Shown here one piece after another: positions 1 through 25,751 of a stretch of 25,751 nt of DNA. The stretch lies in the IMG/VR virus record IMGVR_UViG_3300031994_000480, positions 1 to 25,751 of that record; one strand, written 5' to 3'. How positions within the stretch are numbered: the first letter of the stretch is position 1; each line of letters begins with the position of its first letter. The DNA is from a virus. The translations under genes and the position numbers were made by a program. The notes under the pieces are model-generated. The model searched no databases. It was not told where the DNA came from and saw nothing but the letters and a program-made list of their open reading frames with translations.

Positions 1-127
1 ATCTACTAAAATACTTCTTGGCACAATTACATTATCATTATAATCGCCTTTATCTTGATGATATTCCGCACTTGAAGCCCAAGTTGTTAATTCATTTCCA
101 CTGCTACCAGCCATTACATTACCTCCT
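1..127. repeat. Terminal direct repeat, copy A; identical to 25625..25751 (circular-contig overlap or terminal redundancy)
   Basis: Base-by-base comparison of the first 127 nt with the last 127 nt shows identity. The gene starting at 25738 continues seamlessly from position 114 of copy A. Confidence 0.95.
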
Positions 128-1151
128 CGCTAGCATTAGCAAGAGCCAATGATATTACGCCATTTGCGTCAATGCTGATACCAGTGCCCGCAGAATAACT
201 AGGAACTTGGCTTAAAGCATTATCGACATAATTCTGCGTCGCATACCCAGTTAGACTTTGATGCGAAGTTAGATATCCAGCATCGTTCGTAAAAGCACTT
301 ATATTAGTTGGCACTGTTGGGATAGTTGGTTTATCTTGTAAATCATTATAAGACAAATCAGTAGCATCAACGCTAATTTCGTTATTCGCATCTATATCAA
401 TGCCAGTGCCTGCGGTATAGGTAGCACCGCCACCGCCTCCGCCAGATGGAACAGTCTCCCAAGACTTGGTTGATGTGCCATTTGAAACAGTATCTACAAG
501 CATATAAGTGCCGTCAGTAGATGGGAAGGTTGGTAAAGACTGTTGATATAAAGCAAATAAATCTTCCATTATTGTATTGGTTCCTGACATAAGACCTGTT
601 TTTATCAAACCACCCGGTCTGCCGCCCCAAAAATAACCCGTTATCTATCCATTGGCTATCGAAAAGTTTAAATTGGTAGCCCAGGTATTGCCCGAATCTA
701 TTACAAGACCAAATAATTTATAAGAAGACATATATGTATTTCGAGGACCGGGCTATATTATTTTAAAAGGAAACAAAGCGTAGGAATATGAAGAAAAATA
801 ATCTTCATCATATGGTATAATTTGATTTTCAAGAGAACTCTCATTGGTAGCATATATCACATATTTATCTTCAAGTCCATTTTCTATATCATCGATAAAA
901 TTAGTAAATAACTATCTTTTTTCAACCGGTATTGTAAAAATAGAAGTGCTAGTGCTAGCGGATATAAATTGTGGATTAGAATTTATTCGAACTATAACTA
1001 TATATCTTTGCTATGCTCCACTACTTCCGCCGGCATTTTCCGCCACATATTCTTTGATATTTTTGCTTAATTCGAGCAGTCCTTCTTTATTAACTAATTT
1101 ACCACTATTAATTAATTCATAATCAGTTGCGGGATTAATTTCGCCTGCCAT
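114..1151 (-). CDS. Fibre / receptor-binding-type protein (about 345 aa) with a poly-Gly hinge and xAGTGIxIDANxxIS motifs
   Basis: ATG at 1149-1151 follows AAGGAGGGG. Four in-frame TAGs start at 1011, 912, 753 and 645 (+ coordinates), and the same frame holds throughout. TAA stop at 114-116 overlaps the next ATG (TAATG). Confidence 0.7.
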
Positions 1152-1166
1152 TATAACCCCTCCTTA

Positions 1167-1736
1167 TTAGGAAGCAGAAGCAGCACTCCAAATAGTATCG
1201 ATATCATTATTACTCAAAGTCTCAATAGTGATTTGAGTATCTCCAATGATTTCCCAAGCATTATTAATATAAGCATACTCGGTATAAACATTATTGGTGC
1301 CTGCGGTGCCTTTTGCTACCAAGTAAATAGTAGAAGTAGAAATGTTTGTGGTAGGTAAAGTCTGGACGATTTCAAAACCAAAAGTAGTAATGTTGCCAAT
1401 AGCAGAAGTAATATCACTCATAGTAGCAACCTTATTAGAAGAAGCATTATAAGCGGTATTAAATACTAATTCATCCTGCTTGCCGCTAATGTCTGGGATA
1501 TCTGCCATAGTCGCAACCTTGTTGCTAGTAGCATTATAAGCGGTATTGAAAGCAAGAGCGTCCTGCTTACCGCTGATGTCAGGAATGTCTGCCATAGTTG
1601 CGGCTTTATTAGAAGTAGCATTATATTCAGTATTAAAAGCCAAGGTATCCTGCTTTCCTGCTACGGCTGACTTTACTAATCCACTGTAATAAACTAATTT
1701 ATCACCGGTTAAAACTTTATTATCATAACTTGCCAT
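1167..1736 (-). CDS. Fibre protein with three tandem 29-aa repeats (GKQDxLxFNTxYNAxSNKxATMxDIxxIS)
   Basis: ATG at 1734-1736 follows AAAGGAG. TAA stop, no TAG. The repeats are visible in the translation. Confidence 0.7.
   Translation of the reverse strand: MASYDNKVLTGDKLVYYSGLVKSAVAGKQDTLAFNTEYNATSNKAATMADIPDISGKQDALAFNTAYNATSNKVATMADIPDISGKQDELVFNTAYNASSNKVATMSDITSAIGNITTFGFEIVQTLPTTNISTSTIYLVAKGTAGTNNVYTEYAYINNAWEIIGDTQITIETLSNNDIDTIWSAASAS
1404..1658 (-). repeat. Three tandem ~87-bp coding repeats inside the fibre gene
   Basis: Near-identical nucleotide blocks, e.g. gtagcaaccttattagaagaagcattataagcggtattaaa and gtcgcaaccttgttgctagtagcattataagcggtattgaa. They encode the 29-aa repeat. Confidence 0.8.
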
Positions 1737-1754
1737 AATCGCATTTCTCCTTTA

Positions 1755-1949
1755 TTATATACTATTCCAAATGTCAAGAATATCACTATTAGATAGATAT
1801 TCATAATTGCCGGCAGGTCCTTGCGGTCCTGCTGGACCAGGAGGTCCCTCTGGACCCTGCGGACCAGGTGCTCCGCGGTATGTTGGATTTGAGAGTTCTG
1901 CCTCGATATAAGGTTCAGTCTCAATCATACTTACAATTATCTCATTCAA
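1755..1949 (-). CDS. Small collagen-like protein (64 aa) with 7 G-X-Y triplets
   Basis: GAPGPQGPEGPPGPAGPQGPAG is encoded at about 1809..1874, a local GC-rich patch. The ATG overlaps the upstream TGA (ATGA). TAA stop. Confidence 0.7.
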   Translation of the reverse strand: MNEIIVSMIETEPYIEAELSNPTYRGAPGPQGPEGPPGPAGPQGPAGNYEYLSNSDILDIWNSI

Positions 1950-2275
1950 AATGTGATACCTCCTTCAAACTTGAACTTGGCTGGTCCAAGGATAGTATCT
2001 ACTCGTCCATCTGCCCCGTCAAACTGAATGTCATACCAATAATTACCTGGCTCAATATCGGTATCTGCGGAGGACAACTGGATAATCGCTCTTCCATTCT
2101 AAAATGAAGTAATGGTCTTTTGAATGACGGGATTTTCTTTTTCTTTCTCTGTATTAACAGTAAAGATAATCTTATCTCCATCATCCAAAACATAATTACT
2201 TAATCCAATAGCAAAGGAGCCCGTATCTTTGACAATCATACGCATCTTTTTTGTATCTTTATCAAAGTAAAGCAT
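1946..2275 (-). CDS. Hypothetical structural protein (109 aa, beta-rich; possible Ig-like/decoration protein)
   Basis: ATG at 2273-2275 lies 5 nt after GGAGGTG. One in-frame TAG at 2099-2101. TGA stop at 1946-1948. The standard ORF track misses this gene and instead shows an off-frame ORF at 1999..2193. Confidence 0.6.
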
Positions 2276-2287
2276 TCCGGCACCTCC

Positions 2288-2593
2288 TTATTCATTTACT
2301 TGCTGTAAAGTTGCGAACCACTCATTTCCTCTCTTGATTTGGTTCAATACTCTATAATGTTTATTATTCCAACTATATCTAGCATTAGCACTAGTATCAA
2401 GAGAGATATTAGATACAACATTAATGTTATCTAATACACTTTTGCCATACGCAGTAATTTGTTCCATAGAACTGTCTATGGATACACTTGCGGGAATAGT
2501 TTCTTTCTACTCAATCGTTGGCGGCACATACCCGCCGCCCTCATCCTGCGTAGTGTGATAAATTAAACGAGTTAAAGTCTCTCTCTTAATCAT
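2288..2593 (-). CDS. Head closure / stopper protein (SPP1 gp16 / Phage_H_T_join-like)
   Basis: The ATG overlaps the TGA of the adaptor gene (ATGA). One in-frame TAG at 2507-2509. TAA stop at 2288-2290. Position directly after the adaptor and the C-terminal pattern YRVLNQIKRGNEWFATLQ fit this family. Confidence 0.55.
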
Positions 2594-2886
2594 ATACACT
2601 TTACCTTTCTATGCTTGTTTAACATACGAACTACCTTTTGGCTATAAAAACTATCATAAGTCATACTCACACCAGAACTCTTTTGCTCTGTTGTCCCCTC
2701 ACTACCAATGCGGTTGTATCTTTCTATAACCATTTGGATTACAATATAATCGAGGTCATCATTATATTCATCTAAATTACAGTAGATGTATGCTTCTTCT
2801 TTACACAGATTAATGAGGACAACAAGTAATTCATCGATGTTATCATCATCTTCTGTGTGTAATAACAATTTTAACTTATCAAGCAC
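2590..2886 (-). CDS. Head-tail adaptor (gp6-like / Phage_connect_1)
   Basis: GTG start at 2884-2886 follows AAGGAGG. Acidic N-terminus (HTEDDDNIDELL) and the position after the capsid gene fit an adaptor. No TAG. TGA stop. Confidence 0.55.
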   Translation of the reverse strand: MLDKLKLLLHTEDDDNIDELLVVLINLCKEEAYIYCNLDEYNDDLDYIVIQMVIERYNRIGSEGTTEQKSSGVSMTYDSFYSQKVVRMLNKHRKVKCI

Positions 2887-2906
2887 AAAAATGAACCTCC
2901 TTCGTC

Positions 2907-2947
2907 AAAAAAATTAGAGGCTCATAGGATTTACTCCTATGAGCCTC
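2907..2947 (-). terminator. Rho-independent terminator after the capsid gene
   Basis: Perfect 13-bp stem (gaggctcatagga / tcctatgagcctc), a 5-nt loop, then a T7 run on the minus strand. Confidence 0.85.
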
Positions 2948-2954
2948 CTATCAA

Positions 2955-3731
2955 TTAAGCAACAGTAATCTTTACTAACTTGGTAGCGTCAGTCAAAGCA
3001 ACCAAAGCAACCTTGCGAGCATAGACCTTATTTTCACGAACATTAGCGTCGCGTTCTTGTTCGATTTCAGTGCTCTTCTTTACGAAAAGAGTAATGGCTT
3101 CTTTGGTAGCAAGATAACCAGTATCAGCAGGAACAGCCTTGGATACGATTACAGGAACACCACAAACAGAACCAATATAACCAGTGCGGACAAAGCCTTC
3201 AACATACTTCAAGTCGTCCTTCAAAGCCTTGCGGAAATCAGCCTGGTCGGCAGGAGAGATAAGCAAGAACAAGCCAGTCTCATCTTCAAGGTTCATCTTG
3301 GCAATAGCATCAACAACAGCATCAAAACTCCAAGCGGAAGCAGGAGCAAGAAGAGTTGCTTTATTATATTCAGCAATAGCCTTGGTGGTGAAGTCATTTA
3401 CCATCTGCTTGGCAAGTCCATCGAGACCCACATCGACTACCATAGGGTCAGTCATTTCCTGTTCATCATAATACTTGAAACGACCCTGGGTGGTGCCAAC
3501 CTCATACTCTTCTGGAACGAAACCAACTTCGATGTCTTCACTATTACCTACACCCATAGCAAGGTCTTCAACATTACCGGTAGCGGTATAACGATTAATA
3601 ACCTTCTTCATACCAGCATTTTCGGTAAGAGAATTATCAACAGTCATATAATTAGACAAGTCGATAGCAGTAGTCAAAATATCATTAATTTTATTTTCAA
3701 GAACAAAATTTTCATAAATGGTATGTGGCAT
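2955..3731 (-). CDS. Major capsid protein (small HK97-fold type, 258 aa)
   Basis: Uninterrupted ORF directly after the scaffold gene, with RBS AGGAGTG. Composition and position are typical of a major capsid protein. No TAG. TAA stop. Confidence 0.75.
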   Translation of the reverse strand: MPHTIYENFVLENKINDILTTAIDLSNYMTVDNSLTENAGMKKVINRYTATGNVEDLAMGVGNSEDIEVGFVPEEYEVGTTQGRFKYYDEQEMTDPMVVDVGLDGLAKQMVNDFTTKAIAEYNKATLLAPASAWSFDAVVDAIAKMNLEDETGLFLLISPADQADFRKALKDDLKYVEGFVRTGYIGSVCGVPVIVSKAVPADTGYLATKEAITLFVKKSTEIEQERDANVRENKVYARKVALVALTDATKLVKITVA

Positions 3732-3745
3732 AATTTCTACACTCC

Positions 3746-4324
3746 TTATTGTGTTAATTCTTTATATAATGTGGGATTAGTTCTATATATTTCAGCCTGT
3801 TGTGCGAGGTTCAACTTGCGGAACTGCTCTTTTGTCATCCCGCCCTGTTGTGCGGACCCTGCTTTTGGAGTAGGCTGGGCTATCCTCTTGGCAACCGCGT
3901 CTGCGACTGCCGCCTTAAATGCCTTATCAAAAGCATCAATGTTAGCCATCATAGTTTCCGCATCTTCCGCGACAATATAATCAACAAACTCAACTGGAAG
4001 CCCTCTGTTAGCCATCACTTTCGATGCCTCTAACTTATTTTGAGCGATAGCAAACTCTCGCTCCTTCTGTTCGAGTTCTTCCACTTTCTTATTAAACTCA
4101 TATTCACGGCGTTGATTTTCATCCATCTCACGCAACTTATCGGCTTCTGCCTGTTGCTTATCGAGTTCAGCCTTCTGCTTCTTCAATGCTTGTGAAACTC
4201 TCCGGTCGCCCTCTTGTTGTAGCAACTTTCTAACTTCTTCTTCGGTGTAAGTTTTTGGTTCGTTATTCCCCTCATCAATAGGAGTTGAATTATTTTCCAA
4301 ACCCTTATTTTCTAATTCACTCAT
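3746..4324 (-). CDS. Scaffolding protein (charged coiled coil, DUF4355-like)
   Basis: Start taken at MSELENK (ATG 4322-4324) after AGAGGT. Glu/Lys/Gln-rich helical sequence immediately upstream of the capsid gene. No TAG. TAA stop. Confidence 0.7.
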   Translation of the reverse strand: MSELENKGLENNSTPIDEGNNEPKTYTEEEVRKLLQQEGDRRVSQALKKQKAELDKQQAEADKLREMDENQRREYEFNKKVEELEQKEREFAIAQNKLEASKVMANRGLPVEFVDYIVAEDAETMMANIDAFDKAFKAAVADAVAKRIAQPTPKAGSAQQGGMTKEQFRKLNLAQQAEIYRTNPTLYKELTQ

Positions 4325-4383
4325 AATAATACCTCTCTTGAAAGAGCCCTCAACGGAGTTCTCTCTCATATAATATAATTTTT

Positions 4384-4413
4384 ATTCTAGACGGTTATGA
4401 CTGTTCCGCCCAA
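4384..4413 (-). promoter_or_regulatory. Candidate sigma70-type promoter for the scaffold-capsid unit (TTGGGC-18-TAGAAT)
   Basis: Hexamers read on the minus strand in the 4370-4492 intergenic region, divergent from the plus-strand promoter. Confidence 0.3.
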
Positions 4414-4430
4414 TCTAATAATTAGTTTAT

Positions 4431-4459
4431 TTGAAAAACTTATAAAATTATTATATAAT
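4431..4459 (+). promoter_or_regulatory. Near-consensus sigma70 promoter (TTGAAA-17-TATAAT) for the plus-strand small genes
   Basis: TTGAAA at 4431-4436, a 17-nt spacer, TATAAT at 4454-4459, and RBS AAAGGGG before the ATG at 4493. Confidence 0.6.
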
Positions 4460-4492
4460 ATATATGTAAGATAAAGAAAGGGGAAAAAACTA

Positions 4493-4714
4493 ATGGCAAA
4501 ATACGCAATGTTCTGTATCTGTAATGGGGAATGTCTGTTTTTCTTCACTTATAATTCATTCGACGAAGCAAGAGACGCAATGAAGAAAGAGTATCAGCAA
4601 GCCCTTATCGATGAAGGTTATGACCCCGAAATGGATGAGACTTGTGAAGCAGACGACTTCTGCTGGATACATACTATGGACCACATTGGCTGGTATATTA
4701 AGCCTTTGTTTTAA
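4493..4714 (+). CDS. Small Cys-containing acidic protein, paralog 1 (73 aa), unknown function
   Basis: ATG at 4493, TAA stop, no TAG. Shares MAKYAMFCICNxEC...YNSF...AM.K.YQQAL...WIH..DHI.WYIKPLF with the next gene. Confidence 0.7.
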   Translation: MAKYAMFCICNGECLFFFTYNSFDEARDAMKKEYQQALIDEGYDPEMDETCEADDFCWIHTMDHIGWYIKPLF

Positions 4715-4761
4715 TGCTCTATCCAACCTATTATATAATATATAAGAAAGGAAACAAACTA

Positions 4762-4986
4762 ATGGCAAAGAAATACGCGATGTTTTGTATCTGTAATGAA
4801 GAGTGTCAGTCTTTCAACACTTATAATTCATTCTACGAAGCAGAAGAAGCAATGAGAAAAGCCTACCAACAAGCCCTTGGCGACGAACATTATAATGATT
4901 ATGACGCCGAATGGGATGATGAAGCAGACAAATACTGGATACACAGTGCCGACCACATCCATTGGTATATTAAGCCCCTGTTTTGA
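4762..4986 (+). CDS. Small Cys-containing acidic protein, paralog 2 (74 aa), unknown function
   Basis: ATG at 4762 follows the duplicated ttatataatatata...aagaaagg leader. TGA stop. The ORF-track start at 4714 is an upstream extension. Confidence 0.7.
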   Translation: MAKKYAMFCICNEECQSFNTYNSFYEAEEAMRKAYQQALGDEHYNDYDAEWDDEADKYWIHSADHIHWYIKPLF

Positions 4987-4991
4987 GATTG

Positions 4992-5019
4992 AGACCCAGT
5001 AAATCTGGGTCTTTTTTTT
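4992..5019 (+). terminator. Rho-independent terminator of the plus-strand gene pair
   Basis: Stem agacccag / ctgggtct, loop taaat, then a T8 run. It overlaps the TAA of the convergent minus-strand gene. Confidence 0.8.
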
Positions 5020-5905
5020 ATTCCTCTAAACTTTCTTCCTCTTCCCAAACAACAAAAGAACAAGCACAGTTAGGATGGTATGGCGGCAATTCGATATTTA
5101 TATGTGCGTCCTCTAATCTCACAGGGTCGCCATCCACATAATCCAAACAAATCCCACCACATTCAGCGTCTCCTACGATTTCCACATATTCAACGCCTGC
5201 CTCTAAATAAGTATCTATCAGTGCTTGGTTATAAAAAGCCATCGTCTCGGTCTTTATTAACCGAGCAGTATCATAGGCAGTAGCATTCGTGAGTTCTCGC
5301 CAAGCCCACTTCATCCACTCCATACCCTTGCCATTTGTTAGCCCTTCCCGCAGTATAAAATCTAATTTCTTCTAAAAGTTTGCGGTGTGCTCGTATAAAC
5401 GCTGGCTATAAGTTTTTCCATCGCTACACCAAGGGATAGGAAGCACTTTACTTGTAATATAAGTATCTGTAATTCTTACCTCTGCTTTTGCTTGAAGATG
5501 CGGTGGCTATGTATTATCTTTCCACATAGGGGTTCTTTGAAGAATAATATAAACATCTTTACTCCCTTGCTGATAAGTATTTATAAGACTTTCAGTAATA
5601 ACATTATATGCTATCCACTGTCTTTCAGTCATTCTCCATACTTCACGCATCTACATTTCTTTTATCGCATATTCAACAGCAGGAAACTTACTCAAATCTA
5701 TCTTGCGGATATCCCCTATATAAGGGTCCCGCAAATACTTCTCAATAATGGTTTGGAGTTCTGGTTCTAACTCCTCCCACATTTCATTCATTATCTCATC
5801 AAGTAATTGATACAACTCTGCGGTTTTTTCATAGGCATCAGCCAATACCTATAACACTTGACGCTGAACGCGTTCAGTCTTCGTTAGTTTGCTCTTTCTC
5901 TTCAT
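5018..5905 (-). CDS. Head morphogenesis protein (SPP1 gp7 / Mu F-like)
   Basis: C-terminal ECGGICLDY...ELPPYHPNCACSF motif. Four in-frame TAGs start at 5849, 5651, 5507 and 5372. TAA stop. The ATG at 5903-5905 is uncertain (weak RBS, overlaps the portal end). Confidence 0.7.
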
Positions 5906-7262
5906 AGTTCTTCATAGCACCAGTAGAGTAATTTAAACTCGCAGATTGTAGGAATGGGTTATTCATTTTGCTCTTCTCTTGCTCGCTAGCGAGTTGCTCC
6001 TGTTCCGCCTTCACATCTTCAACGAAAGGCACTTGTGCCAAGAGGGTCTTGTTAGATACAATACCGTCAAGACTAGAAACCATTTGTGCCAACTCACTCA
6101 AATTAGTAGGAATGTTGCGTCTAAATACAATATCAATAGCACGCCAATCAAATGACGCACCCATCAAGCCCTGTATCTGTGCGATAAGTTCAAAACGCTG
6201 TTGTAAGCCCTTCTTAAACTTACGCTCCTTAATAGATACCAAGTTTTCAGTCCCCAAAGTCTTAAACTGTATCGCTACGCCGCTACTATTACCAGCAAAG
6301 TTTTCATCACTCATATCGGGGCAGTGAGCGAACTTATGAATATCTTTATCCAGGCGGACTTTCATATTTTCAGTAGTTGTATCATTAGCATTTTTAATAA
6401 GCCATTCCGCCGAAGTGCCTTCGTCCATCAAGAGCACTCTATTCTCTTTCATCTTTGCGATGTCTTCTGGGTCTGCGGTAAAGCCATAAAGTGCCAAATA
6501 AGCATCTACGAAGTAATCAAAATCATTTACCGTATCGCTTTCCATTACATCATAAGCGTCGATAAGACTAATTACAGTTTCAAAGTCGCCTAACTGCTCT
6601 TCATTATTCTTATAAATAGCAATAGGAACCATACCAAAATAATGTGGTGTAGTTTCAACCAACTGGAAACTTCCTGCTTGCGTGCTTTTATAAGTGAATA
6701 CTTCTTTATCGGTATAGAGTTCTGCGATAGTAGTTTCTTTATTATCCTACAAGATATCATTAACAGTATAATATCGAATAAATGCGGTTAAGTTGTGTTC
6801 GATAGTCTCATCATAAATAGGAATACATTCTTTTGGGTCAAGAGCACAAAAACGCAACATAGGACGCCCCATACCTTCATCCTCTTGCTCCATATAAAGT
6901 AATTCATATGCTATACCATAGATGCTTGCGTTCTTTGCTAATTCAGTATTTTCATCAGCCTCATCATTATATTCAAGTATCATCTATAATTCTTTAAGCA
7001 TATCAGTCTCTTCTGCGTTATAAGTGATGGGCTCGCCCACAAAATAACCCACTAATGAACTAGTAATAAGATTAGCATAAGGATTTACGATTTTATTATT
7101 TGGCTTTGTTGGGTCTGCCATTGTTCTATCATTTATGCTGTGCTGCCCGACATAATACTTATATAATTTCACCAGACGAGCCAAATCACGCGTCTTATGC
7201 TAATCTACAATTTTTTTTACTAAATCTGGGGTATAAACCGTATCTTTTGATAAAGTAATCAA
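5874..7262 (-). CDS. Portal protein (SPP1 gp6-like)
   Basis: TTG start at 7260-7262 lies 7 nt after GGGAGG. KLYKYYVGQHSI and later portal-like blocks. Three in-frame TAGs start at 7200, 6984 and 6747, and four ORF-track pieces share one frame. TGA stop. Confidence 0.85.
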
Positions 7263-7275
7263 GGATATACCTCCC

Positions 7276-8517
7276 TTAAAACAATAATTTTTTATCGAGA
7301 GTATTCAACTATACTCGTGCGTCCAAGCACTATAATGAATATCGTAAAGCGTCTAAATAGTGGTTCCATTTGTCAATAGGCTCATTAATATACTCATTAG
7401 TCTGCTTGTCTTTCGTCCAAGAATAATTCTCTAATTCTTCTTTTATATTTACACAAGAGGGGTGAATGATTAACTCATATTGCTACAACTTTTGAATACC
7501 TTGTAATACCGAACCTTTGCCCTTGACGCTCGGCTTGGCATTACGCAAACCCATTTGCCGCAACTCGTCTATACTCTTTTGCTCCGCACTATCACATATA
7601 ATAGTAGATTTTGCGAAACCTAATCCACTTATCGCTTGTGCGATTTGATTATTAAGAAATCCCGTGCCACCCCACTCTTGAAATACATAGATGCGGTTTT
7701 CTGCGGGAACCAAGAGAGAAGCAACAAATGCGGTTGGGTCATTCGTGTATCCAAAGTCGCATCCGCATAATAACTAACCTTTTATACTCTTGGCATCAAA
7801 ATCCATTACTTGCCAATTATTATACACTAATTTTTCAAGAGAGCCAAATTCACCAAGAGCATAAATAGTATAATAAACAGGATTAGTTTCTTTCATACGC
7901 AAGAGTGTATCAATATACGCTTGCGGCAAGAACCTATTATGTAAATAATTCGTCTTAATTATATTAACATTACGCCGCAGTTCCATCATTTCTGGATTAT
8001 CTGCGAAAAACCATAAATAGCACCAATTTGCTTTTGATACTGGGTTGAATGACAGTATTATCTACTGCCCGGACGCATATGGGTCTCTTACACGCAAATC
8101 AACCTGGCTAAAATCATCCGCACAGAACTCTGTCGCTTCTTCCAACCAGGCATCAGTGAGACCTACTATTGACTTTATTTTCTCGGTGTCATCTAAACCG
8201 GAACATAAAAACTAACTTCCATTTGGTAAAGTAATGCTGTAATCCGTTCTATTTACAACACATTTATTAAGTATATTAAAGTTCGTTAAGGTATCCAAGA
8301 GCAACTAGAATGTAGATGCCTTGGTGGTGCGATTTACCTTGCGGAGAACCAGTATCTTGCGGACATCCTTCAATGCTTTAATAACTAACTTCTACGCAAC
8401 AAATACACTTTTTCCTGAACCTGCTCCGCCATAATATACTTCATAGCGTTTAGAGTAGTCCAAGAGATAAGGATAATAAACAGAATTAAATACATTCTTA
8501 TGGATATTAAGTTTCAT
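7276..8517 (-). CDS. terL: Terminase large subunit
   Basis: Walker A YYGGAGSGKS, followed by LEEATE, SFNP, CGCDFGY, FQEWGG and DALRYSL blocks. Eight in-frame TAGs start at 8392, 8305, 8212, 8062, 7774, 7483, 7330 and 7309. TAA stop at 7276-7278. Confidence 0.9.
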
Positions 8518-8911
8518 TTTTATCCCCAACAATAGAGACTTCAATCACATCTTTGGTTTCTACCTTTTGGTTCTGTAAGCCCAGATTTTTACTCAATAGG
8601 CTTAAAGCATTTAGTTTAGCAGAAGTAGTATAAACTTCATCGCCCTTCTGTGCGAATGCTATGCTCGCTAATTCACTATTAACTCTGTATGCGTCGATAC
8701 CCATAGCGTCATAGATTTCCTTTTTACGCATTTCTAGGTATTCTCTTACTTCTGGTTTCTGTAATAGTTTATATGGAGAAGCATTAAGTGTAGATTTATT
8801 AGTGATACCAAAAATATCTCTATAAGCATCCTATGCTTTATATCCATTAGATAGATATAATTCTACAAATGCTTTCCATTTAGTTTCTGGTGTTTTAGGA
8901 TTATAGCCCAT
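8507..8911 (-). CDS. terS: Terminase small subunit (Terminase_2 / P27-like)
   Basis: ATG at 8909-8911. YLSNGYKA[TAG]DAY resembles the NATQAA helix-turn-helix motif. One in-frame TAG at 8831-8833. The TAA stop overlaps the terL start. Confidence 0.7.
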
Positions 8912-8921
8912 TATTTACACC

Positions 8922-9098
8922 TCACTCTCTTGGGAATTGTTTTTTATATTCATTCCATTTATTTAATCCCTCTTGTAATCTTTCATTTTTTATAAAAGTA
9001 TAGTAAAATGTTCCATTCTTGTGTCTCTTCTTTTCAAGATAATCTATACCCTACATTTTCAAGAAGAGACACAGATTTTTTGAATAACAGTAGAACAT
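8922..9098 (-). CDS. Small protein (58 aa), DUF5659-like by motif recollection
   Basis: ATG at 9096-9098 follows GAGGGG. One in-frame TAG at 9051-9053. TGA stop. Its architecture is similar to the 9686..9883 product. Confidence 0.45.
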
Positions 9099-9166
9099 AG
9101 TGTTTCCCCTCATTTATCTTGTTTCCAAGGTTATTTATTCCCTATTTTATATATTTTATATATTAT

Positions 9167-9270
9167 GCGGACGAAATCTGTCCGCTAAACCGGACTAAAT
9201 CTGTCCGCTACATTCCGGACTGTTTTCGTCCGCTTCCTGCTAGCAAATAGCGGACGAAATCTGTCCGCTA
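9167..9270. repeat. Array of four 20-21-bp self-complementary repeats (GCGGAC-N7-GTCCGC(TA)); candidate iterons/origin or operator set
   Basis: Copies at 9167-9187, 9190-9210, 9215-9234 and 9250-9270; the first and fourth are identical. An AT-rich tract at 9131-9166 flanks the array, which lies immediately 3' of the winged-helix gene. Confidence 0.8.
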
Positions 9271-9273
9271 CGA

Positions 9274-9657
9274 TTATTTCTTTAATAAATCTTGTTTAGT
9301 AAGATTTCGGGCAATCGCATCACGGATTTTATCAAAATCGACAATTATAGTTTCATAATTACCTTGACTATTTTTAGTTTCTACCTGTTGGATAAAACCT
9401 AAACTTTCTAATGTCCTGCGGGCAGTTCTAATATGTGTATCTCGAAGACCAGTAGCATCACTGATATTACTAATCTGCCAGCCTTCAAAGTTCTTATCTT
9501 TTGGCTTATTACCAATTAAATACATTAATACTTTATTTTCAGTATATGTAAGTTCTTTATTAGCGTATTCCCATATATCCATAGGGATACTCATAAAGGC
9601 TTGTCCGCTTACAAGTTTCTCGCCTTTATGTTCTAATCTAGGCATTTCTCTTGGCAT
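9274..9657 (-). CDS. Winged-helix DNA-binding protein, putative replication initiator / origin-binding protein
   Basis: Intact 127-aa ORF with no TAG and a TAA stop. The pattern VLMYLIGN...ISDATGLRDTHIRTARRTLESLGFI is wHTH-like. It sits next to the iteron-like array. Confidence 0.45.
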   Translation of the reverse strand: MPREMPRLEHKGEKLVSGQAFMSIPMDIWEYANKELTYTENKVLMYLIGNKPKDKNFEGWQISNISDATGLRDTHIRTARRTLESLGFIQQVETKNSQGNYETIIVDFDKIRDAIARNLTKQDLLKK

Positions 9658-9685
9658 CTGTCTTATCTCCCATCTGTCTTATCTA

Positions 9686-9883
9686 TTACTGACGCCAATT
9701 CTAGCGACTATCTCTTAACTGTTGAGATAATCTTTCAAAATCAGCCATAAAATTACCGCTTACTTCAAAAGTCCATACATCTAATTCTGGTTTCTTGTAG
9801 TTAGGTTCAACCTTAACTATTTTATGACCGCAACGACGCAAAGCCAAAGCAAGCGATTTTACGAAAATCTTCTTATACTTCAT
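9686..9883 (-). CDS. Small protein, DUF5659-like (VEPNYKKPELDVWTFE)
   Basis: ATG at 9881-9883 follows AAAGGAG. The standard ORF ends at TAG 9701-9703; read-through adds 4 codons to TAA 9686-9688. Confidence 0.5.
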
Positions 9884-9902
9884 AATGACTTATCTCCTTT
9901 TG

Positions 9903-9936
9903 AATAAAAAAAGAAGTGCTAAATTAGCACTTCTTT
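9903..9936 (-). terminator. Rho-independent terminator
   Basis: About 12-bp perfect palindrome aagaagtgctaa / ttagcacttctt followed by a T-run on the minus strand. It overlaps the last codons of the 9924.. gene. Confidence 0.7.
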
Positions 9937-10124
9937 GAATAATCTTTTATACGATATTCATACGCTGTTAATACTTGTCGAATATCACTCATCGCTGTAT
10001 ATCCAGCAAATCTTTCTTTACTCTCTTGTAAAATCTCTGGATATTCAGTATCTTGACAATTATCACAGAGTTCTTTTATTTTCTGTAAAGTAATTTCTCT
10101 ATTCATAAGATTTAATTCCTCCAT
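9924..10124 (-). CDS. Small hypothetical protein (60-66 aa)
   Basis: Starts at ATG 10124, or at 10106, which is preceded by GGAGG. The ORF-track start at 10184 lies inside a terminator hairpin. No TAG. TAA stop. Confidence 0.5.
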   Translation of the reverse strand: MEELNLMNREITLQKIKELCDNCQDTEYPEILQESKERFAGYTAMSDIRQVLTAYEYRIKDYSKKC

Positions 10125-10134
10125 TTTTTTATTT

Positions 10135-10163
10135 AAACTAACATATATTTTTTCTTTTGTCAA
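10135..10163 (-). promoter_or_regulatory. Candidate promoter TTGACA-17-TAGTTT
   Basis: A perfect -35 hexamer lies directly after the upstream terminator T-run. The -10 hexamer is weak. Confidence 0.3.
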
Positions 10164-10166
10164 ATC

Positions 10167-10195
10167 AAAAAGGCAACGACCCAAAGTTCGTTGCC
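10167..10195 (-). terminator. Rho-independent terminator
   Basis: Stem GGCAACGA / TCGTTGCC, an 8-nt loop, then TTTTT on the minus strand. Confidence 0.75.
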
Positions 10196-10253
10196 CCTTC
10201 GACTAATTTATGTATATGTCTCGTAGCAAGTATGCTACTCATAATCGTGGATG

Positions 10254-10276
10254 GGGCGGGTGTAGAGTGCCCGCCC
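10254..10276 (-). other. GC-only 7-bp stem-loop (GGGCGGG CACUCUACA CCCGCCC), the most GC-rich element I noticed
   Basis: Seen directly in the sequence. No T-run follows it on either strand, so it is not a terminator. Confidence 0.7.
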
Positions 10277-10329
10277 GACTTACATTAATTGGAGGAATTT
10301 TATTATAGTATGTCTCATACTATCTTGTT

Positions 10330-10358
10330 ATTGTAAAGCCTGTTTTCCATCTCTACAA
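10330..10358 (-). promoter_or_regulatory. Candidate promoter TTGTAG-17-TACAAT
   Basis: Hexamers read on the minus strand just downstream of the HNH stop codon. Confidence 0.35.
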
Positions 10359-10379
10359 GTAGATTATACTAAAAAATTT

Positions 10380-10925
10380 TTAGGTTGTCAAATTTGGGTC
10401 AGTCTATGTATAATCAACTTTGCGGAAAGGCATATGCTAGCCCCGCAAATAACTAATAATTGTCTTCCAGCGATGAGGCACTTTTCCAATAGCCTATCGT
10501 GCGGTTGGATAGTATTCTATTCTGTTATCCTCTTGTTTATATATTACCCATAGCGGTTTATCTAAACCATATTTTCTTTTTGGATAAGATGACCTATTAT
10601 TCTAATTAATTTTAGCCGTAGCCCATCGCAAATTACTTACAGCATTATTTAATGGATTACGGTCAATATGGTCTATCTAATCCATTCCTTCTGGTTGCGG
10701 CAACCAAGTTTTTGCTATTACTCGATGCCAATACTCTTTACAATAGCGTAATTTACCGTTATCATCTCTCCAATAGTAGGAAAAGTAGTAATAATAACGG
10801 ACGCTTAAATTTGGTTTTCGCAACTTATTAGTGCCTTTAACACGAATATGACCTAGATTAGATGCTTCATATTCTTTTGTTGGGGTGTGCTTCAAACAGG
10901 TAATTGGTTTCCATTCTTCTCGCAT
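10380..10925 (-). CDS. HNH homing endonuclease (NUMOD4-type N-terminus, HNH core, C-terminal DNA-binding tail)
   Basis: EEWKPI...YEASNLGHIR, then D[TAG]IDHIDRNPLNNAVSNLRWATAKIN[TAG]NN. Five in-frame TAGs start at 10677, 10602, 10494, 10437 and 10404. TAA stop at 10380-10382. Confidence 0.8.
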
Positions 10926-11104
10926 TTTAATCGCTCCTATTCAAATATCTCCGCAGACCGTTTAAGATATTCTGCTATCTTCTACATTTCTTCTTGCGAT
11001 AACTATTCAACTATTCCAGACGCATATTTGCGTAATCTACTATAAGAAATGCCGGTCGCAGATGCGAGTGAAGCCTTATTTAATTCTTGTATAATATCTC
11101 TCAT
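10892..11104 (-). CDS. Small helix-turn-helix regulator (Cro/Xre-like)
   Basis: ATG at 11102-11104 follows AAGGAGTG. Sequence ASATGISYSRLRKYASGIVE[TAG]LSQEEM[TAG]KIAEYL. A third TAG at 10937-10939 sits at a natural-looking C-terminus just before the HNH RBS; read-through would end at TGA 10892. Confidence 0.6.
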
Positions 11105-11171
11105 AACTTCACTCCTTACACTCTATATGAAAAATCGAGAACTTCCTTGGAACAATTTTGTCCCAAAAATT

Positions 11172-12191
11172 TTAAGATAATTTATCTAACCTTTCCCGCA
11201 TTTCTTCCAATTCACTCTTGGTTAGTTTATCATTATCAGCCAACTCTCTTGTAATATCGGGAGTGCGTTCTCCTATCTCTAAAATCGTATTTTCTGGTTC
11301 ATATGGAAATCTATGTATAGCAACGATTTTTTCTTTAATTTTTAACTATTTAATTTCGTCTAACACTTGAATAGTATTACCTAATTGGATATTTTCATCA
11401 GGTTCCATTAAAATTACATTATAATGTGTGCTTGGTTTTGATATTCTATTAAGATATGATTTGGCTTTGCTATATAATTTATCTAGTCGTGTTTGAGAAG
11501 TTTTCCAAAACTTACTGATATGTTTTGTGCTATATTTATAATTTTCAAGAAACTTCTATCCCGTAGGATTAACGAGTTCAATAGTAAGTCCATTTTTCCC
11601 AATAGGATATAAAATAGTAGCAAACTCTAATGTATTTTCTACTCCTACTGTTCCAGCAAGTTCGCGGGCAACATATAATTTAGGTATGGTTTTACCATAA
11701 GTATTTTTTATTTCGATAACTTTATTTTTAGTATCAAACCAAAGACACGCAATTTCATCGCTATATAAACTAGGACCTTTTTGTATCATATCCCATAAAC
11801 ACACATTTGCCTCTTGAAGAGTTTCTTTTTCCAATGGATTATACCAAGTAATAGCGGGGTCATCCGTCCAGTGTTTAATCGTCCAAGAGGGAACAAATGA
11901 AACGCAATACTCATAAAACTCTTTACTGGTTTTATTAAACGCATCAAAAACAGGAACCGCACAGCCTTCTAATTCTTCTATATTTGCTTTACAATCAACC
12001 GCAATCATATTATCTTCTGTATATTCAATCATTTTAATTATAAACTCATAATTAGAAGACTAGATATAGCGTTCAAGCCGCAAAGCAGATACATAAGGCT
12101 CCCCGCAAGGAACCTCAAAGTTCATAGATGCCAATCCTGTTTCTAAAACTTCGTGGAGTTGAAGATTTTGTAGATTTTTATCGAGGAGCAT
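11172..12191 (-). CDS. Tail-associated protein N-terminal module (Tal / phage minor structural protein-like, 339 aa)
   Basis: Begins MLLDKNLQNLQLHEVLETGLASMNFEVP and ends with IVAIHRFPYEPENTILEIGE. Three in-frame TAGs start at 12060, 11556 and 11346. TAA stop. Confidence 0.55.
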
Positions 12192-12219
12192 AACAAAATT
12201 ATGCTCCTCATCAAACAAC

Positions 12220-12573
12220 TTAAACATATCGCAAATCAAATCTGGCTTCTATGTTAAACAAAGAAGCAGAAGTTAAAGTAATATCATTTGTGCCAGGAAG
12301 CAAACGCGGCAACTCCACACCCGCATATTTTCCCCATTTTAATTCATTATTTATTTTAAATTCTCCGTTTTCGCCATCAATAACTATTACATCATAGGCG
12401 TCAATATGCCCTGTAATTTCAATAGGATGAATGGTTAAACCAGTAATAGTTATGCCATTTAATGCTGCTTTTGGAATTAAAGTTAAGCAGCAAGGAGTGG
12501 GTGCGGTTCCAGCATTAATAATGCTGAAACCGGTGCCCTCCTCATTCACGATAATAGGATAATACTTTTCCAT
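12220..12573 (-). CDS. Dit C-terminal (galectin-like) domain encoded as a separate 117-aa protein
   Basis: Pattern IINAGTAPTPCCLTL...DVIVIDGENGEFKINN...LPRLLPGTNDITL matches the C-terminal half of siphovirus distal tail proteins. Own RBS (AAGGAGA) and ATG. No TAG. Confidence 0.55.
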   Translation of the reverse strand: MEKYYPIIVNEEGTGFSIINAGTAPTPCCLTLIPKAALNGITITGLTIHPIEITGHIDAYDVIVIDGENGEFKINNELKWGKYAGVELPRLLPGTNDITLTSASLFNIEARFDLRYV

Positions 12574-12585
12574 AATTGCGTCTCC

Positions 12586-15500
12586 TTATTCAACTAATGA
12601 TAAATTGCTATCTTCGTAATAAACCCAGCCTAATGAGGTGCGAAGCCAGTTTGTATCTCTCTTGGTTTTTTCTGTAATATATACTCGGTCTCCTGCTAAA
12701 TAACGACCTAATTTGTAAGTATCATTTTCGTCTTTGATAGGATATTCATAATAATTAATGCTATCATTTGCGACAACATAAAGTTGATTTACTGGTATTC
12801 TGTCAATATAAGTGTCATCGCGGCAAATCCAACAGTCTAAATTATCCAAAAGATAATAGTATTTATCGTCATTACTAAAATATGCTTCTGCGATAACTCT
12901 TACAACTTCTTTTTTATGAGTGCTATTCGAAAATGAGTATAAATCACGCGTCATTTTAGGAGAGATATCATTATTAGTAGATGGAATAATAGCAGTAATA
13001 AATGGAGTAAATCCATTATTTAAGGTTCGTAATACAATATCAGTGCGTGAAGGAGTAAATGCTTTTATACCAGTAGCATCAGTAGGATTTGAAGCATTTA
13101 CATCTAATTTTACTTTATACCATTTTTTATCGATGGAACACCATTGGTCGGTTGTGTATGTCGCTGCGTTATCTCTACTTACATAAGCATATCTTTCTGC
13201 GGGAACAACCATTCCAGAAGGTATTGCTACTTGTGCTCTTGCTATTTCGTTTGGATAATTATAAGTCCAAACTTTCGCAGATGTTTTATAGAATGTATAA
13301 GGTGGAGTAGTTGGAATAGTATGGTCGATTGGATTGGGTTTATCATCATAATAATTATAATCGTGCTCCATTGGATTTTCATTAATAGTATTACGATAAC
13401 TTCTCTTATATACTTTTCCATATTGTCTATCTGGGTCTGCCGCACGCGTATAGCCTCTACCGTCCTAGGCATATGGATTAATAATATCAAAAAATCCATC
13501 TTTTAATACTTGGAAGAAAGGTGCTGTTGAAAGGTTCATATTTTGCCATAAACAACCCGCATAATTAGGCACATAATATGCTAATAGATTATTATTGCGG
13601 TCATAAAATTTAATTCCGTGATATATACCTCTTGTAAGGCACAATCTTGTATAGCCATCAGCATTTTCACCAGATGGAGAGTAGTCAGGAATTTTTAAAT
13701 CATAAAAATCGCGTTCTGTGCTATTAATTACTCGTGGTGCGTAGGCTTTATCTGTATCCATAAGATATTTTGGTAATCTAGAATTATCATAAGGTATTTT
13801 TGCTACTGTGCGAGGATAAGGTGAGAAAGGAGACCTATAAAATCTATAAAAGGCTTTATCTTCTCGTTTAAAAATGCCCCATAATCCGTTTTCTTTTCGA
13901 GTATTATATATATTTTGAACTTGCTGGATAGCGGCTAGGTTGTTAATCGACATTAGATATTCTATATCATCATCTAAATAATGAGAAGCAACACGAGCGA
14001 CATTATACAGCGATGAATTGTTTCTATGAGCAGAATAATAGAATTTTGCATCGTTCCACTGCCGCCAAAAATAAAAACCAGCCCCATCAATTGGAATATA
14101 ATTACTGTTAGAATTATGAGTATAAGCAGTAAGTCCATTAGAACTAAAATAATTCTAATACGAATTCGCTTTATCAGTTATAAAAGGCTCTTCTAATTCA
14201 AATACTACGCCCTCAATTTTATCATAACCAGTTGGAGGATAAAAGATAGAACCTTCATCTACGGATTTAATTGGATAAGCATAGTATTTATACTCTCTTG
14301 GAGGCTGGAAAGGATAAAGCACTTTTTGTGTTCCTGTTCTTACTAATTCTTCAAAAGTAAAATAAATATGCTCGTCGTCCCAAGGATGCGGGTTCCATAA
14401 GAAAATTCCATCATTATACTTATGATTAGAATTAAATAGATTTTTACCTACACCAAAAAAGTCCCAATCTAAACTAACTGGTGCGGCACGATAAAGTTCT
14501 GGAAGAATTTCTTCTCCTTGGTCGTTAGTCTGCCAACTTGTCTCTATAAAATGGTCCCAATCAGGGTTCCAATCTCCAATAGAGCAAGACAACATAGCAG
14601 AGCCTAATTTATAATGTTCATCTATGGCAGGAGAATAATAATGGATATTATAATGATATATAGTTTCAGGATAAACAATATCTAATTCGTGTAAATCACT
14701 GATATCATTATAAGTAATAGTGCCATTATAATTAACAGTCGCAGGTTCGTGATATCTTAATTTCTTTTTTTGTATATCAACTACATCTTGAAGAACATAA
14801 ACATCATTCCAATCAACTTCATCCAAATGAATAACATCTAGTCCAATAGCGTTATATAATTTACCACTTTGATTAAGACTTAATTCTTCAACCTTAACCC
14901 AACAATCATAGTTCGAAGCATAAGCCCACAATCTATCAACAGTGAGTTTAGTAATGGTAAGATTAGCACCAAATGGAATTGTTGTATCTAATTCAGTATT
15001 TGGGTCATAATCAGGATTTTGTCCTGGACCTTGGATGCGGTCAATAGCAGAAAGTAAAATCCAACCGTGATAATACTCTTTTAATCTGCCCCATCCATTA
15101 CGCTCTTCCATAATCGTAATTACTTCATCCTTATGAACGAAATAAGCCAATGCCCTATATCTGCGGGCAGGTCCATAATGGATACCCACATATGGATTAT
15201 TTATACGGGCTTGATAAGGTAAGAAGTAATCAGTTGGCTCATCTTCATAATACGCTTGATGATAGTGATTTTGATATTTAGTTGTGCCTGTTGGATTTAA
15301 TACTTTTGCGGTTAAATTACAGTCGAGATAATTTGGGTCTATATTCAAAGTAATAGTATTATCTTCACTTGCTCCACCACGATAATACTCCGCATAGAAT
15401 AAATCAGGACGCTCTAATTTAGTATATTTATCATATACAACCACAGGAGCAGGAGCATCAAGGAACGCCGCCATATCATTATTTGCTAATAAAGTATCAT

Positions 15501-18500
15501 TAAAGATTAATCTACCATTTGTAAAATCGTCGGTTTTATAATAATCTATTTCAATCGGCAAATCTGTAATACTATTGGCTTGTTCTATATCGTGTAAATT
15601 AAAGAACAAATCTTTTGAACCTATTCTCATATTATCATTATAATAAACGACGCTCTTTGAGAAAGAACGATAACGATAATAGATATTAATAAGACCTTGT
15701 TCGTAAATATCTTTTAACTAAAATTGGTCGTAAGGATTATCTGGGTCATCTGTATCAATTAAACCATTTAAATAATAATCATTTGGTTTAAAATCATCAC
15801 AATGAAGTTGTTCTGCGAATGTAGAAGCATTTGGGTCATACCATACAGGAACAGCAACACTTTGCTGTGCGATAAGATTATTTTGTTCGTCATAATAATT
15901 CGCACCAACATTACCAAAATAGCAAGGGTCGTCCATAACCATTAATGGAATAACATCTTTGGCAGGGATAGTTATTTTTTCTTCTACCATAGAAGTTTCT
16001 AATACATCGCCCTACTGAATAATACCATTTGGCATTATAGCACCATCTTTTAAATGAGTTTCAGCAATGGTTCCAATATATGTTCCACCCTCATTACAGT
16101 TAGTGAAGAAGATTTCTGTAACCAAATCAAATAAACCATTTTCTGGCATAATTTGTCCGGCAATTTCTTCTCCTTTTGCGACAGGCACTAAATCACGGAC
16201 TAATTTATCTTGGTCCCATATTTTAATACCCCAAACCATACACATTGTAGGCTCTGGTTCAGCAGGGGCTCTCCAACTAGCAAAACCAACATACATTGAT
16301 GTTGAATGGCTATATTTAACACTTTGAGTATTTTTTCCTGACATAGGAATAACTTTGCCATCTGGTGTTGTATAGTATTGAGTATCTTCTGTTGTGCCTA
16401 AATTTTCTAACATAATTTCGGTTTCTATCGTTCGCTAAACATCATAAGCATAATAAGGATTTAAAAAGTTTTGACGCAGTGCGGATGGAACTCCATACAT
16501 AGTAGATAGTGCCCCAGAAACATTTGGATAAGCCAGATGACAGAATGGATTTTGATTAATTATTCCGCTATCTGGATTACGAGTAGCAAATAGAGTTAAA
16601 GAACCTCTTGGATGGCATCTTACTTCAAAACTATCTTTATCATCGTTGTTAGAAAAATCATAATAGCCATATCCATTACCGCTACCAAAATCATACGCCG
16701 TGCTATATTTTCTATAAGCACTTAAAGTATGAGTAATAGGAACAGCAACATCGAATTGATTAAAGCCATTATCAAGAGCGTGCTATGATAATTTCATTTT
16801 AGACCCGTGGTCTATATCATTAAAGAAACTACTCTGGCTCATTCTTTCTCCAATAGAAGCATTATATTGAACCTCATAATTACTATTTTCTTTAACGATA
16901 TTATAATTTTCGTCCATTGAAGTAGATGCTCCATTACGGTAGGTCGCACAACTACTATTCCATTTAGTTATTCCGCGATTAACATCAACAACTACTCCTA
17001 CCAAAGAGCCATCTTTTGTATCACGATAAGTAGTGCTGTATTTTTCTCCTTCCCAAGTCGCTGGTGTATATTCATTATATACAACAGGCATTCTAACAAT
17101 AGGAACACGACCGCGGAATGCGAATGTGCCAGTGCCATATTTACCTATGGTTTTTTCATCATCGCCTAATATGAAATTATTAAGTCGATAAGATGTATCA
17201 CCTAAATCCCCAAGAATTTCAACTGGGAAAGCCGCAGCATAACCGAATATACCCATATAGTCCAAAGTCTAATCAGTATAATAGTTTTGACGGTCATATA
17301 AAGGAGTTACTGATTTAGAAACATATTTCATCTCAACGGTCAAACGACTTAATTCTTTTGGAGTATATCCTAAATCTATATATGGAATACGCCCACCCGT
17401 TTTAATAAATAGAAAATGGTCATATTGATTTCCTGCCGAGTGAGTATAGTTCCTATTATTAGGACCAAATCTAGCATCCCAAAATAAGACCTTATTTAAT
17501 CTATTTAAAGGAATAGCGTCTGGTCCGCCAGGTTCAATAATAGTATCATAAACAATATCAATACCTGCTTCAACTAATTCTTCAAAAGTATAAAGTCTAT
17601 TAGTATTTTGTAATACGCCATAATCGCACTTAACAGGTTTAAATAAATTGACATATCTATTAGGCAACTAATCAACTAAATAAAATGGTCCATCAAAATC
17701 ATCTATTTTAACCGACCAAGTTGTAGTCGCAACCTAATTTAAAATATCTACATCATCTGTGTAATAACGAATTTCAATTTGTTCTGTTGTTGGCAAATAA
17801 CAAATAATATATTCGTTTTTTAGTTTAGAAGGACTATAAAGATGTTCGTCCATTTTATACCACTGATAACTTTCACCAGAGCGATAATACTTTTCTGGTT
17901 TAAAAGCATCCCAGTCAATATAATAATCAATAAATTCACCTTCACGGAAATCGCTCGCACCCAAGGTAAGAGTTATATTACCAAGCGTTTCATAAGTATG
18001 AAAACCAAATACTTTCTTAATATATTTGATATTAGTAGTATAAGTTGGTTCTTCTCCTTCAATAGGAGTATAAACAATATCATAAGGTGCGTGTGCGATT
18101 ACTCTTCCCAAGGTAACTTTTGGCTCTGGAAATACATAATTAGTTTCATAGCCTTCTGGTTTATACTTATTCAATCTAATCAATTCACCAAACATAGGGA
18201 CTTGATAGAAGTCTTTTTCAGTAAAAACCAAACTCTCTGTTGCTAACAAGTTTGCCGGGTCATTAGTATCTTTATAATAACGAACTTGTATTACATTTTC
18301 TTGCTCTTCATATACAACATTAAATACAAAGTTCTTTAAGTTTTCAAAATTAATTTCACCTAAATCAGTTAAATTAACGATTTGTCCTGGATTATAATAA
18401 AGTGGCTGATGTTCGGTTATTTCTAATTTCGCATCTAAATCCCATTCTTCTTCAAATTCATCACCACGATAGAAAATCTAACGAGTTTCAAAGATATAAT

Positions 18501-21423
18501 CGCCTTTATAATAATTTACATAGAATGAGCCAATTTGCTGAACTGGGTCTGTAATAGGATAACTATCATCATCACGGATATTAAAACTATTTTGACCGGT
18601 AGCATCTTCAAAGAAAGACTGACTTACTTTATCATACAAGCAATTACTAGGAGCAACTTGCGAACCGATTTTATCATAATACTGAACCGGGATAAGGTCT
18701 CTTACCACTTCTCCATCATATTCAATAATACAATTATAAATCTCAATTCCTGCTAAACCGCCAGTATAAACGCCAGCATTATTATTCGCAAATAAATAAA
18801 GTGGGAATGGCATCCGTGCGTGGTCTGTTGCTACTCTATTAGAGTAGTTGAAAACAGCAACAGAATAACCGTCCGCACTAGGATTACTATAAATACCAGA
18901 ATTAGGACCCCATCCAATCGCATTACTTTCTGTTAATACAAGAGGAGCACTATGCTGACCCGCCCTAGCCTCATAAGTATTTACGCCACTTAAATTAGTG
19001 CCATACATTGTTTGGTTGTTAAATCTCATAAAGTATTCACCAAAAGAAGAAGAACTACCAAACAAATAAGCATAACCGGCATTTACTTGGCTCATTGGTG
19101 TATATTCATCAACTAATCCGCACTTTATCTTAACAGTTAATTTACTCATATCTTCACAAGTAAAGCCTGTGTTAATATAAGCGTGCGGGAAATGCCAATT
19201 TGGATGCTGTCCTTCATATCCGCCTAAATCATTATGCTGTAAGAATAACACTCTGTGAGGATATTCAATATCACCTGGTTCATCAGGCTCACTTACAGTA
19301 TCATAAACAACATCAATACTAGTAAGTTCGCGTAATGCGGTGAAATTAACTGGACCGCGATACTGGACGATACCGTCTGCCGCGAATACATTCTTATACT
19401 GATTAATTTTTAGTCCTAAATCAATAAGAGTAGTGTCCGCGGAAAAATCAATAACACGATAATTAATAGTATCACTGCCAACCCAGTTTCTAACATCGAC
19501 ATCATCTGTATAATAATTTATAACAGTGTAATAAGTAGAAGCATAATATAATACGCTATAACTGGTTGCCAAAGTTTCAAAAGTAATTACCTGGCTATCA
19601 CTTACTCCATCCAAAATACCAGTTTCATAGTATTCTGGCTTATGTGCGTTTAGGTCAATGATATCTTTAAGCCGTGCTCCGCCAATCAATTCATTCTCGC
19701 TAACAGTAATAATCGCTGTGCTAATAGTTGAAAAAGCACTTGCTAACTGTTGCTTATAACGAATAATAATATCTTTCGTGCGAGTAGTCTAGATTTCAGT
19801 ATAAATAATATAAATAGGCTGTGCGTAAGTTAAAGCATCTAATGATACTTCGCCTTTATAACTCGCCTCTGGGTCAAATTGATATCCAGTAGGTTTATGT
19901 CCTGTAATATCAACAATATCTCCTAACAAAGGCTGATTATAGAACTGCGTGATATTTATATTAATAGTTTCTTCGGTGTATAAATTACTGTCATCTTTCT
20001 TATAGCGAACAGTAAGAGGATATTCAATAGGCACATAATAAACCTATAAAGCACCCGCTTCAATTACACTATCAAAAGTATGATATAAACCAGCATTATA
20101 CAAAACACCGTTTTGATAATTACCAGTAAGATATTTATCAAGGTCTATCCCGATATTTTCTAAACTGAAATCTTCTTCATAACTTGAATTATATTTCAAA
20201 AGGATAGGAGATGTAGCAAGACGATACCAATTAGGATAAGTGCCCGCATAGTATTCTATATACACTACATATTCTATTCTACGATAATCAATGTAATAAG
20301 ATGTTTCAAGTTCATCGTAATTAACGAAGTCAGTGCGGTTATGACTATCTATGTAGCCAGGGTGATAATACTCTGGGGTTGGACGCCAAGCGTCAAAATT
20401 AAAAATGTCTTCAAATGTTGTTCCTTCAACGATACGAGTTTCAGGGACAGATACCAAAACACTTTCAATAATGTCATATTCTCCATTATCGTTTTCATTA
20501 CGATAAGTTAAAGTGATATTTTTAATTCGGTCATCATCGATATGAGTATATTGGACGAAAATAGGACTTGCCGCAAGCAAGTTTTCAACAATCAAACCTT
20601 GATTATATAAAATCTTCGCACTATATCCTTCTGGACGATAATTATTTACTTTAATTAATTCACCAACAGAACGCATCGCTTGGATTTGCGGATAAGTGAA
20701 AGGAATAGTTTCTTGAAGGCTCTGTTGATAGCCACTGCCACTATCAATAATATAACGAACTTCAACGCTATACTGAATGGGCTCATAATTAATGATAAGA
20801 ACGCCAAGAGACTGTAAGTTATCATAGGTTAATTCCATCAAGCCTAAATTAGAAGCAACACCAGATTTATAATGTTCGTCCTTAAACTTATCAACATCAA
20901 TACCAATAGATGATAAAGTTGGAGTTTCTTGCTCGCTAAATGAAACAGAACGGATAAGAACTGTATCCTGTCCTACGAAAATGTTGCCGTTTTGATAATA
21001 TACTACATTTAAGCGGAAAGTGCTAGTCGCACCAATATCAGTTGTATATACTTCTCTATCTAATGAACGAGCATATCCGCTAGCCAAATCATATGTAATT
21101 AAAAAATTGCCATTCTTTAAGCGAGAAGGCTTATTAGTCCCATTAAATACAACATCAAATTGAAAATCTAAATCATCAAATTTAATAGTTGCTTTCTTTA
21201 ACATTTGGGTTAATTGGCTCATTTTTAGGAATGCCTCTTGTTCGTCTGGTTCGAGAACCAAAAATGTCAAAGTCATTTTCTTAAAAGTGTCCTATGAACG
21301 AACATAATATGGCTCTAAACTTCCATCCGCCCATTCATTAACCGCTTTCACTGTATTGGAGGTAAGTATTCTGTCATATAACTTTATATTTAATGAAGTT
21401 ATATCAATTCCATTAATAAGCAT
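12586..21423 (-). CDS. Giant tail protein (2,945 aa): Dit N-terminal domain, ~10 beta-rich ~80-aa repeats, three lectin-like modules and SH3b-like segments
   Basis: ATG at 21421-21423 follows GGAGG. Ten ORF-track pieces plus the gaps between them (all checked codon by codon) share one frame. Thirteen in-frame TAGs start at 21292, 20044, 19789, 18478, 17734, 17668, 17269, 16783, 16435, 16012, 15718, 14155 and 13465. No TAA or TGA occurs until TAA 12586-12588. Confidence 0.8.
17734..21050 (-). repeat. Protein-level array of ~75-85-aa repeats (..V.YY.DD....(K/R)PEGY..), MucBP-like by pattern
   Basis: Recurring strings RYYTDDVDILN, NYYTDDVDVRN, VRYYKDTND, NYRPEGYSA, NKYKPEGYE, GHKPTGYQ, AHKPEYYE, WRPTPEYY and FKPEKYY. 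The copies are too divergent to be DNA repeats. Confidence 0.5.
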
Positions 21424-21435
21424 TTATTAACCTCC

Positions 21436-22002
21436 TTATCTATAATTAAATACCGCATATATGTCTTGTAAAGAGTTATAATGCTACATTACACCCTTAT
21501 AATATAATTTACTTTGCTTGTTTTCGATATCAAAAATCTATCTCTATAATTGAAGAGATTTTTCTAACGCTTCATATTCCTTGCGTCTGGCTTTTTCAAT
21601 AGCAGTCTATTTAGCGAGTATCCGCTCTCCTATTCTTTTGGTTTGCGGCTCTGCTTGTAAATAACGCAAATCTTGTTCTAACTTTTCAACTCGTTTGCGT
21701 GCCGCAGGCTCTACATTATTAATCTATTTTTTTAATGACTGTCTATATCTTCTGCTTTGAGAATTATAACTTTTTGCGTCTTTTAAGTTATCGCTAATAG
21801 ATTTACGCATATTGTTGCGTAAGTTCTTTAAATTTTCTGCGTCCTATTTTTTGAAACGCTCACGATAACCCCAATCTATTTCTTCATTCGCACCTTTATT
21901 TTCTCGATAGTATTTTTTTAAAAAACTATTATCTTTTTTATCTTGCCATTGAGATGTTATAATGCTAAATCTTCTTTCTACGGCGTCAAGAATATCACTC
22001 AT
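21436..22002 (-). CDS. Basic coiled-coil protein (188 aa) in the tape-measure position
   Basis: The ATG overlaps the chaperone stop (ATGAGTGA). Seven in-frame TAGs start at 21844, 21724, 21607, 21544, 21538 and 21484 region (six listed here plus hand translation total of seven). TAA stop at 21436-21438, followed by GGAGG and the Dit start. Confidence 0.5.
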
Positions 22003-22495
22003 TTAACAGCACCTCACATACTGACTAACGCTCTACCATATTTCCAACAGCGAACTCATCAGGTTCTGTTAAAGATATTGGAGAAGTATTGTCCTATAAA
22101 CTCTCTAATACTGCTATTTTTATTATATTTGCTAATGTCTCTTGGCGTTTTTGATACCCTTTATATGCTAATTCTATTTCACCAGGAGACATCTATAAAG
22201 CAATGTTAGGGTCTATACCAATCTCACCAACGGCTTGACTATATAGACCCTGAAAATCAATAGAGAAAAAGGAGACCTATTCAACTAATGAAGGAATGAA
22301 ACGCTTAAACAGTCCTTTTGAGTATAACTCTTTCGCCGCGGTAGGACTTAAATGATTTTCATCAAAAGTAATCAAACCTGCGGCGAAAAAATCACTCTCA
22401 TCATACTATGATAAAGACTGTAAATATATTATCCCACGCAGTCCAATTTTGAACCAGTAATCTTTACCGTCAATAGTAATCAATTGTTTATTCAT
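21995..22495 (-). CDS. Tail assembly chaperone (positional call, 166 aa)
   Basis: The ATG overlaps the major tail gene stop (ATGAATAA). Five in-frame TAGs start at 22406, 22277, 22193, 22094 and 22025. TGA stop at 21995-21997. Confidence 0.5.
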
Positions 22496-22886
22496 TAATA
22501 ACACTCAATTCTCCATTACCTAATAACTTTGCTTTGTATTTATAGGTATCATTATATGCCGCGACCAAAGGGAACTCTGTAAATAATGCTTGTCCCTTAT
22601 ATTTTTTGTTATCTAATTCTACTTCTACTGCGACATCTTGATTATTCCTAAACGCTTGCTATAAAGTATTATATGCCGCACTATCTTTTACATATAATCC
22701 ATCGCAACTAATAGACCAAGATTTTACGCCGCCCAAATACTCTTTCCAAACCGCATCTATTTTGTTCGTGATATCAATAGATGCTGCTGACTGTATCAAG
22801 GTTGCGTTAAGTTGTCCCGCCAGTTTCTCTCCCGCAATAATTATAGATACTTTTATACCCTTTTGGGTGTTATTCACCATCTTCAT
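22488..22886 (-). CDS. Major tail protein (TP901-1 / phi13-type)
   Basis: GEKLAGQLNATL..SAASIDITNK...WKEYLGGVKSWSISCDGLY pattern. ATG at 22884-22886 follows GGGGGA. One in-frame TAG at 22659-22661. TAA stop. Confidence 0.7.
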
Positions 22887-23271
22887 CGGCAAGTCCCCCT
22901 GTTATGATAAAAGTAAAGTTAGCAACACCGTGTTTGCGGAGAGGTCCTGTCTCATTATCGTCAAGAATTTGAAGCCTATTAAGATAACAATAAGTGATAT
23001 TATTATTTTCAATAAACTGTGGCAAAGATTTAATAATCTCATCGACGATTTCAATAATTTCTTGCTCGCCACTATATCTAGTAAAGATATCAAGAGTGTA
23101 AGTAATGTTTGACATTACCAAATCCCTTGCGTGCCGTGCGGTCAAATTATGAAGACGCAACTTCAAAAAAGGAAAATCATTTTCATCGTGATAAGCACCA
23201 GTATCATATACAGTTTTACCTGTTATCTCTTGTATATGAGAACGAAAGGCTTCTTTAATATCTTTCAACAT
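22870..23271 (-). CDS. Tail completion / terminator protein (DUF3168-like)
   Basis: VYDTGAYHDENDFPFLKL pattern and position directly upstream of the major tail gene. No TAG. Confidence 0.5.
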   Translation of the reverse strand: MLKDIKEAFRSHIQEITGKTVYDTGAYHDENDFPFLKLRLHNLTARHARDLVMSNITYTLDIFTRYSGEQEIIEIVDEIIKSLPQFIENNNITYCYLNRLQILDDNETGPLRKHGVANFTFIITGGLADEDGE

Positions 23272-23272
23272 T

Positions 23273-23455
23273 TTATTTTACCTCATCTACAAGTTTATAA
23301 TTTTTCAAATCATCTTGCGAACTAATAGAAATATATTTCGCATATAGATGTTCTTCTATTTCAGTAATAGTGCCATCTGGTTCTTTAATTTTTGTAATAG
23401 GCGGATTAGCCCAATCATAAACCTTGCCTTTGGGAGCAGTGTATAAAGTATTCAT
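23273..23455 (-). CDS. Small hypothetical protein (60 aa), paralog of 24223..24423
   Basis: RBS AAGGAGG. Shares KV(Y/F)DW....EEHLYAK..(F/S)IS..D...NY..(I/V)DE with the other copy. No TAG. Confidence 0.6.
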   Translation of the reverse strand: MNTLYTAPKGKVYDWANPPITKIKEPDGTITEIEEHLYAKYISISSQDDLKNYKLVDEVK

Positions 23456-23467
23456 TTAATAGCCTCC

Positions 23468-24217
23468 TTAAATAATTTCTAAATCATATGATGCTACAAA
23501 AGAGATAAGTTCATCATCTAATAGTTCAAGTTCGCCTTCGCCCCAACTATCATAATCGCCAGAAAAAATCTCTTCAAAAATAGAAAAAATGGCTTCAATT
23601 AATGCTATGACAACCGCACAAATTAAATCGGCTATTAAACTTGACTATTCGGTTTGTTCGATATGATGATTTCTATTTTCTTCAACTTCATCTATTCTCT
23701 CTAAAATCTCATTTCTTTCAGCCTCTAACTATTCCATCTCATCTTCGTCTTCACAATCCGCAGCCTACGCTTCAACATCAGCCAACTATTCATATAAGTC
23801 TTGTAGTTCCTAATCGGCTTCTTCTGCCATCCCATCATTTTCTTCAAAGTCTGCTACTGGTTCGATTAATTCTGCTTCTGCTTCTTCTTCTTGGCTTTCA
23901 GCAACAATATCGCAACAAGCATTTGCTAAATCGTCTAAATACATTTCAATAGCAGGTTCAAAATAAGGTTGTGCTTCCATCTTATATGTCCCGTATTCCA
24001 CATACTAGGCATACTCACAACTAACTGGGATGGAGCAATAGGTCTATGACACTATCGCTCCATCACCTATTGTGCTTCGTAGATAACCAGTGCGGACAGG
24101 ACAGTTTGCTTGTGCGTCGTTAATTACCGCATCAACAAAATCTTGGAGAGGCTTACTATAATCAAGGTCATCAGGCAAGCCCCAATCGGCGACATCTACT
24201 TCACACAAAAGACCCAT
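23468..24217 (-). CDS. HK97 gp10-like neck protein with a long acidic C-terminal extension and one hydrophobic helix
   Basis: ANCPVRTGYLRSTI ... CEYA[TAG]YVEYGTYKMEAQPYFEPAI. Seven in-frame TAGs start at 24044, 24005, 23810, 23786, 23765, 23729 and 23645. TAA stop at 23468-23470. Confidence 0.7.
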
Positions 24218-24222
24218 AATAA

Positions 24223-24423
24223 TTACTCCTTTACGGGTTCATCTATTTCAACATAATTTTCGATATTATCAGTGATACTTATAAAAAGTGTTTTAGCATA
24301 AAGATGGTCTTGTATAACATTACCTTCTTCGTCTTCGTGTGTGTGTTCGGCAAGTTCTTTCCAATCAAACACTTTTCCTTCATCTGCGTCATATCGAGTT
24401 AATGTATATTTATTACTAACCAT
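24223..24423 (-). CDS. Small hypothetical protein (66 aa), paralog of 23273..23455
   Basis: ATG at 24421-24423 follows AAGGAGAA. No TAG. TAA stop. Confidence 0.6.
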   Translation of the reverse strand: MVSNKYTLTRYDADEGKVFDWKELAEHTHEDEEGNVIQDHLYAKTLFISITDNIENYVEIDEPVKE

Positions 24424-24436
24424 TTTTGTTCTCCTT

Positions 24437-25738
24437 TTAAGCAATACTTACAGTCCAACCTTTTGCTGTTGCGACTGCTATTTCGGCAGCGGTAAGGTCA
24501 TCAATTCCGCCTTCATCAGTGGAATTACCTGACCCGGCTTTAAACGCAATAGTATTACCATTATTCTCAACAGCAGAAGTATCAGGTAATGTATTAATAG
24601 TTTCAACCGCACTTGTATGATTATATCTACTATATGCTAATGATTTGCTCCACCAATTAGGATTATTTTTCATTTGATTATAAGTAGTAGCATCTACCAC
24701 AGGCTCATTTTCACCAGTTCCTTCTTTAAGTGCGGCTAATTCATAACCTGTATTACCACTATAATAACCTACTCCATTACTACGCAAATCTAAATACTAT
24801 TTTTTCCAATAGGCAGTATAAGGTTGATTATTTGTGTCTAACTAAAAAGTAAAACGCGATAATCTATGTGCGGCATTTACACAATTACTAAACTAATCAC
24901 TAGTAAAAATAGTAGTAGCATTAGTAGAATGATGAGAAATAGGCACATTTAAAATCGCAGGAACGCAAAATGCCTAATATGCTAATGACGAATATGGATA
25001 CTGATATATGCTTGATGTTCCTGCGTCTTCATAAGACAAAAAACTAAAATCTATCGATTTATTTAAGCGAATACAATTACTATATATTGATGTTAAAGAA
25101 AATGTCCCTGAACTATTAATAATAGATGTATTAGAAAAATCAAATAGTTCTTGTAAATAATAACACTCATTAGCCAAGCCATTAAAATCAGTATTAATTG
25201 TGCCTGTTATATGAGGTGGTTTTATACAATTTTCGCAACCTTTTATTAACGATGCTACTGAACTACCCCTTGTAGAAGAGCAATTAATAGTTATATTAGA
25301 CAAATCTGTTATTTGAGTTGAATTCACAAACATATAACTTGCCAAAGTAATACTATTAAACTACATTTTATCGCCATACTGATTTAATACCCAAGACCAC
25401 TTATTTGAACTAAATAAGTTCTACACATTTCCGGTGAAAGTCAAATCTGCTGTTGTAGGAGTATAGCCTCCTCCTACTTCTAAATTACCAATTTCAGTAG
25501 CGAAATACTCTGGACTAATACCAGGACTACCAACAGTAGAACTAATAAAAGTATCTCCAAACACATCTACATCGCTTTTGACTGTTGCTGTTCCATACTT
25601 TTTAATTCTTATGGCATCCGCGGTATCTACTAAAATACTTCTTGGCACAATTACATTATCATTATAATCGCCTTTATCTTGATGATATTCCGCACTTGAA
25701 GCCCAAGTTGTTAATTCATTTCCACTGCTACCAGCCAT
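24437..25738 (-). CDS. BspA-type leucine-rich-repeat protein (433 aa), probable adhesin / receptor-binding protein
   Basis: Repeated F.N/GC..L..I.F patterns (LIKGCENCIKP, FNGLANECYYLQEL, IYSNCIRLNKSIDF, FSNCVNAAHRL). Six in-frame TAGs start at 25421, 25361, 24974, 24893, 24842 and 24797. Three ORF-track pieces share one frame. TAA stop. Confidence 0.6.
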
Positions 25739-25751
25739 TACATTACCTCCT
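25625..25751. repeat. Terminal direct repeat, copy B (identical to 1..127)
   Basis: Same 127-nt string as the window start. Confidence 0.95.

What the first reader, a model, noticed from the sequence alone, without database searches (positions are those of the whole stretch)
1..25751. Genome-wide reassignment of TAG to a sense codon (probably Gln)
Under the standard code every long conserved gene is fragmented: terL into 9 pieces, portal into 4, and the 8.8-kb tail gene into 14. Every break is TAG. The flanking pieces always stay in the same frame, and I found no in-frame TAA or TGA inside any rebuilt gene. Every rebuilt gene ends in TAA or TGA. My hand count is about 73 in-frame TAGs. Conserved motifs run straight across the TAGs: GGAGSGKSVFVA[TAG]KLV after the terL Walker A, D[TAG]IDHIDRNPLNN in the HNH core, YA[TAG]YVEYGT in the gp10 family, and NGYKA[TAG]DAY where terS families have NATQAA. 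Gln is the best guess, because TAG is one transition from CAG and TAG-to-Gln recoding is already known in crAss-like and other gut phages. I cannot prove the amino-acid identity by eye. Any standard-code annotation of this contig will be badly wrong.
Basis: partly seen in the sequence, partly recalled or inferred. Interest (0 to 1): 0.9.

Follow-up and report, generated by a model that had tools for sequence, protein, structure and literature searches.

The report
Phage that reads TAG as glutamine
This is a complete 25.6-kb gut or rumen phage genome that uses the stop codon TAG 73 times inside its genes as a glutamine codon, a real but already documented kind of phage code change, and it carries no tRNA of its own to read TAG.

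Summary
All 29 long genes lie on the minus strand and hold 73 in-frame TAGs: terL 8, portal 3, the 8.8-kb tail gene 13. None holds an in-frame TAA or TGA, and the stops are 23 TAA, 6 TGA and 0 TAG. Reading TAG as sense raises minus-strand ORF coverage from 51% to 90%; reading TGA as sense adds almost nothing.

Gln is supported by two independent tests. In recoded relatives, codons opposite the window's TAGs are TAG 102, CAA 85, CAG 43 and GAA 35. In 80 standard-code prophage terL genes, two conserved columns opposite TAG are Gln in 69/73 and 72/80. Gln is the best fit in both likelihood tests.

This is the known code-15 phenomenon. It closely resembles the small TAG-recoded temperate clades of Borges et al. 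(Topaz, Garnet), and close relatives carry that study's cattle sample names. The verdict is a new member of a known kind.

Four further points:
- The window is a complete circular genome (127-bp end overlap) with no detectable tRNA.
- Scaffold, capsid and the relatives' integrase genes avoid TAG, whereas terL, MuF-like and HNH genes are enriched.
- Two relatives have no in-frame TAG at all.
- What decodes TAG remains unknown.

The parts
1..127 (.). Terminal overlap, identical to 25625-25751. The window is a closed circle with 25,624 bp of unique sequence.
   Evidence: Exact 127-bp direct terminal repeat. The stop of g32 and the start of g1 abut across the junction.
114..1151 (-). g32, fibre-like protein, 345 aa, 4 in-frame TAG
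   Evidence: No Pfam or PHROG hit.
1167..2886 (-). g31 to g27: small structural genes, including a collagen-like 57-aa gene and the head-tail adaptor g27. TAG occurs only in g28 and g29 (1 each).
   Evidence: phrog_132 head-tail adaptor, E=2e-22; gene table.
2955..3731 (-). g26, major capsid protein, 258 aa, 0 TAG
   Evidence: phrog_544, E=7.5e-22. Across the family, TAG makes up 1 of 55 Gln-type codons.
3746..4324 (-). g25, scaffolding protein, 192 aa, 0 TAG among 16 Gln codons
   Evidence: phrog_172, E=3e-39. Across the family, TAG is 2 of 162, Fisher p=1.8e-9.
4493..4986 (+). Two paralogous 73- and 74-aa genes (4493-4714 and 4762-4986). They are the only plus-strand genes and are TAG-free. 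They sit at the variable spot where relatives carry an integrase.
   Evidence: synteny.
5018..5905 (-). g21, MuF-like minor head protein, 295 aa, 4 TAG
   Evidence: phrog_115, E=2.5e-24. Across the family, TAG is 31% of Gln-type codons, p=6e-7.
5874..7262 (-). g20, portal protein, 462 aa, 3 TAG (aa21, 93, 172)
   Evidence: phrog_64, E=3e-144 over residues 10-438. 150 diverse homologues span all three sites.
7276..8517 (-). g19, terminase large subunit, 413 aa, 8 TAG (aa42, 71, 102, 152, 248, 345, 396, 403)
   Evidence: aa152 is Q in 69/73 and aa345 is Q in 72/80 standard-code homologues.
8507..8911 (-). g18, terminase small subunit, 134 aa, 1 TAG (aa27)
   Evidence: phrog_51, E=1.4e-16. The column is variable in relatives.
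9099..9273 (-). Intergenic region with four copies of the hairpin motif GCGGAC-N7-GTCCGC. These are putative iterons (origin or pac site).
   Evidence: Sequence read directly. No RNA family or tRNA hit.
9274..11104 (-). Regulatory and replication block: g16 replication-initiator-like (0 TAG), g15 (1 TAG), g14 (0), g13 HNH endonuclease (5 TAG), g12 HTH regulator (3 TAG). Small g17 (1 TAG) lies at 8922-9098.
   Evidence: phrog_270, phrog_959 and phrog_2967; gene table.
11172..12573 (-). g11, Tal-like tail protein (351 aa, 3 TAG), and g10, Dit (117 aa, 0 TAG)
   Evidence: phrog_18110, phrog_3475 and phrog_33. Orthologues in relatives carry PF06605 and PF22768.
12586..21423 (-). g9, 2945-aa tail gene at the tape-measure position, 13 TAG
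   Evidence: A single TAA/TGA-free frame. Orthologues of 2864-2969 aa in relatives. No Pfam or PHROG hit.
21436..24423 (-). g8 (6 TAG), g7 (5), g6 major tail (1), g5 tail terminator (0), g4 (0), g3 Neck1/gp10-like (7), g2 (0)
   Evidence: phrog_1407, phrog_176 and phrog_5; gene table. In relatives, g3 aa71 shows only TAG, CAG or CAA.
24437..25738 (-). g1, fibre-like protein, 433 aa, 6 TAG. Its 5' end lies in the terminal overlap.

Best explanation
The window is the complete circular genome (25,624 bp) of a siphovirus-type tailed phage. Its nearest relatives come from cattle rumen and pig gut metagenomes.

**The code (shown).** The phage is written in genetic code 15. TAA and TGA terminate, TAG never does, and TAG is a third glutamine codon. 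TAG accounts for 73 of 320 Gln-type codons, or 23%.

**Uneven use of TAG (shown).** Genes whose products are needed in bulk avoid TAG: scaffold and major capsid. So does the initiator-like gene, and so do the relatives' integrases, which on the published model are made in a standard-code setting. Low-copy enzymes and regulators are enriched: terL, MuF-like, HNH and HTH.

**How TAG is decoded (inferred).** The genome encodes no tRNA, release factor or aminoacyl-tRNA synthetase. Decoding must therefore use something supplied in trans. The most likely agent is a glutamine-accepting tRNA with anticodon CUA from the host cell or a co-resident element, charged by the host GlnRS and competing with RF1.

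**How the code arose (inferred).** The published route fits. TAG was first lost as a stop in a low-GC lineage, as in two relatives with no in-frame TAG. It then re-entered reading frames as a Gln codon.
For: **TAG is sense**
- Frames of up to 2945 codons hold 73 TAGs and no TAA or TGA. No gene ends in TAG.
- ORF coverage rises from 51% to 90% when TAG is read as sense.
- Rebuilt genes match full-length profiles. Standard-code homologues run uninterrupted through the TAG columns.
- TAGs are spread evenly along genes and show no context bias.

**TAG is Gln**
- Opposite the window's TAGs, relatives have TAG 102, CAA 85 and CAG 43. Log-likelihood is -802 for Gln against -1090 for Glu.
- Relatives' TAGs align to 4.5% of the window's Gln cells, against at most 0.5% for any other amino acid.
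- Conserved Gln columns in standard-code terL are Q in 69/73 and 72/80.
- Site-level columns contain only TAG, CAA or CAG.

**Not an error**
- TAGs are conserved in independent assemblies.

**No decoder in the genome**
- ARAGORN finds no tRNA in the window or in the relatives' loci. Relaxed settings give no CUA candidate.
- Rfam finds no tRNA or ribozyme.
- Intergenic regions were read directly and hold nothing tRNA-like.

**Gene-wise bias**
- Integrases have 0 TAG among 69 Gln codons.

**TAG-free relatives**
- L013 and L014 have no in-frame TAG.

**Literature**
- Borges et al. describe small TAG-recoded temperate clades with TAG-free integrases. They found suppressor tRNAs in only 40% of TAG-recoded genomes.
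- Peters et al. showed TAG-to-Gln by metaproteomics in crAss-like phages.
Against: - There is no protein-level evidence for this phage, so the inserted residue is inferred from evolution only.
- The decoding agent was not found. The host is unknown, and no integrated copy or close relative was found in 185,579 species genomes or in the metagenome scan with the integrase.
- If the host uses the standard code and the phage brings no suppressor, it is unclear how a gene with 13 TAGs is translated.
- An HTH regulator that may act early carries 3 TAGs, which fits poorly with a simple model of early genes in standard code and late genes recoded.
- The gene-wise statistics pool related genomes, so the p-values are optimistic.
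Confidence: 0.88

Rival explanations
1. The TAGs are real stops. On this reading the contig is a decayed prophage full of nonsense mutations, or the TAGs are sequencing or assembly errors.
For: Under code 11 the genes are fragmented.
Against: - Only one of the three stop codons interrupts genes, and the frame is always kept. There are 0 in-frame TAA or TGA against 1288 off-frame.
- TAG sites are shared by independent assemblies from other samples.
- TAG sites exchange specifically with CAA and CAG.
- The family is abundant and repeatedly assembled at near-full length, about 25 kb (the window itself closes on a 127-bp overlap).
Confidence: 0.01
2. TAG is sense but encodes something other than Gln, for example pyrrolysine from a Pyl-using host, or Glu, Lys, Leu, Tyr or Trp.
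For: - Some TAG columns are variable (portal aa21 and aa172, terS aa27).
- GAA is the fourth most common partner codon.
- Pyl-decoding microbes exist in rumen and gut (my own knowledge).
Against: - Gln wins both likelihood tests by wide margins: 288 and 174 log units.
- Conserved Gln columns are 90-95% Q.
- The commonest partner is CAA, two mutations from TAG, and CAA and CAG occur in the genome's own usage ratio. That pattern is expected only for synonymous codons.
Confidence: 0.04
3. The phage simply matches its host. On this reading the host bacterium itself reads TAG as Gln, or has lost RF1, so no code switch occurs.
For: - The complete genome has no suppressor tRNA.
- TAG occurs in all functional classes, including an HTH regulator.
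- Phages that match a recoded host are known for code 25.
Against: - Relatives' integrases and the plus-strand genes avoid TAG completely: 0 of 69 Gln codons in integrases. This is the pattern reported for recoded prophages sitting in standard-code hosts.
- All known bacterial reassignments involve UGA, not UAG (Shulgina and Eddy).
- The nearest standard-code relatives are prophages of ordinary Bacillota.
- Only 58% of genes carry TAG. Phages that match a recoded host carry the recoded codon in about 90% of genes.
Confidence: 0.08
4. The phage makes its own, unrecognised code-switch factor. Candidates are a non-canonical suppressor RNA, or a small protein that disables RF1 so that host tRNA-Gln(CUG) reads UAG by first-position G-U pairing.
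For: - Several small genes have no known function (g2, g4, g14, g15, g17, g28, the two plus-strand genes).
- Recoded relatives share g12, g15 and g16, which the one TAG-free relative examined across this region (L013) lacks.
- Borges et al. raise non-canonical tRNAs and modification of the host machinery as possibilities.
- Near-cognate reading of UAG by tRNA-Gln is documented (abstract of PMC13192750).
Against: - No structured RNA candidate was found in the short intergenic regions.
- No gene resembles a translation factor.
- Near-cognate reading is unlikely to be efficient enough for 13 TAGs in one gene.
- The gene-content contrast rests on one partial genome.
Confidence: 0.1

Closest known systems
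Topaz clade of alternatively coded phages (Borges et al., bioRxiv 10.1101/2021.08.26.457843)
   Same: - TAG is recoded to Gln.
- Genomes are small (22 +/- 3 kb; curated prophage 23.7 kb).
- They are found in animal guts, including pig and cattle.
- The predicted host is a Firmicute (Oscillospiraceae).
- The structural genes form one recoded block.
- The integrase is TAG-free.
- The window's relatives L006 and L024 carry 'Cattle_ERR2019xxx_scaffold' names of the style used in that study.
   Different: - Clade membership could not be tested because no Topaz sequence was available here.
- The window is 25.6 kb and has no integrase. Two small plus-strand genes occupy that site.
Garnet clade (same study)
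   Same: These are small TAG-recoded temperate phages. The curated prophage is 24.4 kb and its integrase is TAG-free. About 71% of genes carry in-frame TAG.
   Different: Garnet infects Prevotella (Bacteroidetes). The window's nearest standard-code and cultured terL relatives are from Clostridia and other Bacillota.
crAss-like and Lak phages using code 15
   Same: They use the same reassignment, TAG to Gln, concentrated in structural and lysis genes. It was confirmed by metaproteomics for crAss-like phages (PMC9523058).
   Different: - Their genomes are 95-660 kb and their hosts are Bacteroidetes.
- Suppressor tRNAs and, in some Lak and Agate phages, an RF2 gene have been reported in these lineages, and early genes can be read in standard code.
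- The window is 25.6 kb and carries none of these factors.
Clostridium phages vB_CpeS_BG3P and phi8074-B1 (closest cultured relatives by terL)
   Same: terL is 48-50% identical over its full length. These are siphovirus-type phages of Clostridia.
   Different: Their terL genes read as single uninterrupted matches, so they appear to use the standard code. Their genomes are about 48 kb. No record in the GenBank phage collection reaches 60% terL identity.

Membership tests
Phage using genetic code 15 (TAG = Gln) | Conserved genes are interrupted only by in-frame TAG, with the frame preserved and no in-frame TAA or TGA. | tested here: met
   73 TAG, 0 TAA and 0 TGA in 8060 codons of 29 genes.
Phage using genetic code 15 (TAG = Gln) | Coding density rises under TAG-as-sense but not under other reassignments. 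| tested here: met
   ORFs of at least 100 aa cover 51% (code 11), 90% (TAG sense) and 55% (TGA sense).
Phage using genetic code 15 (TAG = Gln) | TAG is not used as a terminator. | tested here: met
   Stops are 23 TAA, 6 TGA and 0 TAG. The two plus-strand genes end in TAA and TGA.
Phage using genetic code 15 (TAG = Gln) | Columns opposite TAG in homologues are glutamine. | tested here: met
   Gln is the best fit in both likelihood tests. terL aa152 is Q in 69/73 and aa345 is Q in 72/80. Relatives show TAG, CAA or CAG at these sites.
Phage using genetic code 15 (TAG = Gln) | A phage-encoded suppressor tRNA(CUA). This is frequent but not universal, reported in 40% of TAG-recoded genomes. | tested here: not met
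   No tRNA was found by ARAGORN at default or relaxed settings or by Rfam, in the window or in relatives.
Phage using genetic code 15 (TAG = Gln) | Gln at TAG shown at the protein level. | not testable with these tools
   No proteomic data are available.
Topaz clade (Borges et al.) | terL falls inside the Topaz clade of their terL tree. | not testable with these tools
   No Topaz sequences or supplementary tables are held. The only indirect lead is that relatives carry cattle scaffold names of the style used in that study.
Topaz clade (Borges et al.) | Genome of about 22 +/- 3 kb, with the structural genes forming one recoded block. | tested here: met
   25,624 bp, at the upper edge of the range. 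One minus-strand block carries all the TAGs.
Topaz clade (Borges et al.) | Temperate, with a TAG-free integrase. | tested here: inconclusive
   The window has no integrase. Relatives' integrases have 0 TAG among 69 Gln codons. No integrated copy was found.
Topaz clade (Borges et al.) | Firmicutes host that uses the standard code. | tested here: inconclusive
   The host was not identified. The nearest standard-code terL genes are in Clostridia and other Bacillota genomes and in Clostridium phages.
Tailed phage (Caudoviricetes), siphovirus-type | terS, terL, portal, scaffold, major capsid, adaptor, tail terminator, major tail, Dit and Tal. | tested here: met
   PHROG matches for all of these.

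The most novel reading that the evidence does not exclude
A complete 31-gene code-15 phage has no tRNA, release factor or synthetase, yet carries TAG in most gene classes. It may switch or exploit the cell's code by a route not yet described. One route is dependence on a suppressor tRNA carried by the host or by another resident phage. Another is a small phage protein or RNA that silences RF1 so that host tRNA-Gln reads UAG. The steep gene-wise TAG gradient would then work as a translational dosage or timing device. Scaffold, capsid, integrase and initiator are TAG-free, while terL, MuF-like, HNH and HTH genes are TAG-rich.
Probability: 0.15. Interest if true: 0.8.

Novelty: new member of a known kind. 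Interest (0 to 1): 0.35.

Why it matters
**Annotation.** Standard-code annotation of this contig and of its large family is badly wrong. The terL search returned 6327 matches in public data, and the 120 best are all at least 70% identical. Some PHROG families look like terL and portal fragments produced by such mis-annotation.

**Biology.**
- At 25.6 kb and 31 genes, this is a very compact complete example of a TAG-recoded phage with no decoder of its own. That makes it a tractable system for the open question of how the roughly 60% of recoded phages without a detectable suppressor tRNA get TAG read.
- The family holds a full gradient, from genomes with no in-frame TAG to genomes where TAG is a third of Gln-type codons. 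That is useful for studying how a stop codon is captured.

Tried and rejected
- **TGA or TAA as sense.** Neither gives a gain on the coding strand.
- **A hidden suppressor tRNA.** The following found no tRNA with anticodon CUA:
  - ARAGORN at default, -ps90, -ps80, mitochondrial and intron modes;
  - Rfam E-value scans of the whole window and of the intergenic block;
  - direct reading of all gaps for YU-CUA-R loops;
  - ARAGORN over all 185 fetched loci, 2.08 Mb.
- **Host identification.**
  - The genome-contig scan with a terL alignment found only relatives at 53% identity or less.
  - The metagenome scan with the relatives' integrase found close copies only on phage-sized contigs with phage flanks. 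Only integrases at 60% identity or less sat next to tRNA genes.
  - The single 52-kb contig is twice the phage length. It shows the circular gene order across the integrase, so it is probably a dimer.
- **Topaz membership.** Supplementary tables of Borges et al. and the journal version are not held.
- **Database proteins as evidence for Gln.** This was rejected as circular. The database had already translated TAG as Q ('translates_to_query: no'). It was replaced by codon-level comparison and by standard-code homologues.
- **Portal columns alone.** Too variable to decide.
- **Sequence context or position of TAGs.** No bias was found.
- **Pfam and PHROG searches of the 2945-aa gene and the other unknown genes.** Nothing was found.

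Full report
**What the window is**

The 25,751-base window has 35% G+C and an exact 127-bp overlap between its two ends. It is therefore a closed circle of 25,624 unique bases, most likely a circular metagenome assembly.

All long genes lie on the minus strand. PHROG searches of the rebuilt proteins give a standard siphovirus-type set:
- terS, terL and portal (phrog_64, E=3e-144);
- MuF-like minor head protein, scaffold and major capsid;
- head-tail adaptor, Neck1/gp10-like protein and tail terminator;
- major tail protein, Dit and a Tal-like protein;
- an HNH endonuclease, an HTH regulator and a small replication-initiator-like protein.

**Checking the observation**

With TAA and TGA as the only stops, minus-strand ORFs of at least 100 aa sum to 8573 aa, with a longest of 2945 aa. 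Under the standard code the sum is 5067 aa and the longest is 520 aa. Treating TGA as sense changes little.

My gene table has 29 minus-strand genes and 8060 codons.

There is no in-frame TAA or TGA, although these triplets occur 703 and 585 times off-frame inside the same genes. Stop codons are 23 TAA, 6 TGA and 0 TAG.

ORFs of at least 100 aa cover 51% of the sequence under code 11, 90% with TAG as sense and 55% with TGA as sense. The TAGs are spread evenly along genes and show no neighbouring-base bias.

**TAG is not a protein end and not an error**

The rebuilt terL and portal match full-length profiles across their TAGs. In 80 prophage loci from bacterial genomes that use the standard code, terL is a single uninterrupted ORF covering at least 350 of 413 residues in 76 cases. 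Those ORFs run straight through the columns where the window has TAG.

Independent assemblies from other samples share the TAG sites. L026 is 96% identical in DNA and keeps 17 of 18 aligned TAGs; the other is CAG. L024 is 87% identical and keeps 27.

**Which amino acid**

The public protein database already shows Q at these positions in thousands of relatives. That is circular, because the loci do not translate to those proteins under table 11. The database had called them with TAG as Gln. I therefore used two other tests.

1. *Codon-level alignment with relatives.* The 431 cells opposite the window's TAGs are TAG 102, CAA 85, CAG 43 and GAA 35, then minor codons.
   - CAA is two mutations away from TAG. 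CAA and CAG appear in the genome's own usage ratio (169:78), as expected for synonymous codons.
   - I scored the residues opposite TAG against the empirical substitution profile of each amino acid in the same alignments. Gln scores -802 log units and the next best, Glu, scores -1090.
   - In the other direction, relatives' TAGs align to 4.5% of the window's Gln cells and to at most 0.5% of cells of any other amino acid.
2. *Standard-code homologues.* terL aa152 is Q in 69 of 73 and aa345 is Q in 72 of 80. Over all 653 cells Gln is again the best fit (-1747, against -1921 for Met).

At six of eight terL TAG sites, and at the HNH (aa83) and gp10-like (aa71) sites, relatives show only TAG, CAA or CAG.

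The terS TAG column is variable in relatives (I, V, R, A, L). By eye, against one relative's terS (L013), it falls one residue before the position equivalent to the Q of NATQAA.

**The family**

The terL search returned 6327 matches. The 120 best are all 411-413 aa long and 70-98% identical, and sit on contigs of up to about 26 kb. Sources include cattle rumen assemblies and pig gut assemblies.

No GenBank phage record reaches 60% terL identity. The closest cultured phages infect Clostridium perfringens and C. sporogenes, at 48-50%. No genome among 185,579 species representatives carries a close relative, and the best are prophages of Clostridia and other Bacillota at 53% or less.

Among relatives, the share of TAG in Gln-type codons runs from 0 to 33%. 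Two relatives, L013 and L014, are 72% identical in terL. They have no in-frame TAG at all in 19 and 17 orthologous genes, either as sense or as stop.

**Uneven use of TAG**

In the window, TAG is 23% of Gln-type codons, but scaffold (16 Gln codons) and major capsid have none. Across ten or so relatives the pattern holds.

| Gene | TAG among Gln-type codons | Fisher p |
|---|---|---|
| Scaffold | 2 of 162 | 1.8e-9 |
| Major capsid | 1 of 55 | 0.003 |
| Initiator-like g16 | 1 of 44 | 0.015 |
| terL | 25% | 5e-7 |
| MuF-like | 31% | 6e-7 |
| HNH | 30% | 0.016 |
| HTH regulator | 35% | 0.029 |

These genomes are related, so the p-values are optimistic.

Relatives carry an integrase between the MuF-like gene and the scaffold gene. 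Integrases at 75% identity or more have 0 TAG among 69 Gln codons. The window has no integrase. At that spot it has two paralogous TAG-free genes on the plus strand.

**How TAG is decoded**

This is the unresolved part. I found no tRNA on either strand:
- ARAGORN at default and relaxed settings found none with anticodon CUA.
- Rfam found no tRNA or ribozyme.
- The few intergenic regions hold terminators, promoter-like AT-rich sequence and four copies of a GCGGAC-N7-GTCCGC hairpin.
- No relative locus has a tRNA.
- No gene resembles a release factor or a synthetase.

Because the genome is complete, the decoder must come from outside it or be of an unrecognised kind. The TAG-free integrases argue that the host uses the standard code, as reported for recoded prophages. 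All known bacterial reassignments involve UGA.

My best inference is a glutamine-accepting tRNA(CUA) supplied by the host or by a co-resident element. An unrecognised phage factor and a TAG-reading host are kept as rivals.

**Comparison with what is known**

TAG-to-Gln recoding in gut phages is established. Borges et al. surveyed 473 alternatively coded phages, down to 14.7 kb, from hosts that include cattle and pigs. Their findings relevant here:
- They found suppressor tRNAs in only 40% of TAG-recoded genomes.
- They described small temperate clades, Topaz (22 +/- 3 kb, Oscillospiraceae) and Garnet (Prevotella), whose integrases avoid TAG.
- They proposed loss of TAG stops in low-GC lineages as the first step towards recoding.

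Peters et al. confirmed Gln at TAG by metaproteomics in crAss-like phages.

The window fits this picture point by point, and two relatives carry cattle scaffold names of the style used in the Borges study. Membership of the Topaz clade itself could not be tested, because no Topaz sequence or table was available.

**Verdict**

The phenomenon is known, so this is a new member of a known kind. Its specialist interest is moderate and comes from four things:
- a complete, very small recoded genome with no decoder of its own;
- avoidance of TAG by the most abundant structural proteins;
- loss of the integrase in this lineage;
- sister genomes that have dropped TAG from reading frames altogether.

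Noticed in passing
window 12586-21423 (-): A 2945-aa gene sits at the tape-measure position, between the tail-chaperone-position genes and Dit. It has no Pfam or PHROG match and is rich in Tyr, Asn and Asp rather than coiled-coil-like. Orthologues of 2864-2969 aa are conserved in relatives.
   Followed up: partly
window 9099-9273 (-): Four copies of the hairpin motif GCGGAC-N7-GTCCGC lie directly after the TAG-free replication-initiator-like gene and upstream of terS. They are probably iterons of an origin, or a packaging site.
   Followed up: no
window 4493-4714 (+) and 4762-4986 (+): Two paralogous Cys-rich acidic 73- and 74-aa genes are the only plus-strand genes, and both are TAG-free. They sit at a variable spot between the MuF-like and scaffold genes. 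Relatives carry different cargo there: an integrase plus a 105-aa reverse gene (L002, L005), a methyltransferase-like gene with 4 TAG (L007), or nothing (L024).
   Followed up: partly
whole window: No recognisable holin, endolysin or integrase was found in a complete genome, so how this phage lyses its host is not apparent from the annotation.
   Followed up: no
window 24223-24423 (-) and 23273-23455 (-): g2 and g4 are paralogous 60-66-aa genes that flank the Neck1/gp10-like gene g3.
   Followed up: partly
PHROG families 3717, 6672, 5653 (terL) and 9064, 8065, 8418 (portal): These short families match only parts of the rebuilt terL and portal. They look like standard-code fragments of recoded genes that were clustered as families of their own.
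   Followed up: no
L013 1-20375 and L014 1-15219: These relatives, with 72% terL identity, have no in-frame TAG at all, as sense or as stop. L013 also has a different regulatory block: an integrase after Tal, a GIY-YIG-like gene and a small RHH-like gene. It lacks homologues of g12, g15 and g16, which the recoded relatives share.
   Followed up: partly
L005 (contig k141_100508, 52,010 bp): This contig is twice the phage length and shows the circular gene order across the integrase. It is probably a head-to-tail dimer rather than an integrated prophage.
   Followed up: no
window 2887-2954 (-): A strong hairpin followed by a T-run lies directly after the major capsid gene. It is a likely terminator or attenuator inside the late operon.
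   Followed up: no

What the first reader, a model, noticed from the sequence alone, without database searches (positions are those of the whole stretch)
1..25751. Recoded genome with no visible suppressor tRNA or release-factor gene
Described recoded phages are mostly much larger and typically carry a suppressor tRNA, and sometimes release-factor or tRNA-synthetase genes. After read-through annotation this 25.6-kb genome is almost fully coding. The only sizeable non-coding stretches are 4370-4492, 9099-9273, 10107-10379 and 11105-11171, and I could fold none of them into a cloverleaf. TAG also occurs in the putative early regulator (HTH) and in the homing endonuclease, not only in late genes. 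Suppression therefore has to exist from the start of infection. Possible sources are a host-encoded amber suppressor or weak RF1 activity, a co-resident helper element, or an unrecognised factor encoded here.
Basis: inference. Interest (0 to 1): 0.85.

Follow-up and report, generated by a model that had tools for sequence, protein, structure and literature searches.

The report
Amber-recoded small phage lacking suppressor tRNA
This is a complete 25.6-kb rumen or gut phage that reads the stop codon TAG as glutamine but carries no tRNA or other gene able to do so, a situation already reported for about half of such phages and still unexplained.

Summary
The window is a complete circular 25,624-bp siphovirus genome: it has a 127-bp assembler overlap, and an independent contig spans the junction. 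Reading through TAG raises coding from about 60% to 97%. There are 76 in-frame TAGs. They align best with Gln in standard-code relatives. No tRNA, tmRNA, Rfam family, release factor or aaRS is present, and no tRNA was found in about 50 loci of relatives.

The framing is only partly right. Small TAG-recoded phages are already described (Topaz 22±3 kb, Garnet, Amethyst). Only 40-52% of code-15 phages have a detectable Sup-CUA tRNA. This is therefore a new member of a known, unexplained kind.

New points from this analysis:
- Recoded and standard-code siblings are interleaved in the family trees.
- No gene or RNA segregates with recoding.
- TAG shows no sequence context.
- TAG is strongly avoided in the major capsid and scaffold genes, is sparse in very long genes, and is absent from the recombinases of relatives. 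This points to a per-codon cost.

My best reading (about 0.5) is that TAG decoding is supplied in trans by the infected cell, through a host or co-resident Gln-accepting CUA suppressor tRNA that competes with RF1. A phage-encoded factor that I did not recognise remains possible (about 0.25). The host is unknown.

The parts
1..25751 (.). Complete circular (or circularly permuted) siphovirus genome with a 25,624-bp unit. Nearly all genes lie on the minus strand. TAG is used as a sense codon 76 times.
25625..25751 (.). 127-bp copy of bases 1-127. This is the assembler k-mer overlap of a circular contig, not a biological repeat.
   Evidence: an independent contig spans the junction
7276..8544 (-). 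Large terminase (Terminase_3/6N) with 8 in-frame TAGs. Four of them sit at positions that are almost always Gln in standard-code relatives.
8507..8911 (-). Small terminase, 1 TAG.
5874..7262 (-). SPP1-type portal protein, 3 TAGs.
5018..5905 (-). Minor head protein (Mu F / SPP1 gp7-like), 4 TAGs.
3746..4369 (-). Scaffold protein (DUF4355). It has 16 Gln codons and 0 TAG.
2955..3731 (-). Major capsid protein with 0 TAG. The family is nearly TAG-free across recoded relatives (1 TAG against 62 CAA/CAG).
2887..2954 (-). Strong intrinsic-terminator-like hairpin followed by a U run, just downstream of the capsid gene.
   Evidence: -28.7 kcal/mol, z -5.4
12586..21423 (-). Giant 2,945-aa tail-module ORF in the position where a tape-measure gene normally lies. 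It has 13 TAGs and a low TAG density (4.4 per 1000 codons).
12220..12573 (-). Dit-like distal tail protein, 0 TAG.
11172..12239 (-). Tal-like (Prophage_tail) protein, 3 TAGs.
10892..11104 (-). HTH regulator, 70-aa core starting at an ATG preceded by AAGGAG. It has 3 TAGs. The third lies where the homologues end and may be a former stop codon.
10380..10925 (-). NUMOD4/HNH_3 endonuclease with 5 TAGs, the highest TAG share in the genome (0.71 of Gln-type codons).
9274..9657 (-). Replication-initiator-like winged-helix protein, 0 TAG.
9114..9273 (.). Four copies of the inverted-repeat iteron GCGGAC-N7-GTCCGC followed by an AT-rich tract. Probably the replication origin. It is not tRNA-like.
   Evidence: z -7.2; sequence read directly
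10230..10379 (-). Intergenic stretch with a GC-rich hairpin downstream of the HNH gene. No cloverleaf.
4370..4492 (.). AT-rich divergent intergenic region between the scaffold gene and the plus-strand genes. No significant structure.
   Evidence: z 0.2 and 1.3
4493..4986 (+). Two paralogous small Cys-rich ORFs (73 and 90 aa). They are the only plus-strand genes and are TAG-free. The family is an orphan, so it is not a general recoding factor.
22488..24217 (-). Neck and tail genes: neck/tail completion (7 TAGs), a small ORF, tail terminator (0 TAG) and major tail protein (1 TAG).

Best explanation
This is a complete small siphovirus that uses TAG as a glutamine codon throughout its genome. It does not encode the means to decode TAG.

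The decoding capacity most likely comes in trans from the infected cell. The probable agent is a Gln-accepting tRNA with a CUA anticodon, encoded by the host chromosome or by a co-resident element, that competes with a still-active RF1.

Decoding has to be efficient, roughly 0.9 or better per codon, because single essential proteins carry 8-13 TAGs. It is not free, however. TAG has been purged from the most abundant proteins and is kept sparse in very long ORFs.

Shown here: the recoding, the Gln identity of TAG, genome completeness, the absence of any tRNA, release factor or aaRS, the absence of a recoding-linked gene, and the pattern of TAG avoidance.

Inferred: the external source of decoding, its tRNA nature, and the competition with RF1.
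For: 1. No tRNA or tRNA-like element was found by ARAGORN, Rfam/Infernal at E<=10, relaxed ARAGORN or an anticodon-loop motif scan.
2. The genome is closed.
3. ARAGORN finds no tRNA in about 50 loci of relatives from several recoded lineages. Rfam finds nothing in 8 of them.
4. Recoded and standard-code siblings are interleaved in the portal and TerL trees. No gene cluster, and no TAG-free gene family, is specific to recoded genomes. No island of nucleotide conservation is specific to them either. Changing code therefore did not require gaining a phage gene.
5. The bases around TAG show no sequence context, so TAG behaves as a general sense codon and not as a programmed read-through site.
6. 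TAG carries a cost. Across 12 recoded relatives the capsid gene has 1 TAG against 62 CAA/CAG (p 1e-6) and the scaffold gene 6 against 124 (p 3e-9). TerL, minor head, neck and HNH genes have TAG shares of 0.36-0.48. TAG density drops from about 12 to about 4-6 per 1000 codons in ORFs longer than 600 codons, and no gene has more than 13 TAGs.
7. There is precedent for phages that follow a host's codon reassignment without carrying their own tRNA: AGG->Met phages (PMC8629427) and code-4 Mycoplasma phages (PMC11210395).
Against: No bacterium with TAG->Gln decoding or a constitutive amber suppressor is known from genome screens. [quoted passage not shown]

Two unrelated recombinase families in recoded relatives are TAG-free despite having 13 and 10 Gln codons. 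The HTH and Rep genes of relatives are TAG-poor. This hints at a cell state in which TAG is not decoded, which fits a switchable mechanism better than a constitutive one.

The host could not be identified. The closest genome hits are only 40-42% identical in the portal protein. No tRNA source was actually seen.
Confidence: 0.5

Rival explanations
1. The phage encodes an unrecognised factor of its own. This could be a very non-canonical suppressor RNA. It could also be a small protein that disables RF1 or retargets a host tRNA or GlnRS, so that TAG is read as Gln only after infection or induction.
For: About 8 non-structural ORFs have no known function: g15, the DUF5659 paralogues g16 and g18, g23 and g24, and others. 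A set of genes is standard-code compatible: the Rep-like gene, g15, g23/g24, and the recombinases of relatives. That is what a temporal switch would need. Borges et al. raise this possibility explicitly.
Against: No gene family, TAG-free or not, is shared by the recoded lineages and absent from standard-code siblings. The g23/g24 family is an orphan with one related cluster among 1.8 billion representatives, and its model is of low confidence (pLDDT 54). No RNA structure or nucleotide island is specific to recoded genomes. The one cloverleaf-like candidate, antisense in the scaffold gene at 3995-4084, is a by-product of the coding sequence and also occurs in standard-code relatives.
Confidence: 0.25
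2. There is no dedicated suppressor. In the natural host RF1 is weak, scarce or lost, and wild-type near-cognate tRNA-Gln reads UAG often enough for the phage.
For: TAG carries a clear per-codon cost, as expected for slow near-cognate decoding. From general knowledge, not tested here: E. coli strains lacking RF1 read UAG mainly as Gln, Tyr and Lys.
Against: Proteins with 8-13 TAGs need about 90% read-through per codon. That is hard to reach with near-cognate decoding, which would also insert a mixture of amino acids at conserved Gln positions. Standard-code siblings of the same family still end 0-5 genes per locus in TAG. No RF1-deficient bacterium is reported.
Confidence: 0.12
3. The phage depends on a helper. 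Its TAG-containing genes are translated only when a co-infecting or resident recoded phage, such as a large rumen phage carrying Sup-CUA, supplies the suppressor tRNA. The genetic code would then act as an induction signal.
For: The maintenance-type genes are TAG-free or TAG-poor: Rep plus iterons, and the XerC/D-like recombinases in relatives. Relatives have never been seen integrated; all contigs are 27 kb or shorter, which is compatible with an episomal life style. Borges et al. suggest that recoded phages could sense co-infecting phages in this way.
Against: The genome has a full set of head, tail and packaging genes and looks autonomous. The family is very abundant, with more than 4,000 capsid homologues, which is hard to reconcile with obligate co-infection. 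No co-occurrence data could be examined.
Confidence: 0.1
4. The in-frame TAGs are not real recoding. They reflect pseudogenes, sequencing error or misassembly.
For: None found.
Against: Identical sequence was recovered from three assemblies. Thousands of relatives exist, many with the same pattern. TAG sits at conserved Gln positions. The public protein database itself holds these proteins translated with Gln at TAG.
Confidence: 0.01

Closest known systems
Topaz clade of TAG-recoded phages (Borges et al., bioRxiv 10.1101/2021.08.26.457843; also Garnet and Amethyst)
   Same: Small genome (Topaz 22±3 kb, here 25.6 kb). TAG->Gln recoding. Animal-gut origin. Firmicutes-type features. Standard-code close relatives within the same clade. 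Recombinase genes that avoid TAG, seen here in relatives.
   Different: This genome has no integrase. Neither it nor its relatives were ever found integrated. The capsid and scaffold genes are TAG-free, whereas Borges et al. stress recoding of structural and lysis genes. Clade membership could not be tested because no Topaz sequence was available.
crAss-like, Lak and Agate code-15 phages that carry Sup-CUA tRNA (some also RF2)
   Same: Same reassignment (TAG->Gln), and they infect hosts thought to use the standard code.
   Different: Those genomes are 100-600 kb, often carry suppressor tRNAs and sometimes release factors, and confine recoding to late blocks. Here there is no tRNA, and TAG is spread over all functional classes except the most abundant proteins.
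Phages that simply follow a recoded host (code-4 Mycoplasma/Spiroplasma phages; AGG->Met phages of recoded Bacilli, PMC8629427)
   Same: An alternative code without a phage-encoded tRNA, with decoding supplied by the host.
   Different: In those cases the recoded host is known. No bacterium with TAG->Gln is known.
Laboratory amber-suppressor hosts (E. coli supE, tRNA-Gln CUA) that support amber-mutant phages
   Same: Host tRNA-Gln(CUA) inserts Gln at UAG in competition with RF1, which gives a per-codon cost. This is general knowledge.
   Different: Those phages carry single amber mutations and suppression is moderate. Here 76 TAGs call for much more efficient decoding.

Membership tests
Code-15 (TAG->Gln) recoded phages | In-frame TAGs interrupt conserved genes, and reading through them restores full-length ORFs and coding density. 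| tested here: met
   Coding rises from 15.2 kb to 25.7 kb on the minus strand and reaches 97% of the window. There are 76 in-frame TAGs.
Code-15 (TAG->Gln) recoded phages | TAG aligns with glutamine in homologues that use the standard code. | tested here: met
   Q is the commonest residue opposite TAG (92 of 312 cells). Eight of 15 well-conserved columns are Q. Log-odds are Q 13.2 against E 3.9.
Code-15 (TAG->Gln) recoded phages | TAG is not used as a terminator. | tested here: inconclusive
   All 30 called genes end in TAA or TGA, but this follows partly from how the ORFs were called. Two TAGs, in the HTH gene and in g16, lie where the homologues end and may be former or leaky stops.
Code-15 (TAG->Gln) recoded phages | A phage-encoded Sup-CUA tRNA. 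This is frequent (40-52%) but not defining. | tested here: not met
   literature frequencies
Topaz clade (Borges et al.) | Placement inside the Topaz clade of the large-terminase tree. | not testable with these tools
   No Topaz sequence is held. The nearest GenBank phages are Clostridium phages at 48-51% TerL identity.
Topaz clade (Borges et al.) | Genome of about 22±3 kb from an animal gut, with a Firmicutes host. | tested here: inconclusive
   The genome is 25.6 kb. Relatives come from sheep rumen, the ruminant gut and pig gut. AAGGAGG-type ribosome-binding sites precede 20 of 30 genes. A relative's giant protein has an SH3_3 domain. The host itself is not identified.
Topaz clade (Borges et al.) | Temperate life style with a TAG-free integrase, found integrated in a standard-code host. 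| tested here: not met
   The window has no integrase. Relatives carry TAG-free tyrosine recombinases, but every contig holding them is 27 kb or shorter.
Programmed, context-dependent stop-codon read-through | A specific nucleotide context or downstream structure at the read-through sites. | tested here: not met
   No positional bias from -9 to +12 around the 76 TAGs, apart from a weak excess of A at -1 (uncorrected p 0.004 over 18 tests).
Phages that match a recoded host | The host uses the same reassignment. | not testable with these tools
   The host is unknown.

The most novel reading that the evidence does not exclude
This small, complete genome, with about 8 non-structural ORFs and no RNA gene, belongs to a phage family that switches between the standard code and TAG=Gln without gaining any gene.

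The most novel reading not excluded is that decoding comes from a mechanism not yet described. One version is a phage-encoded non-tRNA factor, such as an RF1 antagonist or a factor that retargets a host tRNA. The other is a code-gated life style, in which an episomal phage expresses its TAG-containing genes only when a resident or superinfecting element provides an amber suppressor.
Probability: 0.2. Interest if true: 0.85.

Novelty: new member of a known kind. Interest (0 to 1): 0.45.

Why it matters
How recoded phages without a suppressor tRNA get their TAG codons translated is an acknowledged open question. Between 48% and 60% of code-15 phages fall into this group.

This genome does not answer the question, but it is a compact test case:
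- It is closed and small (25.6 kb).
- It has very few candidate genes.
- Standard-code sibling lineages are available for comparison.
- It shows a clear, quantifiable signature that each TAG has a cost: TAG is purged from the capsid and scaffold genes and capped at about 13 per protein.

That signature argues against a cost-free full reassignment. It narrows the options to decoding in competition with termination.

If the host were found, inspecting its tRNA set and prfA gene would settle the question for a very abundant rumen and pig-gut phage family.

Tried and rejected
- Relaxed ARAGORN (score thresholds of 60-80%, introns allowed, mitochondrial mode) gave 6-67 scattered hits inside coding sequence. 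The only CUA anticodons came with 122-414-nt 'introns'. I treated all of these as noise.
- A motif scan with 4 of 5 stem pairs gave one cloverleaf-like candidate antisense in the scaffold gene (3995-4084). Its minimum-energy fold buries the CUA in a stem. The motif comes from the peptide KLEA and is present in standard-code relatives and absent from several recoded ones. Rejected.
- The four non-coding stretches were folded. They are an origin with iterons, terminators and AT-rich spacers, with no tRNA-like fold.
- The g24 model was of low confidence (pLDDT 54), so I did not run a fold search. The family is an orphan.
- Host search: the GTDB scan gave only prophages with 40-42% portal identity in Lachnospiraceae, Holdemanella and others. 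The metagenome scan with a relative's recombinase returned only that relative's own contig. Homologues of the recombinase and of the capsid protein all lie on contigs of 27 kb or less. The Rep-like protein has no match in the plasmid or phage collections.
- A 52-kb contig carrying the closest relative's portal gene could not be read beyond 13 kb, so its nature (mixed assembly or larger element) is unresolved.
- A viral-contig scan with the major tail protein gave only 3 loci.
- Megablast of the whole window against GenBank phages gave no match.
- A literature check for bacteria with TAG->Gln found none. The only genome-wide UAG reassignment reported in prokaryotes is to pyrrolysine, in archaea. 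That does not fit the Gln signal or the Firmicutes-phage-like genes seen here.

Full report
**What the window is**

The first 127 nt repeat at the end of the window. This length is a typical assembler k-mer overlap. An independent MEGAHIT contig (ENA ERZ27256871, 25,765 bp = 25,624 + 141) is 99.99% identical and runs straight across the window's ends. A third assembly (Logan SRR9006654) matches 5.1 kb at 100%.

GC content is about 35%. Almost all genes lie on the minus strand.

PHROG and Pfam searches identify a siphovirus:
- small and large terminase, SPP1-type portal, and a Mu F-like minor head protein;
- DUF4355 scaffold, major capsid protein and head-tail adaptor;
- neck protein, tail terminator and major tail protein;
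- a 2,945-aa ORF where a tape-measure gene usually sits;
- Dit and Tal proteins;
- a very small non-structural set: an HTH regulator, a NUMOD4/HNH_3 endonuclease, two DUF5659 paralogues, a replication-initiator-like protein, and a few ORFs of unknown function.

**Recoding is real and TAG means Gln**

Under the standard code, minus-strand ORFs of at least 100 aa cover 15.2 kb. With TAG read through they cover 25.7 kb. TGA read-through adds only about 2 kb, to 17.2 kb. A gene set called with TAG as sense covers 97% of the window. It contains 76 in-frame TAGs, 173 CAA and 79 CAG.

Many relatives of this phage use the standard code, so their DNA gives an independent reading of what TAG stands for. 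Opposite the window's TAGs they carry Q in 92 of 312 aligned cells, then K (54) and E (31). TerL positions 51, 80, 354 and 405 are Q in 11/13, 10/14, 15/17 and 16/16 relatives. A BLOSUM-based log-odds score, with each column weighted once, gives Q 13.2, E 3.9 and K -1.8. The public protein collection already stores this portal protein translated with Q at the TAG positions.

The bases around the 76 TAGs show no context signal, apart from a weak excess of A at -1. TAG therefore behaves as an ordinary sense codon and not as a programmed read-through site.

**No decoding machinery is encoded**

- ARAGORN finds no tRNA or tmRNA.
- Rfam finds nothing at gathering scores, and no tRNA hit even at E<=10 with permissive filters.
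- ARAGORN at 60-80% thresholds, with introns or in mitochondrial mode, returns only scattered hits in coding sequence and no credible CUA anticodon.
- A direct scan finds no 5-bp stem closing a YU-CUA-R loop on either strand.
- With 4 of 5 stem pairs, one cloverleaf-like candidate appears antisense in the scaffold gene (3995-4084). Its best fold buries the CUA in a helix. The motif is a by-product of the peptide KLEA, and it occurs in standard-code relatives while being absent from several recoded ones. I rejected it.
- No release-factor or aminoacyl-tRNA-synthetase domain appears in any Pfam or PHROG result.

- 9114-9273 holds four iterons (GCGGAC-N7-GTCCGC) and an AT-rich tract next to the Rep-like gene. 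I read it as an origin.
- 10230-10379 holds a GC hairpin after the HNH gene.
- 4370-4492 and 11105-11171 are unstructured spacers.

**The family**

The portal and capsid proteins have thousands of homologues. Nearly all sit on contigs of 23-27 kb and none of the capsid or recombinase homologues listed on anything longer; one portal homologue lies on a 52-kb contig. Sources include sheep rumen (AUXO01), the ruminant gut and pig gut. GenBank phages are distant: the best TerL matches are 48-51% identical and come from Clostridium phages. There is no nucleotide match.

Strong AAGGAGG-type ribosome-binding sites precede 20 of 30 genes. A relative's giant protein has an SH3_3 domain. Both features suggest a Bacillota host.

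Within the family, TAG-recoded genomes and standard-code genomes occur at the same identity levels. They are interleaved in neighbour-joining trees of the portal and TerL proteins (no bootstrap support was computed). This implies several code switches or much recombination.

ARAGORN finds no tRNA in any of about 50 relatives' loci. Rfam finds nothing in eight recoded ones. Clustering all ORFs shows no family present in the recoded lineages and absent from standard-code siblings, and no TAG-free family specific to recoded genomes. No island of nucleotide conservation of tRNA size is specific to them either.

**How TAG is used**

TAG is not spread evenly. In the window the scaffold gene (16 Gln codons) and the capsid gene (5) have no TAG. 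The HNH, HTH, neck, chaperone and TerL genes have TAG shares of 0.38-0.71.

Pooled over 12 recoded relatives:
- capsid gene: 1 TAG against 62 CAA/CAG (p 1e-6);
- scaffold gene: 6 against 124 (p 3e-9);
- giant ORF: TAG share 0.13;
- TerL 0.36, minor head 0.40, neck 0.39, HNH 0.48.

TAG density is about 12 per 1000 codons in genes of 100-600 codons and 4-6 per 1000 in longer ones. No gene carries more than 13 TAGs. The relatives are not independent samples, so these p-values are descriptive.

This pattern is what a per-codon cost predicts: the more copies of a protein are needed, or the longer it is, the fewer TAGs it tolerates. At the same time, essential proteins with 8-13 TAGs need read-through of roughly 0.9 per codon (0.9^13 is about 0.25, while 0.3^8 is below 1e-4). 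That figure is my inference. Decoding is therefore efficient but in competition with termination.

**Timing**

The TAGs are there. The 70-aa HTH core, which starts at an ATG with a good ribosome-binding site, has three TAGs inside its conserved part, and the HNH gene has five.

This genome is an outlier on that point, however. HTH homologues in four other recoded lineages have 0, 0, 0 and 1 TAG. Rep-position genes have 0-2. Two unrelated tyrosine recombinases in recoded relatives are TAG-free despite 13 and 10 Gln codons. Borges et al. reported the same integrase avoidance for Topaz and Garnet. A state of the cell in which TAG is not decoded therefore cannot be excluded. That is the main argument against a constitutive host suppressor.

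**Comparison with what is known**

Borges et al. describe eight recoded clades. Three are small: Garnet and Amethyst at about 34 kb, and Topaz at 22±3 kb, which infects Firmicutes and comes from animal guts. They note that genetic code varies within clades. [quoted passage not shown] Cook et al. found Sup-CTA in 52.4% of 715 code-15 phages.

Screens of prokaryotic genomes report no bacterium with TAG->Gln. There is precedent for phages that follow a recoded host without carrying their own tRNA.

The window is thus a new member of a known kind, probably Topaz-like. Clade membership could not be tested, and this genome lacks an integrase.

**Verdict**

The robust inference is that TAG decoding comes from outside this genome.

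- I put about 0.5 on a Gln-accepting CUA suppressor tRNA of the host or of a co-resident element, acting in competition with RF1.
- I put about 0.25 on an unrecognised phage-encoded factor.
- I put about 0.1 each on near-cognate reading in a host with weak RF1, and on dependence on a helper phage.

None of these could be tested directly, because the host was not found.

Interest is moderate. The puzzle is real but already recognised. This genome's value is as a minimal, closed test case with standard-code siblings and a measurable cost signature.

Noticed in passing
window 9114-9273: Four copies of an inverted-repeat iteron (GCGGACAGATTTCGTCCGC and variants) followed by an AT-rich tract, directly downstream of the replication-initiator-like gene at 9274-9657. 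This is probably the replication origin.
   Followed up: partly
window 12586-21423 (minus strand): A single 2,945-aa ORF, 34% of the genome, sits where a tape-measure gene normally lies, between the chaperone-like genes and Dit/Tal. It is rich in Tyr, Asn and Asp and has no Pfam hit. It gives only a weak match to the C-terminal part of an amidase family, and a relative's version has an SH3_3 domain. No typical helical tape-measure protein was seen. Other subclades have a 690-810-aa protein at this position.
   Followed up: partly
window 12573-12588: The giant ORF ends in TAA. The Dit-like gene starts 4 codons later in the same frame. In relatives the two genes abut or overlap as separate genes, so I read it as two genes. 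TAA read-through was not excluded.
   Followed up: partly
window 4493-4986 (plus strand): Two paralogous small Cys-rich acidic ORFs (73 and 90 aa) are the only plus-strand genes. They are inserted between the minor head and scaffold genes and are TAG-free. The family is essentially an orphan (one related cluster among 1.8 billion representative proteins).
   Followed up: yes
window 3057-3980 (plus strand): A 307-codon stop-free ORF runs antisense to the capsid and scaffold genes, in the most GC-rich part of the genome. A similar antisense ORF appears in two relatives. It is most likely a shadow ORF caused by codon bias.
   Followed up: no
window 2955-3731, and capsid genes of L021-L049: The capsid gene prefers CAG over CAA (46:16 when pooled), whereas the rest of the genome prefers CAA by about 2-3:1. 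This suggests translational selection on Gln codons in the most highly expressed gene.
   Followed up: partly
L086 17857-18795; L089 4617-5582: Recoded relatives carry TAG-free XerC/D-like tyrosine recombinases inserted within the structural module; in L086 the gene is on the opposite strand. All close homologues lie on contigs of 27 kb or less and none was seen integrated. Together with the Rep gene and iterons, this is compatible with an episomal (phage-plasmid-like) life style.
   Followed up: partly
L003 (ENA ERZ27256908 k141_100508, 52,010 bp): The closest relative (TerL 84% identical) lies on a 52-kb contig, twice the usual size. Only its last 13 kb could be read. Whether the rest is a second phage copy, a mixed assembly or other DNA is unknown.
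   Followed up: no
window 10892-10940 and 9686-9700: In the HTH gene and in g16, the last TAG lies where the homologues' proteins end, and the ORF then runs on for 15 or 4 codons. In the HTH gene it overlaps the HNH start by 34 nt. These may be former TAG stop codons that are now read through.
   Followed up: partly
window 23273-23455 and 24223-24444; 8922-9113 and 9686-9883: There are two pairs of small paralogous genes: g2/g4 in the tail module and the DUF5659 pair g16/g18 in the early region. Both families also occur in standard-code relatives.
   Followed up: partly

Follow-up and report, generated by a model that had tools for sequence, protein, structure and literature searches.

The distal tail protein (Dit) is a conserved hub on which the adhesion devices of siphophages are assembled, and its evolved forms are known to be one way in which host range shifts. 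In the published evolved Dits, the loops of the galectin domain accommodate one or two carbohydrate-binding modules (CBMs), and the protein is still a single chain (PMC7291167). The ring domain is also able to work without a covalently linked galectin domain, as in gpM of phage lambda, and pb9 of phage T5 has an OB fold (PMC7291167). In the literature searched, the coverage of which is incomplete, no Dit split at the gene level was found, and a tblastn search of both halves described below against 50,697 deposited phage genomes returned no match.

Here, the window is the whole 25,751-nt stretch analysed, from IMG/VR record IMGVR_UViG_3300031994_000480. It comes from a small gut phage, and two adjacent genes on its minus strand encode the two domains of a Dit (Table 1). 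According to our main reading, to which we assign a probability of roughly 75%, the ring half carries a giant arm and the galectin half, synthesised from the second gene, docks again onto the ring. The initial annotation, made from the sequence without database searches, had already proposed a Dit divided between two genes; the peptides it quoted were all recovered on the minus strand where it had placed them, and the division was borne out both by the complementarity of the two pieces and by its conservation in relatives.

Table 1. Features of the split Dit locus, in the order of transcription of the minus strand (residue numbers are those of the giant protein)
Feature	Coordinates	Strand	Basis or content
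Giant gene	12586..21423	-	2,945 codons, 13 TAG read as sense; TAA at 12586-12588; Dit ring domain and 2,819-aa arm
Dit N-terminal ring/belt domain (residues 1-126)	21046..21423	-	Classical-Dit profile, phrog_33, Foldseek
Repeat block I, 7 copies of a ~75-aa module (residues 140-707)	19303..21006	-	Iterated profile, BLAST self-matches
Globular domain 1 (residues 708-968)	18520..19302	-	AF2, Foldseek on BFVD
Repeat block II, 4 copies (residues 969-1292)	17548..18519	-	Iterated profile
Globular region 2 (residues 1293-1840)	15904..17547	-	Self-match; no family match
Repeat block III, 2 copies (residues 1841-1987)	15463..15903	-	Iterated profile
SH3-like segment (residues ~2082-2127)	15043..15180	-	Pfam, sub-threshold
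Single further repeat copy (residues 2184-2251)	14671..14874	-	Iterated profile
C-terminal fast-diverging region (residues ~2400-2945)	12589..14226	-	10-28% identity to relatives (identity profile along alignment)
Gene junction	12571..12588	-	TAA stop, AAGGAG Shine-Dalgarno, 12-nt spacer, ATG
117-aa stand-alone Dit C-terminal (galectin-like) domain protein	12220..12573	-	PF22768, phrog_33, classical-Dit profile; TAG codons 0
Tal-like tail tip protein, 351 aa	11172..12227	-	PF06605, TIGR01665

The identity of the two pieces was established with a Dit profile of 232 positions, derived from 118 classical Dit proteins of 215-265 aa. The sole criterion for picking these was a C-terminus similar to the 117-aa protein, so that any match of the N-terminal part of the profile is independent of the selection. 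Profile positions 1-126 match residues 1-126 of the giant protein with 87 bits, and positions 128-231 match residues 11-116 of the 117-aa protein with 91 bits. The two pieces map to complementary, non-overlapping halves of one Dit, and the break, between positions 126 and 128, is the interdomain linker. The Dit family phrog_33 matched both the giant N-terminus (E 8.8e-6) and the 117-aa protein (E 2.1e-11), and the latter also exceeded the cutoff of PF22768 (SPP1_Dit; 26.4 bits, cutoff 25). Taken alone, the N-terminal piece of the giant protein had no Dit match in Pfam or NCBIfam, and a PDB sequence search with it returned nothing; for the 117-aa protein NCBIfam gave no match and the PDB sequence search only chance-level matches to basigin.

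Structural comparison pointed to the same family for the ring half. The model used is the AF2 prediction of a near-identical database protein, P0004, the last ~57 residues of which are an unrelated tail from a chimeric contig. When the N-terminal model of P0004 was submitted to Foldseek, the top matches were the Dits of monocin, TP901-1, SPP1, 80alpha and p2, with a probability of 1.00 and E values of 1.6e-4 to 3e-3, and those of Bxb1 and NF5 were returned as well; PDB entries 9j1k, 4v96, 2x8k, 6v8i and 2wzp were among the matches. The presence of non-Dit modules and of the chimeric tail in the model keeps the TM-scores low (0.24-0.28 on the query). The resemblance of both pieces to Dit is far above chance. 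Profile searches of the two pieces had been set beforehand as a check of the initial annotation, which took the giant N-terminus as Dit-like and the 117-aa protein as the Dit C-terminal galectin-like domain, and they assigned each piece to the Dit family and neither to an unrelated one.

The neighbourhood of the two genes is that of a tail module. The gene for the Tal-like protein lies directly downstream of the 117-aa gene, its ATG at 12227 overlapping the stop of the latter as ATGTTTAA, and its product matches PF06605 (Prophage_tail, E 5.8e-15) and TIGR01665 (37.6 bits, cutoff 26.75). Upstream of the giant gene are found the tail tube gene (PF06199), the terminator and a chaperone-like gene. 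A 188-aa gene upstream matched no family of tape measure proteins (TMP) and has no homologue in the relatives; all that these share from the tail tube gene to Dit is a chaperone-like gene of ~170 aa. Ahead of Dit no tape measure gene was recognised, and the canonical TMP-Dit-Tal triad is incomplete.

Homologues of the 117-aa protein stand alone as well, at 117-145 aa, and hold their length at 99, 75 and 52% identity; a scan of IMG/VR with the 117-aa protein gave no confirmed relative. It is conceivable that such a protein is no longer part of Dit, being instead an independent component of the baseplate or an adaptor which holds the arms or Tal, or binds the host, next to a ring-only Dit with a C-terminal extension. 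Ring-only Dits of the lambda gpM type exist (PMC7291167), the C-domains of solved Dits are peripheral and have no mutual contacts, and the stand-alone homologues share an extra conserved N-terminal motif, Y[YF]PI, with 20-35 additional residues in some, which could be a new docking element. Against this stand the gene order N - arm - C - Tal, held in every relative examined, the completeness of the galectin-like domain, which is uninterrupted and covered by Pfam from position 2 to 97 of 97, and the fact that the closest non-split relatives of the protein are ordinary Dit C-domains. We therefore regard an independent component as unlikely.

The junction reads GTT GAA TAA GGA GAC GCA ATT ATG, with AAGGAG at 12587-12582, 8 nt ahead of the ATG (12573-12571), in agreement with the ribosome binding site and start codon that had been reported directly after the giant TAA. 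The two Dit domains are not on one polypeptide, as the TAA, the Shine-Dalgarno sequence and the ATG intervene. This arrangement of stop, Shine-Dalgarno sequence and new start is kept in at least seven relatives, and it persists where the identity of the 117-aa protein falls to ~38-52%. The distance from the TAA to the start is 12 nt in the window and in L003, 14 nt in L001, 3 nt in L002, 21 nt with a double TAA in L008 and L009, 23 nt in L011, 13 nt in L016 and 23 nt in L017. Since the split recurs with differing spacers and frames, including in standard-code relatives with an uninterrupted giant ORF, it is a conserved trait of a family of uncultured phages, and neither an artefact nor a product of read-through.

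The same comparison bears on whether the two genes could yield a single polypeptide, by read-through of the TAA or by a programmed frameshift, in which case Dit would be one chain containing a very large insertion. In its favour, only the TAA and four sense codons separate the 117-aa gene of the window from the giant ORF, with which it is in frame, and one stop codon is already read as sense in this phage. However, four of the relatives' spacers (14, 23, 13 and 23 nt) are out of frame and others hold a second TAA, a Shine-Dalgarno sequence and a start of their own are present in all, and across the 27 genes tallied in the window no other gene has an in-frame TAA, all of them ending in TAA or TGA; a single chain is thus highly improbable. 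Trans-splicing by a split intein was also considered and rejected, since the starts of the 117-aa protein vary (MEK, MDA, MNT, LND) and no Cys, Ser or Thr nucleophile is conserved. The 2,819 added residues may have arisen by insertion, or by fission followed by C-terminal extension.

The giant gene occupies about a third of the genome. Its frame holds no internal TAA or TGA in 2,945 codons, whereas the other two frames contain 98 and 374, and all 13 interruptions of the giant frame under the standard bacterial code (code 11) are TAG; with that code the region is listed as 11 ORFs of at least 80 aa. The single ORF described by the initial annotation is confirmed as a continuous frame, with the qualification that it exists only if the 13 in-frame TAG codons are decoded. 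Such decoding is well supported: 74 in-frame TAG codons were counted in 8,093 codons, distributed over 18 of the 27 tallied genes, terminase and portal included. Opposite TAG, the aligned giant homologues most often have Q, with almost no variation at the conserved sites 44, 460 and 545; residue 11 of the 117-aa protein is encoded by GAG in the window and by TAG in the 99%-identical contigs L003 and L004, and is Q in the database protein P0001. These alignments suggest that the phage most likely recodes TAG to Gln. Suppressor tRNAs are often carried by recoded phages, being common rather than universal. ARAGORN predicted no tRNA, and so no suppressor tRNA(CUA), in the complete 25.6-kb genome and in five relatives, and Rfam gave no RNA match in the complete genome.

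Collinear homologues of the giant gene in the relatives encode 2,704-2,977 aa. In L016 and L017, which use the standard code, it is called as one uninterrupted gene of 2,900 and 2,842 aa, and among the relatives the TAG positions vary although the protein remains collinear, with 40-60% identity across ~2,400 aa. The last alternative, an artefact or decay in the form of an evolved Dit, once fused, that was broken by a nonsense mutation or by an assembly error, or of small genes or pseudogenes with true TAG stops, could draw on the 11 ORFs listed under code 11, on a relative (L007) frameshifted after residue ~327 and on the suppressor tRNA sought and not found, but it is effectively refuted by the frame free of TAA and TGA, by TAG sites which shift in a collinear protein, by the intact ORFs of L016 and L017 and by the persistence of the split in distant relatives.

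The arm which follows the ring domain carries a ~75-aa repeat in 14 copies, among which two globular regions are placed. An iterated profile, derived from the giant proteins, detected each copy with an E value of 1e-14 to 1e-20; the repeats also appear as BLAST self-matches when the sequence is divided into chunks, BLAST of the whole protein returning the self-match only. One copy of block I was modelled at a pLDDT of ~85 and had weak matches to beta-grasp/MucBP-like folds. Globular domain 1 was modelled with a pLDDT mostly of 62-88 per 10-residue block (model residues ~200-370), and Foldseek against BFVD gave matches with E values of 1.4e-7 to 3.6e-4, one of them annotated as 'Concanavalin A-like lectin/glucanases superfamily'; the domain is probably a ConA-like lectin jelly roll, judging from the predicted fold. 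Against the PDB, the fold search with the interior model gave weak matches only (best E 0.02). A '...VRDLIPV...' motif is common to globular domain 1 and to the end of globular region 2 (residues 892-938 and 1732-1773, self-match E 4e-8), and the latter region is mostly missing from relative L009. The SH3-like segment scores 23.9 bits with SH3_16 (cutoff 25.8, 1.9 short) and 16.5 bits with SH3_4, and it matches the C-terminal part of phrog_1794 (amidase) with E 0.002. The last ~40 residues of the giant protein are conserved in near relatives and are SH3-like by eye only.

Across the 2,819 residues of the arm no Pfam domain reached threshold, whether the giant protein was searched whole or as nine segments. 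The binding modules that the initial annotation had placed here are weakly supported, in that the ConA-like BFVD matches speak for them while no Pfam domain does. A role of the arm in binding is plausible from its repeats and lectin-like matches.

In the main reading, that of a ring half bearing the arm and a galectin half which docks again, residues 1-126 of the giant protein would form a hexameric hub beneath the tail tube, by analogy with the solved Dits, and the ring domain would run straight into a beads-on-a-string arm of 2,819 residues. Each virion would then carry six arms, which may be its main host-adhesion device, because Tal is minimal. The galectin-like protein, made apart, would most likely dock non-covalently at the periphery of the ring, its place in one-piece Dits. 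The two genes are probably translationally coupled, since the Shine-Dalgarno sequence and the ATG follow only 12 nt past the giant TAA. As for the origin of the split, a long linear arm, unlike a compact inserted CBM, could not return its far end to the ring, and this is probably why the gene was divided; fission would leave the distal end of the arm free.

More tentatively, these features might describe a whole family of uncultured gut phages of ~24-26 kb with an obligately two-component Dit, produced by fission at the linker, with six free-ended arms of ~2,800 residues and the galectin half supplied in trans by coupled translation. Such phages would have no tape measure protein of the conventional kind, and in the lineage of the window TAG would be decoded without a phage-encoded tRNA. 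If true, a two-component Dit would be a previously undescribed build of the siphophage adhesion device. Of the Dit chains in the fold search the largest, that of Bxb1, has 671 aa; the giant Dit is ~4x longer, and it extends the idea of the evolved Dit in length, in the insertion point and in a split stable across deep divergence. It also offers a natural experiment on a Dit galectin domain acting in trans and on the tolerance of the ring hub for very long appendages. For annotation, the consequence is that the giant gene, read with the standard code, breaks up into numerous 'hypothetical proteins', and a truncated Dit is what the 117-aa protein would be taken for.

Compared with the classical two-domain Dit (SPP1 gp19.1, TP901-1 Dit, p2 ORF15), the window has the same domains in the same order, aligned end to end with the ~232-aa profile, a Tal downstream and a fold matching solved Dits; it differs in having two polypeptides, 2,819 residues after the ring and no recognisable tape measure gene upstream. 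As in the evolved Dits of Lactobacillus phage J-1, S. thermophilus phages and lactococcal 936 phages, Dit is enlarged by extra modules, which in those phages are probably carbohydrate-binding, with a role in host adhesion. The proposal of an extreme evolved Dit is supported, with the caveat that the break lies at the interdomain linker rather than in the galectin-domain loops which hold the published modules (PMC7291167). The galectin domain of the window is uninterrupted, the added material consists of 14 repeats in linear array together with globular domains, and the gene is divided.

An unsplit relative is P0082, a metagenomic Dit of 380 aa which directly follows a 1,342-aa TMP, in a TMP-Dit-Tal context. 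It belongs to the same sequence family and has the same linker insertion point, with a ~135-aa F5/8-type-C-like (sugar-binding) insert between the ring and galectin domains at profile positions ~129/130; the arm of the window is ~20x longer, and P0082 is one polypeptide with an ordinary tape measure protein. Phages with lambda gpM or T5 pb9, in contrast, have neither a separate galectin-domain gene nor a giant extension. With TAG-recoded (code 15-like) gut phages the window shares essential genes that contain in-frame TAG, alignment of these sites with Q in relatives and TAA and TGA as sole stops, but its genome is without tRNA and close relatives of the same layout use the standard code. Finally, the arm resembles Mub/MucBP-type adhesins of Gram-positive bacteria, such as Lactococcus YwfG (PDB 7yl4), in its tandem small beta-rich repeats and lectin-like globular domains; the weak Foldseek matches (E 0.001-0.3) included YwfG and the MucBP domain 3nz3, with none to MucBP in Pfam. 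Unlike these adhesins, the protein of the window is encoded by a phage and is anchored through a Dit ring domain instead of by attachment to the cell wall.

The distal tail protein (Dit) of this phage is divided between two adjacent genes, the initial annotation having correctly placed its belt domain at the N-terminus of the giant protein and its galectin-like domain in the following 117-aa protein. The latter matches positions 2-97 of the 97 in the Pfam SPP1_Dit C-terminal domain (26.4 bits, cutoff 25) and the PHROG Dit family phrog_33 (E 2e-11), an earlier part of which is matched by giant residues 2-157 (E 9e-6). When the 117-aa protein and three homologues were combined into a profile, a search of 1.84 billion representative proteins gave 274 matches. 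Closest among them are stand-alone proteins 112-145 aa long, and the majority are ordinary two-domain Dits of ~225-245 aa, in which the alignment covers residues ~130-235. A 232-position profile built from 118 ordinary Dits, chosen solely by C-terminal similarity, takes in both pieces: giant residues 1-126 cover its positions 1-126 (87 bits), and the 117-aa protein covers positions 128-231 with its residues 11-116 (91 bits). Since these matches do not overlap, the two pieces are complementary Dit halves, with the break at the interdomain linker. As a structural proxy for the first ~245 residues of the giant protein, P0004, a database protein near-identical over this stretch, was modelled with AlphaFold (mean pLDDT 75.5; >80 over most of the first 130 residues, falling to ~50-60 at 21-50 and 121-130). 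Foldseek matched the model best to Dits, those of monocin, TP901-1, SPP1, Bxb1, 80alpha, NF5 and p2. P0004 itself, from a 1,303-bp ENA contig, is giant-like over residues 1-245 and continues into a helical, OmpH-like tail (PF03938) that is unrelated, and its contig is probably a chimera.

Contigs of related phages, found via homologues of the 117-aa protein or the giant N-terminus, keep the order giant gene, stand-alone Dit C-domain and Tal (tail tip protein), and the length of exactly 117 aa is kept in homologues with 99, 75 and 52% identity to the 117-aa protein. The galectin half would be made separately and re-dock onto the ring. It is conceivable, if rather unlikely, that the 117-aa protein now serves as an independent baseplate component.

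At the gene junction, translation signals had been noted directly after the giant stop. The giant gene ends in ...GTT GAA TAA, followed by GGAGACGCAATT and the ATG of the 117-aa gene, with AAGGAG 8 nt ahead of that ATG. A matching TAAGGAGG...ATG layout stands at the giant gene start, and the stop of the 117-aa gene is overlapped by the ATG of the next gene (ATGTTTAA). Termination of the giant gene and synthesis of the galectin half are probably coupled. Joining of the two genes by translational fusion is highly improbable: the spacer from the giant stop to the next start measures 12 nt, in frame, in the window and in the related locus L003; in other relatives it is 3 nt (L002) or 21 nt (L008 and L009, with a TAA TAA double stop), in frame, and 13 nt (L016), 14 nt (L001) or 23 nt (L011 and L017), out of frame, and these data contradict a fusion. 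As spacers and frames differ, and a Shine-Dalgarno sequence is evident in most spacers, the shared frame of the window is a coincidence, and fusion by read-through is not what has been conserved.

That the split or the giant ORF is an artefact or a pseudogene can be practically dismissed, being contradicted by the same spacer and frame data and by uninterrupted giant ORFs in relatives. Under the standard bacterial code, the giant gene appears as 11 listed ORFs of at least 80 aa in a single frame. Translation of that frame meets 13 interruptions, all of them TAG, and is otherwise continuous, with no internal TAA or TGA in 2,945 codons, against 98 and 374 in the other two frames of the strand. 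Genome-wide, 74 in-frame TAGs occur in 8,093 codons, distributed over 18 of the 27 tallied genes, terminase and portal included, and all 27 genes stop at TAA or TGA. Where relatives are aligned, the residue facing TAG is most often Q, near-invariably so at conserved sites. From these three observations it follows that TAG is a sense codon in this phage and that the TAA-terminated 2,945-aa ORF is genuine; the alignments indicate Gln as the amino acid most likely read. No tRNA genes were found in the complete window genome or in five relatives, and no Rfam RNAs in the former. In two standard-code relatives with the same genome layout, the giant gene lacks in-frame TAG and is one uninterrupted called gene, of 2,900 aa in L016 (1285..9987; no TAG at all) and 2,842 aa in L017 (1449..9977; true stop TAG). 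Their proteins share 43% and 37% identity with the window's over ~2,400 residues and begin with the Dit ring domain, and the next gene encodes a stand-alone Dit C-domain (135 and 145 aa). The architecture is therefore older than TAG recoding and independent of it, the recoding having arisen inside this phage family. In another relative, L007, the reading frame of the giant gene seems to shift once, after residue ~327 and within a repeat module (~10980..11080); the scaffold also has N runs, so either an assembly error or a pseudogene may account for this.

An exact 127-nt terminal direct repeat (1..127 = 25625..25751) marks the window as a complete circular assembly of 25,624 bp, 34% of which is the giant gene. 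Related contigs are of similar size (23.4-26.1 kb); one relative is a two-copy concatemer within a Clostridia MAG, the locus occurring twice, ~24.7 kb apart, in the NCBI contig JAFYNY010000002.1 (47.2 kb, binned 'Clostridia bacterium'). Almost all window genes lie on the minus strand. The giant gene is preceded by genes for a tail terminator and a tail tube protein (PF06199) and by a chaperone-like gene, and a Tal-like protein (PF06605 match; TIGR01665 above cutoff) is encoded downstream. Relatives have in common, between tail tube and Dit, only a chaperone-like gene of ~165-190 aa, some adding a 50-90-aa ORF. No tape measure protein is recognisable, the 188-aa coiled-coil-like gene having neither a match to a tape measure family nor a homologue in relatives, which implies that the tail is very short or that its length is set in an unusual way. 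Of three further fibre-like proteins, one of 189 aa carries tandem repeats of ~32 aa (DIPDISGKQDALAFNTAYNATSNKVATMA...) and one of 345 aa a Gly run; all three may be fibres of the head or neck, or additional proteins for receptor binding. Two Cys-rich paralogues, both with the motif ...YAMFCICN.EC... and no TAG codons, look like a moron-style insertion.

Features of the window and repeat blocks of the giant protein
Feature	Position	Strand	Remark
Fibre-like protein	114..1151	minus	between head-tail connector and neck genes
Fibre-like protein	1167..1736	minus	as preceding
Fibre-like protein	24437..25738	minus	as preceding
Cys-rich gene	4493..4714	plus	between MuF-like and scaffold genes
Cys-rich gene	4714..4986	plus	as preceding
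Portal	5874..7262		3 in-frame TAGs
TerL	7276..8544		8 in-frame TAGs
HNH/NUMOD4-type homing-endonuclease-like gene	10380..10925	minus	between Tal and small terminase genes; 5 in-frame TAGs; same position in relatives
117-aa gene	12220..12573	minus	Dit C-terminal domain
Giant gene	12586..21423	minus	Dit ring domain and arm
188-aa coiled-coil-like gene	21436..22002	minus	directly upstream of Dit
169-aa gene	21995..22504	minus	between tail tube gene and Dit
Repeat block, 7 copies	residues 140-707		iterated profile
Repeat block, 4 copies	residues 969-1292		iterated profile
Repeat block, 2 copies	residues 1841-1987		iterated profile
Repeat block, 1 copy	residues 2184-2251		iterated profile

Within the 2,819 extra residues of the arm, 14 copies of a ~75-aa module form blocks separated by globular regions. 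A single modelled copy (pLDDT ~85) has weak, beta-grasp/MucBP-like fold matches. Among predicted gut-phage proteins in BFVD, the model of residues 708-968 (pLDDT mostly 62-88 per 10-residue block) has matches at E 1e-7 to 4e-4, including one annotated as a ConA-like lectin/glucanase; its PDB matches, to neurotoxin Hc, LamG and YwfG (E at least 0.02), are no more than suggestive. Pfam searches of the arm returned nothing beyond a sub-threshold SH3_16 segment at residues ~2082-2127 (23.9 bits, cutoff 25.8). The giant proteins of relatives are collinear, with 40-60% identity across ~2,400 residues and 10-28% over the last ~500, and arm modules are present or absent as wholes. L008 and L009 are near-identical apart from missing modules, L009 lacking residues ~1450-1800 (window ~16024..17074) and L008 ~2050-2200 (window ~14824..15274), which points to recent module gain or loss. 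Such turnover, together with a diverged C-terminal end, is typical of receptor-binding ends. On the lectin-like matches and the diverging end, the description of the arm as binding modules is plausible, but Pfam gives nothing above threshold. The hub would consist of six ring domains, each with one long repeat-built arm, whose lectin-like and SH3-like domains would touch a Gram-positive, probably Clostridia, cell surface. As Tal is minimal (351 aa), the strongest candidates for recognising the host are the arms.

No match to either Dit half was present in 50,697 deposited phage genomes, and the literature searched describes evolved Dits but no gene-level split. P0082, a 380-aa database protein whose gene lies between that of a 1,342-aa tape measure protein, immediately upstream, and a large Tal-like gene, is an unsplit intermediate: between its ring (residues 1-128) and galectin-like (257-380) domains lies an insert of ~135 aa resembling an F5/8 type C sugar-binding domain, at the linker position where the giant/117-aa pair breaks, yet in one chain. 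The adjacent ends of a compact carbohydrate-binding module allow it to sit in a loop, whereas a linear arm of 14 repeats would be unable to lead back to the ring; this would account for the pairing of large size with fission. In published evolved Dits, such modules sit in loops of the galectin domain (PMC7291167), unlike the interdomain insert of P0082.

What the first reader, a model, noticed from the sequence alone, without database searches (positions are those of the whole stretch)
12586..21423. A single 2,945-codon ORF, about one third of the genome, hidden behind 13 TAG codons
Ten ORF-track fragments, plus every gap between them, lie in one frame for 8,838 nt. I translated each gap. There are 13 TAGs and not one TAA or TGA, in a very AT-rich sequence where off-frame TAA is frequent. 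The ORF starts with a recognisable Dit N-domain and continues with repeats and lectin-like modules. A tail protein this large in a 25.6-kb phage is unusual. It implies a very large adhesion device relative to the genome size.
Basis: seen in the sequence. Interest (0 to 1): 0.8.

Follow-up and report, generated by a model that had tools for sequence, protein, structure and literature searches.

The report
Giant recoded split-Dit phage adhesin
A small (25.6 kb) gut-type phage that reads the stop codon TAG as glutamine spends a third of its genome on one 339-kDa tail-tip protein: a baseplate ring domain carrying a long chain of adhesion modules. The protein is real and widespread in metagenomes but has never been studied.

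Summary
Positions 21423→12586 form one ATG…TAA frame of 2,945 sense codons with 13 TAG and no TAA or TGA (chance about 2e-72).

It is one gene.
- More than 120 collinear homologues of 2,830-3,030 aa exist on ~25-kb contigs.
- Three relatives have the gene with zero TAG.
- TAG positions differ between genomes and align with CAA/CAG, so TAG means Gln.
- Twelve of the 13 TAGs are followed by no ribosome-binding site.

The protein is a split, hugely extended distal tail protein (Dit).
- Residues 1-136 are a Dit ring domain.
- The Dit C-domain is a separate 117-aa ORF directly downstream, followed by Tal.
- Between them are about 2,800 aa: at least 15 β-grasp (MucBP/InlB-B-repeat-like) modules, two lectin-type jellyrolls, and SH3b/GW-like cell-wall-binding domains.
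- Two regions are hypervariable.

Most likely it forms six Dit-anchored arms that bind a Gram-positive host wall.

TAG→Gln recoding in small temperate gut phages (Topaz-like) is already known, and the full-length protein is already in public collections, unnamed. The architecture is a new variant of "evolved Dit". The genome encodes no suppressor tRNA, so the decoding agent is unknown.

The parts
12586..21423 (-). Giant ORF: 2,945 codons plus TAA, 339 kDa, pI 4.7, 9.1% Tyr. It has 13 in-frame TAG read as Gln.
21016..21423 (-). aa 1-136: Dit N-terminal (ring/belt) domain
   Evidence: phrog_33 Dit E 4.6e-6, profile positions 39-183. Foldseek matches to TP901-1 Dit 4v96 and BFVD 'distal tail protein' entries at probability 1.00. 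The domain profile retrieves canonical ~230-aa Dits.
19300..21015 (-). aa 137-708: seven tandem ~78-aa beta-grasp (MucBP / InlB-B-repeat-like) modules
   Evidence: jackhmmer repeat map. Foldseek matches to the USP7 Ubl array, ISG15, YwfG, R. gnavus IbpA, and a BFVD MucBP protein.
18529..19281 (-). aa 715-965: domain A, a conserved lectin-type jellyroll (LamG/CBM-like) with the motif PLYLFANNN...VVRDLIPV
   Evidence: Foldseek: NanC 4yz2 (189 columns, rmsd 7.0) and BFVD LamG-like jellyroll (174 columns, rmsd 5.7). 68% identical to the modelled homologue. Foldseek does not report which query residues matched, so the assignment to this domain is inferred.
17545..18528 (-). aa 966-1293: four tandem beta-grasp modules
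15919..17526 (-). aa 1300-1835: domain B. It has the same C-terminal motif as domain A (KLVRDLVPV) but a large hypervariable core (about aa 1300-1700). Not modelled.
15430..15909 (-). aa 1839-1998: two beta-grasp modules
14875..15426 (-). aa 2000-2183: conserved SH3b-like region
   Evidence: Pfam SH3_16 E 5e-5 and the C-terminal part of phrog_1794 amidase E 3.7e-5. PF08239 SH3_3 is precomputed for several homologues. Foldseek gives InlB GW and SH3b matches.
14311..14874 (-). aa 2184-2371: two more beta-grasp modules, the second weak and with an insertion
12589..14301 (-). aa 2375-2945: hypervariable C-terminal region ending in tandem SH3-like/GW-like beta domains. Candidate receptor-binding end.
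   Evidence: Conservation profile. The model of the homologue has pLDDT about 90 over its last 300 aa. Foldseek: InlB 1m9s E 1.8e-6, SlpA LTA-binding domain, lysostaphin/ALE-1 SH3b. Window versus modelled homologue: 28% identity, E 3e-40.
21292..21294 (-). TAG codon 44 (invariant Gln column; CAA/CAG in 10 relatives, TAG in 5)
20044..20046 (-). TAG codon 460 (CAA/CAG in 15 of 16 relatives)
19789..19791 (-). TAG codon 545
18478..18480 (-). TAG codon 982
17734..17736 (-). TAG codon 1230
17668..17670 (-). TAG codon 1252 (TAG in 7 relatives as well)
17269..17271 (-). TAG codon 1385 (CAA/CAG in 10 of 11 relatives)
16783..16785 (-). TAG codon 1547
16435..16437 (-). TAG codon 1663
16012..16014 (-). 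TAG codon 1804
15718..15720 (-). TAG codon 1902
14155..14157 (-). TAG codon 2423
13465..13467 (-). TAG codon 2653
12220..12573 (-). Separate 117-aa ORF: the Dit C-terminal (galectin-type) domain. It has its own AAGGAG Shine-Dalgarno, starts 12 nt after the giant's TAA, and has no TAG.
   Evidence: PF22768 'Siphovirus-type tail component, C-terminal domain' 2-97/97, E 8e-6. phrog_33 positions 177-277. The split is conserved in 11 of 11 relatives with variable frame offsets.
11172..12239 (-). Tal / Prophage_tail protein (355 aa, 3 TAG)
   Evidence: PF06605 E 5.7e-15; PHROG tail proteins
21436..22002 (-). 188-aa Lys/Arg/Glu/Gln-rich ORF in the tape-measure slot (6 TAG). Relatives have only 51-80 aa here.
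21995..22504 (-). 169-aa conserved chaperone-like ORF (5 TAG)
22488..22892 (-). Major tail (tube) protein
   Evidence: phrog_1407 E 2e-28; PF06199 in L017

Best explanation
The 8.8-kb frame is one gene of a TAG->Gln (code 15) recoded, Topaz-like small siphovirus. It is translated from the ATG at 21423 to the TAA at 12586-12588, with the 13 TAGs decoded as glutamine.

Its product is the N-terminal half of a split distal tail protein. Residues 1-136 form the Dit ring domain, which sits under the tail tube and on top of the Tal trimer. In all solved Dits this ring is a hexamer; that stoichiometry is inferred here. The usual peripheral Dit C-domain is made as a separate 117-aa protein from the next ORF.

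In place of that domain, each ring subunit continues into a ~2,800-residue arm:
- beta-grasp spacer modules in blocks of 7, 4, 2 and 2;
- two lectin-type jellyroll domains, one conserved and one hypervariable;
- an SH3b-like region;
- a hypervariable C-terminal array of SH3-like/GW-like wall-binding domains.

The arms would act as a multivalent, long-reach adhesion device for the saccharide/teichoic-acid/peptidoglycan surface of a Gram-positive (probably Clostridia-class) host. The variable domains would set host specificity.

What is shown: one ORF; TAG = Gln; Dit-N homology; the split; the domain folds; the variability pattern. What is inferred: hexameric stoichiometry, arm geometry, wall binding, and the host. 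What is unknown: what decodes TAG, since no suppressor tRNA is encoded.
For: One ORF:
- 0 TAA/TGA in 2,945 codons against about 165 expected.
- More than 120 collinear homologues of 2,830-3,030 aa at 41-49% identity on ~25-kb contigs.
- Relatives L004, L008 and L012 carry the gene with 0 TAG and are standard code genome-wide; others have 2-33 TAG, mostly at different positions.
- 12 of 13 TAGs have no Shine-Dalgarno motif before the next start codon, which can be up to 95 codons away. Most real genes in this window have AAGGAG-type motifs.

TAG = Gln:
- Opposite TAG the other genomes carry CAA 276, CAG 173, TAG 168. Log-likelihood is -3459 for Gln against -4342 for the next best, Lys.
- Columns 44, 460 and 1385 are near-invariant Gln.
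- There are 74 in-frame TAG in 17 of 25 genes, and no gene ends in TAG.
- Coding coverage is 0.50 under code 11 and 0.90 under code 15.

Split Dit:
- Giant aa 2-137 match phrog_33 positions 39-183. The downstream ORF matches phrog_33 positions 177-277 and PF22768 full length.
- The N-domain profile retrieves ~230-aa proteins whose residues 138-240 are PF22768.
- Foldseek finds Dit matches.
- Tal follows.
- The split is conserved in 11 of 11 relatives with frame offsets 0, 1 and 2.

Modules: repeat map; beta-grasp, MucBP, LamG and CBM matches; SH3b/GW matches.

Variability: aa 1300-1700 and 2380-2900.

Smaller precursors: Dit-N plus InlB B-repeats, 680-1,054 aa, in the same synteny.

Assembly: an ENA contig is 100% identical over 20.4 kb and has a different terminal overlap (141 versus 127 nt). 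There are no long DNA repeats inside the gene.
Against: - No suppressor tRNA or other decoding factor was found in the window (ARAGORN; Rfam at E<=1) or in 15 related loci. Efficient reading of 13 TAGs is therefore assumed, not explained.
- There is no protein-level evidence.
- Pfam and PHROGs do not recognise the repeats or the jellyroll domains in the window's own sequence.
- Fold assignments rest on AlphaFold models of a homologue. That homologue is 55-68% identical over most of the length but only 20-29% identical in the C-terminal 570 aa.
- Foldseek does not report which query residues matched, so assigning hits to individual domains is inferred from aligned length and the nature of the target.
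- Domain B was not modelled.
- The host is unknown: no relative was found in 185,579 species-representative genomes.
Confidence: 0.8

Rival explanations
1. The TAGs are genuine terminators. The region is then a string of independent small genes, or a decayed pseudogene, and no 2,945-aa protein is made.
For: The genome encodes no amber suppressor tRNA. Standard-code gene callers such as JGI's list only fragments of 132-491 aa.
Against: - One frame stays free of TAA/TGA for 8.8 kb (P about 2e-72).
- There is no Shine-Dalgarno or nearby start after 12 of 13 TAGs.
- Standard-code relatives have the same gene uninterrupted.
- TAG positions differ between genomes and align with CAA/CAG.
- TAGs interrupt essential genes (TerL 8, portal 3), and no gene ends in TAG.
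Confidence: 0.02
2. TAG is only a leaky stop. Most ribosomes terminate, producing a nested set of N-terminal fragments (starting with a 43-aa peptide) and only traces of full-length protein. TAG density would then act as an attenuator that sets protein stoichiometry.
For: - No dedicated suppressor is encoded.
- TAG is significantly rarer among Gln codons in the giant (13/99) than in the other genes (61/216, p = 0.004).
- TAG is almost absent from the highest-copy proteins, MCP and scaffold, in all recoded relatives.
- Only about 6 copies of the giant per virion would be needed (inference).
Against: With 13 TAGs (33 in L006), the yield is e^13: 0.01% at 50% read-through and 25% at 90%. Decoding must therefore be efficient anyway. 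TerL, with 8-14 TAGs, is essential. TAG sits at invariant Gln positions and is never used as a terminator.
Confidence: 0.12
3. The giant protein is the tape measure protein, or a TMP-Dit fusion, because it occupies the slot after the tail tube and chaperone genes and no normal TMP exists.
For: The gene order is MTP - chaperone-like ORF - short ORF - giant - Dit-C - Tal. The short ORF is only 51-80 aa in relatives and 188 aa here.
Against: The protein is beta-rich and modular, not an extended alpha-helical protein. It begins directly with a Dit ring domain. Its hypervariable lectin/SH3b-type domains are typical of exposed adhesins.
Confidence: 0.03
4. The arms do not, or not only, bind the bacterial host. 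They tether the virion to animal mucus or immunoglobulin, a 'bacteriophage adherence to mucus' type of role, through MucBP-like and Ig-binding-protein-like beta-grasp modules.
For: The structural neighbours of the repeats include MucBP-bearing YwfG and the Ruminococcus gnavus immunoglobulin-binding protein, and a phage 'MucBP domain-containing protein'.
Against: - The beta-grasp modules are conserved spacers, not the variable parts.
- The protein is anchored in the baseplate ring, next to Tal.
- The distal domains resemble SH3b/GW and LTA-binding wall-targeting domains.
- No Pfam MucBP match was found.
Confidence: 0.1
5. The long ORF is an assembly artefact, produced by repeat-driven collapse or chimerism.
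For: The protein is highly repetitive at the domain level.
Against: - The repeats are diverged at the DNA level. No long direct repeats lie inside the gene; the best is 53 nt at 79% identity.
- An ENA contig with a different k-mer overlap is identical.
- Hundreds of independent assemblies give collinear proteins of the same length.
Confidence: 0.01

Closest known systems
[quoted passage not shown]
   Same: A Dit ring domain at the tail tip, encoded immediately before Tal, is decorated with carbohydrate-binding or adhesion modules that supplement or replace a classical receptor-binding protein.
   Different: Known evoDits carry one or two CBMs inserted in loops of the galectin C-domain (PMC7291167). 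Here about 2,800 aa of at least 15 beta-grasp modules, two jellyrolls and SH3b-like domains follow the ring domain directly. The polypeptide then stops, and the galectin-type C-domain is a separate gene product. The result is 2,945 aa, about a third of the genome.
Classical Dit (SPP1 gp19.1, TP901-1 ORF46, p2 ORF15); Pfam PF05709 and PF22768
   Same: N-domain homology. The C-domain family PF22768 is present at the locus. The position upstream of Tal is the same.
   Different: The two domains are on two polypeptides, and the N-domain polypeptide is about 20 times longer.
Topaz clade of TAG-recoded phages (Borges et al., bioRxiv 10.1101/2021.08.26.457843)
   Same: TAG->Gln recoding. Small genome (Topaz 22 +/- 3 kb; here 25.6 kb). 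All genes essentially on one strand. Relatives are temperate, with an integrase free of in-frame TAG before its C-terminal end. Terminase affinity is to Firmicutes phages. Standard-code and recoded members occur in one clade.
   Different: Membership by TerL phylogeny could not be tested because no Topaz sequences were at hand. This window has no integrase. The parts of the paper I searched do not mention a giant tail gene.
Gram-positive surface adhesins built from beta-grasp repeats (MucBP proteins such as YwfG; InlB B-repeat / Flg_new_2 PF18998) and GW/SH3b wall-anchoring modules (InlB, lysostaphin, endolysin CBDs)
   Same: The same folds by Foldseek. Shorter relatives of the giant carry bona fide PF18998 repeats after the same Dit-N domain.
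   Different: Here the modules are fused to a phage baseplate ring domain. The window's own repeats fall below Pfam detection.

Membership tests
Distal tail protein (Dit) | N-terminal ring ('belt') domain homologous to Dit N-domains | tested here: met
   phrog_33 E 4.6e-6 over profile positions 39-183. Foldseek matches TP901-1 Dit 4v96 and several BFVD 'distal tail protein' entries at probability 1.00. The domain profile retrieves canonical ~230-aa Dits at E 1e-7 to 1e-24.
Distal tail protein (Dit) | Peripheral C-terminal domain (galectin/OB type) on the same polypeptide | tested here: not met
   The PF22768 C-domain is a separate 117-aa ORF (12220-12573) after a TAA and a Shine-Dalgarno motif. 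The split is conserved in 11 of 11 relatives with differing frame offsets.
Distal tail protein (Dit) | Gene lies in the TMP-Dit-Tal triad | tested here: inconclusive
   Tal (PF06605) follows. The upstream 'TMP' slot holds only a 188-aa ORF, or 51-80 aa in relatives.
Distal tail protein (Dit) | Forms a hexameric ring between the tail tube and the Tal trimer in the virion | not testable with these tools
   Needs cryo-EM or a multimer prediction.
Evolved Dit (evoDit) | Carbohydrate-binding modules inserted in loops of the galectin C-domain | tested here: not met
   The extra modules follow the N-domain. The galectin-type domain is an unadorned 117-aa separate protein.
Evolved Dit (evoDit) | Carries lectin/CBM-type domains that bind host-surface saccharides | tested here: inconclusive
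   There is fold-level similarity to LamG/CBM-type jellyrolls and to SH3b/GW domains. Binding was not tested.
Genetic code 15 (TAG->Gln) phage | In-frame TAG in conserved, essential genes; coding density restored when TAG is sense | tested here: met
   74 in-frame TAG in 17 of 25 genes, including TerL, portal and Tal. Coding coverage is 0.50 under code 11 and 0.90 under code 15.
Genetic code 15 (TAG->Gln) phage | TAG aligns with Gln codons in homologues | tested here: met
   Opposite TAG: CAA 276, CAG 173, TAG 168. Gln log-likelihood is -3459 against -4342 for Lys.
Genetic code 15 (TAG->Gln) phage | TAG not used as a terminator | tested here: met
   All 25 called genes end in TAA or TGA.
Genetic code 15 (TAG->Gln) phage | Phage-encoded suppressor tRNA(CUA) | tested here: not met
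   ARAGORN finds none in the window or in 15 related loci. Rfam at E<=1 finds no tRNA. This is not strictly defining: only 13-40% of TAG-recoded genomes have a detectable one (PMC9610469).
Genetic code 15 (TAG->Gln) phage | Peptide evidence for Gln at TAG | not testable with these tools
   Needs metaproteomics.
Topaz clade (Borges et al.) | Placement inside the Topaz clade on a TerL tree | not testable with these tools
   No Topaz reference sequences were available. The best annotated TerL matches are Clostridium phages at 48-51% identity.
Topaz clade (Borges et al.) | TAG-recoded genome of about 22 +/- 3 kb, with structural genes in one recoded block | tested here: met
   25,624 bp, at the upper edge of the range. 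Nearly all genes lie on one strand with TAG throughout.
Topaz clade (Borges et al.) | Temperate; integrase avoids in-frame TAG | tested here: inconclusive
   The window has no integrase. Relative L001 has one, whose only TAGs are at codons 324, 354 and 363 of 370, a C-terminal extension.
MucBP / InlB B-repeat beta-grasp modules | Beta-grasp fold in tandem arrays | tested here: met
   Foldseek matches to the USP7 Ubl array, ISG15, YwfG, IbpA and a BFVD MucBP protein, using a model of a homologue that is 55% identical over the repeats.
MucBP / InlB B-repeat beta-grasp modules | Match to the Pfam models (PF06458 MucBP, PF18998 Flg_new_2) | tested here: not met
   No hit in the window's protein even at E<=1, whether scanned whole or in pieces. 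PF18998 is found only in the shorter relatives P0191, P0197 and P0210.

The most novel reading that the evidence does not exclude
This phage family has all but abandoned the tape-measure-defined tail: the TMP slot encodes only 51-188 aa. Instead it builds its adsorption apparatus as a crown of six ~340-kDa arms, each growing out of a split Dit ring subunit. That would be a baseplate architecture with no solved or described counterpart. It also decodes TAG with a factor that its own genome does not encode (host-borne or from a co-resident element), and TAG density is tuned inversely to protein copy number.
Probability: 0.3. Interest if true: 0.75.

Novelty: new variant of a known kind. Interest (0 to 1): 0.58.

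Why it matters
- It shows concretely how standard-code annotation hides the dominant gene of an abundant, uncultured phage family. JGI holds it only as fragments of 132-491 aa, and no source gives it a name.
- It extends the 'evolved Dit' concept to an extreme: a third of the genome, a split ring protein, and at least 15 spacer modules with swappable lectin/SH3b-type heads. That gives structural virologists a new type of adhesion device to study, and gives ecologists a host-range determinant for Topaz-like phages.
- The family contains standard-code, lightly recoded and heavily recoded members of the same 2,900-codon gene (0-33 TAG), and none has a suppressor tRNA. That makes it a compact natural series for asking how TAG reassignment starts and who supplies the decoding machinery.

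Tried and rejected
- Whole-protein Pfam and PHROG scans of the giant gave nothing useful. The Dit-N and SH3 signals appeared only when pieces were scanned alone.
- A sequence profile of the N-domain against PDB sequences gave nothing. phmmer of the window's SH3-like region and C-terminus against the PDB also gave nothing.
- megablast and tblastn of the giant against 50,697 GenBank phage records found no match.
- Two scans of 185,579 species-representative genomes (giant profile, then Dit-N profile) found no relative, so there is no host assignment.
- tRNA and ribozyme searches were negative.
I therefore modelled exact fragments of homologue P0002 and checked its identity to the window region by region.
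- I considered that the giant and Dit-C ORFs might be joined by TAA read-through, because they are in the same frame in the window. I rejected this because frame offsets are 0, 1 or 2 in relatives, and a Shine-Dalgarno motif lies in the spacer of every relative that has one (L001's ORFs overlap by 4 nt).
- I considered a tape-measure identity and rejected it on fold and homology.
- I considered pyrrolysine or another amino acid at TAG and rejected it on the codon alignment.

Full report
**1. Observation**

The finding's coordinates are exact, but the ORF is on the minus strand. Read from 21423 down to 12586, the sequence is ATG…TAA: 2,945 sense codons with 13 in-frame TAG (codons 44, 460, 545, 982, 1230, 1252, 1385, 1547, 1663, 1804, 1902, 2423 and 2653) and no TAA or TGA. 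The two other frames of the same strand contain 173 and 436 stops over the same stretch. For this composition about 165 TAA+TGA are expected in 2,945 random codons, so P(0) is about 2e-72. A TAA lies in frame just upstream of the ATG, and an AAGGAGG Shine-Dalgarno precedes the ATG. The window is a 25,624-bp circle assembled with a 127-nt terminal overlap, so the ORF is 34.5% of the genome. Under the standard code the frame splits into 11 pieces of 81-491 aa.

**2. Is it one gene?**

Four independent lines say yes.

(a) A search of 5.8 billion proteins returned more than 120 collinear homologues of 2,830-3,030 aa at 41-49% identity, each on a contig of about 22-27 kb. These database proteins had themselves been called with TAG = Q: the homologue in L001 has 18 in-frame TAGs, and only one of them is at a position shared with the window.

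(b) Among 16 related loci for which I obtained DNA, three complete genes (L004, L008, L012; 2,844-2,953 codons) and one partial gene have no TAG at all. Those three genomes are standard code throughout (coverage by ORFs of at least 100 aa is 0.87-0.90 under either code). The others have 2-33 TAGs in the gene.

(c) In a codon-level alignment, the codons that other genomes place opposite a TAG are CAA (276), CAG (173) and TAG (168). The substitution spectrum fits Gln far better than any other residue (log-likelihood -3459, against -4342 for Lys). Window TAGs 44, 460 and 1385 sit in near-invariant Gln columns encoded by CAA/CAG elsewhere.

(d) After 12 of the 13 TAGs there is no Shine-Dalgarno motif before the next start codon, which can be up to 95 codons away. 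Most of the window's real genes have AAGGAG-type sites.

Recoding is genome-wide. There are 74 in-frame TAGs in 17 of 25 genes (TerL 8, portal 3, Tal 3 and so on), no gene ends in TAG, and coding coverage rises from 0.50 to 0.90 when TAG is read as sense.

Misassembly is unlikely. The domain repeats are too diverged to repeat at the DNA level. An ENA MEGAHIT contig (25,765 = 25,624 + 141) is 100% identical over the 20.4 kb held. Hundreds of independent assemblies give proteins of the same length.

**3. What the protein is**

Whole-protein Pfam and PHROG scans are empty. The neighbours are informative, though. Upstream on the coding strand lie Neck1, the tail terminator, the major tail protein, a 169-aa chaperone-like ORF and a 188-aa Lys/Arg/Glu/Gln-rich ORF. 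Downstream lie a 117-aa ORF and a 355-aa Tal (PF06605).

The 117-aa ORF matches PF22768, 'Siphovirus-type tail component, C-terminal domain', from end to end. It also matches the Dit family phrog_33 at profile positions 177-277. Scanned alone, residues 1-140 of the giant match the same phrog_33 at positions 39-183 (E 4.6e-6). The two ORFs are therefore consecutive halves of one Dit profile.

A profile of the giant's N-domain, searched against 1.84 billion cluster representatives, finds three groups: the giants, an intermediate class of about 600-1,050 aa, and many ~230-aa proteins. The ~230-aa proteins are canonical Dits. Their residues 1 to about 137 match the N-domain profile, their residues about 138-240 are PF22768, and one also hits PF05709 Sipho_tail.

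An AlphaFold2 model of residues 1-963 of homologue P0002 has mean pLDDT 79.8. P0002 is 57% identical to the window in the N-domain. The model matches TP901-1 Dit (4v96), the monocin tip, and several BFVD 'distal tail protein' models at probability 1.00 over about 150 columns.

The split is conserved in all 11 relatives with a complete gene. In each, a TAA or TGA stop is followed by a spacer of up to 20 nt containing a Shine-Dalgarno motif (L001's ORFs overlap by 4 nt), then a separate ORF of 115-122 aa. The frame offsets are 0, 1 or 2, so read-through or simple frameshifting does not join the two ORFs. That they are in the same frame in this window is coincidence.

**4. The remaining ~2,800 residues**

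An iterative HMM search defines at least 15 copies of a ~78-aa module:
- aa 137-708: seven copies
- aa 966-1293: four copies
- aa 1839-1998: two copies
- aa 2184-2371: two copies, the last weak

In the model these are beta-grasp folds. The top structural neighbours are the USP7 ubiquitin-like array and ISG15. Among bacterial proteins the neighbours are the MucBP-bearing lectin YwfG and the Ruminococcus gnavus Ig-binding protein, plus a phage 'MucBP domain-containing protein'.

Three of the four intermediate-length relatives I scanned carry Pfam 'Divergent InlB B-repeat' (PF18998) domains after the same Dit-N. One of them, 831 aa in the standard-code locus L018, sits in the same synteny and shares the lectin-domain motif.

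Domain A (aa 715-965, the most conserved part) corresponds to the lectin/CBM-type jellyroll matches: NanC, and a BFVD LamG-like jellyroll at rmsd 5.7 over 174 columns. Foldseek does not report query ranges, so this assignment is inferred.

Domain B (aa 1300-1835) shares domain A's C-terminal motif but has a hypervariable core. It was not modelled.

Residues 2000-2183 give weak SH3 hits (SH3_16 E 5e-5; the C-terminal part of an amidase PHROG E 3.7e-5). Several homologues are annotated with PF08239 SH3_3.

A second model (P0002 residues 1778-2871; pLDDT about 90 over the last 300 residues) matches these targets:
- the GW/SH3-like array of InlB (E 1.8e-6, 347 columns)
- the LTA-binding domain of SlpA
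- the SH3b domains of lysostaphin and ALE-1
- endolysin cell-wall-binding domains

The window is homologous to that region at 28% identity (E 3e-40). Across 120 homologues the scaffold is conserved (40-70% identity to the window), while aa 1300-1700 and aa 2380-2900 are hypervariable.

**5. Mechanism (best explanation)**

Solved Dits form a hexameric ring between the tube and the Tal trimer, with peripheral C-domains that often carry adhesion modules (PMC7291167). By homology, I infer that six copies of the giant form that ring through residues 1-136, and that the separately made Dit-C docks on the ring. Each subunit would then project a long, flexible arm of beta-grasp spacers bearing two lectin-type domains and a terminal array of SH3-like wall-binding domains. 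This would be a multivalent device of about 2 MDa for binding the wall of a Gram-positive host, with specificity set by the two hypervariable regions.

The host is not identified. TerL is closest to Clostridium siphophages at 48-51% identity. No relative exists in 185,579 species-representative genomes.

What decodes TAG is unknown. No tRNA is found in the window or in 15 related loci, and no Rfam tRNA or ribozyme is found at E<=1. The literature reports the same gap in 60-87% of TAG-recoded phages (PMC9610469).

**6. Comparison with what is known**

TAG→Gln recoding in gut phages is established (Borges et al.; Peters et al., PMC9523058, seen in the listing). Borges et al. describe the Topaz clade: TAG-recoded, 22 ± 3 kb, temperate in Oscillospiraceae, integrase free of in-frame TAG, and standard and recoded codes mixing within clades.

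This window fits that description. Relative L001 has an integrase whose only TAGs lie in a C-terminal extension, so under the standard code it would end at codon 324. Clade membership could not be tested.

The exact 2,945-aa Q-translation is already in ENA-derived collections, unnamed. JGI holds only fragments. The giant has no match in 50,697 GenBank phage records. The passages I searched in the two recoded-phage papers and the evolved-Dit literature mention no comparable protein.

Relative to known evolved Dits, which have one or two CBMs inserted in galectin-domain loops, this is a different and far larger solution. I file it as a new variant of a known kind.

**7. Verdict**

The recoding itself is ordinary for this type of phage. 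The split, 339-kDa Dit-anchored adhesin and the near-absence of a tape measure are the interesting parts. Interest is 0.58.

Noticed in passing
window 21436-22002 (-); L001, L003, L006, L008, L009, L010, L012 just upstream of their giant genes; L018 4487-4663: No tape measure protein of normal size exists. The ORF between the chaperone-like gene and the giant is 188 aa here and only 51-80 aa in relatives, where it has a conserved C-terminal '...GL(A/E)xxR(E/Q)GG' motif and abuts the giant's start codon. This predicts a very short tail tube or an unconventional way of setting tail length.
   Followed up: partly
window genes 2955-3731 (MCP) and 3746-4369 (scaffold) versus 7276-8544 (TerL) and 5018-5905 (MuF); the same genes in L001-L016: TAG is almost never used in the scaffold (about 3 of ~146 Gln-type codons across recoded genomes) or in MCP. 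It supplies about 30-45% of Gln codons in TerL, MuF and the chaperone-like gene. TAG is also depleted in the giant (13/99 versus 61/216, p = 0.004). TAG use appears to be inversely related to protein copy number, which a simple 'late genes are recoded' model does not predict.
   Followed up: partly
whole window; L001-L016: ARAGORN finds no tRNA gene in the window or in 15 related loci. Infernal/Rfam at E<=1 finds no tRNA or ribozyme in the window. The agent that decodes TAG is not recognisably encoded by these phages.
   Followed up: yes
L004, L008, L012 versus L002, L005, L009, L014 versus window, L001, L006, L010, L013, L015, L016: The family spans a gradient in the TAG share of Gln codons: about 0.01-0.03 (standard code), then 0.09-0.13, then 0.23-0.36. 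The same 2,900-codon gene carries 0 to 33 TAGs. This is a compact natural series for studying the onset of reassignment.
   Followed up: partly
window 4463-4986 (+): ORFs 4493-4714 and 4714-4986: A 272-nt tandem duplication encodes two paralogous small acidic proteins (73 and 90 aa; shared motif MAKYAMFCICN...WYIKPLF). These are the only genes called on the + strand. They sit where relative L001 has its integrase. They have no PHROG match.
   Followed up: partly
L001 742-1851: The integrase of relative L001 has TAGs only at codons 324, 354 and 363 of 370. Under the host's standard code it would terminate at TAG 324. Under code 15 it would gain a 46-aa tail, so the same gene has a code-dependent C-terminus.
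   Followed up: partly
window 23468-24217 (-): No endolysin or holin is recognised anywhere in the genome. The Neck1-like 249-aa protein has a very acidic middle and a hydrophobic C-terminal segment that weakly matches a holin PHROG (phrog_689, E 1e-4).
   Followed up: no
window 1411-1671, inside ORF 1167-1736 (-): Three tandem 87-nt repeats (69-76% identical) encode a 29-aa repeat (GKQDxLAFNTxYNATSNKxATMADIPDIS) in a TAG-free 189-aa fibre-like protein. The neighbouring 345-aa (114-1151) and 433-aa (24437-25738) proteins match no family.
   Followed up: no
L018 (Logan SRR27686864) 4668-7163; P0191, P0193, P0197, P0210: Standard-code relatives carry a much smaller version of the gene (about 600-1,050 aa). 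L018's 831-aa version has Dit-N, a lectin-like domain with the same '...DYVPI' motif, and three Pfam InlB B-repeats, in the same synteny. These are plausible evolutionary precursors of the giant.
   Followed up: partly
window 12573-12588: In this window the giant's TAA and the Dit-C ATG are in the same frame, 4 codons apart, which could suggest read-through. In relatives the offset is 0, 1 or 2, so this is coincidental.
   Followed up: yes
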